A stretch of 62,177 nucleotides of DNA, filler included, from Pseudomonadota bacterium (GCA_043820105.1; 5 parts of 5 records of this genome joined end to end with filler, not necessarily neighbours in it); one strand, 5' to 3'. Positions 1 through 62,177 are shown, numbered from the whole stretch's first letter. Numbers and translations: made by a program. Notes: generated from the sequence alone by a model not told the origin.

Positions 1-13
1 TCCAAGCAACATC

Positions 14-361
14 ATGCTTCGCAAAGCATTTTACTCCTGGCTGAATATGCGCGGAAATTACTTTTATATCAAAAATTTGGTTGAATTATTCGTCTTTTCT
101 GAACTAGCCAACGAATCAGAATATACTGCTATCAAAAAAAAGGTTTATCTGTACAGAAATGGATTAAAAATGCCCTTTTTTATTTGGTTAGGAGATTCTT
201 TTTTAAGATCTATGGAACCATTTGTCTTTTTCAGAAGATTAATTTCCTGGTTATATTCTAAAGTTCATTATGTCTATGTGAAACAATTAGAGGATTATCT
301 AAAAGGCCACATACCTACTAATGATGAAAGAGAGGGAAGGATTCCTCTGCTCAGTAAATAA
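14..361 (+). CDS. Hypothetical protein, probably the C-terminal part of a gene starting before the window
   Basis: ORF at the contig edge, convergent with the radical SAM gene; no recognisable motif. Confidence 0.4.
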   Translation: MLRKAFYSWLNMRGNYFYIKNLVELFVFSELANESEYTAIKKKVYLYRNGLKMPFFIWLGDSFLRSMEPFVFFRRLISWLYSKVHYVYVKQLEDYLKGHIPTNDEREGRIPLLSK

Positions 362-365
362 AGTT

Positions 366-1979
366 TTATTTAGTTATGATTCTTTTCTTTTTATAATCCC
401 TAACAAGATTTAGATAAGGCTCTATCAGAGGAAATAAAAGAGAATAATTTTTTCTGAGTAATCTCCTCAAAGTGCTAGAAGCATAATATCTCATATAACA
501 ATGCTTACAAATAAGTTGAAAGTCAAAATTCAAAGTATTTATTATCAAACAATTTTTGTAATCATTTTTCTTTTTGCAATAAGGGCAGTTTATACATAGG
601 TTATACGTATTAGAAGATACTTTTTCTATTTTAGAAGGTACCCTATACCTTTGACTGTTCCCACTTAAAATAAAAAGTCTCTTTCTGAGATGAGTTATAT
701 CTTCATCAGTCATTTTATTAGTCATATTTAAAACCTCTGCTAAATTCATTTGTTTTTTTATAAAAAATAATTCATCTTTAATTATTCCCTGGTTAAGACA
801 ATGCTTGTACAATTCGCTTCCAGGGTATGGACGTACAAAAGTAAGAAAAATCTGATTATTTGCATTTTTTATCCACCAATTTAACGTTTCTTCAGAAGTT
901 TCATTAGTTTCTGCAACATCCCCAAATATAAAATTAGCTTGAACATTTAACCCATTTTTAATCGTAGCATGGAACGCAGAATTTATTTGATTTGGAGTAA
1001 TTGCTTTTTTCATACTTCTTAGAACGATTGGGCTATAACTCTCAAATCCATAGGAAATAGTTACACAGCCAGCATCTTTTAACATTTTAAGGAGATTTTC
1101 ATCAACAACGCTAACCATTAGTTGACACATCCATTTAATTTCTTTTTTCTTTAATTTCATTATTTTTTTAATTTTTAAACAAAACTTTTTTAATCTACTC
1201 TTATCAAAAGCAAAACAATCATCGTAGATAAGTAAAAAATTAACATCGTATTTGTCAATTGCTGTACTAATCTCCAACATGATATTTTCTATACTTCTTT
1301 GCCTATATCGAGAGTCATGATAACAAAAAGTACACTGAAATGGGCAAGACCTACTTGCCAAAATTGGATACATGCGCGGATTATCCAATATGGTAGTGTA
1401 TGGCATAGAATTACAATATGTATGATCAAGCTGTTTTTTAAATTCTAAACCATCAAAATCAGGAAAAGGTAATGAATCTAAATTAGCGATAGGTTCCCTC
1501 TTTTCAGTAATTATTGTTTTATTATTTTCTTTGAAAATGACCCCTTTTACTTTTCTTAAAGAAATATTTTTAACTATAGAATCGAGAAGTTCTACCACAG
1601 ATTCTTCTCCTTCTCCGATTATTCCATAATCTACACCAAGGTCTTCAAACGCTAATTTAGGCATAGTTGTTATTATGGGTCCCCCAAGAATAGTTTTTGG
1701 CCTTGTATTATGGGCTTTTGCTGTATTAATAATTGTCGCAGTTAAGACATATCCTACTGCAAAATTACCTGTGGCTACAAAATCATATTTTTTTTGATCC
1801 AACTTTCTATTTATAATGTCAACAATTTTTCCAGAATGATGATTTAGATTTAGAACATCGACATTATATTTAGCTTTTTTCAAAGAAGCTGAGATGTAAC
1901 CTATCCCTAATGGAAATAAATATCCATAATCTTCATTGAAATTATCAGTATATTTTGGCACTATCAATAGAATATTCAT
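366..1979 (-). CDS. B12-binding domain radical SAM protein
   Basis: N-terminal PLGIGYISASLK and ILGGP cobalamin-binding features, CPFQCTFC (CxxxCxxC), YGFES and FIFG motifs, C-terminal CPYC/CKHC Cys pairs. Confidence 0.9.
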   Translation of the reverse strand: MNILLIVPKYTDNFNEDYGYLFPLGIGYISASLKKAKYNVDVLNLNHHSGKIVDIINRKLDQKKYDFVATGNFAVGYVLTATIINTAKAHNTRPKTILGGPIITTMPKLAFEDLGVDYGIIGEGEESVVELLDSIVKNISLRKVKGVIFKENNKTIITEKREPIANLDSLPFPDFDGLEFKKQLDHTYCNSMPYTTILDNPRMYPILASRSCPFQCTFCYHDSRYRQRSIENIMLEISTAIDKYDVNFLLIYDDCFAFDKSRLKKFCLKIKKIMKLKKKEIKWMCQLMVSVVDENLLKMLKDAGCVTISYGFESYSPIVLRSMKKAITPNQINSAFHATIKNGLNVQANFIFGDVAETNETSEETLNWWIKNANNQIFLTFVRPYPGSELYKHCLNQGIIKDELFFIKKQMNLAEVLNMTNKMTDEDITHLRKRLFILSGNSQRYRVPSKIEKVSSNTYNLCINCPYCKKKNDYKNCLIINTLNFDFQLICKHCYMRYYASSTLRRLLRKNYSLLFPLIEPYLNLVRDYKKKRIITK

Positions 1980-2000
1980 TGAATTTTAAAAAACCGGCAA

Positions 2001-2008
2001 TTTATAAA
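2001..2008 (-). promoter_or_regulatory. Archaeal-type TATA box (TTTATAAA) for the radical SAM gene
   Basis: Exactly 21 nt separate the box from the ATG at 1979; no Shine-Dalgarno. Confidence 0.55.
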
Positions 2009-2115
2009 TTATACCGTTTCATACTCTCTTTTCCCGACTAAGGAAAGATTCCATTAGATTGCCCTTCCTTAAGAGATAAAAAGCTTATTGAAGGGTATTT
2101 GATAAGACACAAAAA

Positions 2116-2123
2116 AATATAAA
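2116..2123 (+). promoter_or_regulatory. Archaeal-type TATA box (AATATAAA) with A-rich BRE-like upstream sequence for the rfbF operon
   Basis: Exactly 21 nt separate the box from the ATG at 2145 (MKCVILCGG); no Shine-Dalgarno. Confidence 0.55.
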
Positions 2124-2144
2124 CCGCTTTTTATGAGTAGTTAT

Positions 2145-2939
2145 ATGAAATGCGTTATCCTCTGTGGAGGCAAAGGCACCAGAATGAAGGAAGAAACGGA
2201 GTTCAAACCAAAACCAATGATTAAAATTGGAAAAATGCCCATTTTATGGCACATAATGAAAATTTATGCCCATTATGGTGTCAAAGAGTTCATTCTATGT
2301 CTAGGTTACAAAGGGGAAATGATAAAAGATTACTTTTTAAAATATCAAGAATTAACTAATAATTTCACCTTAGATATATCTTCCAAAGAAGAAAAAGTAG
2401 TAACAAATCATTGTGATTCAAAAAAAATTGATGATTGGAAAATTACTTTTGTAGACACGGGGGAAGAAAATATGACTGGATCTAGAATTGCCCAAATTAA
2501 AGAATATCTTGGAGAAGATGAAGATTTTTTTTTGACCTATGGGGATGGCCTTTCAGATATCAATATAAAAGAACTATATGCATTTCATAAAGCTAAGTGT
2601 AAGATAGCAACGCTTGCTGCAGTTCAACCTAATTCATATTTTGGAGTAATAAAAATAGAAAATGGGTTAGTTACCTCGTTTCAGGAAAAACCAATACTCG
2701 AAGATACAGTAAATGGGGGTTTCTTTGTTTGTAATAAAAAGATATTTGATTATTTAAATAAAAATCCCTCCTGCGTTTTGGAGCAGGAATCTCTTAGAAA
2801 GTTAACAGAAGATAAAGAACTTGCGGCATTTTCTCACAAAGGATTTTGGTTTGCAATGGATACTTCCAAACATGCCGAAACGTTAAATAAAATGTTAGAA
2901 TCTGGCAATACTCCTTGGATGGTATGGGAGAAAGAATAA
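2145..2939 (+). CDS. rfbF: Glucose-1-phosphate cytidylyltransferase
   Basis: VILCGGKGTRMKEETEFKPKPM, LTYGDG and GFWFAMDT motifs; start moved to the ATG at 2145. Confidence 0.95.
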   Translation: MKCVILCGGKGTRMKEETEFKPKPMIKIGKMPILWHIMKIYAHYGVKEFILCLGYKGEMIKDYFLKYQELTNNFTLDISSKEEKVVTNHCDSKKIDDWKITFVDTGEENMTGSRIAQIKEYLGEDEDFFLTYGDGLSDINIKELYAFHKAKCKIATLAAVQPNSYFGVIKIENGLVTSFQEKPILEDTVNGGFFVCNKKIFDYLNKNPSCVLEQESLRKLTEDKELAAFSHKGFWFAMDTSKHAETLNKMLESGNTPWMVWEKE

Positions 2940-2940
2940 A

Positions 2941-3987
2941 ATGAATGAATCTTTTTGGAAAGATAAAACAATTCTAGTTACAGGACACACGGGATTTAAA
3001 GGCGCATGGCTAATTATTTGGCTTCAGAAATTAGGTGCAAAAGTGATTGGATATTCATTAAAAAATTATCCTAATGATCTCCTCTTCAAAGAAACAAAAA
3101 TTTCTTCGAAAATTACTGATGTCAGGGGGAATATTACTGATTTTGAAACATTAAGGAAAACCTTTGAAGAGTATTCTCCAGAGATAGTATTCCATCTTGC
3201 AGCACAGCCTTTAGTCAGAAAATCTTTTGATGAACCTGTTGATACATTAAAAACAAATATTATGGGAACAACAAATGTTTTAGAATGCATAAGATTAACA
3301 GATAGTGTAAAAGTTGGAGTAATAATAACTTCAGATAAATGTTATAAGAATGTCGAGCAAGTACACGGGTATAAAGAAACCGACGTAATGGGGGGTTATG
3401 ACCCTTACAGTTGCAGTAAAGGTTGTGTTGAACTTATTGTGGATGCCTATAGAAATTCTTTTTTTAAAAAACAAAACAAGTTCGTTGCTAGTGCCAGAGC
3501 AGGAAATGTTATTGGAGGCGGGGATTGGTCTGAAGATAGATTGATACCAGATTGCGTCAAGGCATTGAAAAATAATGTGCCAATAAAAATAAGGAATCCG
3601 AAACATACACGTCCATGGCAACATGTGCTTGAACCCTTATCCGGGTATATTGTGCTAGCAGAAAAGATGTTCAAAGAACAAAAATATGATGAAGCGTGGA
3701 ATTTTGGACCAAATATACAATCTATCAAAACTGTGGGTGAAATAGTTAGTTTATTGGTTGATAGATGGGGTGCTGGTGAATGGATTGATTGTTCAAAGCC
3801 CGATGATAAACACGAAGCTAATCTTTTAAGTTTAGATATTTCAAAATCATATTTTATACTAGGTTGGAAACCAAAAATGAACCTTGAGAAAACTATAAAT
3901 TACACAATTGATTGGTATAAACGAGCAGAAAATGAAAATGCTTATGAATTATGCATGCAGCAGATTGAAGAGTATGGTTTGGAATGA
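2941..3987 (+). CDS. rfbG: CDP-glucose 4,6-dehydratase
   Basis: VTGHTGFKGAW, HLAAQPLV, TSDKCY, YSCSK, RAGNVIGGGDW and RPWQHVLEPL motifs. Confidence 0.95.
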   Translation: MNESFWKDKTILVTGHTGFKGAWLIIWLQKLGAKVIGYSLKNYPNDLLFKETKISSKITDVRGNITDFETLRKTFEEYSPEIVFHLAAQPLVRKSFDEPVDTLKTNIMGTTNVLECIRLTDSVKVGVIITSDKCYKNVEQVHGYKETDVMGGYDPYSCSKGCVELIVDAYRNSFFKKQNKFVASARAGNVIGGGDWSEDRLIPDCVKALKNNVPIKIRNPKHTRPWQHVLEPLSGYIVLAEKMFKEQKYDEAWNFGPNIQSIKTVGEIVSLLVDRWGAGEWIDCSKPDDKHEANLLSLDISKSYFILGWKPKMNLEKTINYTIDWYKRAENENAYELCMQQIEEYGLE

Positions 3988-4874
3988 ACAAAATTAAAGT
4001 TGGTATAATCGGCACAGGGAATATTGGTACAGATCTTTTAATAAAAATACAAAGATCAAAAACATTAGAATGTAGTATATTCACCGGAAGAAATGCCACA
4101 TCCGAAGGAATAAAAAAAGCTAATAGTTTAGGTATAAATACTTCTTTTGATTCGATTAAGGCAATAGAAGAAAACCCCGACTGCTGCGATATAGTTTTTG
4201 ATGCAACCTCCGCTTCATTTCATAAGAATCATTCATCAATACTCAAAAAAATGAAAAAATTTACAATCGACTTGACTCCATCAAAAATAGGGGAAATGTG
4301 CATACCTGTGATTAATATGGATGAATGCCTAAAGTTAGATAACGTAAATCTTATAACTTGTGGGGGGCAAGCCGCTGTCCCCATAGCTCATGCTATAACA
4401 AAAGTGCATCCTGATACGGAGTATATAGAAATAATATCAAGTATATCTTCCAAATCAGCAGGTCCTGGAACCAGAGCGAACATTGATGAGTATACCCAAA
4501 CAACAAAAGATGCAATAATAAAATTTGCGGGTGTAAAAAGAGCAAAAGCAATTATAATATTAAATCCAGCAGAACCTCCTGTCTTGATGCATAATACCAT
4601 TTATGCATTAATAAAAAATCCTAACCTGGAAAAAATAAAATCAGAGGTAAATTTAATTGTAAAAGAAATACAACAATATATTCCAGGGTATAAATTAAAG
4701 ATAGGGCCAATTTTTGAGAATGGTAGGATAACAATAATGATAGAAGTAATAGGATCTGGAGATTTTCTTCCAAAATATTCCGGTAATCTGGATGTAATAA
4801 ATTGTGCTGCAATAAAAATTGCTGAAGAATATGCGGAAAGAAAAATTCTTCAAAAAAGAGGTAAAAATGAATAA
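3984..4874 (+). CDS. mhpF: Acetaldehyde dehydrogenase (acetylating), DmpF/MhpF family
   Basis: IIGTGNIGTDL, DLTP, NLITCGGQA (catalytic Cys), SAGPGTRANIDE and GNLD motifs. Confidence 0.93.
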   Translation: MNKIKVGIIGTGNIGTDLLIKIQRSKTLECSIFTGRNATSEGIKKANSLGINTSFDSIKAIEENPDCCDIVFDATSASFHKNHSSILKKMKKFTIDLTPSKIGEMCIPVINMDECLKLDNVNLITCGGQAAVPIAHAITKVHPDTEYIEIISSISSKSAGPGTRANIDEYTQTTKDAIIKFAGVKRAKAIIILNPAEPPVLMHNTIYALIKNPNLEKIKSEVNLIVKEIQQYIPGYKLKIGPIFENGRITIMIEVIGSGDFLPKYSGNLDVINCAAIKIAEEYAERKILQKRGKNE

Positions 4875-5895
4875 ATTAATGTTTTTTGACTCAACTTTAA
4901 GGGATGGTTCCCATGCTTTCTCACATCAATGGAATAAAGAGAATATAATTTCTTATTGTAGGGAAGCAGATGAAGCTAATTTGTATACCATTATAATTGG
5001 GCATGGGAATGGTTTAGGGGCATCATCACTACAGGTTGGTCTTTCATTATTATCTGACGAAGAAATGATAAAAATTGCACGAAATAAACTTAAAAAAACT
5101 AAACTTGGAGTTTTTTTAATTCCTGGATTCGCAACAATAAAAGATAATCTTGGGCCAGCTTTGGATCTTGGTGTCGATCTTGTGTGCATAGCCTCTCATT
5201 GCACTGAAGCTGACATCACTAAACAGCATATTGAATATGTAAAAAAAAGAGGAAAAGAAGTATATGGCGTCTTGATGATGCATCATATGATATCCGCAGA
5301 AAGATTGCTTGAAGAGGCAAAAAAAATGCAAGAATATGGCGCTCAAGGGGTAATAATAATGGACTCGGCAGGGGCATCCACTCCGGAAATGGTTTGTGAA
5401 AGGATAAAATTATTATCTAATAACCTAAATATCCCAACAGGATTTCATGCACATAATAATTTGGGACTTGCTGTGTCTAATTCATATAATGCAATAAAAT
5501 CTGGTGCAATGATAATTGATGGAACAGTGAGAGGGTTTGGTGCAGGTGCTGGAAATTGTCCAATTGAAGTTTTGGCAGCTCTTCTAAGTAAAGAGTGTAT
5601 AGAGACAAAACTGGATTTATATAAATTGATGGATATAAGTGAAAATATCATCTCAAAAATGCCTTTCGGACAAAATGGGATAGCCCCATTAAACATAATA
5701 AGCGGACTTGCAGGAGTATTTTCGGGATTTGCTCCGCATGTTAAAAAAGCTGCTGAACGTTTTAATGTTGACCCGAGGGATATTTTTTTAGAGCTCGGCA
5801 AAAGAAAAATGGTTGCAGGACAGGAAGATTTTATAGTTGATGTTGCAACAGAACTTGCTAATAAAAAGAAACAAGGAATCAAGAAGGAGGATTAG
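4867..5895 (+). CDS. mhpE: 4-hydroxy-2-oxovalerate aldolase, DmpG/MhpE family
   Basis: DSTLRDGSH, GHGNGLG, HCTEAD, HAHNNLG, GAGAGN and GQED motifs; likely start is the ATG at 4867 after a GAGG RBS. Confidence 0.93.
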   Translation: MNKLMFFDSTLRDGSHAFSHQWNKENIISYCREADEANLYTIIIGHGNGLGASSLQVGLSLLSDEEMIKIARNKLKKTKLGVFLIPGFATIKDNLGPALDLGVDLVCIASHCTEADITKQHIEYVKKRGKEVYGVLMMHHMISAERLLEEAKKMQEYGAQGVIIMDSAGASTPEMVCERIKLLSNNLNIPTGFHAHNNLGLAVSNSYNAIKSGAMIIDGTVRGFGAGAGNCPIEVLAALLSKECIETKLDLYKLMDISENIISKMPFGQNGIAPLNIISGLAGVFSGFAPHVKKAAERFNVDPRDIFLELGKRKMVAGQEDFIVDVATELANKKKQGIKKED

Positions 5896-5901
5896 AAAAA
5901 A

Positions 5902-7698
5902 ATGAAAGTTTCAGATTTTATATTTAAATTCTTATCAGAAAAAGGTGTTGATAATATTTATATGATTGCTGGCGGGCAGGCAATGTTTCTTGTAGATGCA
6001 GTATATCAAAATAAAAAGATAAATGTGATATGCACGCATCATGAACAGGCTGCAGGCATGGCTGCAGAAGCTTATGGGAGGCTGACAGGTAAATTAGGAG
6101 TCGCCCTTGTTACAGCAGGTCCTGGAAGCGTAAACATTACAAACGGGCTTGTTGGCGGTTGGACAGATTCCTCACCAATGATGGTGATTTCAGGACAATC
6201 TGCACTTATAAATGTTCAATATCAGGAAAAAACCAAAATAAGGCAATATGGTATCCAGGGAATAAATATCAGGCCTTTAGTTGAAAATGTAACAAAGTAT
6301 TTCATCACTGTAGACGATCCTAGTAAAATATTATATTATATGCAAAAAGCATATTACCTTGCAACCAGTGGCAGGCCAGGACCTGTTTGGATAGATGTCC
6401 CGCTTGATATACAGAAGATGGAAGTTCCAACGAGCGGAGTCCTCGAGGAATTTACAATTCCTGCAGAAAATCTAGATAACGTTCATTTAAAACAACAGGT
6501 ATCTCAAACATTAGAATTTTTATCTAGTTCTAAACGGCCAATAATTATCGCTGGGCAGGGAATTAGCCTAGCAAATGCTAGAACTGAATTTAGTGAAGTA
6601 ATATCGAAATTAGGCATACCTGTCCTAACATCCAGACTAGGTATAGACCTAATCGAGAGCGAAAATAAGTTATATGTTGGAAGACCTGGAACTTATGGAG
6701 AAAGATCTGCAAATTTTGCAATTCAAAATTCAGACCTGATAATTTCTATTGGGTGCAGGCTGGCGTCGGCTTTAGTAGGGCATGACCCCCAAACTTTTGG
6801 AAAATATGCAAAAAAAATTGTAGTAGACATTGACGTAAAAGAATTAGAAAAGCCCGGAGTAATAATTGACTTAAAAATACATAATGATGTGAGGCTATTT
6901 TTGAATGAGATATTAAAACAATATAATAATATAAAAAAGAAAGATTTTAATGAATGGATTTCTATATGCAATGAATGGAAGAAAAAATATCCTGTTGTCT
7001 TGGAGTCCTACAAGAGCGAAAAACCAGTCAATTCATATTATTTTACAAATAGGCTTTCTAACCTTGCAAAAAAAGAAGATATTATACTTGTAGACACAGG
7101 CTCATGCTTTCATGTCGCCTGTCAAACATGGAAGATAAAAAAGGGCCAAAGATTCTTGACAACAGGAGGACTTTCATCCATGGGATACTGGGTTGCAGGG
7201 ATTGGGGCATGCATTGCCAACAACAGAAAAAATACAATTGTCATAACTGGAGATGGTAGCCTTCAGATGAATATTCAGGAATTTGCAACAATAAAGCATA
7301 ATAACCTACCCCTCAAAATATTTATCTTCAACAATAATGGCTATCTATTGATAAGGCACACACAGCAAAATTTTATGGAGGGAAGATTACTAGGTGAAGG
7401 ACCGAAGACAGGAGTTTGGTGCCCAGATTCATTAAAAATAGCCAATGCATATGGGCTTAAAGGTGTCAGGATAGACTCTATTGACCAAATCGATAAAAAA
7501 ATAAAAGAAGTTCTTGATTATGATGGGCCAGTAATATGTGATGTAATGACCCCAGAATGGCAATTACTAATACCAAGAGTTTCATCTGATAAAAAATCTG
7601 ATGGGACATTGGTGTCAAAACCTTATGAGGATATGTATCCTTTCTTGGATAGAAATGAATTTAAAAAAAATATGATTATCAAACCAGTCGATGAATAA
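5902..7698 (+). CDS. ThDP-dependent enzyme of the acetolactate synthase large-subunit family, YerE-like (branched-chain sugar synthesis)
   Basis: HHEQAAGMAAE, GRPGPVWIDVPLD and GDGSLQMN...NNNGY ThDP motif; located in a CDP-sugar cluster. Confidence 0.85.
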   Translation: MKVSDFIFKFLSEKGVDNIYMIAGGQAMFLVDAVYQNKKINVICTHHEQAAGMAAEAYGRLTGKLGVALVTAGPGSVNITNGLVGGWTDSSPMMVISGQSALINVQYQEKTKIRQYGIQGINIRPLVENVTKYFITVDDPSKILYYMQKAYYLATSGRPGPVWIDVPLDIQKMEVPTSGVLEEFTIPAENLDNVHLKQQVSQTLEFLSSSKRPIIIAGQGISLANARTEFSEVISKLGIPVLTSRLGIDLIESENKLYVGRPGTYGERSANFAIQNSDLIISIGCRLASALVGHDPQTFGKYAKKIVVDIDVKELEKPGVIIDLKIHNDVRLFLNEILKQYNNIKKKDFNEWISICNEWKKKYPVVLESYKSEKPVNSYYFTNRLSNLAKKEDIILVDTGSCFHVACQTWKIKKGQRFLTTGGLSSMGYWVAGIGACIANNRKNTIVITGDGSLQMNIQEFATIKHNNLPLKIFIFNNNGYLLIRHTQQNFMEGRLLGEGPKTGVWCPDSLKIANAYGLKGVRIDSIDQIDKKIKEVLDYDGPVICDVMTPEWQLLIPRVSSDKKSDGTLVSKPYEDMYPFLDRNEFKKNMIIKPVDE

Positions 7699-7709
7699 AT
7701 GGGGAACTT

Positions 7710-8015
7710 ATGGTAAAATATTATGATTCAAAATTTCTAGAAAATTATTTTTCTAAGGTTTTTAAAAAATTAAAAATAAAAAAAAGAATTTATAAACCAG
7801 TGGTGGACGGATTGATAGAGACTTCTTATAGGGGGGTTGACTCGCACGGAATTGAGTTATTTCCCAAATATGTAGATGAAGTCTTAGAAGGAAGAATAAA
7901 TATCAACCCAAATTTTGTTTTTGAAAAGACCTCAAGCTCGGTACTCGTTTTAGATGCAGATCATACTTTTGGCATAACCAGTTCCTTTTTTGCCATAAAC
8001 AAAGCAATAAAGGTG
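7710..8015 (+). CDS. Ldh_2 (malate/L-lactate/sulfolactate dehydrogenase-like) oxidoreductase, truncated by the contig end
   Basis: RGVDSHG and LDADHTFG motifs. Confidence 0.8.
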
Positions 8016-8115
8016 NNNNNNNNNNNNNNNNNNNNNNNNNNNNNNNNNNNNNNNNNNNNTTAATTAATTAANNNNNNNNNNNNNNNNNNNNNNNNNNNNN
8101 NNNNNNNNNNNNNNN
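8016..8115. other. Artificial contig linker
   Basis: N-run containing TTAATTAATTAA (stops in all frames). Confidence 0.98.
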
Positions 8116-8310
8116 ATTTCCCATTTCATCAAAATATTCAACTTTAATCTTTTTATGTCTCTTTATTTTAATAAAAAATGCAACATCAAAACTAAAGCAA
8201 GAATCCCAAACTTCAATCAGTTCTTCGCTCTTCCAAACAACCTTTGGATTTATCATTACAATCGACCTATTTGGCAATTTTGCAAAAATGACTTGTTTAT
8301 TTCTACCAAT
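8116..8310 (-). pseudogene. Peptide deformylase-like internal fragment
   Basis: IG-NKQVIF...MINPKVVWKSEE...WDSCFS...IKRHKKIKVEYFD resembles the PDF core; the N-terminus is replaced by transposase sequence. Confidence 0.65.
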
Positions 8311-8573
8311 TTTTCCCATATCCTTAAACATGTTAGATCAGATTCCTTATCCAAATAACTTAATATTGTATCCTTATATTTTGTAACAACACTTTCCTTA
8401 TTAATTTTTGCATTAAATGAAGATTCTCCTTTTTGATCATATTCATTAATAAATTTTCTAACAGTAGTTCTAGATATTTTTAAATCCTTTGCTATTTGCC
8501 TAATTGATTTTCCTGATTTTTGTAATGTTACAACTGTTATTCTTTCTGCCATGGTTTTCATACCTTTCTCCAA
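8256..8573 (-). pseudogene. istA: IS21-family IstA transposase N-terminal fragment
   Basis: HTH GKSIRQIAKDLKISRTTVRKF and LTCLRIWEKL; lies just inside an IS21-type end. Confidence 0.75.
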
Positions 8574-8689
8574 AATTGATCGTTATTAATTTGTTTTTTT
8601 GATCCCTCTTGCTGTTTAAATTCTTTTCAATCAACAAAAAGCTTATTTTTTTTTAATAACTAATCAATTCTTGGTTCTTTTTTTTTGCT

Positions 8690-8756
8690 ATTTTTACTTT
8701 GGCAGGTGGTCCACTTTTGCGTCCCTTTGGTGGGTCAGTTTATCGGCCCATTTGCA
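8690..8756 (-). mobile_element. IS21-family terminal repeat (left end)
   Basis: Minus strand reads TGCAAATGGGCCGATAAACTGACCCACCAAAGGGACGCAAAAGTGGACCACC: TG start and repeated internal boxes; a close relative is at 39050-39118. Confidence 0.8.
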
Positions 8757-9100
8757 ATTTCTGTTTGTTTTTTAGTAGGCATAGAGAGATTGAAGCATAA
8801 AAACTATGCAATGTCAATTAGCCGTGTCGCACAACCACTTGAAATTATTGGACAAATTTCCGATTTTTGGCTTAATATAAGGGCTTTAAATATTTTCCTA
8901 ATACCCCACCGAATTATTGCCTGCTATGATTAATCATAGTCAACTGTAGTCCCTGTCAGGCATGTCCCTGTTAGCTTTGCATGTTGCTCTTAATTTTGTT
9001 GGTCTTGCAGGTTTTAATAAAAAATATGATTTTTTTTTAATCCTTATGTCGAAATTTCAGTAGAGTATATTTAGGACTTGACCGACTGGTGACTGGTGTT

Positions 9101-10012
9101 CTATTCGAAATTGTCCATTGCAGGGATTGGATTAAAAAGGGTGCCCTGAAGGGTTAGTTTGTAAAATCCTGCTTCTGTTTTTGATGGGAAAAACTGGTCT
9201 AATATCATGCCGAATCTTTTTTCTAAGTCCCCTAAGACCTTAAAATCAATAGTAATATCTATAGGTGATTTGGCTGGAATCTTTGCCAATTTAATATTTC
9301 CAGTGGCATTTCCTGACAAGGAGTCTCCATCTATTTCAAGTTTTTTGATAATAGTCTTTCCTTCATTTATATCTGAGTTTAAGTTAAATTTACTAAATTT
9401 TAAATCTTTAAAGTCTAAGTTTCCCAGGGCTGTCATTATTGATAGTTGATCAAGTGTTAAGTTTTTAGAGTTTAAATTAATAAGGCCAGTTGTTTTAGAT
9501 ACATCTTTGAAAATTGTATCAAATTCAATATTACCATTTAGTTTTCCCCCTAAGTTAATGTCAAAAGATTCTTTTAAAATTAGCAGGTTACTTAATGGAA
9601 CTGCAATTAAAGCTAGATCCAAATATAATGATTCATCGTCAAATTTAATACTACCCTTTATAATTCCAGTGTTGAGTTTTGCGTTAATGGAAAGAGATTT
9701 TTTACCCCAAAGCAGTGGTATGGGATTTAACCAAATGGACAGATCTTGTATTATTACAAGGTCACCTTCAGTTTTTTGCTTTTCTTTTTTTAGTTTAAGG
9801 TCATTTAGTGCAATTCCTGTAAAATAATGAGAATCCAGGGTTTTAATACTTATTATATAAGGTGAATTCTTTGAAACAAGATCTTCAATAATGGGTTTTA
9901 GTTTTTGAAATGGAAATGTAAAATAAATTGATAATGCAAAGATAAAAATTCCCCACATTGAATATAACAAAAAGCTTTTTAAATTAAATTTTTTGATTAT
10001 TTTTCTAGCCAT
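9101..10012 (-). CDS. gspN: Type II secretion system protein GspN
   Basis: YFTFPF after an N-terminal TM helix, C-terminal LQGTLFNP; last gene of the gsp operon. Confidence 0.8.
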   Translation of the reverse strand: MARKIIKKFNLKSFLLYSMWGIFIFALSIYFTFPFQKLKPIIEDLVSKNSPYIISIKTLDSHYFTGIALNDLKLKKEKQKTEGDLVIIQDLSIWLNPIPLLWGKKSLSINAKLNTGIIKGSIKFDDESLYLDLALIAVPLSNLLILKESFDINLGGKLNGNIEFDTIFKDVSKTTGLINLNSKNLTLDQLSIMTALGNLDFKDLKFSKFNLNSDINEGKTIIKKLEIDGDSLSGNATGNIKLAKIPAKSPIDITIDFKVLGDLEKRFGMILDQFFPSKTEAGFYKLTLQGTLFNPIPAMDNFE

Positions 10013-10567
10013 TTATTCTTCCTTTTTCTCAAATGATGAGACATCAAAATTAACTCTTAAATGTAGAGGGCTTTCATATCTTGGTTTAATTGTAACTTTA
10101 CCTATTTTTAATAATAAAGTGTGGGTTTCAATTTTATAAAAGTAATCAACAAGTTCTGCTAAAGTTATTTTTCTAATACTTACTTCCCATTTGTTTTCCT
10201 TAAAATCGTCAAGCGGTGATGTTGATTTTGGAGTAATTGTATCAATCTGGATGCCTAATATGGTTGCCTCTTTATCTAGAAATGTAGAAATAGAATCAGT
10301 GGGGTTTGAAAGCATTTTGCTTGTTTTGTTGAATTTTTTCTTGAGCTCCTGGTAATCATTTTGCATTTCGCCGATTTCTTTTAGTATATTTTCTTTTTTT
10401 AATACTTGTTTATCTATTGTCCCTAGCATTGAGTTTAAAGCATAAATTGCATAAATTATTCCAAGAATAAAAACAAGCACAAGAAAAAAGCCGAGTTTTT
10501 TTCTTTGATTTTCATCAATTTTTTCAAAAATCACATATTTTATATTATCCCAAAAAGGTATTTTCAT
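10013..10567 (-). CDS. gspM: Type II secretion system protein GspM
   Basis: TM helix, coiled coil and ferredoxin-like C-terminus; position after gspL. Confidence 0.8.
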   Translation of the reverse strand: MKIPFWDNIKYVIFEKIDENQRKKLGFFLVLVFILGIIYAIYALNSMLGTIDKQVLKKENILKEIGEMQNDYQELKKKFNKTSKMLSNPTDSISTFLDKEATILGIQIDTITPKSTSPLDDFKENKWEVSIRKITLAELVDYFYKIETHTLLLKIGKVTIKPRYESPLHLRVNFDVSSFEKKEE

Positions 10568-10571
10568 GGAC

Positions 10572-12173
10572 TCATTCTCCCATATATATTGTTATTGAAA
10601 ACCTCATTGATTCATTTCTAAGTCCAGCTTTTACTGACTCCTTTTCAATTCGTGTAAAATGTTCATACTTTTTTAATTCTTCAATAATTTTATCTACTGA
10701 TTGAATTGAATCAGTACTTCCTTCAAGTTTTATTTTATTTTTTTCAATAATTAATTGTGTTACATCAATTTTAATGTCCTTTGATATTCTGGAAGAAATT
10801 TGTTTTAAAATTTCAAGTCTAGTAATCTCAGGAGGTTCAATCTGTGCAAGTTGCAGTTTTAATTCTCCCATTTTAGATTTTAGAACTTTAGATGCTTGTA
10901 AAGGATTCTTTAAGGGTTGATTATACTCAGGCATAATTTTTTTAAATAAAGTTGTTATTTTTGTGTCCAAACGTTTTTCTTGTTGTTTGGAAACAGAATA
11001 GCTTGAATAAAGATTTGCTATTACTAATAAAAAAATAATACCAGCTAAAATACCATATTTAACGACAATATTCTTAATGCCTGCATGATCTTTCAGATAT
11101 GTATATTCAAATTTTCTGAAATTTATCTTTGAAAGTCTATACTGACTGATGCCACTTAAAGCAGACGCTAAAGATTGTGGAATAACACTTCCTTTTCCTT
11201 TTATATCTTCAAGTTTATTGTAGCTACCTTCAAGATATTTTAATGGAGAACACTTTATTCCTGTTGAAATGCTAACATATTGAGGAAGATTGGAGAGTCT
11301 ATATGAACCACCACATAGATATATTTCTTCAACCTTTTTTTGATTTTTCACGGCAAAGGATTTTATTGTTTGTGTAATTTCATTTACAAGTGGATCAATT
11401 GAAGTTTTAATTACCTTACCCAAAAGTTTCATTTCATCAGTTAAATTTGAGGAAGCATCAAGATCCATAAATCCTCGCTTATGTTTTAGCCTTTCAGCCT
11501 CTAAAAAACTTATTTTATATTGATCCTTAATGGCTTCTGTTACATTTTTACCACCAGTCATAATTGTTCTAATAAAAATTGGCTTATTATCATCAATAAA
11601 ACAAATGTTGGTTTTAGAATGTCCTAAATCAAGAATAGCATAGCATTTGTGCTGTGTGGCTAGATTAAGCCTTGAAATATTCGCCAAATTTAATGAATCG
11701 ATTTCAACAAACCTGGGATCTATTCCAATTGCTAAAAGCTTTGATAGAAGTGCTGATATTTCTTCTTTCTTTACAACACCAACAATAAGATTTGATTCTG
11801 TCTGAGTAGATGATATTATTTGGTAGTCATAAATCACATCCTCGATATCAAATGGAATATAATTCTCAATTTCCAGTCCTATTGTCATTTCTATTTTCTT
11901 TTTTTCCTTAAAAGGAAGAGTTATTTGCTTAACAGAAACCTTGGTGCCAGAGATAGTACATATTACTTGCTCTGGATCAATGGCGTAGGATGTAAAAAGC
12001 TTATTTAAGGTATAAGCAATTTTATCAATTTCTTCCTCATTGTCTTTGCCAGGAGATCCTTCTGGATATCTGGTTTCATAAAAACGAATTAAATCAAAAT
12101 TTTTATAGGTATAATTAATCAAAGAAGCTTTGATTGAATATGTACCTATATCTAGGCCGAGTATTTTTTGCAT
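10572..12173 (-). CDS. gspL: Type II secretion system protein GspL (PilM-like actin fold plus PilN-like periplasmic part)
   Basis: LGLDIGTYSIK, ILDLGHSKT and YLCGGS motifs, then a TM helix and PilN-like domain. Confidence 0.85.
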   Translation of the reverse strand: MQKILGLDIGTYSIKASLINYTYKNFDLIRFYETRYPEGSPGKDNEEEIDKIAYTLNKLFTSYAIDPEQVICTISGTKVSVKQITLPFKEKKKIEMTIGLEIENYIPFDIEDVIYDYQIISSTQTESNLIVGVVKKEEISALLSKLLAIGIDPRFVEIDSLNLANISRLNLATQHKCYAILDLGHSKTNICFIDDNKPIFIRTIMTGGKNVTEAIKDQYKISFLEAERLKHKRGFMDLDASSNLTDEMKLLGKVIKTSIDPLVNEITQTIKSFAVKNQKKVEEIYLCGGSYRLSNLPQYVSISTGIKCSPLKYLEGSYNKLEDIKGKGSVIPQSLASALSGISQYRLSKINFRKFEYTYLKDHAGIKNIVVKYGILAGIIFLLVIANLYSSYSVSKQQEKRLDTKITTLFKKIMPEYNQPLKNPLQASKVLKSKMGELKLQLAQIEPPEITRLEILKQISSRISKDIKIDVTQLIIEKNKIKLEGSTDSIQSVDKIIEELKKYEHFTRIEKESVKAGLRNESMRFSITIYMGE

Positions 12174-13433
12174 TTACTCTATCCTCCAGTATAGAATTCT
12201 AATTTCGTCTGAAAAACTTTTACCCCTGTCTATTACAGAAATAATTTTCTTTTCAGATTCCTTAAATAAGCCCTTTGCAATTACTTGAAACTTTGAACTA
12301 ACATTTGTTATGTAGTTTTTTTTGTCTCTGCAAAGAGCACTTAAAAAAAGATCTGCGCAACTAGTGATTTCTTCCCCAAGGCTACCATTTTCTTTGAGTT
12401 TTAAGCGTACTGTGTCCAAAAACTTAGAAGCCTCCAGGTTTTCTTTTGATTCAGAAGTTCTAAGGTCAACAACTTTTTCAGCTAGCTCCATTTTATTAGT
12501 AATGGAATCATTGAAAAAAGTAGCTATAACTTCCTTGGGTGCTACTTTAACATTAATTTTAGCGTCAATTTTTCCTGATGAATCTTCACCATAAACAGTT
12601 AAATATGGAGAAAAGGCTTTATAATACTTATCCTCCATATCAGCGATTAAATTTAGTTCTTCTATTGAATGAAAGGGTCCATTTTTAGGCTTATATGGTT
12701 TTGACAAACGATAATATGGAGCATTTTCATCACCACCAACTCTAGGGTTTTCAGACTCATAATTTTCATCTATCCAGTCTAGAATTTGATAAGCAAGTAC
12801 TTCTCTTTTGTTGGAAGCCTCATCTTTAAAAAGTTCTTTAAAGCTTTCTTGATTAAATAAATTAATTAACAAGTCTATAGTTAGTCTATGCTCGCCAGCC
12901 GCTGGAATTTTTTCATCTTTTAAAGCATTTATATTAATTTTATGGCTTTCATCAATTACTTCAATTTCATATCTGCCATCATCATCTGCATCTTCATCTT
13001 GCGTAGAAGGCTCTTTTTCTTCATTATCTTTTTCATCTTCTTCTGATGAAGAAAATCCAAGTAGTGAGGTAAGTAACTCAACTTGAGGAGGATAGGACAT
13101 TGGCATTACATCCCATAAATGCATGCTTGAAGGATCTATGTTGCCAAGCTGAATACCCCCTAAACCTGAGCCTGATAACATTGATTCCATTTGTGAAGAT
13201 ATTTGCTCTTGTGCTTGCATGTCATATTTTAAAAATATTTTTGCAAAGTTAAATGCAGCCTTTGAAAGGTAGTAAGCTTTAACATCAGACGCGAAATTGC
13301 TGGATATGCGAGAAGATACTCTGCTGGAATAAATCAGATCAAAAATAATAGAAGTCATGAGCATTACAACGATTAATACCATAAGTATTGCTACACCTTT
13401 TTTATAATTTTTTGTTTTAAATCTTATATTCAT
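12174..13433 (-). CDS. gspK: Minor pseudopilin GspK
   Basis: KKG|VAILMVL leader, DESHKININ, ILDWIDEN and KNGPFHSIEEL motifs. Confidence 0.9.
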   Translation of the reverse strand: MNIRFKTKNYKKGVAILMVLIVVMLMTSIIFDLIYSSRVSSRISSNFASDVKAYYLSKAAFNFAKIFLKYDMQAQEQISSQMESMLSGSGLGGIQLGNIDPSSMHLWDVMPMSYPPQVELLTSLLGFSSSEEDEKDNEEKEPSTQDEDADDDGRYEIEVIDESHKININALKDEKIPAAGEHRLTIDLLINLFNQESFKELFKDEASNKREVLAYQILDWIDENYESENPRVGGDENAPYYRLSKPYKPKNGPFHSIEELNLIADMEDKYYKAFSPYLTVYGEDSSGKIDAKINVKVAPKEVIATFFNDSITNKMELAEKVVDLRTSESKENLEASKFLDTVRLKLKENGSLGEEITSCADLFLSALCRDKKNYITNVSSKFQVIAKGLFKESEKKIISVIDRGKSFSDEIRILYWRIE

Positions 13434-13450
13434 CGCATTTCTTTGTTTTT

Positions 13451-13525
13451 AGTCGTAAGTCGTAAGTCGTAAGTCGTAAGTGTCTGTTCAACACTTATCA
13501 CTTACCGCTTACCACTTACCACTTA
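13451..13525. repeat. Opposed heptamer arrays (AGTCGTA)x4 and (CACTTAC)~5
   Basis: Visible tandem units; the two arrays are imperfectly complementary. Confidence 0.9.
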
Positions 13526-14266
13526 TTCCTCTACACAACCTTTCATTTTAATATTATTTCTTATTTTTTTCATAAATTCTAATTCTATTGTAATAATTGT
13601 TTTGTATTCTTCTTCATAATCTGATTTTGGGTCAGCTAAAGTGACAGAAAATTCCACTGCCATTGGTAACCTGTTTAAAAAGTCGGCTTTGCGCGAGTCC
13701 CAATCATCGCGCCATATAGATCTTAAGCCGTCGCAATATCTAATGTTAAACTTCTTGATGTTTTCAGCTAGTACATATTCCATTCCACCGCTTTCAGGGT
13801 CGTCATCAATTACTGTTCCCTCTCTTCTAATAAGGTTATAAAAGCTGGAATTTCCTTTTTCTGAATCTTGTTCAACCTTATATTGAAGTTCAGATTGATC
13901 TGATTCTTTGGAGTTTTTAATAAATCTATAATGAGAAAAAGAATCAAATATTAAAGAATCTGTATCACCTTCATTGCTTCCTATAAAAACAATTTTGCTG
14001 TTTGTTTCATTCTCTTTAATAAAAGTAGAATTGAGTTCATCTGTTAATTTTGAAAATAGTAGTTGTATCGAATGATTCTTGTTATCTTCAGTTGTTATTT
14101 CATCCTTAATTTTTAATGTTTGACTAAGAGAACTGTATAATAAGGTTGAAATTGATGCTAGAATTGCAACTGCAACTAATAACTCGATCAAGGTAAAGCC
14201 TTTGGCTAGCTTGTAGCCTGTAGCTTGTAGCTTGTTGGTTTTATATGTAAGTCTATAAAGCATCAT
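13523..14266 (-). CDS. gspJ: Minor pseudopilin GspJ
   Basis: KG|FTLIELLVAV, WRDDWDS and LPMAVEF motifs. Confidence 0.88.
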   Translation of the reverse strand: MMLYRLTYKTNKLQATGYKLAKGFTLIELLVAVAILASISTLLYSSLSQTLKIKDEITTEDNKNHSIQLLFSKLTDELNSTFIKENETNSKIVFIGSNEGDTDSLIFDSFSHYRFIKNSKESDQSELQYKVEQDSEKGNSSFYNLIRREGTVIDDDPESGGMEYVLAENIKKFNIRYCDGLRSIWRDDWDSRKADFLNRLPMAVEFSVTLADPKSDYEEEYKTIITIELEFMKKIRNNIKMKGCVEE

Positions 14267-14913
14267 TGTGAATCCCCGTCAGATCTGCTTGGTCCACTTG
14301 TGTTTGGCGTGGTCGAAGAGCCTCCACTGCCTGGGTTACTACCACTTGATCCACCGCTTCCACCAGCACTTTTGCTTGCCTCAGGAAGACCTGGGATTGC
14401 CTGGAGGTTTTCATCTAAGTAATGTGTCCAAATAGTATAGTCACCTATGTCTAAGCCACGTTCCCATTTTATTGTTAAAGAAAGTCTTTTAATTGATTTA
14501 GATAAAGTTTCAGCAATAATTTTGGGGTTTAGGCCCGCCATTTGTGCTGCCATTTGAACATTTTCATTTTCGCCTTTGTCACCTCCAGCTACGATTTCTC
14601 CAATTTTACTAAGCTTATTATCTGATTCAAATTTAGCTTCCCATTTAAAATCTGGATATCCTTCTTCTTCAAAATCACCACTTACACTTTCTGGGATTTC
14701 ACCAAAAAACTTGCCTTTATACTCAAGCTCAAGTTTAGACATTTTTAACTTCGCTAAAATCGCGGCTTTGGTAATGCTATCAGAATATCCAAAAAGTTTA
14801 ATGGCTACAGATTGTGAGTTTAAGATTGCAATCATAACAATAGCCATTATTGACATTGCTATCATGACTTCTAATAGGGTAAAACCTCTATGGATACAAT
14901 CTTTTTTAATCAT
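14263..14913 (-). CDS. gspI: Minor pseudopilin GspI
   Basis: RG|FTLLEVMIA, SGDFEEEGYPDFKW; Gly/Ser-rich tail. Confidence 0.85.
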   Translation of the reverse strand: MIKKDCIHRGFTLLEVMIAMSIMAIVMIAILNSQSVAIKLFGYSDSITKAAILAKLKMSKLELEYKGKFFGEIPESVSGDFEEEGYPDFKWEAKFESDNKLSKIGEIVAGGDKGENENVQMAAQMAGLNPKIIAETLSKSIKRLSLTIKWERGLDIGDYTIWTHYLDENLQAIPGLPEASKSAGGSGGSSGSNPGSGGSSTTPNTSGPSRSDGDSQ

Positions 14914-15530
14914 TTTTTATTTTCTCTGTATTCAACATATTCATCATGAATAGTTGTATTTCCAGTAATTGGATTTATCTCCAAGGTATAAATTGATTCG
15001 CCTGGACCTCCAAGATATATAAATGCTTTTTCAGCAAAGCCATTTGGTAAAAATAGTATAAAATCTGAACCTTCTTTTATCTCTGTTTCTGAATGCATAG
15101 TTCTGATTCCAGATATTCTTGCCCCATTGGGCAGAGAATATTTTTTAAGTAAAATACTATCTTCTGGTTCAAATTTTCCGTTAAAGGATATTTTTGATGC
15201 TGCATCTGCATTGTCATCAAAAATATCTTTATTTGCACTATCTGTTTTTTCACTGTTACTATCATCGCTAATATCTTCTTCAACTAAGACTTCAGGAATA
15301 ATTTGATTTTGTTCAATATTAAAAACTAATCTATATTTTTGGTTTTTAATTGTCGCTCTATCATAGGCTAATCTAATCATGCCAGCAATTTTTGAGCATG
15401 ATCTTTTTACATTCGTATCAGAAAATATACCCATTCTAGGAAGTACAAAACCCGCCATTAAACCCATGATTACCATTACAAGCATGATTTCTATAAGTGT
15501 GAAGCCTTTGCTGCTTTTATTAAAATGCAT
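14910..15530 (-). CDS. gspH: Minor pseudopilin GspH
   Basis: KG|FTLIEIMLV, FLPNG and INPITG motifs. Confidence 0.85.
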   Translation of the reverse strand: MHFNKSSKGFTLIEIMLVMVIMGLMAGFVLPRMGIFSDTNVKRSCSKIAGMIRLAYDRATIKNQKYRLVFNIEQNQIIPEVLVEEDISDDSNSEKTDSANKDIFDDNADAASKISFNGKFEPEDSILLKKYSLPNGARISGIRTMHSETEIKEGSDFILFLPNGFAEKAFIYLGGPGESIYTLEINPITGNTTIHDEYVEYRENKK

Positions 15531-15560
15531 AATTAGCCTTAGTTAGCTTGTAGAAGATCA

Positions 15561-16010
15561 TTATTCTTCCATTTCTTCACTTTTCCAGTTTCCAATGTCA
15601 TCTTCAGTTCCGTCCATTGAATCTGGTCCCATTGACCAAAGATCAAAACCTTTTGCATTATTGGTTCCTGGATAAGAATATTGATAAGGATTTCCCCAAG
15701 CGTCATTTGGCACATCATCAACAAAACCACCCTCTGGATAATTTTTACATTTACCAGATGAAGGAGGATTCATGAGAGCATCAATTCCATCTTCTGTGCT
15801 TGGATATCTGCCACATTTTAAGTTATAGATATCCAGATTACCTGCAATTTTACTAACTTGAATTTTCACAGTATCAATTCTTGATGACTTCATAAAGGAT
15901 ACGGTTTTTACTGTAACCAGTGTTGCCAGGAAACCAAGGATTGTAATAACAATCATAATTTCAATTAAGGTCATCGCTTTTTTGTTTCTTAAAGTCTTAA
16001 ATCTTTTCAT
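15561..16010 (-). CDS. gspG: Major pseudopilin GspG
   Basis: A|MTLIEIMIV, GRYPSTEDG, DAWGNPYQY and SMGPD...EDDIGNW motifs. Confidence 0.95.
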   Translation of the reverse strand: MKRFKTLRNKKAMTLIEIMIVITILGFLATLVTVKTVSFMKSSRIDTVKIQVSKIAGNLDIYNLKCGRYPSTEDGIDALMNPPSSGKCKNYPEGGFVDDVPNDAWGNPYQYSYPGTNNAKGFDLWSMGPDSMDGTEDDIGNWKSEEMEE

Positions 16011-16075
16011 TTTTCAATTAACTCCTTTTTGATCAAGCAAGCTATAAAATTTAAGCAAGAAATGTTTGTTTTTTT

Positions 16076-16110
16076 CCACTTACCACTTACCACTTATAGC
16101 TTACCACTTA
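16076..16110. repeat. Heptamer array (CCACTTA)~5 between gspF and gspG
   Basis: Visible tandem units. Confidence 0.85.
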
Positions 16111-16111
16111 T

Positions 16112-17341
16112 TTATTTAACCATTTGCTGCATACTTAAAATTGGCAGTAATACAGCTACAACTACAAACCCAACTGTAAGGCCCATGCCTACAATCATTA
16201 TTGGTTCAAGTAAAGATGTTAAAGTTGTAATTTTTGCGTCTACTTGGTTTTCATATGAAGCAGACACTCTATCTAGCATTTCCTCGAGGTTTCCAACTCT
16301 TTCACCTACTGCTATCATATGTATTAATAGTGGTGGAAAATGTCCTGCTTTTTTTAAAGGTGTTGCTAAGTTGGAACCTTCTTTAATATCAATAGTAGCA
16401 TCCTTAATAACTTCTTTTATTATTTCATTTGAAATAATATTTTTAACAATATTTAAAGCATTTAGAAGTGGAACACCGGAAATTAAAAGAGTGCTTAAGG
16501 TTCCAGCGAACCTTGATATCGCTACGAGTCTAAAGATGGGTCCAAAAATAGGAAGCTTTAATAAAAAAGCGTGATATTTGTATCTTCCTTCTGGCCTGGA
16601 AATGTAACGTTTAAAAAGCCATACTATGGCAGCAATAATTAAAATTACTACATACCACCAATTAACTAAAATATCACTAATTGTTAATAATATTCTTGTT
16701 GGAAGTGGCAGAGCAGTATTTAAATCTTCAAATAAGGCGGTGATTTTTGGAATAACAAATGTAAATAAACCAATAACCATTATTATGGCAATTCCTGCCA
16801 TAATAATTGGATAGGCCATTGTACTTGTAATTTTATTTTTAAGCTTCACTTGATTTTCCAAAAAATCAGCGAGTTTTATAAGGACTTTATCTAAAGCTCC
16901 ACTTGCCTCACCAGCCTTTACCATATTGATAAATAGATTTGAAAATACTTTTGGGTAAAGTTCTAAGGCATTTCCCAGGGAGCTGCCTTCATTAACACTA
17001 TCTTTAATTGCTGATAAGACCCCCTTTAATTTAACACTCTCTGTTTGTTCTACAAGGGCTGAAAGTGCTTCAACCAAAGGTATGTGAGCAGCTACTAATG
17101 TTGAGAGTTGTCTCGTAATGTCAGCCGTTTCCTGTATGGAAATTCTGTTAAAAATAGAGCTAAGCAGTGATCCCCCAGATTGAGAAGATGAGCCTTCAGA
17201 ATTTGATGATTCTTTAACAAATGTTGGAAAAACACCATCTTTTCTTAGTTTTACTTTTGCTGATGCAACTGTATCAGCGTCAACTAGACCCGAAATGTTT
17301 TTGCCTTTTTTGTTTATACCTTTATATTCAAATACTGCCAT
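16112..17341 (-). CDS. gspF: T2SS inner-membrane platform protein GspF
   Basis: MAVFEYKG, AGEASGALD, MAYP and LEPIMIV motifs. Confidence 0.95.
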   Translation of the reverse strand: MAVFEYKGINKKGKNISGLVDADTVASAKVKLRKDGVFPTFVKESSNSEGSSSQSGGSLLSSIFNRISIQETADITRQLSTLVAAHIPLVEALSALVEQTESVKLKGVLSAIKDSVNEGSSLGNALELYPKVFSNLFINMVKAGEASGALDKVLIKLADFLENQVKLKNKITSTMAYPIIMAGIAIIMVIGLFTFVIPKITALFEDLNTALPLPTRILLTISDILVNWWYVVILIIAAIVWLFKRYISRPEGRYKYHAFLLKLPIFGPIFRLVAISRFAGTLSTLLISGVPLLNALNIVKNIISNEIIKEVIKDATIDIKEGSNLATPLKKAGHFPPLLIHMIAVGERVGNLEEMLDRVSASYENQVDAKITTLTSLLEPIMIVGMGLTVGFVVVAVLLPILSMQQMVK

Positions 17342-19167
17342 TATTCTATCACCGTGTCGACTTGTGTAACTTTTAATACTTCTTCAATGGTGGTAAATGC
17401 ATTGGCCACCTTGTCTGCGCCATCTTCTCTAAGGGTATACATCCCTCTATCAAGCGCGGATCGTTTTAATTTTATGGTATCAGTTCCACCTAATATGTGA
17501 GATCTGAGTTCGTCATCTATTGGTAAAAGCTCGTAGATACCCATTCTGCCTTTATATCCTGTGCCACCACATTCTTTGCAGCCAACAGCTTTATATGCGT
17601 AACCTTTTTTCATGTTTTCTTGTTTTAATCCAAGTACTGCGAGTTCTTTGTCAGTGGGATTGTATTTTAGTGCGCAAGCTGGGCAAACTTTTCTAACCAG
17701 TCTTTGAGCTAAAACTCCAACAAGTGAGGATGAAACTAAAAAGGGCTCAATGTCCATATCAGAAAGCCGGGTAACAGCACTAAAGGAATCATTTGTATGC
17801 AAAGTAGAAAAAACAAAGTGACCTGTAAGGGATGCCTGAACTGCAATTTTAGCTGTTTCAGTATCCCTGATTTCACCAATCATTATAACATCTGGATCTT
17901 GTCTTAGTATGGCTCTTAGGCCATTTGCAAAGGTCATGTCTATTTTAGAGTTAACCTGAAGTTGGCCAATTCCTTGAAGTTGATATTCAATTGGATCTTC
18001 AACTGTAATAATGTTTTTTTCAACAGAATATATTTTATTTAAACATGCGTATAGAGTTGTTGTTTTACCACTACCTGTTGGACCAGTAACAAGAAAAATA
18101 CCATGGGGTTTGTAAATGATTTCTAAAATTTTATTATACATTTTTTCCATGAAACCAAGATCTTTTAGGTCGATTAGAACATTCGATTTGTCAAGTAGCC
18201 TCATAACAACCCTTTCCCCATAGGCAGTAGGGAGGGTGTTCATTCTTATATCAATATCTTTTCCTGCAATTTTAAGTTTAATTCTGCCATCCTGTGGTAA
18301 TCTTTTTTCAGCGATGTTTAGATTTGCCATGATTTTAAGTCTGGATGTAATGCTTGATTGTAACCTTTTTGGCGGCCTCATAATATCATGAAGAGCACCA
18401 TCAACCCTGAATCTAACAGCCACATCTTTTTCAAAAGGTTCAACGTGGACATCACTTGCCCCTTCTTTTGCAGCACGATAAAGCAAAGAATTAACAAGTC
18501 TAATTATTGGTGCTTCATCATTTGCATCAAGTAAATCTTCTGGTTCATCAAGATTTATGTTTCCAAGACCATCATCAAGATCATCCATAACACCATCAGT
18601 TGTTGTTGCTTTGTCATAAGATTTATTAATCGCGTCTAATATACTTGTATATTTAGAAATAACGGGTTTTATATTGCTCTCTAGTAGGATCCTAATGTCA
18701 TCAAGAGCGGAAAAGTCAGATGGATCTGATATCGCTACAAGTATTGCATTGTCTTTTTTTTCAATTGGCAAGAGTTTAAATTTTTTAGCAAAACTAATAG
18801 GCACTTTTTTTATTAGCTCTATATCAATTTCACTTACATCAATATTTTTCAAAAATGGAATATTTAACTGATAACTTAATGCCTTATAAAGGTCATCTTC
18901 AGTTATATATTCTTTTTTCATGAGGATTTCGCCAAGTTTTTCTTTTTTCTCGCCTTCTTGGTTTTTTTGTGTTGCTAAAGCATCATTTAATTGGTCTGCT
19001 GTAACAGCCGCCATAACAAGTAAAATATCCCCAATGAAAGAAGAATTTGAAATTTTAAAATCCTCAGATTTTGTAAGGTTTGATAGTTTTTTCTCATCTA
19101 ATGATGATAAATCTTCGAGTAAGTCATCAATTGCTTCATTTATTTGGTTTCTAATTTGTGTTTTCAT
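17341..19167 (-). CDS. gspE: T2SS ATPase GspE
   Basis: GPTGSGKTT, EDPIEY, LRQDPDVIMIGEIRD, STLHTN and CxxC...CxxC motifs. Confidence 0.97.
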   Translation of the reverse strand: MKTQIRNQINEAIDDLLEDLSSLDEKKLSNLTKSEDFKISNSSFIGDILLVMAAVTADQLNDALATQKNQEGEKKEKLGEILMKKEYITEDDLYKALSYQLNIPFLKNIDVSEIDIELIKKVPISFAKKFKLLPIEKKDNAILVAISDPSDFSALDDIRILLESNIKPVISKYTSILDAINKSYDKATTTDGVMDDLDDGLGNINLDEPEDLLDANDEAPIIRLVNSLLYRAAKEGASDVHVEPFEKDVAVRFRVDGALHDIMRPPKRLQSSITSRLKIMANLNIAEKRLPQDGRIKLKIAGKDIDIRMNTLPTAYGERVVMRLLDKSNVLIDLKDLGFMEKMYNKILEIIYKPHGIFLVTGPTGSGKTTTLYACLNKIYSVEKNIITVEDPIEYQLQGIGQLQVNSKIDMTFANGLRAILRQDPDVIMIGEIRDTETAKIAVQASLTGHFVFSTLHTNDSFSAVTRLSDMDIEPFLVSSSLVGVLAQRLVRKVCPACALKYNPTDKELAVLGLKQENMKKGYAYKAVGCKECGGTGYKGRMGIYELLPIDDELRSHILGGTDTIKLKRSALDRGMYTLREDGADKVANAFTTIEEVLKVTQVDTVIE

Positions 19168-21651
19168 TTATTCCTCTTTGCCTAAGTCTGAAGTATTTAA
19201 TTGAGGGTCAACAAGTTTGGGTTGTATTTCAAGTTGTTTGTTCTCTTCTTGCTCAAGCGCTTCCAGGCTTTCTCCAATTCGTTTTTGTCTTTCTTTGTCT
19301 TCCTTGTTTGTTTGTTCTTCTATTCGTTCTCTTTCATCTTCAGGAACAAAGTATGGAAGAGGTTTTACATCATAATAATAATTTTTTATTTTTTCTCTTT
19401 CATCAATATCATTTTCATTTAAGAACTGTCGTCTTTCTTGTACCTTTTTAAAGAATACACCACTTAAATCACTTGTATCATTTATTACATATGGTGTGAG
19501 AAATAATAGCAAGTTAGTTTTAGTTTTTGTGTTTGATGAATTTCTAAATAACCAGCCAAGCAAAGGAATATCTCCAAGTAGTGGAATTTTGGAAACAGTA
19601 TTTGTAATTTTATCACCAATTAATCCACCAATAACAACTGTTTGTTGATCTTTAACGACTACAGAGGTTTTTGCAGACCTTTTTGAAGTAGATGGTCCCA
19701 TACTTTGTATACTGGAGGGATCTTGGCCAGGAATTATTTCAACTACTTCTTCTTCAACATTCAATTTAACGTAATTTCTTGAACTAACCTGTGGTGTGAT
19801 TTTTAACTTGATTGCTACATCTTCTCTGGAGACCTGAATAACAGGGTTGTTATTGGCATCATACTTTGTTCCGGAGACAAAAGGAACATTTGATCCAACT
19901 AAGATTTCTGCTTCAGTATTATCAGTTGTTAAAATATGTGGAGTTGAGAGTATGTTGACTTTTGAGCTATTTGCAGCAGCTCTTAAGATCGCACCAACAA
20001 CAGGGATTGTTATATCGCTTGAGCCAGCCAGGTCAATTGTTGCAGTTTCATTACTATAAAAACCAAGTGCCATTCCAGTTAAAGTCATTGGATCAGATAG
20101 TCCAGATTCAAAACCGCCGAAAGTTGAGGCGAAAAAATTTCCAAAGGAAGATACACTGTCAAGTCCTGCATTACCAGTAACACCACCAATGTTATAGCCG
20201 GACCCAAGTGAGATTTCCATAATTATAGATTCAACAAAAACCTGAGGTCTCCATATATCAAGTTGATTAATGATTTTTGTTAGAGTTCGATAATCGTTAG
20301 GTGATGCTGTTATTACAAGAGAATTTGTTGGTATATCTGAAACAATGTTAACATCTCCTTCAAAGGCGATTGAATTATTTGGACCAGATGGTGCGCGTGG
20401 AGCACTTTTTCTTTTAGAGCTTGAATTGCTGCTAGAAGAAGGGCTTGTGCCTGAGACTAATGAGGTTAAAGTAGTCGCTAAGTCTTCAGATTTTGCATAT
20501 TCAAGTCTAAAGACATGGAATTTCCCTGAAAGATTATTATTATCTGGTGGTACGTCTAACCTTTTTATAACATCTTTAACTTTTTCTATTCCAGTTTCTG
20601 TTGCTAAGACTATAATGGAATTTGTTCTTTCATAAGGAATTATCTGAGAAACAGGTATTGAAGCCAGACCAACTTCTTCAAATGAATCGTCAGTTTTTTT
20701 AGTTTTGCTTTTACTTGTTGCTCTTTTTTTGTTGTTTTCATCATTATCTGGTTTAAAAATATCAATTAAATGTTCTGCAATTTCATCAGCTGCTGCATGT
20801 CTGACTGGTATTATTTCAAGACGTTCCTGGTAGCCTTTAACATCAAGCTTCGATATTATCTTATTTAGCCGTTCAATATTTTCTCTTGAATCTGTAACAA
20901 TTAAAGTATTTGTTGGTGAGTAGGAAATAACATTTCCTTCTTTTGAAACGAGCCCCTTAATTACTGAATAAATTTCACTGGCGCTAATATATTTTATTGG
21001 AATTAAGGTTGTCATAAATAAGTCTGCATAGGCCCATGTGGAATAATTGTCATTTGTAGCAGATTGTTTAGCTTCCCGACTTTTGATTATTTTTATAAAT
21101 TTGCCTTGTATAACAGTTGCAAAACCTTTTATTTCTAAGGCAGCTAAAAAAGCACGATAAGCTTCGTCAACCCTAAGCTTTTGAGGTCCAACAATTGTAA
21201 TTTTGCCTCTGACTGAGTCATCAAGGATGAAATTTTTATTAACAATGTTACTAACAGCTTTTACAACATCTTTTATGTCAACGTCATTAAAATCAAAGGA
21301 GTCAACAAAAAGTTGTCCATCTTTTTTAAAAGTTCCATCTGGAATATTTTCTTTTTTACTTGTTTCTTTTTCGCTAGAAGATGTTGGTGTTTCTTTTTCT
21401 TTTTTTGGCAGCGTTCTCGTTCTATCTCGGAAACTTGGAACTCTTCTTTTTTTAGACTTGATAGTTTCTTTTTTTGTATCATCCTTAATTGACTTATCTA
21501 AAACTTGTTCATTTGGCGAGTTTTCGGATGATGACTCGGATATTTCATCAATATCTTCTTCTGTTGGGTCTGTTTTGTCTTGCGCAAATAAAAAACTAAA
21601 AATAATTGATAGTGCAACAATCATTTTAATCATTTTTAAATTCATATACAT
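19168..21651 (-). CDS. gspD: T2SS secretin GspD
   Basis: Signal peptide, N-domains, PQVFVESIIME and KIPLLGDIPLLGWLF secretin motifs. Confidence 0.96.
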   Translation of the reverse strand: MYMNLKMIKMIVALSIIFSFLFAQDKTDPTEEDIDEISESSSENSPNEQVLDKSIKDDTKKETIKSKKRRVPSFRDRTRTLPKKEKETPTSSSEKETSKKENIPDGTFKKDGQLFVDSFDFNDVDIKDVVKAVSNIVNKNFILDDSVRGKITIVGPQKLRVDEAYRAFLAALEIKGFATVIQGKFIKIIKSREAKQSATNDNYSTWAYADLFMTTLIPIKYISASEIYSVIKGLVSKEGNVISYSPTNTLIVTDSRENIERLNKIISKLDVKGYQERLEIIPVRHAAADEIAEHLIDIFKPDNDENNKKRATSKSKTKKTDDSFEEVGLASIPVSQIIPYERTNSIIVLATETGIEKVKDVIKRLDVPPDNNNLSGKFHVFRLEYAKSEDLATTLTSLVSGTSPSSSSNSSSKRKSAPRAPSGPNNSIAFEGDVNIVSDIPTNSLVITASPNDYRTLTKIINQLDIWRPQVFVESIIMEISLGSGYNIGGVTGNAGLDSVSSFGNFFASTFGGFESGLSDPMTLTGMALGFYSNETATIDLAGSSDITIPVVGAILRAAANSSKVNILSTPHILTTDNTEAEILVGSNVPFVSGTKYDANNNPVIQVSREDVAIKLKITPQVSSRNYVKLNVEEEVVEIIPGQDPSSIQSMGPSTSKRSAKTSVVVKDQQTVVIGGLIGDKITNTVSKIPLLGDIPLLGWLFRNSSNTKTKTNLLLFLTPYVINDTSDLSGVFFKKVQERRQFLNENDIDEREKIKNYYYDVKPLPYFVPEDERERIEEQTNKEDKERQKRIGESLEALEQEENKQLEIQPKLVDPQLNTSDLGKEE

Positions 21652-21656
21652 TTTCC

Positions 21657-22583
21657 TTATTTTACTTCATAACTAAAGGTTTCTTTTTTCCCTCTTCTTT
21701 TTAAGTCTATTGAAAAATTGGATTCGTTTCTTAGTGTTTGAAAAAGAGTTAAGCTTGATTCAATATTGTTTATTTCGCTGCCATTTACTCTTTGGATGAC
21801 ATCACCATTTCTAATTCCAAGTTGTCTGTAAATACTGTCAGGCTTAATAGCCACAATTTTAAATCCTTCTGTTATGCCATTTACAATGTGAGGTATCGCC
21901 CTTGCTTGCCTAAGGATTGAATTAAGATCACTCAAGGTGGCGTCAAGTTTTTCTCTGGAAATTTCAAATTGATTTTCTCCTTTTTTTACTATTCCCTTTG
22001 ATGTTCCTTCTGAACCTGATGAGCCTTCTTTATTATCACTTGTTTGACCAAAAATATCCATGCCCTCAGATTCTAAATATTCTAAATGATCGTTTCTATT
22101 GAATTCAACAATATTTCTTCTGATTCTAACAACAGTAGCGTCTGAAAAACTATCTTCAATCATATAAGAATCAATTTCTCCTTTAAATTCAATAATGGCA
22201 ATAGACATGGAAGGATCATTTAAAACAAGTGTGCCAAGGAGTTTTGCATCTAAGGTGGTTTTTACACCTGTTTGAGTTAATACTTTTTTGCTTGTGCTTC
22301 TTTCTTCTTCAACCATTGCAGCTAGAGCATTCTCTGAATCAAAGATGTTTCTTTTAACAATGTACTTATATTCTGACTTTGATTGTCTTTTGTTTGGTAT
22401 ATTTTTTGCTTGAGATTTTTGAGAAGTTTTATTTTGTTTTTCCAGAACAGCAAAATTTGGAATAAGACTAATGTTAATTGCACGAGCAAATAAAAAAGAA
22501 CAAGTAGCAATAACAAAAAGGTTTAGTAAAAGGATTTTTTTGTTTATTATAATTTCAAATATTTTCATAATTTTATTCTTCAT
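21657..22583 (-). CDS. gspC: T2SS protein GspC with PDZ domain
   Basis: TM helix, RNIFDS, LLGTL HR domain, PDZ LGIRNGDVIQRVNG; the true start may be slightly downstream. Confidence 0.9.
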   Translation of the reverse strand: MKNKIMKIFEIIINKKILLLNLFVIATCSFLFARAINISLIPNFAVLEKQNKTSQKSQAKNIPNKRQSKSEYKYIVKRNIFDSENALAAMVEEERSTSKKVLTQTGVKTTLDAKLLGTLVLNDPSMSIAIIEFKGEIDSYMIEDSFSDATVVRIRRNIVEFNRNDHLEYLESEGMDIFGQTSDNKEGSSGSEGTSKGIVKKGENQFEISREKLDATLSDLNSILRQARAIPHIVNGITEGFKIVAIKPDSIYRQLGIRNGDVIQRVNGSEINNIESSLTLFQTLRNESNFSIDLKRRGKKETFSYEVK

Positions 22584-22600
22584 AGCAAAAATCGTGCTAA
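22584..22600 (-). promoter_or_regulatory. Candidate sigma54 promoter of the gsp operon
   Basis: TTAGCACGATTTTTGCT matches TGGCAC-N5-TTGC except GG>AG; IHF-like TAACATGCTGGAA at 22626-22638; palindrome TGACAAAATGTCA at 22698-22710. Confidence 0.55.
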
Positions 22601-22740
22601 GTTTATAATATTTTCAGTGCTTGCATAACATGCTGGAATTATTAAAATTAAGGCAAAAGGTAATTTTAATAATATAAGGAGTAATGATAGGTTTTTCTGA
22701 CAAAATGTCAATGTTAGTAATTTTATTTTAATTATGCTTG

Positions 22741-25700
22741 TCAATTTGTCAAGTAAGGCTTGATTTTATATTTTGCTAATTTTTTGTTTAAAGTATTCCT
22801 TGTTACGCCTAACATTTCAGCGGTTTTGGATTTATTTCCTTTAGTTTCCTTTATAGCGTTTATAATGGCGATTTTTTCTATTTCATCAAGGCGTTTGCTT
22901 TGGGTAATTTGTTCTATTGTTTCAAATTTTTTATTATACTCAATCAAAGATTCATCAATAATTTCATCATCTGAAAGAACTATTAATTTATTCACCTCAT
23001 TTTCTAATTCGCGAATATTTCCTGGCCAATCATAATTTGAAAAATATTTTAACAACTTTTTTGAAATCTTTTTTGGTTTTTCGCTTTTGTTTATAAAGTG
23101 ATCTACAAGCAATGGAATATCCTCTGTTCTTTCTCTTAATGGCGGTATATTTAATTCGATGGCATTAATTCTGAAATAAAAATCTTGTCTAAACGCTTCA
23201 TTTTTAACAAGTTGGGTCAGATTCCTGTGTGTAGCTGTAATGATTCGAACATCAATTTTTTGAGTTCTATCTGAACCAACTCTTCTTATTTCTTTTTCTT
23301 GTAAGACTCTTAAAAGCTTTTTTTGCATATTTAGTGACATTTCTCCAATTTCATCAAGAAAAAGTGTTCCTCCTTCTGCTTGTTCAAAGATGCCTTTTTT
23401 ATCTCTAATGGCGTCAGTGAAACTTCCTTTTACATATCCAAATAGCTCACTTTCTAAAATTGTTTCTGTAATTGCCCCACAGTTTTCAGCAAAAAACGGT
23501 TTATTTGCTCTAGTGCTTGCATTGTGAATTGCTTTAGCAATAAGCTCTTTTCCGGTTCCACTTTCTCCTGTTATTAGAATTGGGATATCACTATCAATAG
23601 TTTTTTCAATAGTGTCAAAAATAGAAAACATTTTTGGGCTTGTAGTGATAATTTTAGAAAAAACTCTTTTTGGATCTGTTATTTCTAAAGCCTCATTTTC
23701 TTCTTTTTCAAGAGGTTCAAAAGAAAGCTGTGCCTTGATTCCTTCTGGGGCATCTGAGGCTTTCAGCTCATTTGTCTTTGATTTGCCAATTATTGTAGCT
23801 GCAAGCCCTGCAAGAATGTTAATTTTATCTACATTCTTAGTTAGACTGATATCAATTTTTGGATTTTCAATATATAGAATGCCGATTATTTTTTGCTCAA
23901 AAACAATTGGGGTCGCCAAGAAATCTTGAATGTGCTTTATTGAGTCTATGGGATTTTGCTTTATGATTTCTAATATATCTTTTAAGCAAACAGTATTATC
24001 ATCCTGGCAAGCTTGATATATTATAGCTTCAATAAGTTTGGGTGATAATTCCCTTTCTGTTAACTTGTCTATACTTGACGAAACAGATTGCGAAAATCCC
24101 TTTGGGTTTATTAAAATTACGCTAGCATAGCTTCCTTTTCCAAATAAAAGAGCATTGCTTATTATTAGATTTAAGTTATTATCATCTGTTTGATTGGAAG
24201 ATATATTAGTTGTGATTCTCATTATTCTTGCAAGGACTTCACTTTCATCTAATTCTTCATCTGTTATTTTTACTTGATTCATGAAAGAAAAAGCATCTTG
24301 TAGGGTTGGTAAAATCATAAAAGGTAATTTTAATGTTGCTGGTATATATTTTTGAGTGCTTCTAATTTGGCTATTAATTTTTTCATAATAATATTTGTAT
24401 TTTTCTTTATTATTTTTCTTTAAATAATAATTGCCCAGTACTTCATAATATCGAAGTAATATTTGAAAATTCGTATCTTCTGCTTCGAGGTTTTCAATTC
24501 TATTGGCTATTTTTTCTGCACTATCTAAGTCATTGTGTTTAAGGGCTATTTTAAGGGCAATTGTGTTTGATTCAATAATAATTTTTCTGTCTTGATTTGA
24601 TACATTTCTTGCTTCTTCAAGGTAGTCTTCAATTTGATCGAGTGCACCTAGATTAATTTTACATGTCGCGATATTTAATATTGTTATACCAAGCTCAATG
24701 TTTCTACTAACTTTTTTTAATAGCTCACTAGCTTTTTCATAGGATTTAAGTGCATTAAGATAATCATTTTTAAATTGATAAATATCTCCCAGTAATGAGT
24801 AGCAGCTAGCGAGTAAGTGGAAGTTTTTTCTTTGCATTGCGAGGTTTTGTGCTTCTGATGCAAAAAAATGTGCATTTTCCATGTCACCTGTCTCTGAATA
24901 GATTAATCCCAGGTTAAAAAGGGAAATTTCAGCTCCTGAAGGAGACCCAAGATCTTGATAAATTGTGTTTGATTCCTTATATTTTTTTAAGGCATTTAGA
25001 TAGTTTCCCTGTCTTAAATAGCAATTGCCTATGTTTTGAAGCATCTGGGCTTTTCCAAAAATATCTGAAACTTCTTCTGCTTTTTTTAAGGCACTTTCAT
25101 GCCATTGTATAGCAGCTTCAAAATTTTCAAGCTGATAATATGCCAAACCAATATGGTTAAATGCTTTCATAAGGCCAGGCACATCATTGATTTTTTCTGC
25201 TAAATTAAGTGAAACAAGAAATTCATCCTTTGCCTTTTCATAATTTCCTGTATAGAATTCAACAAGACCATTTAAATTGTGAAGAATGCGTTTTTGTCCA
25301 GCACCAACGGCTTGGATTTTTTTTATTGAATCTATAAGCACTTTTGCTTCAGTATATTTTGTTACATTTATAAAGGAAGTTATTTTTAAAAACATAAGAT
25401 CTATTTTTGTTTCTAAATGATCTTCGTACTCTTCAATTTCTTTAATTGTCCTATCAATAAGTTCATTGCCCTCATTTATTTGACCCTTATTAATTTTGAT
25501 TTGGCAAAGATTCTTTTGAAGATTTATTCTCTCTAGGTCTGATTCAATATAATCATTAAGTAGCAGAAAGTTTTTTTCAGCTTTTATAAAGTCTCCAACT
25601 TTTAAATGGAAGTCACTTATTTTTAAGTAACAGTGTTTTTTGATTTTATTTCTTTCATCATAAGCAAGCGTATTAGAAGCCATTAAGATTGTTTCATATA

Positions 25701-27726
25701 AATTAACAGCTTTTTCCCAAAGCCCATTTTGAAAGTAAAAGTTTGCGACCTTGTTGTAGTATTCAATTGCTTTATCATTAATTCCTGCTTGAAGAAAGTG
25801 ATAAGCAATGTTTTCTTGATAGACATTTGAGTGAGTTGGATTTTCTTCAAGTTCCATTGCAAAATGTTTATGAATTTTTCTTGTTTGATTCTTGTCTAAA
25901 AATGTTTTTAAAGGTTCAAATATTTCCTTGTCTTCAATTATATATTCATCTTTTTTGTTTTCTTTAATTAAATTTAAGTCACCTAAGAGTTTAATTCCAT
26001 CAATAATTTCATTTTCATTTATTAGCGGATTATATCTTTTTAAAATGTTCAATATGAGCAGATTAGTTATACTAATATTTGAAGAAGCTATTATATAAAG
26101 GATGAGTCGTTGAATTTGATACAGGGTTTGAATTTTTGTTTTTTTGATTTCAATAAGGCTACTTGGCAGTTCATAATTTATTTTACTATTAAGGCAAATT
26201 GTTTTATTAATAACTTTAAGAATATTTTTGGCTTTTAAGTCTGCTATTAATGTTAATGCATATCCGGGATTACCTTTACTATAACGATTTAGAAACTGTA
26301 TTAACTCATTTGAAACCTTGTAGTTGCTTGCAGTGTCAATTATTTTGTTTTGAGTTTCAATATCTGTTCTTTTTAAATTAATATGTTGGCTTGTACCGCT
26401 TTGTGGAAACCGTTCTTTTATTAGTCTCTTAAATGAATTTATTTTTTCCTTATCTGTATTAAAGGTCAATAGCATGAACATCTTGTTTTCCAAGAGTTCA
26501 AGTTCTTTAAAATAGAGTTTTAAAAATAAATAAGAATCATGTTTAAGAAAATTACAGTTTTCTATAATTACTATTGAATCATTCTGTCTGTGTATTTTAT
26601 TTACATCTGCAACAAGCTTTTTTAAGAAAGCTGACCTTCTTGCATAGGATGAGTCTGTTATTAGGGAACTTTCTTTGTATGAGATTTTTTTATATGAAGA
26701 AATAAAGTTTATAATGTCGTCAATTGGCTCTGCTTCTGAGATTATAAGCCTGTAAACAGGGATCATGTCTTTAGAATTAAGTTTAACGAACTCATCAATC
26801 AGGGTTCTTTTTCCAATTCCAGTTTCACCATTAATAGAAAAAAGACATAGTTTTTTTTCAGAGTTTTTTTGCTGGATATAATTTGTTTGTAATTCATCAA
26901 TTTCTTCATCTCTTCCTGAAAAAGTTGGTTTTGTAAGGACTATTGTATCTTTTATATTATTTAAGGAAAATTTTTCCGCTTCTTTCAATTCCTTTTCAGC
27001 ATATTCTCTTTCAGTTAGTATCTTTAATTTTTCAGATCTTAATTTCAAAATAGAACTGCATTCTTCAGGAATGTATTTTTGAAAACTTTTAAAAATATAG
27101 TTAAAATGGGGTTTTGACAAATGTGTTTGTTTGCTTGTTTCGAAAAGGTAGCGTTTAGCATTTTCTTTTAGTTTGATAAGCTCACTTTCTATTCTTTTTT
27201 TCCAGCTGTTTGAAGCAATGACAAAATATTCAACGGATTTTTCAAGATTTATAGTTACTCTATTTTCTTCAACAGTAATATCTGCTTTTTTTAATTTTGA
27301 AATTTGTTCAATGGAAAGACCAAACAAGATAAATAATAGGAAAACTGATTTTCTGTTATCAGCAATATTTTCAATTTTATTTAAAAAGACACTTATATTG
27401 TCATCTGAAATTGATTCAATTTTATCAACCTTTTTAGTTTTTATCGCTTTAGCAAGATTTTTATAGTTATAAGTAGTTGATAAAAAATTATATAGGCTTT
27501 TTATAGATGAAATACATTGGTTTATTGTTCTTATTGAATAACCCGAATTTTTTATGTTATCTAAAATACTGTTTAAATCTTCGGCTGTTAGGTCTGCAAT
27601 TTCTTTGCTTGGATCCTTGTGCTCAAAGAATACTTCCAGTCTTTTTTTGTATTGCTCAATACTTTTAATGTTTATTTTTTTTGTTTCTAAGAGCCATTTA
27701 AAATATTCATCAAAAATAGGCTTCAT
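22741..27726 (-). CDS. Multidomain sigma54-dependent activator: inactive XerC/D-like domain + STAND NTPase + TPRs + GAF + sigma54 AAA+ + Fis HTH
   Basis: N-terminal integrase SAM-like and catalytic-like fold; FSGRDEE, GETGIGK and GNP STAND motifs; TPR repeats; GAF (TPIVFEQKIIGILYIEN); GESGTGKE, ESELFG-GSFTDA, LFLDEIGEM and WPGNIREL; C-terminal HTH. Confidence 0.88.
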   Translation of the reverse strand: MKPIFDEYFKWLLETKKINIKSIEQYKKRLEVFFEHKDPSKEIADLTAEDLNSILDNIKNSGYSIRTINQCISSIKSLYNFLSTTYNYKNLAKAIKTKKVDKIESISDDNISVFLNKIENIADNRKSVFLLFILFGLSIEQISKLKKADITVEENRVTINLEKSVEYFVIASNSWKKRIESELIKLKENAKRYLFETSKQTHLSKPHFNYIFKSFQKYIPEECSSILKLRSEKLKILTEREYAEKELKEAEKFSLNNIKDTIVLTKPTFSGRDEEIDELQTNYIQQKNSEKKLCLFSINGETGIGKRTLIDEFVKLNSKDMIPVYRLIISEAEPIDDIINFISSYKKISYKESSLITDSSYARRSAFLKKLVADVNKIHRQNDSIVIIENCNFLKHDSYLFLKLYFKELELLENKMFMLLTFNTDKEKINSFKRLIKERFPQSGTSQHINLKRTDIETQNKIIDTASNYKVSNELIQFLNRYSKGNPGYALTLIADLKAKNILKVINKTICLNSKINYELPSSLIEIKKTKIQTLYQIQRLILYIIASSNISITNLLILNILKRYNPLINENEIIDGIKLLGDLNLIKENKKDEYIIEDKEIFEPLKTFLDKNQTRKIHKHFAMELEENPTHSNVYQENIAYHFLQAGINDKAIEYYNKVANFYFQNGLWEKAVNLYETILMASNTLAYDERNKIKKHCYLKISDFHLKVGDFIKAEKNFLLLNDYIESDLERINLQKNLCQIKINKGQINEGNELIDRTIKEIEEYEDHLETKIDLMFLKITSFINVTKYTEAKVLIDSIKKIQAVGAGQKRILHNLNGLVEFYTGNYEKAKDEFLVSLNLAEKINDVPGLMKAFNHIGLAYYQLENFEAAIQWHESALKKAEEVSDIFGKAQMLQNIGNCYLRQGNYLNALKKYKESNTIYQDLGSPSGAEISLFNLGLIYSETGDMENAHFFASEAQNLAMQRKNFHLLASCYSLLGDIYQFKNDYLNALKSYEKASELLKKVSRNIELGITILNIATCKINLGALDQIEDYLEEARNVSNQDRKIIIESNTIALKIALKHNDLDSAEKIANRIENLEAEDTNFQILLRYYEVLGNYYLKKNNKEKYKYYYEKINSQIRSTQKYIPATLKLPFMILPTLQDAFSFMNQVKITDEELDESEVLARIMRITTNISSNQTDDNNLNLIISNALLFGKGSYASVILINPKGFSQSVSSSIDKLTERELSPKLIEAIIYQACQDDNTVCLKDILEIIKQNPIDSIKHIQDFLATPIVFEQKIIGILYIENPKIDISLTKNVDKINILAGLAATIIGKSKTNELKASDAPEGIKAQLSFEPLEKEENEALEITDPKRVFSKIITTSPKMFSIFDTIEKTIDSDIPILITGESGTGKELIAKAIHNASTRANKPFFAENCGAITETILESELFGYVKGSFTDAIRDKKGIFEQAEGGTLFLDEIGEMSLNMQKKLLRVLQEKEIRRVGSDRTQKIDVRIITATHRNLTQLVKNEAFRQDFYFRINAIELNIPPLRERTEDIPLLVDHFINKSEKPKKISKKLLKYFSNYDWPGNIRELENEVNKLIVLSDDEIIDESLIEYNKKFETIEQITQSKRLDEIEKIAIINAIKETKGNKSKTAEMLGVTRNTLNKKLAKYKIKPYLTN

Positions 27727-27962
27727 TTTTATCCTTCTTACATATAAAAATTCTTAGACTAATAATGTATACAAAAATAAAAAATATTTCAAAGTTATTT
27801 TTAAAATAATTATTATTTAATTATGTTCTAATAAGGTGTTTTTAATATAAAAAACATGGATATGTCTTGTATATATTTGAAAATAATGAAAAAAAACAAA
27901 TTGATTGTTTTTCGTTCGCTATTATAACTTGTTTGGATTTAGATTTCTAAAATTCTGCATAT

Positions 27963-27990
27963 TTGCTAATTTCCAATAATATGCTATAAT
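27963..27990 (+). promoter_or_regulatory. Candidate sigma70 promoter with extended -10
   Basis: TTGCTA-N16-TATAAT with TG one base upstream of the -10. Confidence 0.5.
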
Positions 27991-28010
27991 AAGTGAATAA
28001 AGGGGTTGAA

Positions 28011-29369
28011 ATGAAACGAATTGTGAATATTTTATTCTTAATTATTTTAATTTTTATTTTATCTTGTTTTGAACAAGAAAATTCCGATAATTCTGCATCA
28101 GATGATGCAGATAATGAAACTTCAGTTGTGCTAAGCCTGACAGGACAAATCAGTTCGGATTCATTATCCTCAAGATTTTCAGGGATTACAGATGTAAGCT
28201 TTACTGCTCGAAGTGAAATAACCTTACCAGTTGGTGTTCCAACACCAGGTATTATTACAAGAAACGACTTTAAATCAATAAAAAGCAGCTCAAATATTGA
28301 TATAGTAGCTTTAGTATTGGCAACTAATGAGGAAAATGTACCATTAATTGCTTCTCTAGTTTCAGAAGATGGCAGTTTTGAGCTTGAAATTGAAAATGAA
28401 GCGATCTTTAGGCTTTATGTTATTCCTGCGATTGATGAATGTACAAGTCTTGATATATCCTGCTTTATTGATTATGATGTTGTTTCTTTGTATAAAACCA
28501 CAAACAATGAATATGATTTTGCCTTTAATGCAAGTGTCGCTAAATCACTTTCACTTGGTTCTTTAAGTTTTGAAGACTATGATACAGTTGTTTCTCTTGA
28601 TGCGATTGATATTACTAGTGAACCTGAAATTGAAAGCTATGTCACTTTTAAAGATTCAGCAGAAAAAATGATTGCCTATTGGACCTTTAACGAGCAAACA
28701 GGAGCTGCTGTTTATAATAGAAAAGGTGATGTTGATGGCGAAATTCTTGGAGGGGAATGGGCAAGTCTTGATGATATGGAGGCTTATTATTTTGATGGAT
28801 ATGATGATTATGTGGATTTAGGAACAGTTCTTCCTGGTTCAAGTGAAATGACTAATAAAATGACCTTAGTTGCCAAGATCTATCCAATTACAATAGATAG
28901 CGAGCACAGGGCCGCTAATGGTACATATTCTACAATTTTAAGTAAAAAGATTTTTAGGGAAATTAAGGATGAGTCAGCTGAAGATAAATCAAGCTTTTGG
29001 TTTGGCTTAGAGTATAATCAGAATTTAAAATATTCTCTTATTTTAATAGTTGAAACTGAAAATGGAAGAAGCGAATTTATTTCGTCATTAGAAGTAGATC
29101 CTGATAAGTGGTCCTTTGTATCTGCTGTATATGACGCTGGACTTATTAACTTTTATGTTACCAATCAAGAAGATCCAAATCCAACATGTATTTCTTTTGG
29201 ATCCTTGGAAAACATTCAAATTGATGAAACAGTGCCTTTGAGAATAGCAAATAGTCAAAATTATGTTGAATCAACTGAAACCATTGAAAATAATAAGTAT
29301 TTTTATGGTTATATAGATATGGTTAGAATTTATAGTGTAGCAGTTATGGCTGATAATATAGTAGATTAA
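28011..29369 (+). CDS. Lipoprotein with C-terminal LamG/concanavalin A-like domain
   Basis: Lipobox ILSC; AYWTFNE, YFDGYDDYVD, WSFVSAVYD and FYGYIDMVRIY LamG-type motifs; start moved to the ATG at 28011. Confidence 0.8.
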   Translation: MKRIVNILFLIILIFILSCFEQENSDNSASDDADNETSVVLSLTGQISSDSLSSRFSGITDVSFTARSEITLPVGVPTPGIITRNDFKSIKSSSNIDIVALVLATNEENVPLIASLVSEDGSFELEIENEAIFRLYVIPAIDECTSLDISCFIDYDVVSLYKTTNNEYDFAFNASVAKSLSLGSLSFEDYDTVVSLDAIDITSEPEIESYVTFKDSAEKMIAYWTFNEQTGAAVYNRKGDVDGEILGGEWASLDDMEAYYFDGYDDYVDLGTVLPGSSEMTNKMTLVAKIYPITIDSEHRAANGTYSTILSKKIFREIKDESAEDKSSFWFGLEYNQNLKYSLILIVETENGRSEFISSLEVDPDKWSFVSAVYDAGLINFYVTNQEDPNPTCISFGSLENIQIDETVPLRIANSQNYVESTETIENNKYFYGYIDMVRIYSVAVMADNIVD

Positions 29370-29505
29370 GTCTAAACTTCAATTAAATCTTACATTTTTA
29401 ATATAATCAATTCTCACCTGCTTACAAAGTGAACATTTTTAATGAAACAGGATGTTTTGTTTTCGTAACATGCTGAAATTACAGGATATGGAGAAAGTCT
29501 ATTTA

Positions 29506-29521
29506 TGGCACACCAGTTGCA
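29506..29521 (+). promoter_or_regulatory. Sigma54 promoter
   Basis: TGGCAC-ACCAG-TTGCA is a perfect consensus match; IHF-like TAACATGCTGAAA at 29466-29478. Confidence 0.8.
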
Positions 29522-29532
29522 ATAGTAATATA

Positions 29533-29674
29533 TTAGAATTCATCGCGTGGCTTTAAAAAGCTATTATGAAACTTTTAACCTAATTTAATTAGGGGGCATA
29601 CGCGGTGGGTTTCATAGTGTCTGTACCCATATTTAAGGTTGATTGGAAGGCTAAGTTTAGCCTTCCTTTTTTTT
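29533..29674 (+). ncRNA. Candidate sigma54-dependent small RNA (~140 nt)
   Basis: Bounded by the sigma54 promoter and an intrinsic terminator; the only ATG-initiated ORF is 5 codons; several complementary segments. Confidence 0.55.
29645..29674 (+). terminator. Intrinsic terminator
   Basis: GGAAGGCTA-AGTT-TAGCCTTCC followed by T8. Confidence 0.9.
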
Positions 29675-29809
29675 GTCTAAAATCCGGTGCCATAATGAAC
29701 TGATATAGAGGAAAAAAGCACCACATAAATTCAGAAAAAACCATAGCAAAATGACCAAAACTATAATAGAAACAAAGCTTTGACTAGCTTGGACTCTTTT
29801 GGCGCTTTT

Positions 29810-29825
29810 CGGCACGAACCTTGCT
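29810..29825 (+). promoter_or_regulatory. Sigma54 promoter
   Basis: CGGCAC-GAACC-TTGCT, 40 nt upstream of the ATG at 29866. Confidence 0.75.
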
Positions 29826-29865
29826 CTAACTAATTTACTGTTAACGGGGATTGGAAGGAGCCAAA

Positions 29866-31287
29866 ATGAAAAATACAAATCAAAAAGGGCAATTAATTAT
29901 TCAAATTAAATTCTTAGTTGCTTCAATAATTGTTCTTTATTTTTTAATCATAAAAACCATGTTTGCTTTTTTGCTTCCTGATATTGAAGAAAAAGAAGCT
30001 GTTGCTAATATCGCGATTATTTTGGATGTTGATTCAAGGCTTACTCACGCTGAGTTTTTTGAAGAGTTTTTGTTAAAGCTTGTTAATCAGGGTATTGAAG
30101 TTAATGTAGTTAGTAGAGAAGAAAAAGAAGCAGGCGAAAGTCCTATTAACAATGCTGATTATGCAAATTTAAAAGAACTTGAATCGGCGATTTTAGATGA
30201 TGATAAAACTTTGTTTTATGTTGGACTTGATTTGTCAGATGAATTTTCAGTTCTATATTATAAGACTTCATTTCTAGGAAAATTATTAAGTGAAAATATT
30301 TCCAGCTTTTCTGATGAGTGGCCACTTAGCTATAACACTAAAGACAAAAGAATAAGAAGCCTTTCTTCACCTGCCATTGTTGTTAATATTAATAATGCTT
30401 TAATCGTTGATAGTGACAATGAAAATTTAGCTAAAGGTGTTGCTTATCCAATTTATAATGGAATTTTGAAATATTTAAAATTTTTGGAAAATGATTACAA
30501 ATCAAATTTTCCACCTGTTGAAGATATTACTGAAATGAATTCTTCATTGCAAGCTGAAGCTCTTTCTAATCCGGAACAAAAATTTGAAACAGATCTTGTT
30601 TTTCAGCTTCCAACAATTAATGGAGAAACAAGCCAAATTCCACTTGTTTATTCAAATCTCTTAGTAGATCTTTACATAAAAAAATATAATTATACATATT
30701 ACTGTGACATTGAAAAATATCTTGAAGCAGGAAAGTTTGAAGCCTTTGCACCATGCAGACTTCCTATTTCAACTTTTCTATATAAAGTCTCAGGGAAAGA
30801 CGATGAAAGAATGCTTTCTGAATATGTGACAGCTGGTGAATTTGTAAGCACAGCAACAGAAAGGGTTGCCAAAAAAGAGGGCAGAGATGTTTTGATTTAT
30901 GCAACAGGTGGAGTTTTAAGACTTATTGATAACTTAAATCGCCTTGCTGAAAATTTTGGCTATCGCGCACCACGTATTACAAGCGGATTTAGAGATGCCG
31001 GTGGAAATAAAGCAGTTCCAGGAACAAGCTCAAAATCAGGCCACATGGAAGGAAGATGCGTTGATTTTTCATCTTCAAGTGGACTTTATGGACAAGTTGG
31101 AAAAGCCCGATTTATGAATCTCTGGTCTCAAGCAAGAAGCGTTTCAGGTCAAAACAAAAAAGATTATTCAATTTTAATTCATGATGCAGGAACTGGTATG
31201 CATGTTCATACTTGTTCAATTGCAACTCCTTCTTCAGATCCTGAAGCTTATTTTAATTCAGTGTTAAGTAGGGAACAGGGGGCGTAA
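29866..31287 (+). CDS. Exported protein with a degenerate Amidase_3-like domain and a C-terminal peptidase M15 (D-Ala-D-Ala carboxypeptidase-type) domain
   Basis: N-terminal hydrophobic helix; ITSGFR...SGHMEGRCVD...HVH M15 zinc motifs; RSLSSPAIVVN...LAKGVAYPIYNGILKYL resembles the end of an amidase_3 domain; GAAGGAG RBS. Confidence 0.7.
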   Translation: MKNTNQKGQLIIQIKFLVASIIVLYFLIIKTMFAFLLPDIEEKEAVANIAIILDVDSRLTHAEFFEEFLLKLVNQGIEVNVVSREEKEAGESPINNADYANLKELESAILDDDKTLFYVGLDLSDEFSVLYYKTSFLGKLLSENISSFSDEWPLSYNTKDKRIRSLSSPAIVVNINNALIVDSDNENLAKGVAYPIYNGILKYLKFLENDYKSNFPPVEDITEMNSSLQAEALSNPEQKFETDLVFQLPTINGETSQIPLVYSNLLVDLYIKKYNYTYYCDIEKYLEAGKFEAFAPCRLPISTFLYKVSGKDDERMLSEYVTAGEFVSTATERVAKKEGRDVLIYATGGVLRLIDNLNRLAENFGYRAPRITSGFRDAGGNKAVPGTSSKSGHMEGRCVDFSSSSGLYGQVGKARFMNLWSQARSVSGQNKKDYSILIHDAGTGMHVHTCSIATPSSDPEAYFNSVLSREQGA

Positions 31288-31305
31288 GTGCTTTAAGGGA
31301 ATATA

Positions 31306-31381
31306 AATTTTGAATTTTGAATTTTGAATTTTGAATTTTAAATTAATTCCTATGTTCTCTTGTTCCCCTGTTCCCCTGTTC
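31306..31381. repeat. (AATTTTG)~5 plus (TGTTCCCC)~2.5 tandem arrays
   Basis: Visible tandem units; related sequence at 35651-35830. Confidence 0.85.
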
Positions 31382-31537
31382 TCCATCTTTCTGGTGACAG
31401 GTGCTCTGGTGCTCCTCCTATGTATATCATCAAGTACTTTCATAATTATCATAAAACTTTATTTGTCAAAGAACTGGCTATGCCACGTTAGGATATGAAG
31501 AAGAAAAAGAAATATTCTTGAGTGGATTTAAATAAAT

Positions 31538-32854
31538 CTATATCAGCCAATATGGCCAATAAATAATCCTTTCTTTGTTTTTATTCCAAAAAGGAAGACC
31601 TTCATATAGGACTATTCCAAAAGGCAATTTATTTTTTATAATAAACTTTTCAAGGTAGGGTACTTTTATGTTGTTTATATTATCACTTGATTTTACTTCT
31701 ATTGGGATAATTCTATCTCCAATGGTAAGAATAAAGTCTATCTCACCTTCTTTGAATTTAACTTTATTGTTGATATCAATGGAATATGGCTTGTAGTAAT
31801 ATATTTGAGATTTTAATATGATTGATTCTTTTAAGATATGTTCAAGTCGCCATTGTACATAGGCTTCTATTTTAGAGCCTATTGTTGTGCCTAGGCTTGT
31901 ATTTCCTGTTAAGTAACTAACAATGCCGGAATCAATATATGAAAATGTGCTTAAATATGATTTTCGCGTACCATTTTCCACGAAAGGTTTTTTTCTTATT
32001 AAATAGCCATGGTTTATTAGTTCATCTATAATATTATTAATTTGGTCTCTTCTTCGAAGGCCTGTCTTTTTGAAAATATTGCTATATGTAAACTCTTTTG
32101 CATTTAATTTTGCTAGTTCTATTCTAACAATATCATTTAAATCATCATTATTGCTTGATGAAGATTCAAAACCTCTTTCAATAGTGTTTCTAATTTCGAT
32201 TATCTTGCTTTTGTTTGAACTAGTTGTGTGTGATAAAGGAAGGCCTCCATATGTGAAAAAAGATTTTAGGGCTTCTTGTTTATATTTGTTAAAACTTTCT
32301 CCTAGGGCAAGTGGAATGGATATATCTAAATTTTTCAGGTTTTTAGGAGGATCACTTATGATGCCATTAAAGTAATCAATATCTTTCAAAGTAATATAGC
32401 CAATGTTAGAAAATATTTCTGGTAAGGAAAATGGTTGTAGAGTAATAAAATCTGCTCTTCTTTGCAGTCTTTTTCTTGCAATTGTATTTAGGTAATCCGG
32501 GTTAGATCCCGAAACAATGAAAGAGCAGTTTTTCTGGTCAAATGCATATTTTAATGCATCAAAAATATTTTCTGATTTTTGAACTTCATCAACAAAAACT
32601 AAGGCTCTTTTATTTGTTTTTGAACGGATGTCATTATATATATAAGTCGTATCTTCATGTATGGCGGATCTAAATCTGGCGTCATCTCCAGTATATTGGA
32701 ATATTTCAAATTGATCCTTTAGAGATTTTAATAAGTTTAATATAAGGGTAGTCTTGCCACACCCAACAATTCCAGCTAAAATCAAGCCCTTATCTTTGCT
32801 GATTTTGAAGGTTTGTAATACTTTTTCGTCTAATTCTCTTAAAATGTAATTCAA
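31538..32854 (-). CDS. AAA+ ATPase (AAA_14) with DUF4143 / PD-(D/E)XK-like C-terminus
   Basis: GIVGCGKTT, FVDEVQK, VSGS, YGGLP and EIDFIL...IPIEVKS motifs; TTG start with AAGGAG RBS. Confidence 0.88.
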   Translation of the reverse strand: MNYILRELDEKVLQTFKISKDKGLILAGIVGCGKTTLILNLLKSLKDQFEIFQYTGDDARFRSAIHEDTTYIYNDIRSKTNKRALVFVDEVQKSENIFDALKYAFDQKNCSFIVSGSNPDYLNTIARKRLQRRADFITLQPFSLPEIFSNIGYITLKDIDYFNGIISDPPKNLKNLDISIPLALGESFNKYKQEALKSFFTYGGLPLSHTTSSNKSKIIEIRNTIERGFESSSSNNDDLNDIVRIELAKLNAKEFTYSNIFKKTGLRRRDQINNIIDELINHGYLIRKKPFVENGTRKSYLSTFSYIDSGIVSYLTGNTSLGTTIGSKIEAYVQWRLEHILKESIILKSQIYYYKPYSIDINNKVKFKEGEIDFILTIGDRIIPIEVKSSDNINNIKVPYLEKFIIKNKLPFGIVLYEGLPFWNKNKERIIYWPYWLI

Positions 32855-33052
32855 AACAGGCTCCTTTTGTCAGAGAAATTAAAAATATATTCGCACAATA
32901 CCTGGAGAAAGTCAATGATAATTTGCAAAATAACCAGAGAAAGTTTGGTAATGTCTGTTGTTTCTCTTTTGTTGCTTGTTGACATTTGAGCTAGCTTAAA
33001 TTGTTAAATAAAAAAACTTGTGTTTTATTATTTCTCGTATTCTATTTAGTTT

Positions 33053-34021
33053 ATGAAAAAGCTGTTTATAATATTTCTTTTTATAATTCTATCAATCATT
33101 ATTCTTTTTATTATTTTTTCAAATAGTTTATCTAAAATTGAAGATGATGTTGATAAGAAAAAGAAAGCTAATCAGAAAATAGGATTAAGGATTGATGATA
33201 AGGATTATGATTATGGGGATTCACGGATTAAAGATTATGATGAAGATGATAGGATTAAGATTAAGAGTTATGATGAAGATAAAAGAAAAATAGAAAATAG
33301 AAATATAGAAAAAGGCGGTGGCAAAGCAGAGGAGATATTGAGAATAGTAGACAGTAGAAAAAAGAAGTTGATACCAGAAGTTTTGGATTTTGTTAAGGAT
33401 GGGAAAAATGGAGAAGCGATAGTAGATGTAATTGAAAATATAATGAATAATACAGATGAAGATTATAAAAAAGAAGCATCAAAACAAGCTATCGAGCTTT
33501 TAAAGGGAAATAATATTGTTGCAGAAAATAATATTTTAATGCATCTAATATCTCGTGTTGGTGGAGAAGATGCTCTAGAACTTTTGAAGAAAAAGACAGA
33601 GCACAATAATGAAGAAATTAAATTCTTGGCCTATCACAATCTAGGAAATTTTGATTTTAAAAAAATTAAAGACAAAACAGTGAAATCATTGTTTTCCAAA
33701 CTCTTACAAGATCTTAAAAAAACAAATGATGAAGAACTTAGAAATAATATTTTTAATAAGATGAATGGGATTTCAGAGTCAGGGAAATTGAGTGGCAATA
33801 TGCTTGGAATTATACCAAAGTTATTAAGTGCTGAACTAAAGCTGAGATGGGCAAGGAGAGGGCAACTTGATTATTCGGTCATTTATTTAATAAATGAACT
33901 GGCTTTTTTTTATAAAACCCATGCTCGTCTTTTGGATATGGCTTCAGAGTTGGAGCCTTATTTTAGTAATGATCCTTTGATTTGGGGGTATATTGAGGAA
34001 GTGGTAAGTGGTAAGCTGTAA
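33053..34021 (+). CDS. Membrane-anchored hypothetical protein with HEAT-like helices
   Basis: N-terminal TM helix, low-complexity linker, ISRVGGEDALELLKK...EEIKFLAYHNLG HEAT-like pattern. Confidence 0.6.
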   Translation: MKKLFIIFLFIILSIIILFIIFSNSLSKIEDDVDKKKKANQKIGLRIDDKDYDYGDSRIKDYDEDDRIKIKSYDEDKRKIENRNIEKGGGKAEEILRIVDSRKKKLIPEVLDFVKDGKNGEAIVDVIENIMNNTDEDYKKEASKQAIELLKGNNIVAENNILMHLISRVGGEDALELLKKKTEHNNEEIKFLAYHNLGNFDFKKIKDKTVKSLFSKLLQDLKKTNDEELRNNIFNKMNGISESGKLSGNMLGIIPKLLSAELKLRWARRGQLDYSVIYLINELAFFYKTHARLLDMASELEPYFSNDPLIWGYIEEVVSGKL

Positions 34022-34042
34022 GTGGTAAGTGGTAGATGGTAA
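34000..34042. repeat. (AGTGGTA)~6 heptamer array overlapping the ORF stop
   Basis: Visible tandem units. Confidence 0.85.
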
Positions 34043-34138
34043 GAGGGATTCCTGGTTGCTAGTAATTGTTTATTGTTTGAAATTATTTTGGCTTTTTCTA
34101 GTAACATTAATAAGTGTTCATTACAAAATATATTTCCC

Positions 34139-34209
34139 GTCATGCTGAACTAGTTTCAGCATCTACTGGACGCAGCCATGTCTGGAATTCTGAAATAAAT
34201 TTAGACGAC
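34139..34209. repeat. REP-like double-hairpin element
   Basis: GTCATGCTGAAC-TA-GTTTCAGCATCT ... TTCTGAAATAAATTTAGA-CGAC, a GTC...GAC-bounded twin palindrome between convergent genes. Confidence 0.6.
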
Positions 34210-34259
34210 TGTCAGGGAATTCTCTATTTATGGATGAGAACTAATTAGATTTAAGTGAA

Positions 34260-35507
34260 TTAGAATAAGCTCAGACAAATATGACCTTGTTCGGGAATGG
34301 ATCTAATTTGGACTGTTTCTATATTATCTTCAATAAGATTTTCTGCCAGAGTAAGCTCTGCCAAAAGGTGAATTTCTTCATTTGTTAGGTTTGGACAATT
34401 TGGATCTTTTAAAAATAAAATTACTTTTTCTTTTGCATCATCATTTATTTCAATCAAATGTTTGTTTTCAGTATTAAAAGCCAATAATGCTTTTACAATG
34501 TCTTCATTATCCACCTTATGAGAATAAGTTAAAATTATATTTAAATATTCTGCTTTTTCATTGTTATTATCTAATAATTCTATTTTGTGAAGAATTACTC
34601 TGACATATGACTTAATTTCTTCATTTGTAGTCCATGAAAAGCCAAACAAATCTTTGAAATCTTTTGGTGAAAGATCTAAATGGGTCATTTCATTTTCACT
34701 AAGGCCTTTTTTTCTAAGACCTTCTTGTTTTCTTTTTGTTTCTTGCTCTTTTCTGTGTGCCTGATCTTTTCTTTTGCTTTCACTTAATAACCTTCTTTCT
34801 AATTGGTCTAAGGCTTGAAACTCATAATCAAGTAACTCGTCTTGTGGAATATTTGATCCAAACATTCTAGAATAATTATTTGTTCTTTCGGCTTTATCTT
34901 TTATCAGCGCGATTTTATAGCAAACTGTTGCAAATTTAAGCCATGCCCTTTCAAGATTAAAGGCACGAATGTTATATTTTGAAGGACTTTTCCAGGCCTT
35001 TGCAGCCCATTTAAGTGCACTATATGAGCCCATTGTGGAACTTTCAATATTATCTACAATTATCTCAAACTCAAAAGTTGGGAAAAACACGTCATATTGA
35101 AATGCAATGACAAATGCATCAATCTGAGTAAATAAAATCATATCATTATGCAAAGCTAGTTTGTGAGTTGGATTTTTGAATGTTTCCTTCAACCTTTGAA
35201 TTGCACTTTCAGGAAGTTTCCATGCTCGTTTTGTGAACTCAAATGCAATTGAAATAAATGTTTCATTATAAACCCTTTCTCCATTCATTAACATCATCAT
35301 TAATATCTGAGACTTTTCTTTTTCATCTGATTCCAAGGCTAAATTTAAGAGCTTATCATTTACTAAAAGAATTTCCATTGGAGAATGCGCGTTTAATAGT
35401 TCTTGTTGATAAGAAACAAGCGTTTCTTGTGAGATTAGTGAAAAGGCAAATATGCTTATAAATTGAAGATTAAGTAATATGAATAAGAAAAGTGATTTTT
35501 GTTTCAT
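34260..35507 (-). CDS. Secreted orphan alpha-helical protein ending in CLSLF
   Basis: Signal peptide MKQKSLFLFILLNLQFISIFA; start moved to the ATG at 35507, downstream of the sigma54 site. Confidence 0.7.
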   Translation of the reverse strand: MKQKSLFLFILLNLQFISIFAFSLISQETLVSYQQELLNAHSPMEILLVNDKLLNLALESDEKEKSQILMMMLMNGERVYNETFISIAFEFTKRAWKLPESAIQRLKETFKNPTHKLALHNDMILFTQIDAFVIAFQYDVFFPTFEFEIIVDNIESSTMGSYSALKWAAKAWKSPSKYNIRAFNLERAWLKFATVCYKIALIKDKAERTNNYSRMFGSNIPQDELLDYEFQALDQLERRLLSESKRKDQAHRKEQETKRKQEGLRKKGLSENEMTHLDLSPKDFKDLFGFSWTTNEEIKSYVRVILHKIELLDNNNEKAEYLNIILTYSHKVDNEDIVKALLAFNTENKHLIEINDDAKEKVILFLKDPNCPNLTNEEIHLLAELTLAENLIEDNIETVQIRSIPEQGHICLSLF

Positions 35508-35546
35508 AATAGCCAAAAATTTAAATATTAATACAGTCAATTAATG

Positions 35547-35562
35547 TGCAAATAATATACCA
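35547..35562 (-). promoter_or_regulatory. Sigma54 promoter with IHF site
   Basis: TGGTAT-ATTAT-TTGCA; TATCAACACCTTG at 35579-35591 matches the IHF consensus WATCAANNNNTTR. Confidence 0.75.
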
Positions 35563-35650
35563 CTTTATGTTCTAATAATATCAACACCTTGTGGCTTGTG
35601 ATTGTTTTGGTTTGCTCATTTATTGGACTAAAAGCTATTGTAAAATCAAT

Positions 35651-35830
35651 TTTATGCTCACTTTATTGTTTAATTTTGAATTTTGAATTTTGAATTAAGA
35701 ATTAATGCCTCTGTTTTTGTTCTTTCTGGTGACTGGTGCTCTGGCGCACTACTTTATGCTCACTTTGTTGTTTAATTTTGAATTTTGAATTTTGAATTTT
35801 GAATTAATTCCCTTGTTCTCTTTTTCCCTT
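35651..35830. repeat. Duplicated unit TTTATGCTCACTTTRTTGTTT + (AATTTTG)n
   Basis: Two direct copies, starting at about 35651 and 35753. Confidence 0.85.
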
Positions 35831-35889
35831 GCCTATTGATCCTTATTTGATTTATAAATTTATTATTATTTACTTTTGAAAATCAAATC

Positions 35890-36927
35890 ATGATAAAACG
35901 ACTTAAAATCGGGATCTCAATGGGAGATCCAGCCTCTGTTGGCCCTGAGATTGTATGTAAATTCCTGCATGAATATTTGAAAAATAAAGACAATGATTTT
36001 TATCCGATTATATTTGGGGATCTTTCAATTCTAAGTCTGGTAGCAAGTGATTTGGGTTTTAACCTTCCCTTTATTCCTGTTTATACACATGAGGAAATAT
36101 TTCAAAAATATGAAGATGGAATTTTGGTTTTTACTGATAAGAAATGGAACATTTATAATGATGAAATAATGCCAGGCAAGGGTTCAGTTAAAGGAGCAGA
36201 AATTGCCTATTTAGCAATTAAAAATGTGGCTGAAGCTGTGCTTAAGCAAGTTATTGATGCTGTTGTTACAGGACCTGTTAATAAATCAACAATTGCCAAA
36301 ATTGAACCTAATTTTACAGGGCACACTGAATTTTTTGCAGCTTGTACAAACAGCCATAACTATGCAATGCTCTTTGATACAAAGGATTTTAAGGTTGCTT
36401 TGGTGACCAATCATGTTTCGTTAAATGAGATTTCAGAACATATTTCTTATAATAAAATCTATCAAACAATTAAACTTATAAAGACTTCAATGGAAAGTGA
36501 TTTTAATATTCCTGAACCAAAGATTGCTGTTTTAGCCTTGAATCCACATGGAGGTGAAGGAAAATTTGCAGGCAAAGGCGAAGATTCCAGGATTGACCTT
36601 GCATGCAAAGAAGCAAAAACAAATGGCATTATTTGCGATGGTCCATTTTCTGCTGATGGTTTTTGGGGACAGTATTTTAATGAAGGAAAAAACAGAAAAT
36701 ATAATGCAATAATTGCCATGTATCATGATCAGGGTTTGATTCCAGTTAAGATGGCTGCCTTTCATGATTCTACAAATGTGACAATTGGTTTGCCAATAGT
36801 TAGAACATCAGTGTCTCATGGCACAGCTTATGATATCGCTGGAACAGGATCAGCAGATCACAAAAGCTTAAAGCGAGCTGTTGAAGTTGCGATAAAGATT
36901 GCGAAAAGACGAAGGAAAAGAGCTTAG
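35890..36927 (+). CDS. pdxA: 4-hydroxythreonine-4-phosphate dehydrogenase PdxA
   Basis: MGDPASVGPEI, GHTEF, LNPHGGE, MYHDQGLIP and RTSVSHGTAYDIAG motifs. Confidence 0.95.
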   Translation: MIKRLKIGISMGDPASVGPEIVCKFLHEYLKNKDNDFYPIIFGDLSILSLVASDLGFNLPFIPVYTHEEIFQKYEDGILVFTDKKWNIYNDEIMPGKGSVKGAEIAYLAIKNVAEAVLKQVIDAVVTGPVNKSTIAKIEPNFTGHTEFFAACTNSHNYAMLFDTKDFKVALVTNHVSLNEISEHISYNKIYQTIKLIKTSMESDFNIPEPKIAVLALNPHGGEGKFAGKGEDSRIDLACKEAKTNGIICDGPFSADGFWGQYFNEGKNRKYNAIIAMYHDQGLIPVKMAAFHDSTNVTIGLPIVRTSVSHGTAYDIAGTGSADHKSLKRAVEVAIKIAKRRRKRA

Positions 36928-36929
36928 GG

Positions 36930-37005
36930 TAGCTTGTAGCTTGTAGCTTGTAGTGGGGCACTAGCAACGAGCAACCAGCAACCAGCAACCAGCAACAAGC
37001 AACAA
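36930..37005. repeat. Opposed heptamer arrays (TAGCTTG)x3 and (AGCAACV)x6
   Basis: Visible tandem units between pdxA and namZ. Confidence 0.88.
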
Positions 37006-37035
37006 GAATATCAACTTATCTTTAGGTTAATAGTT

Positions 37036-38202
37036 ATGGTAAAAACCGGCTTAGACATCTTCTTTGAAGATAAAATAAATAATTACAAATCAGCAAAAGT
37101 AGGACTTGTAGTTAATCCAACATCAGTTAATTCAAAATTTGAACATGCTATAAATCTTTTTCACAATAGTAAAGCTCTTGAGCTTACTACTTTGTTTGGG
37201 CCGCAGCATGGTATTAGAGGTGAAACTCAGGATAATATGGTTGAATGGGAAGGTTTTGACGATTTAGCTACAGGCCTGCCTGTTTATAGTCTTTATGGAA
37301 AGCATAGAAAACCAACTAAAGAAATGCTCAAAGATTGTGATGTTGTGGTTTTTGATATTCAGGATATTGGGGCAAAATTTTACACTTTTATTTACACAAT
37401 GTCATATGTAATGCAGGCTTGTGCTGAATTTGGAAAAAAATTTATGGTTCTTGATAGACCAAATCCAATTTCAGCTGATATTGTTGAAGGAAGTCTTACA
37501 TATGAAGATTTTACATCTTTTGTTGGCTTGCATCCGATTTTGATTAGGCATGGCATGACTGTTGGAGAACTTGCTCATCATTTTAATAATGAGTTTCACA
37601 TCAACTGTGATTTAGATGTTATTAAAATGCAAGGTTATGATAGAAAAATGTGGTTTGATGAAACTTTTTTGCCCTGGATAATTCCCAGCCCTAATATGCC
37701 GACTCTTGAAACAGCAACTGTTTATCCTGGCATGTGTTTAATTGAAGGCACCAATATCTCCGAAGGCAGAGGCACCACGCGTCCCTTTGAATTTGTTGGC
37801 GCTCCTTTTATTGAGCCAGGGAAGCTGCTTTCTTTACTCAACTCCTTTAAACTTCCTGGAGTTTTTTTCAGACCGGTTTTCTTTCAACCAACTTTTCAAA
37901 AATGGTATGGAAAACTTTGTGGCGGCTTGCAAATACACGTGACAGACAGAAATTCTTATAAATCGGTTTTAACAGCGGTGGCGATTATTAAGGCTATTTA
38001 TGAGCTTTATCCAAAGCAATTTAAGTGGAAAGAACCGCCTTATGAATATGAATATAAAAAGCTTCCATTTGATATTTTGGCGGGTTCTGATAAGCTTCGA
38101 TTCATGATTGAAAAGGGTAGTGATCTTAAAGAAATTGAAGAAGCCTGGGAAGTAGATAAAACTAATTTTATTAAGATAAGGCAAGACTATTTAATCTATT
38201 AA
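37036..38202 (+). CDS. namZ: Exo-beta-N-acetylmuramidase NamZ (DUF1343 family)
   Basis: FGPQHG, FDIQDIG, DRPNP, RHGMTVGE, PSPNMP and SEGRGTTRPFE motifs. Confidence 0.9.
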   Translation: MVKTGLDIFFEDKINNYKSAKVGLVVNPTSVNSKFEHAINLFHNSKALELTTLFGPQHGIRGETQDNMVEWEGFDDLATGLPVYSLYGKHRKPTKEMLKDCDVVVFDIQDIGAKFYTFIYTMSYVMQACAEFGKKFMVLDRPNPISADIVEGSLTYEDFTSFVGLHPILIRHGMTVGELAHHFNNEFHINCDLDVIKMQGYDRKMWFDETFLPWIIPSPNMPTLETATVYPGMCLIEGTNISEGRGTTRPFEFVGAPFIEPGKLLSLLNSFKLPGVFFRPVFFQPTFQKWYGKLCGGLQIHVTDRNSYKSVLTAVAIIKAIYELYPKQFKWKEPPYEYEYKKLPFDILAGSDKLRFMIEKGSDLKEIEEAWEVDKTNFIKIRQDYLIY

Positions 38203-38257
38203 GATGTTTTCATAAAATTTTAATTGATAAGGTAGAAATTTTTAGAAAATTTAAATA

Positions 38258-38782
38258 TTAGTCTTCCACTGAAGTCTCTAGTGATCCATCTTTATAAGCA
38301 TCAGCTGATCCAGTTTTATCTCTTTTTATCATTTGTTCATATTTTCCAATAGTATTATCATCATCTAAGTCTTGGAAAACAAAAACAACTAGATTTTCTG
38401 TAACGTTAGTTTTCGTAGCACATTCAAATGTTCCAAATAAGTCTCCATCAGGAACGTATCCAATTATTTTTGCGTTTGCATTATTAGCTACAATACCTTG
38501 AGAACCTGGAGCTTTATTGCCAGTAAGTTTACTAAATGCACCTGTATTCCATGGAATTGCTCCTGCTCCTGATCCATCAGCTCCTGTAAATTGATGGAAT
38601 TTTGCATTGTCAATGTTGTAATCAGCCTCAGCTGCAAAAACTCCATTGACAATCATTCCAACTTCAGACTTCTTTGACTTCTTAATATAAGCCATAAAAG
38701 ATGGAATCGCGATTGCTGCCAAGATGCCGATGATGGCAACAACGATCATTAGTTCAACCAGTGTAAAGCCTTTCTTTTTCAT
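38258..38782 (-). CDS. pilA: Type IVa major pilin
   Basis: [35 protein letters not shown]. Confidence 0.85.
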
Positions 38783-38831
38783 TGTGTTCTCCTTTGAAAA
38801 AAGTTGTTAATAATTGGGCTATTAGCCTATT

Positions 38832-38865
38832 TAGTATTCGGTATTCAGTATACAGTATTCAGTAT
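38832..38865. repeat. (CAGTATT)~5 heptamer array upstream of the pilin
   Basis: Visible tandem units. Confidence 0.8.
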
Positions 38866-38879
38866 GGAAAAGAAACTGA

Positions 38880-38979
38880 NNNNNNNNNNNNNNNNNNNNN
38901 NNNNNNNNNNNNNNNNNNNNNNNTTAATTAATTAANNNNNNNNNNNNNNNNNNNNNNNNNNNNNNNNNNNNNNNNNNNN
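38880..38979. other. Artificial contig linker
   Basis: N-run with TTAATTAATTAA. Confidence 0.98.
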
Positions 38980-39049
38980 ATTTATTATAAATTTACTTCC
39001 CAAATATCCCTTTTATAAATACTTAATTTTGGCTTCCTTCAATATTTTA

Positions 39050-39118
39050 TTATTTTTACTTTGGTAGGTGGACCACTTTTGCGTCCGATTACTGGACCAG
39101 TTTATCGTCCGATTTGCA
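39050..39118 (+). mobile_element. IS21-family terminal repeat at the start of contig 3
   Basis: GGTGGACCACTTTTGCGTCCGATTACTGGACCAGTTTATCGTCCGATTTGCA, highly similar to 8690-8756. Confidence 0.8.
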
Positions 39119-39179
39119 TGAATGTTGATTCATTTTAAAGTAAATGAAATTATTTGGAAAAACAAGGATGAAGTGCTTT

Positions 39180-39195
39180 TGGTATGACAATTGCA
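39180..39195 (+). promoter_or_regulatory. Sigma54 promoter
   Basis: TGGTAT-GACAA-TTGCA. Confidence 0.7.
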
Positions 39196-39296
39196 TTGTT
39201 AGTTATGAAAAAGACCCTTTATCTAGGGCGAGCATATATAACTATGATTTACTTTGTTAAAATTGGGTTTAAACAAACTTGAAAGGATCAATATAT

Positions 39297-40352
39297 ATGC
39301 AAAGATCTAGATTAATCATCATTTCTTTCTTTATAATAATAATAATAATAAGCCAAATAGTTTTCGCACAGGTATTAGTAAGGCAAAGACCTGCGCTTGA
39401 AAGACAAAATAAAGAAAGAAGCGCCGAGCTTTTTGCAGCTTATGAAAGATATTATGAAGAGAGAATGCAAAGAACTGAAGCTCTAAAAAGAGAACTCCAA
39501 AGAAAAATAGAACAAAGAGAGGCAATTGATCCTGGACTTATGAGGGAAGTTCAAGAACTTAAACAAGAAGTATTGGAAGTTGAGGTTGAATATACAACAA
39601 TGTGTAGAGAAGCAAGAGAAATGGGGCTTTGGGATGAAGCTTTTAAGGAAAGAGTGCGAATTTATAAACGCGATGAAATGCAAAGGCAAGCTTCACCAGT
39701 TGAAAGACCAATGACACAAGAACAGGTTGAATCGCAAGAAAGAGCAGAAACAGCTAATAATCAAGCTCTTGTAATTATGAGAAGACAAATGACTGATGTA
39801 ACAAGTACTTGGAAATCACGCCTGCAAGATGTTTCGCCAGAAACCTGGGGACGATTTAATGAATACTTAAAAGGTGCTAACAGGGATCTGCTAATAAGAT
39901 TAGAAGAAGCAATAGATTATATTTCATCAAGAAGCAGTGAAGGTATTCGCAATGAAGTTCAAAGAGCCTTTGTTGAAGCTTGTGCAACCATGTTCACAAC
40001 AAATGGAAATGGAACACATCCATTGAACGTGGTGACTCATCTAAAACATCTTGATTTGGCAGGTCTATCAGAAGCGGTTAAAATAAGAAGACTTGGCAGA
40101 CTTTTTAGAGTTATAAAAAATGCCCATCTTCTTACCATGTCAGAAAGAGCAATTAATGAAAGCCTAACTTACGCTGAAAACTTTAAAGTAGAATTTAGAG
40201 TTTTGATGGAAGAATTAAAAGCTATTGCTTTAGAAGACAGGCTTTTAACAGAAGCTGAAAGAGAAACCTTAAGAGATGAAATTATTGAAAGAATTAGAAA
40301 AAGAGAAGAACGCCTTGAAATATGCGGCTTAAGTGCGGCAGCTCCAGTTTAA
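39297..40352 (+). CDS. Secreted orphan Glu/Arg-rich coiled-coil protein
   Basis: Signal peptide MQRSRLIIISFFIIIIIISQIVFA; AAGGA RBS; Cys near the C-terminus (LEICGLSAAAPV). Confidence 0.75.
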   Translation: MQRSRLIIISFFIIIIIISQIVFAQVLVRQRPALERQNKERSAELFAAYERYYEERMQRTEALKRELQRKIEQREAIDPGLMREVQELKQEVLEVEVEYTTMCREAREMGLWDEAFKERVRIYKRDEMQRQASPVERPMTQEQVESQERAETANNQALVIMRRQMTDVTSTWKSRLQDVSPETWGRFNEYLKGANRDLLIRLEEAIDYISSRSSEGIRNEVQRAFVEACATMFTTNGNGTHPLNVVTHLKHLDLAGLSEAVKIRRLGRLFRVIKNAHLLTMSERAINESLTYAENFKVEFRVLMEELKAIALEDRLLTEAERETLRDEIIERIRKREERLEICGLSAAAPV

Positions 40353-40461
40353 TAATCCTCATATCTGAGGACAACTTAACCCACCTGATTTGTTTTAACA
40401 ATTTACAAGCTTTTAACAAAATGAAATCATTGACAAAAAAGGCCTGGTCAATGTCTTGTTT

Positions 40462-40477
40462 TGGCACAATACTTGCT
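40462..40477 (+). promoter_or_regulatory. Sigma54 promoter
   Basis: TGGCAC-AATAC-TTGCT is a perfect consensus match; IHF-like TAACAAAATGAAAT about 45 nt upstream. Confidence 0.82.
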
Positions 40478-40536
40478 TATATCTATTATTATGGACACAT
40501 TTCCTGTGCTTCCATTCTTGAGCATATCTATTGAAA

Positions 40537-40635
40537 TAAGTGGTAAGTGGTAAGTGGTAAGCAGTAAGTTTTGTTGCTGGTTGCTAGTAAATACAACTCG
40601 TGCTCGTTCACGTGAACGTATACGAGAACGAATAT
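40537..40635. repeat. (TAAGTGG)~4 heptamers followed by degenerate hexamers (CTCGTG CTCGTT CACGTG AACGTA TACGAG AACGAA) in a 5' leader
   Basis: Visible tandem units between the promoter and the ATG at 40665. Confidence 0.8.
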
Positions 40636-40664
40636 ACAAAAAAAATTATCAAGGAAGAATTTTG

Positions 40665-43556
40665 ATGGAAAACAAATGGATTCAACTTATTTTAGTTTAT
40701 TTTTTCATTTGTGTTTCTATATCTAATCTATACTCAAACCCCAGGCAATCAATTGAAACCTTTGGTCGTGATCTTGATACAAAGAGCATCTCAACATCTG
40801 ATCCAAATCATGTAATCAGGATACATCCAAAGCAACAAGCCATGGAAGAATTTGCTCAATATGAAAAAGATCCATTCTTGTTTTTAGGTCTTTCTGAATC
40901 AGCTACACCAATGCAAATTGAAGAAGCTATAAAGTCAAGAGAAGCTAAAATATCCGCCTTTTCTAGTCGATCAAGATTTATGCCAAATGAAAGCACTCAA
41001 AGAAATGTTGCCTGGAGAGCTTCAGTTGAAACAGAAAAAGTAAGAATGATTAGAGGACTGTTTGAATATTATTTACATCTAGGAGATGCAAATGAACAAT
41101 TACGCAGTCCACGGCCCTATCGCCTTAGAGTTTTAGAAAACACAAACCAGGAAGAAATCGCTAGAAAACAAAAAATATTTTACACGAAAGCAGCAGATCT
41201 GGGTTTTTTTCCTGGAAAATATATGCAAAGCCAGCATGCAACACAAACAGCTCACATGATGCAGTTTTATGTTGCTTGTGCTGTCTCTGAACTAATTGAT
41301 AGTTTGGGGACAAATGGAGACTTATCAAAAGTTCAAAATTATTTTTTAAGTTTGCTTGAACCAAGAACTCATGCTCAGTTCATGCTTTTTTCTTTTGGAG
41401 CAGCCTTTGGAACCCAAGGCCTAAGTTATGCATTTCAAAGATATTTGCCATATCTTGGTATGCATGCTGGAAATGGTTCAATGCAAGTTGCATCAATGCT
41501 TGGGCTTATGATTGGATCTGGCTTATCAGATTTAGTATTTGGTCTTTTATTAAATCCAGAGTTTAGAATGTATAGAAATTCTCCTAATGCAGAAGAAAAA
41601 GATTATTACATGGATCGCTTGCTTGAAAATTTTTATTATGACATTGCTGTTGGAACAACTAGCTTAGCAGCCGCTGTGGGAATGTTAAATTTAGGAAAAT
41701 ACGCGATAACAACCATTGCCAAAAATAAATTGGATTTAGTTGCACATGAAGTTCCTTTAACAAATTCAGCCTTTTTAGCCAATCGATTTAAAAACCTGGC
41801 TTTAGTTAAAAGATGGGGGCTTGATGATTTTTTAATAAGGCTCGGCCATGCTCCAAAAGGAGTTGAAGTAAGTAGAGTTGTTATAGGACCTCATGGAAAA
41901 GAAATAGCTCAAAAGCTATTTTATGTTGGTGGTCATGTTGGAATCATGTTTTCAATGGCAGGTACTGTTATCATGCTTCGATTTGCTGATAAGTTTCATC
42001 ATCTTTTTGATGAGTATTTAGCCAACCCTGTTAGGCATTGGTTTTTAGATAATGCAAAAAAAGAATATATAGAATTGAAAAATAAATATCTAGCGGTAGC
42101 GGATGATTCAACCTGGAGAGAGATCATAGATCTTTATTATTCAATAAGTCTTATTGATGACCGCTATAATGATTTAATGAAAAAAGCTAAAGAAGAACAT
42201 TTGGAACATGAAATGACTTATCAGCAGGAAGTTTATGAAATTGAAAAGGCCTATGACACTAAGATTAATTGGGCTATTTGGTTAGGTCAGCGTGGAGCAA
42301 ATGTAAATGATCCTTTATTTAAACAGGAAAATGTTCAAGATGCTAATTTGAAATGGCACGCTGATATTAACACTTTTGATTTTCAAAAGGAACTGCACAG
42401 TAATATTAGAAATATTTTTTATAAATCAGAAAAAGAAGTTCCTGCCTTTGGTCCTTTGGGATCTCGATCAGTTAATACAGGCCTTGGGATGCTCTCTATT
42501 GCTGTTGATCAGATTACCAGGAATAGTGGGCCAAACAATTCAAATTTTAATTTTGGATATAATTTTCCTCAAGAACTATTTGCTCCTCCTGTTGTTTTTG
42601 GAGATTTTTTGTATGATAATTATGTTGAACAAAATCCAGGTCTTGCTTCAGATAAATATTATATGAGAAATGTCGCTAAGATTTTAATAAATAAAATAAA
42701 AAAAGGCGATCTTATATATGTTGTTGAAGATTACGTTCAAAAGCTTCGGGAAGATAAAATTCATAAGATTCAGCTTATAAGTGAAAAATATAACAGGAAT
42801 CTTTCTGAAGTAACAAGCAAAGTGTATTCTCAAGATGGAGAGCTTTGGAAGATAACAAAAGAACAATTAGATTATTTTTATAAGGAGTTTATAGTTTCTT
42901 ATAAACTTACAAATATTAAAAATTCTAAAGAGAAAACCCAAATAGATAAGCTTATAAATTGCATAGATGTTTTGGTTTATAATGATCAAAGTTCTGGTTT
43001 AAGCAGCCAGGTTTGTAAAATGGATGCTATTGATGAAATTCATGATCTATATAGGGAAAGATATTCTCCTGAGGACTTTCAAAAACTGCAATCCTACTTA
43101 ACATATGATGATATTGATTCAACTATTGCTGCTTTTGCTTATGCCAGAGCCTTAAAGGATCATTTCCATGTTCTGGATTTGTCAGGTACCTGTTATTATT
43201 TAAAGACAAAGGAAAATGATCTTTATGATGAGCTAGACTCTGTATGTAATATGTACTCTAATTTGCGTGCCTCTGGAAACCTAAGTTCAATTATGATTTC
43301 AGGAATGCTTGAAAATGAACTTAAAAATAATTCCTCTAATAAAAAAACAGCTGATCCAATTTTAAAACATTATTATGAATCAGAGCATAAGCTCAGTCAA
43401 GATAGAGACTATGAGTTAAGATATAGAAGATTAAAAGTAACATCGATTTTAGCTGAAAAACTTTTTTCTTCCATTGCTACTTACGAGCACTTTAGATCAG
43501 TGCTGGCTTCAATTGGAAACGCCAAGGAATTTGCAGCCAGAGTGCGGGTTAGATAG
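40665..43556 (+). CDS. Large secreted orphan protein with central Gly/Ala-rich hydrophobic helices
   Basis: Signal peptide MENKWIQLILVYFFICVSISNLYS; the upstream ORF extension runs through repeats and is probably not coding. Confidence 0.75.
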   Translation: MENKWIQLILVYFFICVSISNLYSNPRQSIETFGRDLDTKSISTSDPNHVIRIHPKQQAMEEFAQYEKDPFLFLGLSESATPMQIEEAIKSREAKISAFSSRSRFMPNESTQRNVAWRASVETEKVRMIRGLFEYYLHLGDANEQLRSPRPYRLRVLENTNQEEIARKQKIFYTKAADLGFFPGKYMQSQHATQTAHMMQFYVACAVSELIDSLGTNGDLSKVQNYFLSLLEPRTHAQFMLFSFGAAFGTQGLSYAFQRYLPYLGMHAGNGSMQVASMLGLMIGSGLSDLVFGLLLNPEFRMYRNSPNAEEKDYYMDRLLENFYYDIAVGTTSLAAAVGMLNLGKYAITTIAKNKLDLVAHEVPLTNSAFLANRFKNLALVKRWGLDDFLIRLGHAPKGVEVSRVVIGPHGKEIAQKLFYVGGHVGIMFSMAGTVIMLRFADKFHHLFDEYLANPVRHWFLDNAKKEYIELKNKYLAVADDSTWREIIDLYYSISLIDDRYNDLMKKAKEEHLEHEMTYQQEVYEIEKAYDTKINWAIWLGQRGANVNDPLFKQENVQDANLKWHADINTFDFQKELHSNIRNIFYKSEKEVPAFGPLGSRSVNTGLGMLSIAVDQITRNSGPNNSNFNFGYNFPQELFAPPVVFGDFLYDNYVEQNPGLASDKYYMRNVAKILINKIKKGDLIYVVEDYVQKLREDKIHKIQLISEKYNRNLSEVTSKVYSQDGELWKITKEQLDYFYKEFIVSYKLTNIKNSKEKTQIDKLINCIDVLVYNDQSSGLSSQVCKMDAIDEIHDLYRERYSPEDFQKLQSYLTYDDIDSTIAAFAYARALKDHFHVLDLSGTCYYLKTKENDLYDELDSVCNMYSNLRASGNLSSIMISGMLENELKNNSSNKKTADPILKHYYESEHKLSQDRDYELRYRRLKVTSILAEKLFSSIATYEHFRSVLASIGNAKEFAARVRVR

Positions 43557-43569
43557 AAAGGATAATTTA

Positions 43570-46359
43570 ATGCTTAAAAGGACGTTGAAAATTATTTTAA
43601 TACTTACGATGGTGACTAATTTAGCATTTCCTAATGCTATTTTTGCTGTTCAAAATATTCCAGATGATCAAATCATAAGAAAAGCAGGATATGAAAATGT
43701 TAATGGTTCTGTTTTAGGGCTGGCGACTTTTGATTCCAGGGCTGCCTGGTTAAGTATAGCAGAAGAAATTGAAGAGCTAACAAAGCTTTACCTTTTTCCT
43801 TTAGAAGATAATACCAGAAACTATGATTTTGGTTTAAGTCACATTGCCAGGAATCAATCCGCAAGCGGTATTGAAAAAGCCTATGTTGAAAAGGACAAGG
43901 GTTTGGATGCCTATATCCTTTTGCATGTTATAACAAGGAAAACTCCCCCTGCTTATACAAAAACAAAAGCAGGGCAAGATATTTGGAATGGATGCATATA
44001 CCGGGATGAAAATGGTGCAATTGATCTTAGAGATGGCTTAAAAGACACCTTTATGCATAGATTTGATCCTAAACATGAAATTTTTAACTATGATATTTCG
44101 AGCTATAGTGATGATTATAAATCTGAACTAGCTAAAACCGCTGAATATTTCAACGAGGTTTTTAGAAATGGATTTATGTTTTTCGGTGAAGAAAATTCAT
44201 ACGAAGCAGCTCAAAAAATACCACCTGGTTTAGCTGAAGTTAAAATTGAAAAACAAAGATTTAGTATTAATTTAAATATAAAAGAATTTTCAAAATTATT
44301 TTATGGAAGAACAATATTTGATATACCTATTTGTTTTGGGCAAGATGAAAATTCTATCTTGGCGGAAATTCAAGAACTTAAAATGATTATGATAGAAAAT
44401 GGACTCATGCGAGGCGAGCTACCACAAAACTTATCAGGGCATGATACAGGAATATTGTCAGCTTATGGAAAGACCTCGGAAAAGGTAAAAAGTATTTTGG
44501 CAAATAGCTATGGGAAAAATGAAAAGCTTAGAGAATTTTATTTTCTTGGAGCGGCCCTGGGTTCATTAATGCTGGGAGTTGTGAAACCAGACAGGATCAT
44601 GGCTGTTGGCTCCTGGATCGGGGACAATTCTTTAGCACCAGCGTCTTTTTTTGTTGAAAAATTAACAAAGACTGGTGAAACTGCTTTTGTAATGCAAAAA
44701 GCCGGTGTTGCGTCAAGAGCATTTAGGTTCGCGGGTGGCCTTACTTTACATCTTGCAATTATAGCCTTATTTTTGATTCAATCAGGTATTGTTATTTATG
44801 ATGCTTCAAAGCTTACAAGCGGTGAACTCAATCCAAATGAAAATGATTATTTTAAATCTGCAATAACGTTTGACACAATGAGGGCTGCAGCTATTGCAAT
44901 TATGACTGCTGGAGCCTTAGCAAACCCTGTTGTTCTTGGTTTTTTGGGTTTATATGGGATGCTTGAATATTATGATTACTATGCAATAAGCAATGGTGAC
45001 ATCGGATTAAAGCAAATCTTTGCAAATTATTATAGATATTACTCAAGACCAGATGGAGCCTTACATTCTTATGAAGGCAATAGATATGCCCGGTATGCAA
45101 GGAGCAAGGCAGGCCTTGAAAGATTTTTAACAACTTCTGATGGCACAGATTATAGTGAATTTATAACAGTAGAAAGGCTTGAAGACGAACAAGAGCGCTT
45201 TGCTGGGATAATGAAGCTTGTTAAAGATGGTATGAACAATATAAATGATTCATTTGAAGTGGCTAAAGTCATAAAACAAATAAAAATAGTTTTGGAAAAT
45301 GACGAGGATCCAATAGTTCTTCCTGAGCGATATGAAAATCCCCAAAGAAATATTAAAAAGCTTTTAGAATATTTAGAAAGGTCTTATTCATACTATCAAG
45401 GCTATTTAGAAAATGCCTATTATTATAAGCTTAGCTTTTTGCAAGAGTGGTTGGCCTTTGCAGGAGATCATACAATTATGGGTACTCCAGGAGCTATTGC
45501 TCCAATAAAGGCTTTAGGAGAGTCAGCAAGATGGTTTATGATGGAAAATATTCCAAATTATTTTAATTATTGGGTCGATTACTTTAGCCAACCATTTAGA
45601 CTCGGTGATTATAAGTTAGAGTTAACAAAAGAAGCCTTCTGGCATGACTTTAAAGAGCTTTCCTGGAATTCCTGGACAGGGTATGTGCCAAGGCTGGCTC
45701 TGATTGCACCTGCGGCGTCTTGGTTTGGTTTAAGGTCAATGGGGATGGATAAAGTAACAGGCTTAGATGATTTGTTTGATTTAGAAGAATTTAATAATAA
45801 TGTATTTGAGACAATGAAACCACTAGGCATTGATATTGATATGCAAGGCTTTAAATCTCAAGATATGGCCGAACGATATGCTGCCTTTGATTTTCATTTC
45901 AATACTTTATACTTGCATGAAGATTTTAAATATAGAGCAAAAGAGTCCTATGTAAAGGTTGATGAATTTGATAATATTATTGTTAATGAAGAAGAGGGTC
46001 GCAAAAAAACGATTAATGTTGATTATGAGTGCAGTGCTACAATCAGTGAAGATGAATATAGAAGAAAAATTAATCTCGTTGGTTATTATAAAAAGCTTTA
46101 TGAACAAGTTAATCAGCAAAGTACAATTTATAATAAGCTATTAGGAGATGATCCTGTTGGAGATGAAATTGATACAATTGTTGATAATTTAGGCAGACAA
46201 TATACAAATCTTTTAGGTAAGCTGGCTTATGAAGCAGAGACTCTTTCAAGATACGATTATAGATCTGATATTTTTCAAACCTTAATTCTAGTTTCAAAAA
46301 TGGCCGAGGAGTGGAAAAAGTCGTCTATAGAAGATCAAGAGGAGAGTATAGTTGAATAA
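43570..46359 (+). CDS. Large secreted orphan protein with central hydrophobic helices
   Basis: AAGGA RBS, signal peptide MLKRTLKIILILTMVTNLAFPNAIFA; three Gly/Ala-rich hydrophobic segments. Confidence 0.75.
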   Translation: MLKRTLKIILILTMVTNLAFPNAIFAVQNIPDDQIIRKAGYENVNGSVLGLATFDSRAAWLSIAEEIEELTKLYLFPLEDNTRNYDFGLSHIARNQSASGIEKAYVEKDKGLDAYILLHVITRKTPPAYTKTKAGQDIWNGCIYRDENGAIDLRDGLKDTFMHRFDPKHEIFNYDISSYSDDYKSELAKTAEYFNEVFRNGFMFFGEENSYEAAQKIPPGLAEVKIEKQRFSINLNIKEFSKLFYGRTIFDIPICFGQDENSILAEIQELKMIMIENGLMRGELPQNLSGHDTGILSAYGKTSEKVKSILANSYGKNEKLREFYFLGAALGSLMLGVVKPDRIMAVGSWIGDNSLAPASFFVEKLTKTGETAFVMQKAGVASRAFRFAGGLTLHLAIIALFLIQSGIVIYDASKLTSGELNPNENDYFKSAITFDTMRAAAIAIMTAGALANPVVLGFLGLYGMLEYYDYYAISNGDIGLKQIFANYYRYYSRPDGALHSYEGNRYARYARSKAGLERFLTTSDGTDYSEFITVERLEDEQERFAGIMKLVKDGMNNINDSFEVAKVIKQIKIVLENDEDPIVLPERYENPQRNIKKLLEYLERSYSYYQGYLENAYYYKLSFLQEWLAFAGDHTIMGTPGAIAPIKALGESARWFMMENIPNYFNYWVDYFSQPFRLGDYKLELTKEAFWHDFKELSWNSWTGYVPRLALIAPAASWFGLRSMGMDKVTGLDDLFDLEEFNNNVFETMKPLGIDIDMQGFKSQDMAERYAAFDFHFNTLYLHEDFKYRAKESYVKVDEFDNIIVNEEEGRKKTINVDYECSATISEDEYRRKINLVGYYKKLYEQVNQQSTIYNKLLGDDPVGDEIDTIVDNLGRQYTNLLGKLAYEAETLSRYDYRSDIFQTLILVSKMAEEWKKSSIEDQEESIVE

Positions 46360-46780
46360 AAATATAAAGAACATTTTAATATTTTTATTAATGCTGAGTT
46401 GTTCTTTGTATGCACAATCTTTTCCTATTCCCTTTGGAGATAGAAGCAATGATGCTCCAAAGTATGAAGAAGAAGAGCCAGATGCATATGTCAGCTTTTT
46501 GCTAAAAATTCATGAAGATCTTTCCTATAAAGATCCTTTAGATTTTCACGGAATCTGCGAGCTAAAGGAAGCATATAGAAGCGAGCTTTCAAAGCTTTAT
46601 AATAAATGTGTTGATTATGCTGAGGATCATGGCATTTCCTATACAGAGAGAATGGATTATCATCTGGATTTTGAAGCCGAAATGTATGGAGCAATTTGGG
46701 AAGAGATAATGGCTGATAATGTTTTGAGTTATGAAAATTATGGACAAGAATGTTTTGGGCCTTTTTGTCCTAATAATTAA
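46352..46780 (+). CDS. Small secreted acidic Cys-containing orphan protein
   Basis: GAGGAG RBS, TTG start overlapping the upstream stop, signal peptide, four Cys in the mature part. Confidence 0.7.
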   Translation: MNKNIKNILIFLLMLSCSLYAQSFPIPFGDRSNDAPKYEEEEPDAYVSFLLKIHEDLSYKDPLDFHGICELKEAYRSELSKLYNKCVDYAEDHGISYTERMDYHLDFEAEMYGAIWEEIMADNVLSYENYGQECFGPFCPNN

Positions 46781-46917
46781 AATGTATATAAAATAAATGG
46801 TTTTGATTGGGACTTCAATTCCTCGAAATTGCTTGTAAAAGTCTCGGTTTGCGATAACATTTCTTCATTGACTTATCTAATCTAGTGATTTAACAAAGCT
46901 TGTCAAATAACACGCTG

Positions 46918-46933
46918 TGGCATGAACTTTGCA
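46918..46933 (+). promoter_or_regulatory. Sigma54 promoter
   Basis: TGGCAT-GAACT-TTGCA, about 50 nt upstream of the ORF. Confidence 0.78.
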
Positions 46934-46980
46934 GTTATCTAAAGTGAGCATATTGGACCAAGTTATTAATTTATTAAATA

Positions 46981-49900
46981 ATGGATTTTATGAAACGGAA
47001 AAATTATAGAAATCGACAAATTTTCCTTAATATATTCTTAAATTTAATTCTTTTAATATTTCTATCTAGTTTTGCTAATTCTACTGTTTTAGATGTTTCA
47101 AAATTAGTTTCATTTGTCGATGGCCAAGCAATTGGGTCTATGTATCCTGATCAGGGGATAAAATCTTCATATTTGAATTTCCCAATATCAGGTCCCGATT
47201 CAGTAGTAGAACTACGAGTATATTTGGATTCAGAAGCCCAAAACAACCCGGAATTTATTTATTTAGAAACTTCAACAAATGAGGAATCAGAATTATTAAA
47301 AAGTACTCTGGAAAAATTATTCATCTCTAGCAATGCAGCACAGCTTAGTGAAGCCTATACTGCATTAATTAATATTTTTAGTGGAAGATTCCCCAAAATA
47401 CGCTTAAAGTCATCTGCGGTTAGGATTTCAGAAAATGGAGAAAGATATTATTCTATAATAATTAGTCCACGGTTTAATCAATTTGCTGAATCATCAATTG
47501 TTGATAGCAATGGCGGTCTTGTTACTCTTAGACAACCCAAAAGTTGGCACGGAGAAAATAGAACTTTAACAAATTTTACTTTAAAGTTTTTTGATACAAG
47601 CATGACAAAAGGTGTCGGTGTAATGGGCTTTCCAGTTGCCTATTCAAGGCCAGTTCAAGATATTAAAGATGCAACACCGCTTTACGACTTTGATGAAATA
47701 ACAATGAACAGGTTATATTTGGGGCAAATGTCTTATGAAGACGCGATACCTGTATTAAAAAAAATAATTGATGCTAGTATTGCGTCATTATCATGGACAG
47801 GCAATCTTTTAGAACAAAGAGGTCTTGATGCAAGTGTTGAAAACCTTGGTTTATTAATTAGTGAATATGAAGCAGGTTTAATTGAATTAAGTGAGTTTCC
47901 AAGGTCCTTGCAACCATTTGTAGAAAATCTTGGATTCGAAAGGTTTTTTAATTTACTAAATGATATTGATATGGATACTTTAACAGAAGATAGAGCATAT
48001 GATTACTTGAGAATAGCCTATGGAGATCCCTTGCAACCCGAGGAGCTTAGCTTTGAAGAAACTCAAAGAACAAGATATGTTTTTAGTCCTAAACAGGAAG
48101 CTTTATATATTCCCACCTTTGAAGAAATGGCGGAAATGATTGTCGCTGAAAAAGCAAGACTTGGATATGATACTGTTTGGTTAGCTCCTGTGCGAGACTA
48201 TGGGGTAGATTCTGGTTTTACAACAGCTCCCGGAATATTTAAATTAAAAGATGCTGAAGGAAGGCAAAGGGAGGTTTTATGGGGGCCATATAATACTACT
48301 TTCCCAGCTCTTATTATGCGTTATAATTCATCGTCAAATTCAGCTAGTTATTTATTGGGCGGGGATAGTTCTTTGCAAGCTTTGTTTGCTCGCTTTTATG
48401 CAGAGGGAATGACAACTGTTCTTGATTCACCGCATTTGCACCATTCAAGTGCTTCAATGGGTTATGATCTAACTGGATCAGAGCAGTTTTATCGCCTTGT
48501 TGATATTGTTTTAGCTTCACTTGGGTATAGGCGAACTGCACCTCATCCTTTAAATCTTCAAAACAGCTCGTTGATTGAAGTTAGTTCAGGCAGAGAAGTT
48601 TCCTCGTATGAAGTATTTTATGCTAAAAAACCAACTATAGACTCATCCGGAATAATTCAGGAATATTTTCCAGGTAAAGATGCAAGACCCCAAAATCCTG
48701 GAGAAATTGGAAACCATCCGTTTACTGAGGCCAAGCCTGGAAATAGTGAGGCCATGCTTTGGAGAAATATCACAGCACCAGACACAAGAAGGCAGGCGGT
48801 GCAGCTTTTATATACCTTGGCTGAAATTGATTTTTTGAAAAGGATGACTCAAGGGAATATAGATCAGCGTTTAATTATAAGAATGGACGTTGATTTTGCA
48901 AGACTTGATCACGCAAGGCCCCAAGACAGACCATTTGCAAGAAATCTATTTAATAGTTTGATGGCGATGTTTCCCAAATTAATACCTGCAGCTGAACTTG
49001 TTGGAATGCATTCTCCTGATGAAGTAAGAGAGTATGCGCGTGATACTGTTTTGGTTCAACCCAATCCAATGAACCCAATGTTAACAGGAAGATTTGGAGA
49101 AGCTTTTGATGAACGTGGAGTTTTATCGCAACCTGAACGCATAGCTGAAATGGTTCAAGCCGGCGTTGCTTTGTCTTATGGAGAATATCTTAGACAAGCA
49201 GGAACACCTGTTTTAGTTTTTGATCCAAGTGGCAAGTCAAACCCAATGTTTGTTTCTCATTTCTTGCATGACAATTGTACTTCAATGCCAAGCCAGCTTG
49301 GCAGAAACTCTTTACAAGTAGATCGCTATGGTCATAGGACAGTAACATTTGAACATCCCAATCAAGTTCTTGGTACATGGCTTTATTATGCCTTTGGAGG
49401 CAATGGTATTGCTATGATTTTTGATGGACAATTAATTGCTTCACCTAATGATCCTGATTGGACTATTTCCAATGAATCCGGGCAGTATGAAATGCCACGA
49501 TATGAAAGATATGTTGATCCAATGTCTTATATACCTGGGGACGCTAGTGAGGAAGAAAAGGTTGAATTGCGAAAGCAAGTTGCCCAAAATGCATTATTAT
49601 TTAATCACAGCGCTGTTCAGCTAATTAGCTTTTTGCAGGCAACTAAAAATTATCAAGTTTTCCAAATCAAAAGCTTAAATTCTGAAGGTACTTTAATTGG
49701 CAAAGTTATTTTAGTCCCAGGCAAAGGTTATGCTATACATTTATTGAACTTGGGCCCATATACTTATCCCGTTGAGCTTAATTTAGAATCAAACAGCCAT
49801 TTAGGAGCTTTTGAAAGAACTTCTTTGCAACGATATTATGAGGAATTTGGAACAAAGCTAGCCAGAGTAAAAATCACTGAAGGTGAAAAAGCTAAAGCAA

Positions 49901-50079
49901 GATATTTTGAAAGAGATTCAGATAGAATTTTAAGAGTTGAAACCCTTGAGCCTTTTGAAACGGTTATATTATTTTCAGAAGGACTATTACAAGATTTTAA
50001 GCGAAACACAGGTTATCAGGAACCAAGTAGTGAGCTAGCTGGGTTTTTAGCATGTGCTGGTTTGTTTGGAGGACTTTAG
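46981..50079 (+). CDS. Secreted, divergent GH13 alpha-amylase-family protein ending in CAGLFGGL
   Basis: Signal peptide; LGYDTVWLAP, GMTTVLDSPHLH, IRMDV (nucleophile Asp), AAEL (acid/base Glu), HFLHDN (Asp) and GIAMIFDGQ in GH13 order. Confidence 0.65.
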   Translation: MDFMKRKNYRNRQIFLNIFLNLILLIFLSSFANSTVLDVSKLVSFVDGQAIGSMYPDQGIKSSYLNFPISGPDSVVELRVYLDSEAQNNPEFIYLETSTNEESELLKSTLEKLFISSNAAQLSEAYTALINIFSGRFPKIRLKSSAVRISENGERYYSIIISPRFNQFAESSIVDSNGGLVTLRQPKSWHGENRTLTNFTLKFFDTSMTKGVGVMGFPVAYSRPVQDIKDATPLYDFDEITMNRLYLGQMSYEDAIPVLKKIIDASIASLSWTGNLLEQRGLDASVENLGLLISEYEAGLIELSEFPRSLQPFVENLGFERFFNLLNDIDMDTLTEDRAYDYLRIAYGDPLQPEELSFEETQRTRYVFSPKQEALYIPTFEEMAEMIVAEKARLGYDTVWLAPVRDYGVDSGFTTAPGIFKLKDAEGRQREVLWGPYNTTFPALIMRYNSSSNSASYLLGGDSSLQALFARFYAEGMTTVLDSPHLHHSSASMGYDLTGSEQFYRLVDIVLASLGYRRTAPHPLNLQNSSLIEVSSGREVSSYEVFYAKKPTIDSSGIIQEYFPGKDARPQNPGEIGNHPFTEAKPGNSEAMLWRNITAPDTRRQAVQLLYTLAEIDFLKRMTQGNIDQRLIIRMDVDFARLDHARPQDRPFARNLFNSLMAMFPKLIPAAELVGMHSPDEVREYARDTVLVQPNPMNPMLTGRFGEAFDERGVLSQPERIAEMVQAGVALSYGEYLRQAGTPVLVFDPSGKSNPMFVSHFLHDNCTSMPSQLGRNSLQVDRYGHRTVTFEHPNQVLGTWLYYAFGGNGIAMIFDGQLIASPNDPDWTISNESGQYEMPRYERYVDPMSYIPGDASEEEKVELRKQVAQNALLFNHSAVQLISFLQATKNYQVFQIKSLNSEGTLIGKVILVPGKGYAIHLLNLGPYTYPVELNLESNSHLGAFERTSLQRYYEEFGTKLARVKITEGEKAKARYFERDSDRILRVETLEPFETVILFSEGLLQDFKRNTGYQEPSSELAGFLACAGLFGGL

Positions 50080-50084
50080 GAAAA

Positions 50085-50124
50085 GGACAAGGGAACAAGG
50101 GAACAAGGGAGCAAGGGAACAAGG
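50085..50124. repeat. (GGGAACAA)~5 octamer array
   Basis: Visible tandem units. Confidence 0.85.
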
Positions 50125-50157
50125 ATAATATTTTTGTAAAAAGGGAAAAGATAAAAT

Positions 50158-50457
50158 ATGACAATTAATATTAAAAAGTACTTATTCTTTATTACAGCAA
50201 TAAGTATTTTTTCTGTTAATTTCGTTTTTAGCCTGCCTATCCCAGGAATGCAAGATACAACCTATAGATTGATTTATACAGACAGAGTAGATTTTGAAGG
50301 CGCTATTCAACGGTCCAATATTTTAGGTCAAGAGATTTCAGAAGTATCATTACCTGAAGCTGCTGGCATCCTGGAAGTTTCATTAAGAAGAGAGCTGGCT
50401 AGATACCTTGATGGAGTTGGCAGGGGTCATCTTAAAATTGTGAAAGTATATATTGAT
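50158..50457 (+). CDS. Secreted hypothetical protein, truncated by the contig end
   Basis: Signal peptide MTINIKKYLFFITAISIFSVNFVFS. Confidence 0.6.
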
Positions 50458-50557
50458 NNNNNNNNNNNNNNNNNNNNNNNNNNNNNNNNNNNNNNNNNNN
50501 NTTAATTAATTAANNNNNNNNNNNNNNNNNNNNNNNNNNNNNNNNNNNNNNNNNNNN
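50458..50557. other. Artificial contig linker
   Basis: N-run with TTAATTAATTAA. Confidence 0.98.
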
Positions 50558-51397
50558 ATCAAAAATATAAATATATTTCTTATTAATATTTTTCAATTTC
50601 ATTGCAGCAATTAAACCCAAAAAAGGTACAATAAAATATGCTAATGAGTAATAATCAAAAATAAATTTTGATTCAAACCCCAGACTTGTTAGATAGATAG
50701 GCAAAAATGAAACAGTAATTAATACCCATGATAAGCCTGATGAAATTATAATGAATGCTGCTAAACTTTTCTTATTATTAACTTCTTTAAAAGGAAGCTG
50801 AAATAACTTAAGCTTTTTATTTGCAACTATTTTTGTATCATTGGTTTTAAAAACTTTAATAACTATAAATATTATAATGAGAATAGTAGTCACAATAAAC
50901 ACATTAGATTTAAAATTAAAGCTGTCTATGGCTAAATAACTTGAAAACAAAAATCCACATGCGATTCCTAGTGATAAAAATATATCTCTTATGGAGAAAA
51001 CCAAAGACTTTTCATGATCATTTTCAATTTTTGCGATATAAGGCGTAAGCGTATTGTTAAAAACTCTTATGAAGAATGGAAAGCTAAAAAACGCCAGATA
51101 GACATAGTTAAATTTAAATAAAACCAGCGAAAAAATTGCTATAACTATTACTAATGAAAATGTTAAAACATTTATATTTCCAAATTTCTGAGAAAATCTC
51201 GATATAATCAATGGCATTATAAGAATTGAAATGTTAGATGCAGTTAGAATATAAGCCCAGAGTTCTTCAAAATTCTGATTTTTTAAATAGATAGAACTTC
51301 CAACTGAAAAAGGGGCCTCACAGAAAAAGAATAAAAAGAATACTGTAAAAATAAGGAAATATTCTTTTTTTAATATAATATTATATATTTCTTTCAA
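50558..51397 (-). CDS. MFS transporter, truncated by the contig end
   Basis: Multiple TM helices; SRFSQKFG resembles MFS motif A. Confidence 0.75.
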
Positions 51398-51760
51398 TTA
51401 AAACACTCTTTTTTAATAGTTTTATGAATAAATGAAACTCTATCATTAATGTCATCTTCACAAACAGAAAGAAATTTCTTATCCTTTAAAACAAACTCAC
51501 CATTAATCATCACATGCTCAATTTTTTCGCGATTACAATTTATTAATACATTATGAAGCAGATTTGAAAAGGATTTTGTATTGATTATTGGTTCAAAATC
51601 TAAATCATTTTTATTGACAAATGTCAGGTCAGCTAAAAAACCATCTTTTATTTTTCCAATTTTATTTTGAAAACCATAAGCCCTAGCACCATTTTGAGTT
51701 ACCATTTTAAAAACATCTTGTGCTTTAAACTCATCCAACCCTGAGTTTAATTTTAAAAAG
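51394..51760 (-). pseudogene. Amidohydrolase (MtaD/GuaD-like) C-terminal fragment
   Basis: MVTQNGARA, IGKIKDGFLADL and VMINGEFV motifs; the N-terminal ~300 aa with the metal ligands are absent. Confidence 0.75.
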
Positions 51761-51842
51761 AGAAAAATCACAAGACGAGCCTTTAACAAAATCGTATAAT
51801 TTTAACATGTTGAATTCTTAATAGCTGCTTCCTGTGATTTTT

Positions 51843-52160
51843 CTACTTTGGCTTCTTTTTTCTTTTTTGTTTGTCAGGGGCACATTTTTTATCAAAATCC
51901 AGGTTTAAGGAAATATTCACAGGGCCTTCATTTATTTGGATAAATGTTCCGCTTTTTTTATATGTTTTATCCGTTTTATCGTATCCACAAAAAGAATTGG
52001 GTTCTAACCACAGAACTGATCTGTCTTCAAATAATATATAACATATTCTCATGACTGCTCTGTATTTCTCCAACCACTTGAAGGCTTCGGCAATAGGTAC
52101 AGGATGCTTTTCCCATATTAAAGGAGGTATTATTGTTTCATATGGTTTGTATTCTGACAT
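51843..52160 (-). CDS. Hypothetical protein
   Basis: 105-aa ATG ORF with protein-like composition; no recognised motif. Confidence 0.5.
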   Translation of the reverse strand: MSEYKPYETIIPPLIWEKHPVPIAEAFKWLEKYRAVMRICYILFEDRSVLWLEPNSFCGYDKTDKTYKKSGTFIQINEGPVNISLNLDFDKKCAPDKQKRKKKPK

Positions 52161-52389
52161 AATTTCACTTTTTTGCAGTTTATTTTATTATACCTGATGA
52201 GAAGGACAGTTTATGTCATTTGCTGCAAATTGAAGATTGAAAAATGCATGCTCAATTGAGCCTGGGGGATTACCTTGTTCCCAAGGTAATGACGACAGGA
52301 GGAAGGTTAGGGGTTTGACAATCTACAACGAATCCAATCATATTTCTAATTACCACTAAAATCAAAAAGGTTTCTGTTAATAATTTAAT

Positions 52390-52459
52390 AGGGTAATAAT
52401 TATAATAAATGGGGTAAAGTGAGCTTGACATTACCCTGTTTATCTCTTATTTTACCCCA
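52390..52459 (+). promoter_or_regulatory. fic promoter overlapped by inverted GGGTAA/TTACCC boxes (candidate operator)
   Basis: TTGACA at 52425-52430; AGGGTAAT/ATTACCCT and TGGGGTAAA/TTTACCCCA pairs. Confidence 0.55.
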
Positions 52460-52478
52460 AAAAAACTAAGGTAAATTT

Positions 52479-53528
52479 ATGTACTCTTTAAAAGCTAATT
52501 ATTTGAAATTAATACAGTTTGATCAAAATCAGGCTTCAACTTTAAAAAGAATTGGAGAATATAAGGGAAAGCAGGATCTTTTTACGAGACAAACTCCAGA
52601 AATATTAGAATCACTAAAGAAAGTAGCTATTATTGAATCCTCTGAATCTTCTAATAGATTAGAGGGTATAACAGCCGAACATAAAAGAATTAAAGACATG
52701 GTTCTAAAGTCTACTGAACCAAAGAATAGATCAGAGCAGGAAATCGCTGGGTACAGAGATTCTTTAAATCTTATTCATGAATCAGCAAAGCATATGGATT
52801 TTTCAGTAAATGTTATTATGCAAATTCATTCCATGATTTACAGATATTTGCCTCAAGATGGTGGTAGATATAAAATGACTGATAATGAAATTGTTGAAAA
52901 AAATCCTGATGGAAGCATCATGAGAGTTCGATTTAAAGCAGTATCTGCCGTAAAGACTCCCTTTGCCATGGAGCAAATGGCAATAGGTTATAAGCAATCT
53001 ATTTATTCAGAAAATTTGGAACCGCTTTTAATTATACCACTTACAATTTTAGATTTTTTGTGCATACATCCTTTCTCTGATGGAAATGGGAGAGTAGCAA
53101 GGTTGCTAACCTTAATGCTTCTATATCATTTTGACTATGAAGTGGGTAGATATATAAGCTTAGAGCGAATATTTGAAGAATCAAAAGAAACTTATTATGA
53201 AAGCCTGGAGGCGTCCTCTCAGAAATGGCATCAAGGCAAGCACAGCCCCAATCCATGGCTTAATTATTTTTGGGGAGCTATGCTAAAGGCCTATAAAGAA
53301 TTTGAAGAAAGAGTCGGAACAATTAGAAAAAGCAAGGGCTCAAAAACTGATCAAATAATTGAAGCTGTAAAAAGAAAAATAGGCCCCTTTTCAATTTCTG
53401 ATATTGAAAGGGAACTGCCAACCATATCAAGAGATATGATAAGAATTGTACTTCGCAAACTTCGTGATGAAAAAACAATCATTCCACAAGGAAAAGGTCG
53501 CGCAGCCAAATGGATTAATAAAGCTTAA
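52479..53528 (+). CDS. Fic-family AMPylase (class II, N-terminal inhibitory helix) with C-terminal winged HTH
   Basis: Canonical HPFSDGNGRVAR motif; SNRLEG matches the (S/T)xxxE(G/N) inhibitory motif. Confidence 0.92.
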   Translation: MYSLKANYLKLIQFDQNQASTLKRIGEYKGKQDLFTRQTPEILESLKKVAIIESSESSNRLEGITAEHKRIKDMVLKSTEPKNRSEQEIAGYRDSLNLIHESAKHMDFSVNVIMQIHSMIYRYLPQDGGRYKMTDNEIVEKNPDGSIMRVRFKAVSAVKTPFAMEQMAIGYKQSIYSENLEPLLIIPLTILDFLCIHPFSDGNGRVARLLTLMLLYHFDYEVGRYISLERIFEESKETYYESLEASSQKWHQGKHSPNPWLNYFWGAMLKAYKEFEERVGTIRKSKGSKTDQIIEAVKRKIGPFSISDIERELPTISRDMIRIVLRKLRDEKTIIPQGKGRAAKWINKA

Positions 53529-53917
53529 CCAGCCCAAGGCCTGGCCCTTTATTTCTTAATACTTGCAAAGGAAAATACTTGCAAAGGAAAATAAGTACAC
53601 GGAGGTGTGATTAATAATTAAGCATGGCGAATGATATCACTTAGATATTAAACGGTTTTATGATTTTATTTCTTTCTTTTTTTCTTTCTTTTTTTCATCC
53701 GTCTTGATTTATTTTGATTTATTCTTAAAAATAAATATGAAATTTTTTTACCTTATCCCGATGGCTCCCATATATCTTTTTAAAAATAATCTCTATTTTG
53801 GGAATAAATTGTGTCATTTTTGACAAACAATATTTGTTCAATTTGTCTAATTATTATGAATACTTATAAGATCTTAATGTTATTCGAATTTTATCACGAT
53901 AATTTCAAGCTAGTTTT

Positions 53918-53933
53918 TGGCATAGAAATTGTA
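53918..53933 (+). promoter_or_regulatory. Candidate sigma54 promoter
   Basis: TGGCAT-AGAAA-TTGTA (C>T at -12); IHF-like ATTTCAAGCTAGTT just upstream; TGTCA-N4-TGACA at 53812-53825. Confidence 0.55.
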
Positions 53934-53971
53934 ATGCTAGACTTTGTCTTTAATAATTAAGGAGATCTCTT

Positions 53972-54655
53972 ATGAAAATGGATGCATTTAAAAATTGTAT
54001 TAAAAGTTTTTGTCTATTGTTTATCACTTTATTGCTTACAAGTAATCTGAGTTTATTTGCACAAAGTGATCTTGAGTTGCCAGAAGATGAAAACCTTAGC
54101 AGTATTCTTCCCTATGAAGGTGAGTTTACACAGACAGCCATGGATGACTTAATTGATGAATTGGATGAGGTAAATCAGCTTCTTGGAGGCGAGCCATACG
54201 TTCCTTATAGTCAAAGAATGCCAACAGGATCTAACCCAGGATCTACAGCGATAAGCAGATCTAGGACAAGGCATCAAACTTTTAATATTAACCCAAATTC
54301 TGAGGGAATAGTAGCAGTTGACCTCAGTTCCTCTACTTCTTTATCTAAACCCTCTCGTCCTTCTCCTCAAGAAATAGTAAAAGATAAGGTTGAGTTGAAA
54401 AGAGCAGGAAGAATATTATCAGAAACTATAACATGGACTGCTGCAGTAGGTTTAGCTGCAATGATAGGAGATGATCCAGATGCGGAATACTTTTATGAAA
54501 ATATAATGGTTGGTAGAAAAATAGCAGCAGATGCTATGACAGAATCTATTGAAAGACAGATTGATAAGAATCATAGTAAATTCTATGATGAACCTGCTGT
54601 TGTTTGTGTTGATAATAAAATAAAGGGCCAGGCCTTGACATTCGACAGCAATTGA
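53972..54655 (+). CDS. Secreted orphan protein
   Basis: AAGGAG RBS; signal peptide ending LSLFA-Q. Confidence 0.7.
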   Translation: MKMDAFKNCIKSFCLLFITLLLTSNLSLFAQSDLELPEDENLSSILPYEGEFTQTAMDDLIDELDEVNQLLGGEPYVPYSQRMPTGSNPGSTAISRSRTRHQTFNINPNSEGIVAVDLSSSTSLSKPSRPSPQEIVKDKVELKRAGRILSETITWTAAVGLAAMIGDDPDAEYFYENIMVGRKIAADAMTESIERQIDKNHSKFYDEPAVVCVDNKIKGQALTFDSN

Positions 54656-54773
54656 ATAAGTGCCCGGAAAATAGGACAATTCTACTGCTGCATAATATTC
54701 CAAGGATTTCAGTCTGTTACTTTATTCGCCATTTAACTTGTTAGTTTTGCTGTAGATTGTCAAGGCCTGGCCC
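54625..54773. repeat. Inverted 27-bp REP-like doublet
   Basis: GGGCCAGGCCTTGACATTCGACAGCAA (54625-54651) and the inverted copy at 54747-54773 differ at 2 positions; partial copies at 53535-53547 and 52311-52332. Confidence 0.8.
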
Positions 54774-54953
54774 CTCTTCTTATCAATTAAGAACTGTTCT
54801 TAATAAATTGGTATAAAAAACATTACAAAACCTCTTTTTCAAAAAGCATAAAAATGCTCAGAACACGACTGCATGAAAGTAATAAAAATATATTTATTAT
54901 AAAGGTTTATTGCATGACAGTGGGAATACAATAAGCCTTTAATAATAAAATAT

Positions 54954-55053
54954 NNNNNNNNNNNNNNNNNNNNNNNNNNNNNNNNNNNNNNNNNNNNTTA
55001 ATTAATTAANNNNNNNNNNNNNNNNNNNNNNNNNNNNNNNNNNNNNNNNNNNN
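54954..55053. other. Artificial contig linker
   Basis: N-run with TTAATTAATTAA. Confidence 0.98.
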
Positions 55054-55280
55054 AAGCCTTACTACCTCACAAAATAAAATCACCTCTTTAGTAATCAAAA
55101 TATATTTAGCAAAGTCTTTTAAAATCAAAACAGAGCACCGCAATATGGTTTCATGAAAATACGGCTTGCAAGATGGGTTTGCTAGCCGCTTACAATCCAT
55201 GGATTCAATTTAGGATTTTCTTGTTATTACAAAAATTCTATGCTTATTATATTGTAAATAGATAAATAGGAGTACAAGCG

Positions 55281-56525
55281 GTGAAAGAAAGACAAAGTCC
55301 CGATGTATTCATGAGTTATAGTCATGATTCAGAAGAACATAAGGCAAGAGTTCTAGCTTTAGCTAATCGTTTAAGAGAGGAAGGTATAATTTGTGAAATA
55401 GATCAATACATAAATACACCGCTAGAAGAGTGGCCGCAATGGATGATAAAACGTATAACAAAATCTAAATATGTACTTGTTATTTGTACAGAAACTTATT
55501 GTCGAAGAGTTAATGGTGAAGAAGAACATGGTGTAGGAAAAGGTGCTAAATGGGAAGGATCAATTATTACAAAAGAAATTTATAATTCTGAAGGTAATAT
55601 CAAATTCATACCTATTATATTTGAAAAAAATGATTGTGAGTATATACCAATTATTCTTAAAGGAGCAACACATTATAATATATCGGACGAGAATCAATAT
55701 GATGATTTATATAGATATTTAACAGATCAAAAAAAAATAATTAAACCACCAATTGGAAAATTACGAACTCTCAAAGTAAAACCAACTCAATTAGAATATA
55801 AAGATCTAAAAAACCGTTTATTAGCGTTAGGGAAAGATGTAATTGCTGATGGTAATAAAATAGGAGGTACAGGAAATGAATGGAATATAGAAATTAAGAA
55901 ATTTTATAAAGGTTCAATAGCGGATATTGGAAGGTTTAGTGAGAATATTAATGAAATTTCAAAACATAATTGCTATATAATACTTAACTCAGAGGGGGCT
56001 GGAAGACTTCTAAAATCTCCAATTCAATGGTACGAAAAAAATGACAAATATTATATAAATATATCTGTTGAAAAGGAATTCCAAAGGCAAAATGTAATTA
56101 GTATTGGGGTAGATCTAGATATTACTAATATCTTAAAAATGATAAATGGACTAGATAGGATTCCACAAATGTTGCAAATGTCTCTTGGGGTTAAGCGTGG
56201 TGAGGCATTGTTTTCTGAAGATCGTGGATCTGATATATCTGATTATTTCGCACGGTGGGGAATGAGTAAAATGTTTGAGGCATTAATAAAATTAGAAATA
56301 AGCAGATTAGCTTCAATACCATATGAAGACAATGTATCGAAAAAACAATATACTCCCTTAAGATGTGTAAATAGAGTTATTGATGTAAAACTAATTTCTG
56401 ATGAACCCATTGATAATAAAATAATTGCTGAAATTGAGCTTGAGCTTAATGGCCATGGTAACTGGAAAAAAGAAATAGAATTATTTATTCATAATGAGGC
56501 TATATCAGGTTTCAATAAAAATTAG
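55281..56525 (+). CDS. SEFIR/TIR-domain protein with C-terminal gp25/GPW-like domain; candidate anti-phage protein
   Basis: VFMSYSHDSEEH...DQY...WPQWM...GAKWE TIR/SEFIR motifs; AGGAG RBS with GTG start. Confidence 0.8.
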   Translation: MKERQSPDVFMSYSHDSEEHKARVLALANRLREEGIICEIDQYINTPLEEWPQWMIKRITKSKYVLVICTETYCRRVNGEEEHGVGKGAKWEGSIITKEIYNSEGNIKFIPIIFEKNDCEYIPIILKGATHYNISDENQYDDLYRYLTDQKKIIKPPIGKLRTLKVKPTQLEYKDLKNRLLALGKDVIADGNKIGGTGNEWNIEIKKFYKGSIADIGRFSENINEISKHNCYIILNSEGAGRLLKSPIQWYEKNDKYYINISVEKEFQRQNVISIGVDLDITNILKMINGLDRIPQMLQMSLGVKRGEALFSEDRGSDISDYFARWGMSKMFEALIKLEISRLASIPYEDNVSKKQYTPLRCVNRVIDVKLISDEPIDNKIIAEIELELNGHGNWKKEIELFIHNEAISGFNKN

Positions 56526-56586
56526 TTGAATAAGCTAAAGATCCTGTCACAGGTTTCGTTGATTCAAATAATCATATTCATCGTAT

Positions 56587-57375
56587 TTATTTTTTCCCCT
56601 CACACTTTAATATCAACTCCAATACCTTCTCGGTTTCATTTAATACTCTAATACATCCTGTATAAGGTGACATTTCAAGCTTTTCTGCATATTCCTCAAT
56701 ATATCTATAACTATTTCCAAGAGTATCTTGTGATTTCTTTCCGACGATTCTTGTGAGTGTGGCAGCTGATAGTTCCGCTACTATCTCCTGCAATGGATCC
56801 TGGCCATTCTTTAAATTACCTTTTAATATTGAATGAGCCGAATGAGCAAGTTCATGAAAGAATGTTTTCTCTTCGGAAGTAGCCAGGCCTATTTCCTTAC
56901 GATCTTGTGAATAATATCCATAATACTTGTAGTTACCTGGTACTGCTTTGACATTTATGTTCCACTTTTTAGCTATGTCCATTAAGGGCAATTCAGGAAG
57001 CTCTATCTGCATATAATCAAGCTCCTTGCCCTCAGTCTGTTCATAGGCAAACACAGGTCTAGTTACAAAGCCGCAAAGAATATCTTTCTCTTCATTTGTA
57101 TCTTTATCTTTTGTCTTTTTAATATATGGAACTAATATGAATATATGAGATTTCTCTCCTTTAATTACATGTCGTTCAACTTCCTGCCATTGTTTGAATC
57201 CTCGACTGTCACATGTGCCGCCTATAAATTGGATTGTTCTATTGAGTAATGACCACTTGGAACTTGGGATATTTTCAGGAATTGGGAATATTGAATAGGA
57301 GACTATCTCTGGGATGCTCCCTGATTTGAAGCATTCTAAGATGCTATTTAGAGTTTCTTTTACTTTGTTGTTCAT
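56587..57375 (-). CDS. ardC: ArdC-like antirestriction protein (ssDNA-binding domain + zincin metallopeptidase)
   Basis: WSLLNR, RGFKQW...RHVIKGEK, PVFAYEQTEG, HELAH and EIVAEL motifs. Confidence 0.75.
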   Translation of the reverse strand: MNNKVKETLNSILECFKSGSIPEIVSYSIFPIPENIPSSKWSLLNRTIQFIGGTCDSRGFKQWQEVERHVIKGEKSHIFILVPYIKKTKDKDTNEEKDILCGFVTRPVFAYEQTEGKELDYMQIELPELPLMDIAKKWNINVKAVPGNYKYYGYYSQDRKEIGLATSEEKTFFHELAHSAHSILKGNLKNGQDPLQEIVAELSAATLTRIVGKKSQDTLGNSYRYIEEYAEKLEMSPYTGCIRVLNETEKVLELILKCEGKK

Positions 57376-57505
57376 TGTATACCTCCCTTTTAATTAATTC
57401 ATTTTTAATGATTTCGTTCACAAGCTTTGTCATGGGCCTGCCTTCTTTTTTGGCTAAGTGATAAAGTATTTTTATAAATTTATCTTTGATCTTTGGTGAA
57501 TACAT
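57344..57505 (-). CDS. Small ribbon-helix-helix-like protein (53 aa, MYSPKIKDKFIKILYHLAKKEGRPMTKLVNEII...), not in the ORF track
   Basis: AAGGAGG RBS; RHH-like spacing; overlaps the ardC start. Confidence 0.7.
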   Translation of the reverse strand: MYSPKIKDKFIKILYHLAKKEGRPMTKLVNEIIKNELIKREVYNEQQSKRNSK

Positions 57506-57531
57506 AATTTTTCCTCCTTAACTTAATTAAT

Positions 57532-57565
57532 AAAAAAGCCACCAGGAAGGGATCCCAGTGGCTTT
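57532..57565 (-). terminator. Terminator-like hairpin in a gene leader
   Basis: AAAGCCACTGGGA...TCCTGGTGGCTTTTTT. Confidence 0.7.
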
Positions 57566-57662
57566 ATTGAATGGTTTTTAAATGAAACTTAGAGAAATTG
57601 GTTGTCTTCGCTGCACTTTCTGCTTCTACTGAAGTTTCTGAGCAACTTTTAAGGTGTGTACG

Positions 57663-58508
57663 CTAGGTGATTTCATTGCAAATTTTATTATACTCACATC
57701 CTTTGCACATCCAAGATTGATTTTCATAGAAAATGCAGTTTCTAATTGCTCGGAGAATTTGATTGAGATTATTTACAAATCGTTTATCATCTTCCTTAGT
57801 TCTAGTTGTTATTTGTGAATTTAGAGTAGGAGATTTAGTTTTGGTGAGAATATTATATTGAATCTTTATTCTGTCCTGATCTTTGAACTCCTGCAAGCTT
57901 CTTGCTGCATAAGTGTAGACGGATGAATCAAGCATGATATCAGCTTGTCCTTCACCCCATCTTCTAGCTGCTGTTTTAAACTCATGGATTACATATTTAC
58001 CATTTTGATCTTCTTCAATAAAATCAAATGAGCCAATCATATTTACCTTTTGAGCATCTCCTTTAGGATCAAGGAGGATGATTTTAATACAGAATGGCAG
58101 TTCAACCGCTACAATCTTACTAAACTTAAACTCATTATAAAACACTTCAAGCATCTTGCAGCCAGTTTCATAAAGAGATTCTTTGGTATTGCTGTTTGTA
58201 AATCTAATTGGTTTTAAACACTGATTATCCCACTGTATCTTGAATTCCTGTAATAACTCATCTAAGGACTTCTTAATTTCAGTATCCTTTATATGTGATA
58301 GATATGAGGCTATAATTCCATGAATTGAAACTCCAAAAAGCAATGCACATGAAATGAATTCTGATGCTATCTTATCAATATATCGAAATTTGTACTTTTT
58401 AGAGCACGATAAATAGCAATTAAGCTGACTTTTGGATAAGTGAGGCTTTTTACGTAGATCCTGTAATGTTATATAGTTTTTAACTAATGAACTATTATTA
58501 TTGTTCAT
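57663..58508 (-). CDS. PD-(D/E)XK nuclease of RecB/AddB/Cas4-like type with Fe-S-type Cys set
   Basis: HLSKSQLNCYLSC, GSFD...HEFKT and C-terminal CKGCEYNKIC. Confidence 0.88.
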   Translation of the reverse strand: MNNNNSSLVKNYITLQDLRKKPHLSKSQLNCYLSCSKKYKFRYIDKIASEFISCALLFGVSIHGIIASYLSHIKDTEIKKSLDELLQEFKIQWDNQCLKPIRFTNSNTKESLYETGCKMLEVFYNEFKFSKIVAVELPFCIKIILLDPKGDAQKVNMIGSFDFIEEDQNGKYVIHEFKTAARRWGEGQADIMLDSSVYTYAARSLQEFKDQDRIKIQYNILTKTKSPTLNSQITTRTKEDDKRFVNNLNQILRAIRNCIFYENQSWMCKGCEYNKICNEIT

Positions 58509-58543
58509 GGTGTATCTCCTGCTTTAAATGATTAAATAAAAAC

Positions 58544-58583
58544 AAAGAAAGCCTGACACTCATACAGAATAGCATCAGGCTTT
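58544..58583 (-). terminator. Terminator-like hairpin in a gene leader
   Basis: AAAGCCTGATGCT...AGTGTCAGGCTTTCTTT. Confidence 0.65.
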
Positions 58584-58601
58584 ATGGATTGAGTTAGAGA
58601 A

Positions 58602-59318
58602 CTAGCAGGCTAGTACTTCTGAGATAAGAGTTGATGCCTCATCTTTAGAGAGAGAATCAACGCACTTATGAAAGGTTTCTGAGGCTTTTGACTTAAGGTC
58701 TATGTTCTTTTGCTGAGCAATATCTACTAGAAAGTTCAATTGCTTTTGTGTCATCTTTGAAAATTCCTCTTCACAAGATCCTTTATTATTCTCTGAATTA
58801 TTGTTCCAACCATTTCTATCTTCTCCGTTTCCACCGTCTTTCTTCTCATCCTGTTGAAGTGAACTCCTTAATTGATTGTCAGAATAGACTTTAGGATCAG
58901 ATTTGGCTTTGCTCTCACCTTTGTAGAGATAAAGACCAATTCCAAGTAGAGTCGCAGTTTTCTTAAGAGCATCTGAAGACGCTGCTTTGAACGCATCTCC
59001 ATAGTTAGTGGGTTTGTCCTTATCATTCCCATTTGATAATTTCCACGACCCGAACTGTTCTTTGGTTACGCCCTTGGCTGAGAGTCTTCCTAATACAATC
59101 AATTCATCTCTAATGATCTCATGCTTGATGACTTCGAAAGACCAATTGGCATTGAAAGCATTGTTAAGTCTTTCAATAATAGCCCAGGCTTCAATATAGT
59201 TTAGAGTATCTCCATTGAAACCTTTCCGATTCTTAATGACAGATTCAGGAAACTCCTCTTCACAGATTGCCCTGTTAAGAGTTAAGTCTTGGATTAGATT
59301 TTGGTGATTTGTTAACAT
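58602..59318 (-). CDS. Rad52/Rad22-family (Sak-like) single-strand annealing protein
   Basis: LNYIEAWAIIERLNNAF, WSFEV and KAASSDALKKTATLLGIGLYLY motifs; C-terminal MTQKQ...LSKDEASTLI; start at the ATG at 59318 after GGAGG. Confidence 0.88.
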   Translation of the reverse strand: MLTNHQNLIQDLTLNRAICEEEFPESVIKNRKGFNGDTLNYIEAWAIIERLNNAFNANWSFEVIKHEIIRDELIVLGRLSAKGVTKEQFGSWKLSNGNDKDKPTNYGDAFKAASSDALKKTATLLGIGLYLYKGESKAKSDPKVYSDNQLRSSLQQDEKKDGGNGEDRNGWNNNSENNKGSCEEEFSKMTQKQLNFLVDIAQQKNIDLKSKASETFHKCVDSLSKDEASTLISEVLAC

Positions 59319-59507
59319 AACACCCTCCATATAAAATTAAATTAATAATAAATGACTAAAATATGTCTGAGGCTATGCTCAGATTTGCTTGAAAACAGCC
59401 TCGTGGCTGCACTTTTTGAACCCTAGGAATAGAGTTTTAGGCTGGGTAATAGTAAGGTATACCCCTTTCACTGTTGAGATAGGTTTTCTTTAGCTACATG
59501 CACATTT

Positions 59508-59690
59508 CTAACATTGACCAATAACATAGTGATCTAGCTTCTCCTGATTATCCTTAACAATGGAAATAGACTCTTCGAGCATCTTAAGCTGCTTTTGAGC
59601 TACTTCATTCTCTGGATCATCTTTGAGAATTTGGTTCAGCTGTATAGCTGCTATGAATTGATGAATTAATAATGATACTGTATCTTCCAT
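59508..59690 (-). CDS. Small hypothetical protein
   Basis: AAGGAGG RBS; 60 aa. Confidence 0.65.
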   Translation of the reverse strand: MEDTVSLLIHQFIAAIQLNQILKDDPENEVAQKQLKMLEESISIVKDNQEKLDHYVIGQC

Positions 59691-59718
59691 GATAAATCCT
59701 CCTTGATATTTGGTTAAT

Positions 59719-59753
59719 AAAAAAGCCCAGGGGGCATCGCTGCCAACTGAGCT
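59719..59753 (-). terminator. Terminator-like hairpin in a gene leader
   Basis: AGCTCAG-TT-GGCA-GCGA-TGCC-CC-CTGGGCT followed by a T-run. Confidence 0.65.
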
Positions 59754-59789
59754 ACTTAGAAATGTAATGACATTTAATAGTAGAAATAC

Positions 59790-59948
59790 TTACGCAGCCA
59801 GAGTCTTATCCGACCTCTCCTTCATTGCCTTATCAAACACAAGTTTTGAAAATTTAACAAAAGTCTCTTCAATCTTTGGATCAAGATTGAACCTTTGAAA
59901 TAGGCTTCTAACTGGAACCAAAAACCGTAGAATTGTTGTATAATACAT
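59790..59948 (-). CDS. Small hypothetical protein (52 aa, MYYTTILRFLVPVRSLFQRF...), not in the ORF track
   Basis: AAGGAGG RBS; in frame to the TAA at 59790. Confidence 0.6.
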   Translation of the reverse strand: MYYTTILRFLVPVRSLFQRFNLDPKIEETFVKFSKLVFDKAMKERSDKTLAA

Positions 59949-60021
59949 AAAGTCCTCCTTTATAGCCTTTCGCTCAGGCTATTTAATGATTAATAAATTG
60001 TAAGGATTGGTTAAACAGGAT

Positions 60022-60207
60022 TTAATCTTGCATAGGATTTATACCGAAAAGCTTCTTAGAAAACCACATGGATGTTAAAAGATATCCATGAGTGATAGAC
60101 TTCCTAAGTGGTGGGAACAACGCATATATAATAAATACGGTTGTTGTAAGTAGAATGGCTAAAAGATAAATTGGGAACAAGAGAATTGCTAATGCTAAAG
60201 CCTTCAT
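60022..60207 (-). CDS. Small membrane protein
   Basis: GGAGG RBS before the ATG at 60207; long hydrophobic segment. Confidence 0.6.
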   Translation of the reverse strand: MKALALAILLFPIYLLAILLTTTVFIIYALFPPLRKSITHGYLLTSMWFSKKLFGINPMQD

Positions 60208-60362
60208 AAAAACCTCCATAAAATTAAGTTAATAATATAGAAAAGGGGGTGGGCTCGGAAAGATTAGGATCCCTATTGGAAATTAATTTCATTCCAGGAG
60301 GTCAGAAAATTTATTTTGGAAATAAATTATTAATTGAAAAAATTTTTATTTTAATGTATTGA

Positions 60363-61265
60363 ATGACAATTACTTTTACTTTTGTGTTTAACATTATAGA
60401 TATGAATAAAAATCTTATAAAAGAGATATTCCCAAATTCCGAAGACCCCAAATCAATACTATTGGGATTATATTTTCCTAATAAAGACAGATATGGAAAT
60501 ATTATTAAAGACATTTCAGAATGGATAAACAAAGCCCAGACATTGCTTGGACATATTGCAAATGGATCAAATCAGATCTTATCAAAAAGCTCGTGGTTTT
60601 CTGGTTCTGAAAAAAAACTTATATTTGAAGATACAATTATTGTAACCTCATTTCTAAAAGCAGAAAATCAAAAGGCATGTTTGAGGGCAATAAAAACATT
60701 ACTTTTTGACTTTGGAAAAAAAACAAATCAAGAAGTAGTTGCATTTGAATATTGTGGAGATTTTATTCAAATCCCTATCGAAAAATTAAATAAAGCGCAA
60801 AATTTATTATCAAAGGATTATATTACAAACAAGGGATATTTAAATAAAGAATACCTATCTAAAGAGTATACAAACCGAATTTCTGAAAAGGTTAAAAAAT
60901 TTTCAGATTTAGGCGATTCACTGGGTTTAAATGCTTATTATAATTATGATATTAATGTCTTTTGTAAATTGTGTGGTTATTTTCCTATTAAAGAAGTTTT
61001 TACATTGCAAAATTTATTTACTAAGTTAACGATTGATCTTGGAAATAAATGTATTCTTAATTATCAAGAAGCTTTTAAAAATATTTACAACGAAAATATT
61101 CAAATTTATTTCCCACCGAAGTTAAGCCATCTGGCGGCATCTATAAATAATAAAAAACCTGGTGCTATATCAATAGACCCATCTAGATGGGATGATTCAA
61201 AACTTGAGTTTTACATGACTCAAGATCCATCCGAATCTGACATATTTCCAGAAGATATCTATTAA
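60363..61265 (+). CDS. Hypothetical protein with a possible N-terminal PII-like/DUF3574-like domain
   Basis: LYFPNKDRYG...W...EDTIIVTSF...FGKKTNQEVV pattern; the start may be 60402. Confidence 0.5.
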   Translation: MTITFTFVFNIIDMNKNLIKEIFPNSEDPKSILLGLYFPNKDRYGNIIKDISEWINKAQTLLGHIANGSNQILSKSSWFSGSEKKLIFEDTIIVTSFLKAENQKACLRAIKTLLFDFGKKTNQEVVAFEYCGDFIQIPIEKLNKAQNLLSKDYITNKGYLNKEYLSKEYTNRISEKVKKFSDLGDSLGLNAYYNYDINVFCKLCGYFPIKEVFTLQNLFTKLTIDLGNKCILNYQEAFKNIYNENIQIYFPPKLSHLAASINNKKPGAISIDPSRWDDSKLEFYMTQDPSESDIFPEDIY

Positions 61266-61731
61266 TTAAATTAACAATGCAAGAACAGTGGTAATTATTG
61301 ATTTCAATATAAATGAAATTAAAAAAACAATTCCAGAGAAAGACCAATTTTAGAAAATTATTATCTTCCTAGCAACATATCATTATTATATGCTAGCTCT
61401 GATGTAGGGATAGAAAATGCTGTAAATAAAAGGTTTAAATACTGCGATAAGAATCCAAAAAATCTTTTTAAATTAATTGTTGATTACATGAATTATTCTA
61501 ATGATATTAAAGAAGTTGATTCTGAATATTTTACTCATATTAGTTATTGGGAATTTGAAGAAAAAAACACAGTATAATTAACAATTGATTTTTAAAAAGA
61601 AATAGATTTTATATAAAAATCACTATTGGTGTAAAAATAATTTTATTAACTATTGATATTTACAATAATTAATATAGTTAAAATTTATATTATTTAATTA
61701 TCTTATCCTAAAAAGAAGGAGTTGCTAAAAT

Positions 61732-62091
61732 ATGGCAAGCTTAAATGAGCACATTTTAGAAATCAGATATGAACCAAATCCCTTAATATTAGATAAAAGG
61801 GGTGAGTGGGCAGATAAAATTTCAAAAGAATTGAAATTCCCTGAATGGAGAGTCACTAATAATAGAATTGATGTGTTTGATAATAATACAACCTTTAGGG
61901 GATTTATTGGATTTAGAAATGCGGGTTTTACAGCTCAAGATACATCTTCGAAATCTGTTTTTAAAGATCATTCTTCGAAATTTATAAAATTTATTTTTGA
62001 TTTAGAAACGTTTAGTGAAAAATTACATATTCAAAGAATGAAGAGCATTTTATCGATAGTGCCTCAAAAGAGATTCGAGCTTAAAATATAG
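61732..62091 (+). CDS. Hypothetical protein (possibly TIGR04255-like N-terminus), may be interrupted near 62040
   Basis: AAGGAG RBS; EHILEIRYEP...DKRG N-terminus. Confidence 0.5.
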   Translation: MASLNEHILEIRYEPNPLILDKRGEWADKISKELKFPEWRVTNNRIDVFDNNTTFRGFIGFRNAGFTAQDTSSKSVFKDHSSKFIKFIFDLETFSEKLHIQRMKSILSIVPQKRFELKI

Positions 62092-62177
62092 GCAAATGGC
62101 ATTATCGATAAAATTTATTGAACTAAGCCGACTGAGGCAAGGGACATTGAATTATCTATTATATGGGGATAGTATTA

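Follow-up and report, generated by a model that had tools for sequence, protein, structure and literature searches.

A genome-wide set of predicted sigma-54 promoters biased towards exported, mostly family-less proteins in a barely sampled groundwater bacterium

PilR-type, sigma-54-dependent pilin promoters are found in Pseudomonas, Myxococcus and Geobacter. More broadly, sigma-54 promoters have been linked to pili, lipoproteins, peptidoglycan and surface structures, and a general role of sigma-54 in remodelling the surface of bacterial cells has been put forward (Francke et al. 2011, PMC3162934). The sigma-54 regulome of Desulfovibrio vulgaris Hildenborough comprises 36 regulons with 201 genes plus 4 non-coding RNAs, each activator having a small regulon (Kazakov et al. 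2015, PMC4641369). In Chlamydia trachomatis, sigma-54 is tied to membrane proteins and secreted effectors, with few activators, a type III route and a developmental switch (Soules et al. 2020, PMC7482065).

We analyzed a window of 62,177 nt, which consists of five contigs joined by N spacers, together with the genome from which it comes. As in the first of these studies, we recognized sigma-54 promoters by motif as well as by orientation and distance. Whereas that study describes conserved biosynthetic and transport functions, our set is marked by export signals on mostly family-less proteins and precedes about 18% of all genes placed first in a transcription unit. The genome resembles D. vulgaris in its many activators, presumably each with a small regulon, its extracellular functions and the inclusion of small RNAs, but its approximately 310 units with about 412 ORFs in 3.8 Mb are mostly monocistronic (246 of the 310 units are single-gene) and mostly encode exported orphans. 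With about 31 activators and Sec signals it also differs from C. trachomatis. A keyword search of the literature returned no description of sigma-54 control over a mostly family-less exported set at such a scale, and none of sigma-54 activators fused to STAND or kinase domains.

A sequence-only reading of the window had proposed a genome-wide matrix scan against shuffled intergenic sequence, and had made its interpretation depend on the presence of rpoN. The genome encodes a single rpoN with all three domains (AID, CBD and DBD) and contains 33 matches to PF00158, about 31 of them strong. The pattern TGGYAY-N5-TTGC occurred 223 times, 175 of them intergenic, compared with 17 occurrences for an N4 spacer, 30 for N6 and 4 for the backwards pattern. 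Strict matches in intergenic segments numbered 169; in 50 dinucleotide shuffles the mean was 2.3 and the highest count 6. Using a 22-column matrix trained on sites of the same genome, with leave-one-out counts for the core, we obtained 245 intergenic sites of at least 16 bits and 308 of at least 14 bits, where the density inside ORFs predicted 7.7 and 25. The band from 14 to 16 bits held 63 intergenic sites against about 17 expected, whereas the band from 12 to 14 bits (44 against about 47) was background. The next gene was co-oriented with 275 of the 308 sites and opposed to 30, and the median distance from core to ORF start was 52 nt, with genes called by a custom greedy ORF rule. We estimate the set at some 280-310 putative promoters, about one per 12 kb; at this spacing a sigma-54 site beside any gene cluster is to be expected by chance, which calls for caution.

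It is very improbable that the motif instead serves some other DNA-binding protein or stems from a dispersed repeat. About one promoter in five carries a fixed-phase A-rich box 57 nt upstream. A repeat would be expected to show such a feature, but the stretch between this box and the core is not conserved, indicating that the sites are not duplicates of a single element. The canonical GG-N10-GC consensus with its strict spacing, the single orientation towards genes at a leader-length distance, and the presence of rpoN and its activators likewise argue for sigma-54. Of the two other genomes of the order, also motif-rich, one has 102 motifs in 2.2 Mb and the other 69 in 1.7 Mb; the counts were 4-43 in 27 unrelated genomes, which were not chosen as sigma-54-rich, so that richness is relative to them.

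Within the window, all eight -24/-12 motifs of the sequence-only reading were present where it had placed them, the cores of two on the minus strand (22585-22599 and 35548-35562) being one base away from its numbering. Seven of the eight (14.6-22.3 bits) look real as plausible sigma-54 promoters; six are strong and the one at 35548 is marginal, whereas the site before gspC does not rise above chance. The seven are correctly placed for transcribing six genes that encode N-terminal export signals and one candidate small RNA bounded by a terminator (Table 1). GG and GC doublets ten bases apart (TGGCAC-N5-TTGC) are found at 29506, 29810, 35548, 39180, 40462 and 46918. At 53918 the -12 doublet is GT instead, and this variant is itself enriched genome-wide (26 intergenic cases with T at the last core position against about 4.5 expected), and C at the first core position, as at 29810, occurs in 8 intergenic cases against about 1. 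A looser pattern, TGGC-N8-TGC, remained at chance level in the window (4 against 4.2 expected). Upstream of pdxA, namZ, the AAA gene and fic, where no motif had been noticed, we likewise found no site of at least 14 bits.

Table 1. Features of the window (positions counted from its first nucleotide)
Feature	Position	Strand	Details
T2SS gene cluster	9101..22583	-	Pfam T2SSC, Secretin, T2SSE, T2SSF, T2SSG, N_methyl, T2SSJ, T2SSK_1st, PilM_2/T2SSL
Two small ORFs downstream in T2SS cluster		-	
PilM/GspL-like gene	10572-12173	-	
gspK-like gene	12174-13433	-	
Three N_methyl pseudopilin genes	13523-15530	-	
gspG	15561-16010	-	
gspF	16112-17341	-	
gspE	17341-19167	-	
gspD	19168-21651	-	
gspC	21657-22583	-	
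Claimed sigma-54 site before gspC, rejected	22585..22599	-	TAGCAC-N5-TTGC; 13.2 bits
Sigma-70-type promoter candidate, gsp operon	22711-22684	-	TTGACA-16-TATCAT; 11/12 consensus matches
Sigma-70-type promoter candidate, gsp operon	22752-22725	-	TTGACA-16-TAAAAT; 11/12 consensus matches
1661-aa enhancer-binding protein	22741..27726	-	Pfam: integrase-SAM-like N-terminus, AAA_16 (STAND), TPR, Sigma54_activat, HTH_8
Putative sigma-54 promoter	29506..29520	+	TGGCAC-N5-TTGC; 20.3 bits; no ORF downstream
Intrinsic terminator	29645..29674	+	9-pair stem, then T8; would close ~140-nt transcript from 29506 promoter
Putative sigma-54 promoter	29810..29824	+	CGGCAC-N5-TTGC; 19.4 bits
473-aa target	29866..31287	+	N-terminal hydrophobic anchor; weak Peptidase_M15_3 match
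415-aa target	34260..35507	-	Signal peptide; no Pfam family at E<=1
Marginal putative sigma-54 promoter	35548..35562	-	TGGTAT-N5-TTGC; 14.6 bits
Candidate IHF site TATCAACACCTTG	35579..35591	+	WATCAA-N4-TTR; 17-29 nt upstream of 35548 promoter
Tandem 21-nt repeat GGACCAnTTTnnCGTCCGATT x2	39070..39114	+	Read from sequence; coordinates counted by hand
Putative sigma-54 promoter	39180..39194	+	TGGTAT-N5-TTGC; 16.3 bits
351-aa target	39297..40352	+	Signal peptide; no family
Putative sigma-54 promoter	40462..40476	+	TGGCAC-N5-TTGC; 22.3 bits, window's best; leader ~175 nt
Operon: 963-aa, ~930-961-aa and 142-aa proteins	40665..46780	+	No Pfam family passing threshold
Putative sigma-54 promoter	46918..46932	+	TGGCAT-N5-TTGC; 19.0 bits
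1029-aa target	46990..50079	+	Signal peptide; GH13-like candidate
Putative sigma-54 promoter	53918..53932	+	TTGT at -12; 17.2 bits
227-aa target	53972..54655	+	Signal peptide; no family

The sites fall on three contigs (C54, C55 and C57), as had been pointed out, and their density is ordinary for the genome (7 against 5.0 expected, P = 0.24). It is likely that the seven are ordinary members of the genome-wide set, which is biased towards exported, mostly family-less proteins and would be served by about 31 activators. The window would then be a mere sample of that set.

The eighth site had been taken to place the type II secretion system (T2SS) under sigma-54, and this claim fell. The gspC site does not exceed chance, for its score falls in the 12-14 bit band, in which sites are as dense inside ORFs as between them. 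Its AG at -24 breaks the invariant GG (A at that position was seen in 3 intergenic cases against about 2.9 expected), and its TTGC directly abuts the ATG. No site of at least 12 bits was found upstream of gspC in five loci of relatives, and the gspC orthologues of two relatives, G001 and G002, have a conserved sigma-70-type promoter, TTGCAy-N17-TATAAT, instead. In the window itself, the intergenic region before gspC contains two sigma-70-type candidates, with sigma-70-type matches across the upstream region not significantly enriched (5 against 2.9 in shuffles). The T2SS operon is most likely read from such promoters. By Pfam, the cluster unites gspC, D (secretin), E (ATPase), F, G, minor pseudopilins, K and L/M. 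The gspC site is the only link of the window motifs to the T2SS, and nothing else ties the set specifically to these genes.

The 1661-aa activator matches PF00158 at 237 bits and carries a C-terminal HTH_8 (53 bits) and a Walker A motif, GESGTGK. The loop predicted to contact sigma-54 reads GSFTDA rather than GAFTGA, with F and T kept. The protein belongs to a family of nine giant proteins of 1100-2000 aa that combine kinase, STAND, TPR or GAF domains with Sigma54_activat and lie near promoters of exported proteins; the window's copy is without the kinase and GAF domains. The loop is G(A/S)(F/Y)TDA in seven of the nine, whereas small activators in which a loop was found by pattern have mostly GAFTGA or GSFTGA, and one GSFTSA. 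No giant kinase/STAND fusion activator was found in the other two genomes of the order.

The gene for this activator immediately precedes gspC in the same orientation, and two good sites lie 1.8-2.1 kb from the start of the activator gene. The sequence-only reading had proposed one arsenal of secreted proteins, co-induced along with the neighbouring T2SS, possibly by the 1661-aa activator, and leaving the cell through this T2SS. T2SS substrates can only be signal-bearing proteins, and a stand-alone secretin paralogue on another contig, C41, has a 19.9-bit sigma-54 site. Giant activators as a class have 22 targets within 8 kb against 10.3 expected, but the 1661-aa activator has 2 against 1.3, and it would compete with the other members of a group of about 31. 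No informative 8-mer was common to three or more of the seven upstream regions. A comparison of 8-mers among the neighbours of six giant activators yielded nothing that concerns the window; only a pair on C88 shares a long stretch. The identical 10-mer TAACATGCTG noticed near two of the proposed promoters is present, at chance frequency: the genome has 9 copies, where base composition predicts about 7.7 (a hand estimate). No other copy lies beside another assigned sigma-54 site, and the two window copies are in opposite orientation relative to their promoters. Adjacency to the T2SS is likewise unsupported, since the window only strings the three contigs together and its sites are as dense as in the genome on average. 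Together with the background-level gspC site, its absence in G001 and G002 and the sigma-70-type candidates, these results make the arsenal improbable. The motif observation itself is largely borne out, but a T2SS-linked set under a single activator is not supported.

Upstream elements of other kinds were also present. The IHF consensus claimed at 35579-35591 is a true WATCAA-N4-TTR match. Across 312 promoters, such matches numbered 11 at -40..-21 and 5 at -60..-41, against 1.5 expected in each interval, and five Bac_DNA_binding genes were found, one of them above the IHF-alpha cut-off. We regard these matches as candidate IHF sites of sigma-54 promoters. The tandem repeat GGACCAnTTTnnCGTCCGATT is, by inference only, a candidate enhancer of the 39180 promoter.

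The sequence-only reading had stated that the downstream genes encode export signals. All six protein genes downstream of the window's seven sites encode a charged and then hydrophobic N-terminus, the 473-aa protein looking rather like a signal anchor, and the association holds genome-wide. A custom signal-peptide heuristic marked 164 of 236 targets (69%) and 393 of 1431 control first genes (27%; odds ratio 6.0, p = 1.5e-34). The heuristic is probably too permissive, flagging 29% of all ORFs, and it missed the 963-aa target. Sigma-54 targets make up 23% of all genes with signal-peptide-like starts; other such genes in the window (e.g., those at 27993 and 33053) are without a site. Among 83 of the 236 targets, from 20 regions picked as target-rich, 53 (64%) had no Pfam family at E<=1e-4, compared with 37 of 121 same-region controls (31%; odds ratio 4.0, p = 3.6e-6). 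In one genome of the same order, 4 of 12 sampled sites stood ahead of clear signal peptides.

Families that were recognized among the targets include adhesin-type repeats (FG-GAP, TSP3, RTX and Big_5), pilin N_methyl and SLT. Ten of 28 pilin-like N_methyl paralogues have sigma-54 sites, as in PilR-type pilin systems, the family being far larger here. These families, the M15-like peptidase and a lipobox-like motif in 58 of 310 targets raise the possibility that most targets stay with the cell, in the envelope or periplasm or attached to the surface (pili, adhesins, wall-remodelling enzymes), instead of being released as effectors, with sigma-54 remodelling the surface, in agreement with Francke et al. 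(2011, PMC3162934). We consider this quite possible, if short of probable: most targets are family-less and may be located elsewhere, and one of those in the window resembles a secreted enzyme of GH13 type. This alternative overlaps our preferred explanation more than it excludes it. Cytoplasmic proteins also occur among the targets, for example ferritin, desulfoferrodoxin, Usp, rpoN and one activator.

Under the explanation we prefer, namely a genome-wide set biased to Sec-exported genes, the products would be surface, periplasmic, pilin-like and probably secreted proteins, most of them without a family and transcribed alone. Each promoter would probably be switched on by one of about 31 enhancer-binding proteins answering different signals. 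The organism thus appears to hold a large part of the exported proteome specific to its lineage under sigma-54, tightly gated by activators, and, judged from its predicted promoters, shows in extreme form how sigma-54 can control the cell exterior. Because sigma-54 promoters are silent without their activator, hundreds of exported orphans behind them would allow fine-grained, signal-specific changes of surface and secretome. Grouping by enhancer would also offer a regulatory handle on family-less proteins. A stronger version, in which the lineage-specific exported proteome is gated chiefly by sigma-54 instead of the housekeeping sigma factor, with about 300 promoters silent until one of about 31 sensors (including nine giant GAFTDA-loop activators) fires, seems rather doubtful to us; it would allow hundreds of orphan secreted or surface proteins to be deployed singly on distinct external cues such as prey, host or substrate. 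Should the predictions hold, the lineage (3.8 Mb, one rpoN) would be a compact system for asking why sigma-54 is so frequently tied to the cell exterior and what giant kinase/STAND activators sense.

The organism belongs to a barely sampled groundwater lineage. The 30 listed relatives include two genomes of the same order and one more of the same class, with no row labelled as the same phylum. GspE matched 44 loci in genome contigs at no more than 63% identity (partial; 57% for full-length), and the labels of these matches were mixed (Nitrospirota, Myxococcota, Pseudomonadota, an 'STL-UBA1' record, Pseudobdellovibrionaceae and others), so that no placement follows. Sequencing runs matching 38980-48900 were four groundwater DNA runs, with at most 0.20 of words, and no RNA run.

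No ORF of at least 60 aa starts within about 200 nt downstream of the 29506 promoter, and Rfam assigned no family at threshold to 29300-29900 (best E 0.089). For the 963-, 351- and 473-aa proteins no orthologue was found in G001-G003, and the 351-aa protein had no usable match in the ESM Atlas. For the 1029-aa protein, a simple homologue search returned only itself, whereas an exhaustive HMMER search found five relatives; in G001, the homologue begins 48 nt away from the end of its contig, which cuts off its upstream region. The 1029-aa protein matched neither PF00128 nor any Pfam family at E<=1, and no PDB sequence below E 0.85. Its structural model, built from 6 sequences, reached a pLDDT of 60 and a pTM of 0.54; the top 50 Foldseek matches were all GH13 (best E 4.7e-8), with TM of only 0.14-0.35, and its ten best family-bearing ESM-feature clusters all share the alpha-amylase family or clan. 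RMD, AELVG and LHDN align with RxDAxH, GE and HD/YD of the relatives, and may correspond to GH13 regions II, III and IV with their Asp, Glu and Asp. The protein is probably a very divergent enzyme of the alpha-amylase superfamily (GH13-like).

A paralogous pair of the proteins from the 40665..46780 operon lies on C104, directly after a sigma-54 target gene. The leaders of all three C55 promoters contain GAGCATAT, and GAGCATA at +50..+59 occurs in only 5 of 360 promoters genome-wide.

The genome bin behind the window (3.81 Mb, 32% GC) is strongly enriched in sigma-54 motifs. The loose pattern TGGC-N8-TGC occurred at chance level in the window (4 copies vs. 4.2), and the specific consensus was therefore examined across the whole genome. 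TGGYAY-N5-TTGC had 223 genomic copies, and 175 of these fell in intergenic DNA, which by a greedy ORF call makes up 11% of the genome. The N4 and N6 spacing controls gave 17 and 30 copies genome-wide, and the backward-read pattern gave 4. Enrichment was also clear against shuffled intergenic DNA, with 169 copies observed and a mean of 2.3 (maximum 6) in 50 dinucleotide-preserving shuffles of intergenic segments. Using a 22-column scoring matrix built from the genome's own sites, with leave-one-out counts for the core, we found 308 intergenic sites of at least 14 bits and 245 of at least 16 bits, compared with 25 and 7.7 expected from ORF-interior density; by the same comparison, the 12-14-bit band was background. 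The next gene was co-oriented for 275 of the 308 sites and opposed for 30, with a contig end following the other 3. The genome encodes a single RpoN, in which the activator-interacting, core-binding and DNA-binding domains are all present. It yields 33 hits for the sigma-54 activator domain (about 31 strong) and carries five genes of the HU/IHF family, of which one exceeds the NCBI cut-off for IHF alpha. Judged from this predicted gene content, the genome can use sigma-54 promoters. A site of at least 16 bits upstream of rpoN itself suggests autoregulation.

All eight motifs claimed in the sequence-only reading are present, spread over contigs C54, C55 and C57 as it had stated, although the one before gspC scores in the background band. 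The mismatch variants at 29810 and 53918 belong to classes enriched in intergenic DNA; the gspC-type variant (A for the first G) is not enriched, with 3 intergenic copies vs. about 2.9 expected. Because the window (62,177 bases) consists of five separate contigs joined by N spacers, closeness between contigs within it carries no meaning. Its target density is ordinary: 310 targets in 3.81 Mb predict 5.0 there, and 7 are seen (P = 0.24). C54 has 2 assigned targets vs. 2.5 expected.

Features of genome G000, the genome under study (window positions, or contig positions where a contig is named)
Feature	Position	Strand	Score (bits)	Remark
Contig C53	1-8015
Contig C54	8116-38879			whole contig
Contig C55	38980-50457
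Contig C57	50558-54953
Contig C58	55054-62177
gspC site	22585	-	13.2
Site	29506		20.3
Site	29810		19.4	single mismatch CGG
Site	35548	-	14.6
Site	39180		16.3
Site	40462		22.3
Site	46918		19.0
Site	53918		17.2	single mismatch TTGT
1661-aa activator gene	22741-27726	-
Terminator	29645-29674			9-pair stem, T8
IHF box	35579-35591
TTCAAAA array	~35673-35697	- (reading)		3-4 tandem copies
Pilin-like N_methyl gene	38258-38782	-
GAGCATAT	39230-39237			+50 from core start
GAGCATAT	40520-40527			+58 from core start
GAGCATAT	46946-46953			+28 from core start
GTGGTAA array	40540-40560	+		3 tandem heptamers
Tandem 21-mer	before 39180			candidate enhancer site, by eye
GGACAA-N17-TTGTCC	before 46918			candidate enhancer site, by eye
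TGTCA-N5-TGACA	before 53918			candidate enhancer site, by eye
ORFs resembling C2 genes	50558-51789			two ORFs, 94-97% identical
SEFIR/TIR gene region	55281-59330
rpoN	C8:2203-3624	-
Stand-alone secretin	C41:7563-9746	-
Secretin sigma-54 site	C41:9794-9808		19.9	48 nt upstream
963-/961-aa paralogous pair	C104:23103-30033
Box TTTAACATAAAA, example	C1:95949	-
Box TTTAACATAAAA, example	C90:29315	+
Box TTTAACATAAAA, example	C15:13915	-

The association with exported proteins holds genome-wide. The target of a site was taken to be the first ORF in the same orientation that lies at -120..+300 nt from it. By our own heuristic, signal-peptide-like starts were found in 164 of 236 targets (sites of at least 16 bits) and in 757 of 2,934 other ORFs; against unit-heading ORFs with an upstream gap of at least 80 nt and no sigma-54 site (393 of 1,431), the odds ratio was 6.0 (p = 1.5e-34). 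The heuristic flagged 921 ORFs as signal-bearing, of which 211 are targets at 14 bits or more. Pfam families were sampled in 20 regions (each up to 20 kb) picked by a greedy search for target-rich stretches; these cover 83 of the 236 targets. No family was found at E<=1e-4 for 53 of these 83, compared with 37 of 121 unit-heading controls from the same regions (odds ratio 4.0, p = 3.6e-6), many of the control misses being very short ORFs. The families that were recognized are mostly extracellular or surface-associated (FG-GAP, TSP3, TrAA12-like, RTX, Big_5, pilin N_methyl, SLT), and cytoplasmic targets also occur (Usp, ferritin, desulfoferrodoxin, a GNAT protein, rpoN and one activator). Most units contain a single gene (246 of 310), and all target units together comprise about 412 of 3,170 ORFs. 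Across the genome-wide target set, the possibility that the targets represent one expanded family was rejected.

Within the window, six promoters precede ORFs with a basic-then-hydrophobic N-terminus from the first in-frame ATG, in agreement with the export signals originally claimed. No significant Pfam family was found for the 415-, 351-, 963- and 227-aa targets or for the 961- and 142-aa proteins of the operon that follows 40462; even at E<=1 nothing was found for the 415-, 963-, 227- and 961-aa proteins, and the 351- and 142-aa proteins gave sub-threshold matches alone (best E 0.0072). The 473-aa target has a weak M15 peptidase match and an N-terminus more like a signal anchor. A search of three class-level relatives recovered none of the 963-, 351- and 473-aa proteins. 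On C104, a pair paralogous to the 963- and 961-aa proteins (27% and 36% identity over parts) sits about 30 nt behind a 306-aa sigma-54 target, so the three-gene layout of C55 is duplicated there, again under putative sigma-54 control. The 1029-aa protein, which likewise matches no Pfam family at E<=1, has a homologue in G001, another genome of the order (33% identity); 1.84 billion representatives yielded just five relatives. Its ten best family-bearing clusters by ESM features all share the alpha-amylase family or clan, and every one of the 50 best Foldseek matches to its medium-confidence model (pLDDT 60) is a GH13 enzyme (best E 4.7e-8, TM 0.14-0.35). Together with Asp, Glu and His-Asp columns aligned among its relatives, these features and the model point to a probable, very divergent alpha-amylase-superfamily enzyme. 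The 29506 promoter has no downstream ORF and runs into a terminator, and the region behind it matches no Rfam family, in keeping with a candidate small RNA.

The transcribed leaders of all three C55 promoters contain GAGCATAT, which has just 25 intergenic copies genome-wide and occurs in few other sigma-54 leaders. The leader of the 40462 transcript also carries the GTGGTAA array, and the TTCAAAA array upstream of the 35548 promoter adjoins repeated AAAGTGAGCATAAA. The pilin-like gene on C54 has 97 nt of upstream sequence before the contig stops; its family comprises 28 paralogues at 38-78% identity and includes 10 sigma-54 targets.

The proposed link to the T2SS through gspC did not hold. In the longest gspC frame the ATG comes immediately after the TTGC of the site, which would put a transcript start some 12 nt downstream inside the frame. 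Orthologues of gspC occur in the two other genomes of the order, G001 and G002, at 42-43% identity; no site of at least 12 bits was found upstream of these, their paralogues or the class-level relative. Instead, TTGCAy-N17-TATAAT is common to the G001 and G002 upstream regions, and the 157-nt spacer upstream of the window's gspC contains two sigma-70-type matches (11/12 each). The interior of the T2SS cluster has no properly oriented site of at least 14 bits. A stand-alone secretin on C41, 35% identical to the window's GspD, is the sole secretion-machine gene seen with a good sigma-54 site.

The sequence-only reading had also proposed one co-induced set, possibly driven by the 1661-aa activator. 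This protein combines an integrase-SAM-like N-terminus, STAND-type AAA_16, TPR repeats, a sigma-54 AAA+ domain and HTH_8, and is one of nine giant paralogues of 1119-1986 aa, the other eight lying on C27, C90 (two), C10, C88, C49, C64 and C108. Besides integrase-SAM-like, STAND and TPR parts, the one long paralogue that was scanned carries a Ser/Thr kinase and a GAF domain. In seven of the nine giants the loop reads G(A/S)(F/Y)TDA where small activators have GAFTGA, and the giant fusion is absent from the 9-16 activator matches of G001 and G002. Targets lie within 8 kb of giant activators more often than expected (22 vs. 10.3), as they do for small activators (39 vs. 26), while the 1661-aa activator has 2 vs. 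1.3 expected. The upstream regions of the seven window promoters have no informative 8-mer in common. The TAACATGCTG noted before gspC and 29506 is oppositely oriented in its two window copies, adjoins no other assigned site and has 9 genomic copies, as base composition predicts. Thus, a single co-induced set is not supported, and it is simpler to suppose that several activators act separately. The IHF part of the observation receives some support, as the box before 35548 is a true consensus match. Across 312 promoters, the stretch 17-60 nt before the TGG holds more IHF consensus matches than expected (11 vs. 1.5 at -40..-21; 5 vs. 1.5 at -60..-41).

Outside the window, a further box, TTTAACATAAAA, occupies a fixed place in one orientation. 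Counted as TTAACATAAA, 35 of its 84 genomic copies are followed by a sigma-54 core 68-72 nt later, and the generalised form TTTRAHHWAAR lies at -74..-64 in 57 of 312 promoters (2.1 expected); the 40462 promoter has a near-match only. Signal-bearing targets make up 82% for box promoters and 65% for box-free promoters, and GACA/TGTC words lie about 45 nt farther upstream of the box, which is possibly a bending-protein site or the mark of one large sub-regulon.

Using comparative genomics, Francke et al. (2011, PMC3162934) proposed that sigma-54 is linked to the cell exterior. A 2025 survey (PMC12316311) reports that in several classes the predicted sigma-54 targets are enriched in secretion-system COGs, and that a genome may have as many as 69 EBPs; the D. 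vulgaris regulome comprises 36 regulons and 201 genes (PMC4641369). G000 differs from this published work in its density of about one promoter per 12 kb, in its mostly single-gene units for family-less exported proteins, and in its giant-activator family. On sequence evidence, its promoter set is a new, extreme variant of this known theme. Among 30 comparison genomes, just the two of the same order were similarly motif-rich, with 102 and 69 motifs vs. 4-43 in 27 unrelated genomes; these comparison genomes were picked without regard to sigma-54 richness, so no record is claimed for G000. In G001, clear signal peptides followed 4 of 12 sampled sites. Overall, the initial observation was largely right, and sigma-54 and export signals stand in its interpretation, while the T2SS, adjacency and a single activator are wrong or unproven.

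C57 opens with the two ORFs that are nearly identical to C2 genes, through either recent duplication or assembly redundancy. On C58, a SEFIR/TIR-domain protein adjoins Rad52-like, PD-(D/E)XK nuclease and ArdC-N-like genes, and the region resembles a mobile or phage-derived segment that includes a gene of defence type. Both subunits of topoisomerase VI (B and A), encoded on C1, together with many radical-SAM, rubrerythrin and desulfoferrodoxin genes, suggest an anaerobic lifestyle.

Follow-up and report, generated by a model that had tools for sequence, protein, structure and literature searches.

To judge from its promoter and terminator motifs and its likeness to other loci, the plus-strand interval 29532–29674 most likely specifies an uncatalogued small RNA under sigma-54 control, with many counterparts in its genome. 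We consider it reasonably probable, though well short of certain, that the locus is an independent sigma-54 unit which makes a trans-acting non-coding RNA of ~143 nt, and that this RNA is a long paralogue belonging to a class of short RNAs encoded throughout the genome. Coordinates refer to the window, which is the whole 62,177-nt stretch of DNA analysed. It consists of several contigs joined by runs of N, and 8116–38879 is contig C54. The assembly holds 3.81 Mb in 113 contigs with 32% G+C, and the genome is 93% complete. Gene calls behind the genome-wide counts are crude longest-ORF calls made with no gene finder, and they cover 87% of the genome.

In the proposed mechanism, the neighbouring 1661-aa enhancer-binding protein probably activates sigma-54 RNA polymerase, which would initiate near 29532; transcription would stop at the intrinsic terminator, at about 29674, and yield a ~143-nt non-coding RNA. 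In the 3′ half of this predicted RNA, a seed-like GGGUUUCAU...CCCAUA tract and the terminator would flank an A/U-rich spacer; this half would match the 66-nt RNA C49_25816, and an addition of some 73 nt would separate the start site from the seed-like GGGUUUCAU. The 5′ ends of the siblings are directed against the Shine-Dalgarno (SD) sequence plus AUG, and by analogy the most likely mode of action of the candidate is base pairing in trans with translation-initiation regions (TIRs). The features of the locus are as follows.

22741–27726, minus strand: giant sigma-54 activator (bEBP) of 1661 aa, from Pfam matches
27993–29369, plus strand: upstream gene, LamG/concanavalin-like putative lipoprotein (ORF; PF13385 at 1.4e-10)
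29392–29443, plus strand: direct repeat, two copies of ACATTTTTAAT (11 nt) at 29392 and 29433
29506–29521, plus strand: sigma-54 promoter P1, TGGCACACCAGTTGCA, matching TGGCACN5TTGCW at 11/11 positions with 0 mismatches
29532–29674, plus strand: predicted non-coding RNA, ~143 nt (MFE −42.9 kcal/mol, z −4.0)
29536–29608, plus strand: extra segment of ~73 nt, an insertion relative to the short siblings in a MAFFT alignment
29607–29631, plus strand: seed-like tract GGGTTTCATAGTGTCTGTACCCATA, aligning to sibling 5′ seeds (MAFFT) and to C49_25816 (local alignment)
29616–29672, plus strand: 3′ module homologous to C49_25816 (local alignment)
29645–29674, plus strand: intrinsic terminator GGAAGGCTA-AGTT-TAGCCTTCC followed by T8 (stem-loop scan)
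29810–29825, plus strand: second sigma-54 promoter P2, CGGCACGAACCTTGCT, 10/11 positions with 1 mismatch, 26 nt from the downstream ORF start
29866–31287, plus strand: downstream gene, membrane-anchored protein with a weak M15 peptidase-like C-terminus (PF08291 at 6.5e-5)

A Sigma-54 Promoter Paired with an Intrinsic Terminator

Both ends of the predicted unit carry the strong signals that the first-pass annotation had described. P1 reads TGGCAC-N5-TTGCA, with GG at 29507–29508 and GC at 29519–29520, and the start site predicted from it lies at about 29531–29533. It is directly followed by the class-specific extension ATAGTAATATATTAG. The terminator lies 124 nt from P1, and its stem-loop (29645–29666) has 9 bp, 5 of them G-C, closed by a loop of 4, with the T8 run at 29667–29674.

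Sigma-54 machinery is abundant in this genome. It encodes rpoN, and the nearest named relatives of its RpoN are found in metagenome-assembled genomes (MAGs) of Deltaproteobacteria, Bdellovibrionota and Desulfobacterales, at no more than 62% identity. PF00158 is matched 33 times, in 31 cases at E ≤ 1e-27, and 9 of the matching genes encode activators of 1119–1986 aa. Within the window there are 6 sigma-54 motifs with at most one mismatch, compared with 1.62 ± 1.30 in shuffled sequences, and none of 100 shuffles reached 6. Genome-wide, perfect TGGCAC-N5-TTGCW motifs number 69, whereas 1.2 are expected from composition. As many as 61 of these 69 fall in the ~13% of the genome that is intergenic, and 45 of the 61 lie at most 250 nt upstream of a same-strand gene, a placement that speaks for selective maintenance of such motifs.

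Terminators of the strict intrinsic type are scarce: the 3.8-Mb genome has only 90, that of the candidate included. A sigma-54 motif matching at least 9 of 11 positions on the same strand lies at most 260 nt upstream of 19 of these 90, compared with 6 of 90 in the downstream-side control. Given this rarity and this association, the P1–terminator unit is very unlikely to be a chance pairing. The count can also be taken from the 188 near-consensus intergenic promoters (perfect motifs plus those with one mismatch), 16 of which, under strict criteria, have a terminator ahead of the next ORF of at least 90 aa. Relaxed criteria give 62 promoter–terminator pairs and 23 units free of ORFs of at least 90 aa.

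The giant activator encoded nearby has an N-terminal integrase SAM-like domain, AAA_16, TPR, a sigma-54 AAA+ domain and a Fis-type HTH, and its Pfam matches include PF00158 (1.1e-70), HTH_8, TPR_12 and Phage_int_SAM_1. The LamG gene sits between the activator gene and the candidate RNA. Apart from P1 and P2, no intergenic sigma-54 motif lies within 4.5 kb of the activator gene, which makes its product the obvious candidate regulator and the presumed activator of both promoters. The two AT-rich copies of ACATTTTTAAT precede the −24 element of P1 by ~115 and ~74 nt, and this direct repeat is a putative enhancer. It is absent from the region upstream of P2, and no motif of 8 nt or more is common to the upstream regions of the two promoters. 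An IHF-like site had also been claimed for P1 and was not recovered, since the consensus WATCAANNNNTTR has no match with one mismatch or fewer on either strand of 29370–29531.

A Predicted Genome-Wide Class of Short Sigma-54 RNAs

At least 19 sigma-54-driven short RNA units can be predicted in the genome, many of them 65–75 nt long. Six of them form group 1 (C98_6182, C105_214, C105_527, C10_114439, C1_16560 and C90_46304), which has the seed ATAGTTTCATAATATGCTCCCC and in which each copy begins ATAGTTTCATAATATG(C/T)(T/C)CCCC. Group 2 has four copies (C10_21443, C80_20888, C24_8177 and C90_207221), each beginning ATAGCTTTTTCATATTCCTCCTCC; the −24 element of C90_207221 is degenerate. A further unit, C49_25816, corresponds to a 66-nt sigma-54 RNA that begins AAGTTTCATGTTCCCATAG and is located ~200 nt upstream of another giant activator gene.

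Read as its reverse complement, the 5′ end of each sibling gives a Shine-Dalgarno sequence, a spacer and ATG AAA. Alignments within each group show near-invariant seeds and terminator hairpins of unrelated sequence, as would be expected were selection to preserve a pairing seed and to accept any terminator that functions. The mirrored ATG could also open peptide frames on the opposite strand at these loci. Two of the 6 group-1 copies lack such a frame; elsewhere the frames range from 18 to 71 aa and diverge right after the promoter. Being absent or variable in length, they were rejected as genes. An Rfam search of 13 sibling or related loci gave no match at the gathering score. A literature keyword search found no report of multi-copy sigma-54 RNAs with 5′ anti-SD-plus-AUG seeds, a result that does not exclude their existence.

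The seeds of both groups show an excess of predicted pairing with the starts of sigma-54 genes. Pairing at −20 kcal/mol or better is predicted for the group-1 seed at 7.6% of sigma-54-gene starts versus 1.5% of other leader-bearing starts, and for the group-2 seed at 21% versus 5%. This excess is a lead rather than a result, as a stronger Shine-Dalgarno sequence in sigma-54 genes could explain it.

About one-fifth of the strongest terminators in the genome belong to predicted sigma-54-driven short RNAs. If so, sigma-54, together with its numerous activators, of which several are giant, would provide a major post-transcriptional input in an unstudied delta-type lineage. The candidate adds one uncatalogued gene to this set, and its value lies less in the single locus than in the class it points to and in the decoy architecture among siblings that it may reveal. 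The novelty assigned to it by the first-pass annotation thus holds as regards Rfam and does not hold as regards isolation, the candidate being one member of a genome-wide sigma-54 short-RNA class.

The Candidate as a Probable Divergent, Extended Paralogue

The candidate shares the promoter-proximal extension TGCA-ATAG-N7-TA(A/T)TAG with the siblings. In the form TGCAATAG...TTAG, this extension is found at 7 of the 188 intergenic promoters, and 6 of these 7 belong to short-RNA units. With the candidate excluded, the enrichment is 5/15 versus 1/172 (Fisher p ~1e-5). In the MAFFT alignment the candidate follows the siblings at the promoter and then again from GTTTCAT (29609) to the terminator. 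The intervening extra segment (29536–29608) is flanked by TTCAT on either side and contains a small hairpin at 29550–29563.

Similarity is strongest in the 3′ half. The segment 29616–29672 aligns to the body of C49_25816 with a local score of 37, compared with 15.3 ± 2.4 for shuffled sequences (maximum 28; 0 of 300 reach 37). Among 89 other terminator units C49_25816 is the top match, the next best scoring 24 and the 95th percentile being 21. When the terminator is left out, siblings account for 5 of the 7 best non-self matches. The seed-like tract (29607–29631) bears an anti-start-codon CAU and a degenerate C-run. It begins ~75 nt from the start site of a ~143-nt RNA, whereas the siblings carry the seed at the 5′ end and total 60–80 nt. 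A body HMM of the sibling family, run with nhmmer, had no match to the candidate at E ≤ 10, and the family model R1 matches the promoter part only (14.9 bits, E 0.06). Because the body HMM misses it, R1 covers only its promoter and its seed is internal with a degenerate C-run, the candidate is most likely a divergent, extended paralogue of the class and not a sibling proper.

Other matches elsewhere in the genome were not convincing. The 5′ part of the candidate resembles C75_33379, a score equalled by 2 of 300 shuffles, and C102_16508, equalled by 38 of 300, but neither likeness persuades after 6 comparisons. A 28-nt match at C90:157211 lies within a gene and was attributed to chance.

Predicted Folding

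The three pairings proposed from the first inspection are present, and the first two of them do cross. H1 joins 29541–29549 to 29599–29607 through 9 bp, including 2 G-U (−11.8 kcal/mol). H2 joins 29565–29572 to 29609–29616 through 8 bp and can be extended to 12 (−11.6 kcal/mol when extended). The H3 hairpin (29579–29593) has 6 bp and a 3-nt loop (−2.8 kcal/mol). A pseudoknot formed by H1 and H2 would be a speculative proposal from these modelled helices. Forcing H1 in the core gives −25.2 kcal/mol, and forcing H2 gives −19.2 kcal/mol.

The description of the RNA as structured applies to the whole molecule, as given by the z score listed above, and far less to the part upstream of the terminator. 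Without the terminator, the core folds at −28.0 kcal/mol with a z score of −2.25, and 11 of 500 shuffles fold equally well, as do 4.75% of random intergenic 113-mers of the genome. The core thus folds modestly better than chance, and the structure signal is mainly the terminator.

Pairing Partners and the Extra Segment

Target prediction with the 5′ end and seed tract of the candidate against start regions performed no better than shuffled seeds, and pairing with the start regions of neighbouring genes was not favoured (ranks 806 to 4036 of 7913). Two pieces of the extra segment complement sibling seeds: TATTATGAAAC at 29563–29573 complements the first 11 bases of the group-1 seed, and TTAATTAGGGGGCATA at 29585–29600 is a 16/17 reverse-complement match to the seed region of C105_214. 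These look-alikes of initiation regions could mean that the 5′ extension soaks up sibling RNAs directed against TIRs, or that it masks the candidate's own seed. As a consequence, sigma-54 and the giant activator would tune the sibling network.

The duplex predicted between the candidate and C105_214 has an energy of −24.0 kcal/mol, which none of 300 shuffles matches and which ranks 9th against 7913 TIR windows, and H2 pairs the internal seed with 29562–29574. However, when intramolecular structure is included by cofolding, net binding is not clearly above that of shuffled controls: 4 of 100 controls are as good for C98_6182, which is the best case, 9 of 100 for C105_214 and 20–61 of 100 for the others. 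Moreover, the order of the two complementary pieces does not allow one continuous duplex, and eleven partners were tested, which brings a multiple-testing burden. As the duplex energies are suggestive while the cofolding is weak and the order wrong, titration or self-masking is kept as a minority view that we regard as unlikely. Doubtful, too, is a wider scheme in which the genome has a dedicated sigma-54 riboregulatory layer and the candidate is a composite of a C49-type module and a 73-nt insert with initiation-region mimics, titrating or titrated by its siblings and driven by the giant activator next door.

Other Readings of the Locus

No strong plus-strand terminator is listed between 29369 and 29645, so that the LamG gene appears to have none of its own and its mRNA may also end at the terminator of the candidate RNA. 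The terminator might then be no more than the 3′ end of the LamG mRNA, with P1 a decayed or silent paralogue copy and no discrete functional RNA made. A decaying copy would be expected to show a degenerate, displaced seed like the one here, and the interval is single-copy in the genome. This account is nevertheless improbable, given that P1 is perfect and its class-specific extension intact, and that the intergenic and gene-proximal placement of perfect motifs argues for selection.

The candidate RNA and the downstream gene have the same orientation, and C12_77969 and C49_25816 are positioned like leaders, directly upstream of same-strand activator genes. Accordingly, the candidate could be a cis-acting leader or attenuator, with P1 transcripts normally stopping at 29674 but, under some signal, reading into the M15-like gene and adding to those from P2. 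This is quite unlikely, as the downstream gene has its own sigma-54 promoter, in agreement with the first-pass annotation. P2 begins 135 nt beyond the terminator of the candidate and serves the M15-like gene, whose ATG at 29866 has GGAAGGAG ahead of it. In addition, no Rfam riboswitch or leader was found at threshold, no anti-terminator alternative is evident in the folds, and the 9-bp, T8 terminator is strong.

As to coding, the sole ATG between the start site and the terminator, at 29566, opens the 5-codon mini-frame MKLLT-stop (29566–29583). The earlier statement that this is the only ATG ORF is correct; GTG opens further frames of 13 aa (29547) and 32 aa (29605–29703). The 32-aa frame crosses the terminator and therefore has no stop codon on the terminated RNA. 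On the other strand the interval is overlapped by two frames, one of 51 aa and one of 73 aa, and a Pfam search of the candidate's frames on both strands, including these two and the 32-aa frame, gave no match. That the candidate encodes a small protein is very improbable: the 32-aa frame does follow an AGGGGG tract at 8-nt spacing, and another sigma-54 short unit, C49_19270, carries a well-formed 26-aa frame, but the former frame is left without a stop, the 13-aa frame has no SD and the ATG frame is minimal. The locus therefore retains the character of a stand-alone promoter-to-terminator unit with no credible coding frame.

Conservation and Database Comparisons

Across the whole window, Rfam returned no match at the gathering score, which bears out the view that the RNA belongs to no recognised family. 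Within 29380–29870 there are 8 matches at E ≤ 10, none of them to Qrr, GlmY or GlmZ. The best is to FopS of Bacteroides (RF04319) at 26.3 bits, against a gathering score of 56. Like FopS, the candidate would belong to a paralogous short-RNA family, and the alignment spans 29605–29676 (UUUCAU, AUUUAAGGUU, the terminator and the U-tail). However, the model is non-specific, with E ≤ 10 matches also in 8 of the 14 unrelated genomes used as controls, and none of the 14 other sub-threshold RF04319 matches in the genome falls at a sibling locus. Identity with FopS was therefore rejected, and the match is treated as chance.

The first-pass annotation had looked to homologues in related genomes, and none was found outside the candidate's own genome. 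A DNA search of 41 genomes gave only chance-level matches of 17–31 nt, and a pattern search of the phylum (4 genomes in the collection) matched only the window's own genome. Searches of the phylum's 3 other genomes with model R1 yielded no promoter-linked match; in two of them (G001 and G002) its matches lack a promoter and resemble a shared coding stretch. In 4 further delta-type genomes reached via their RpoN loci, R1 again found no promoter-linked relative, and the single match there that runs from a promoter to a T-run is an ordinary promoter before a gene. A promoter-plus-seed pattern had 1 match in metagenomes, which lies inside GC-rich coding-like DNA and is unrelated. Relatives of the proteins encoded by the flanking genes were likewise not found in the genome-contig and metagenome-contig collections.

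With regard to RNA-binding proteins, neither CsrA nor a canonical Hfq was found in this 93%-complete genome. An Hfq domain inside a 254-aa frame scores 25.6 bits, below the 27-bit cut-off.

Relation to Known Sigma-54-Dependent RNAs

The small RNAs known to depend on sigma-54 come from a few model systems: Qrr, GlmY/Z, Pxr and the Desulfovibrio ncRNAs. The Qrr1–5 RNAs of Vibrio (RF00378) depend on sigma-54 and LuxO, are ~100 nt long, end at an intrinsic terminator and are encoded by sibling genes which share a TIR-pairing seed. The predicted class of the candidate resembles them in its dependence on sigma-54 and an activator, its intrinsic terminators and its several siblings with a conserved pairing seed. 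It differs in that there is no sequence or covariance-model similarity to Qrr and the lineage is unrelated. Furthermore, the candidate is longer than Qrr, its seed is internal, and its genome is the one in which canonical Hfq was not found.

There is a likeness in arrangement to Desulfovibrio vulgaris Hildenborough, for which sigma-54-dependent ncRNA genes have been described beside their controlling activators (PMC4641369). That host is also delta-type and activator-rich, and its ncRNAs share with the candidate a sigma-54 promoter and a position next to an activator gene. The cited account describes four single ncRNA genes, compared with at least 19 units here that include six- and four-copy sets.

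Among the Enterobacteriaceae, GlmY and GlmZ are sigma-54-dependent homologues, one of which decoys the regulator of the other (PMC3045617, PMC4152352). As described in these sources, the pair offers a precedent for reading the candidate as a decoy, although GlmY decoys a protein (RapZ) and not an RNA seed. The candidate has no sequence similarity to either RNA.

The “cuckoo” RNAs alpha-r14, NfeR1 and CcsR (RF02344) block ribosome binding through anti-Shine-Dalgarno CCUCC tracts. The candidate has no CCUCC tract, and promoter type and architecture differ. The group-2 sibling C10_21443 does reach 32.9 bits on the RF02344 (ar14) model, a sub-threshold score relative to the gathering score of 58.8, and it does so because of its own CCUCC tract.

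Predicted short sigma-54-driven RNAs

The genome under study (GCA_043820105.1) contains six short RNA genes of the first sibling set, each about 65–75 nt in length. A sigma-54 promoter and a terminator are present at all six loci, two of which lie in tandem on contig C105. The six RNAs share a 5′ seed, ATAGTTTCATAATATG(C/T)(T/C)CCCC, which is antisense to a Shine-Dalgarno (SD) sequence plus AUG.

Sibling RNA genes of the first set, each with sigma-54 promoter, seed and terminator
C98:6182-6278, +
C105:142-229, -
C105:447-542, -
C10:114361-114454, -
C1:16483-16575, -
C90:46304-46399, +

A second set, with the common seed ATAGCTTTTTCATATTCCTCCTCC, has four copies in the genome. For the best targets predicted for this seed, the energies are -34 and -30 kcal/mol, stronger than the -28 kcal/mol of shuffles.

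Sibling copies of the second set, each with seed ATAGCTTTTTCATATTCCTCCTCC
C10:21361-21458, -
C80:20888-20988, +
C24:8177-8278, +
C90:207221-207310, +, -24 element not intact

Strict intrinsic terminators number only 90 in 3.8 Mb of this genome, and 19 of these follow a sigma-54 motif by no more than 260 nt. Canonical terminators seem rarely to close ordinary genes here.

A tandem pair of sigma-54 motifs occurs at C104:43166-43400(+). Downstream of the first come an SD+ATG look-alike and a hairpin; downstream of the second come CATAATATCTCCTTC, which nearly mirrors the look-alike, and a terminator. Both are spanned by a frame of 46 aa, and the locus could represent either a small-protein mRNA that pairs with itself or a pair of RNAs.

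Giant sigma-54 activators

The genome encodes nine giant sigma-54 activators of 1119–1986 aa, and the adjacent spacers carry sigma-54 motifs at most of their loci. Eight are found on C27, C90 (two), C10, C88, C49, C64 and C108, while the ninth lies in the window.

Window 22741-27726, -, giant sigma-54 activator (Pfam domains)

In this protein, integrase SAM-like, STAND-type AAA_16 and TPR regions precede the AAA+ and HTH domains. Immediately downstream of a giant activator gene on C49, a sigma-54 promoter drives a well-formed, lysine-rich 26-aa frame with the SD AAAGGAG and a terminator after it (C49:19045-19285(-)).

Further sites in the window

Two more near-perfect sigma-54 motifs, at 40462-40477(+) and 46918-46933(+), lie on a contig other than that of the flagged RNA, the predicted non-coding RNA of the window; heptamer repeats of the GTAAGTG type stand in tandem after the former. 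The 10-mer GATTGGAAGG occurs twice in the window, at 29641-29650, within the 5′ arm of the flagged RNA's terminator, and at 29849-29858, over the SD region of the downstream gene, a recurrence that probably reflects SD-like composition.
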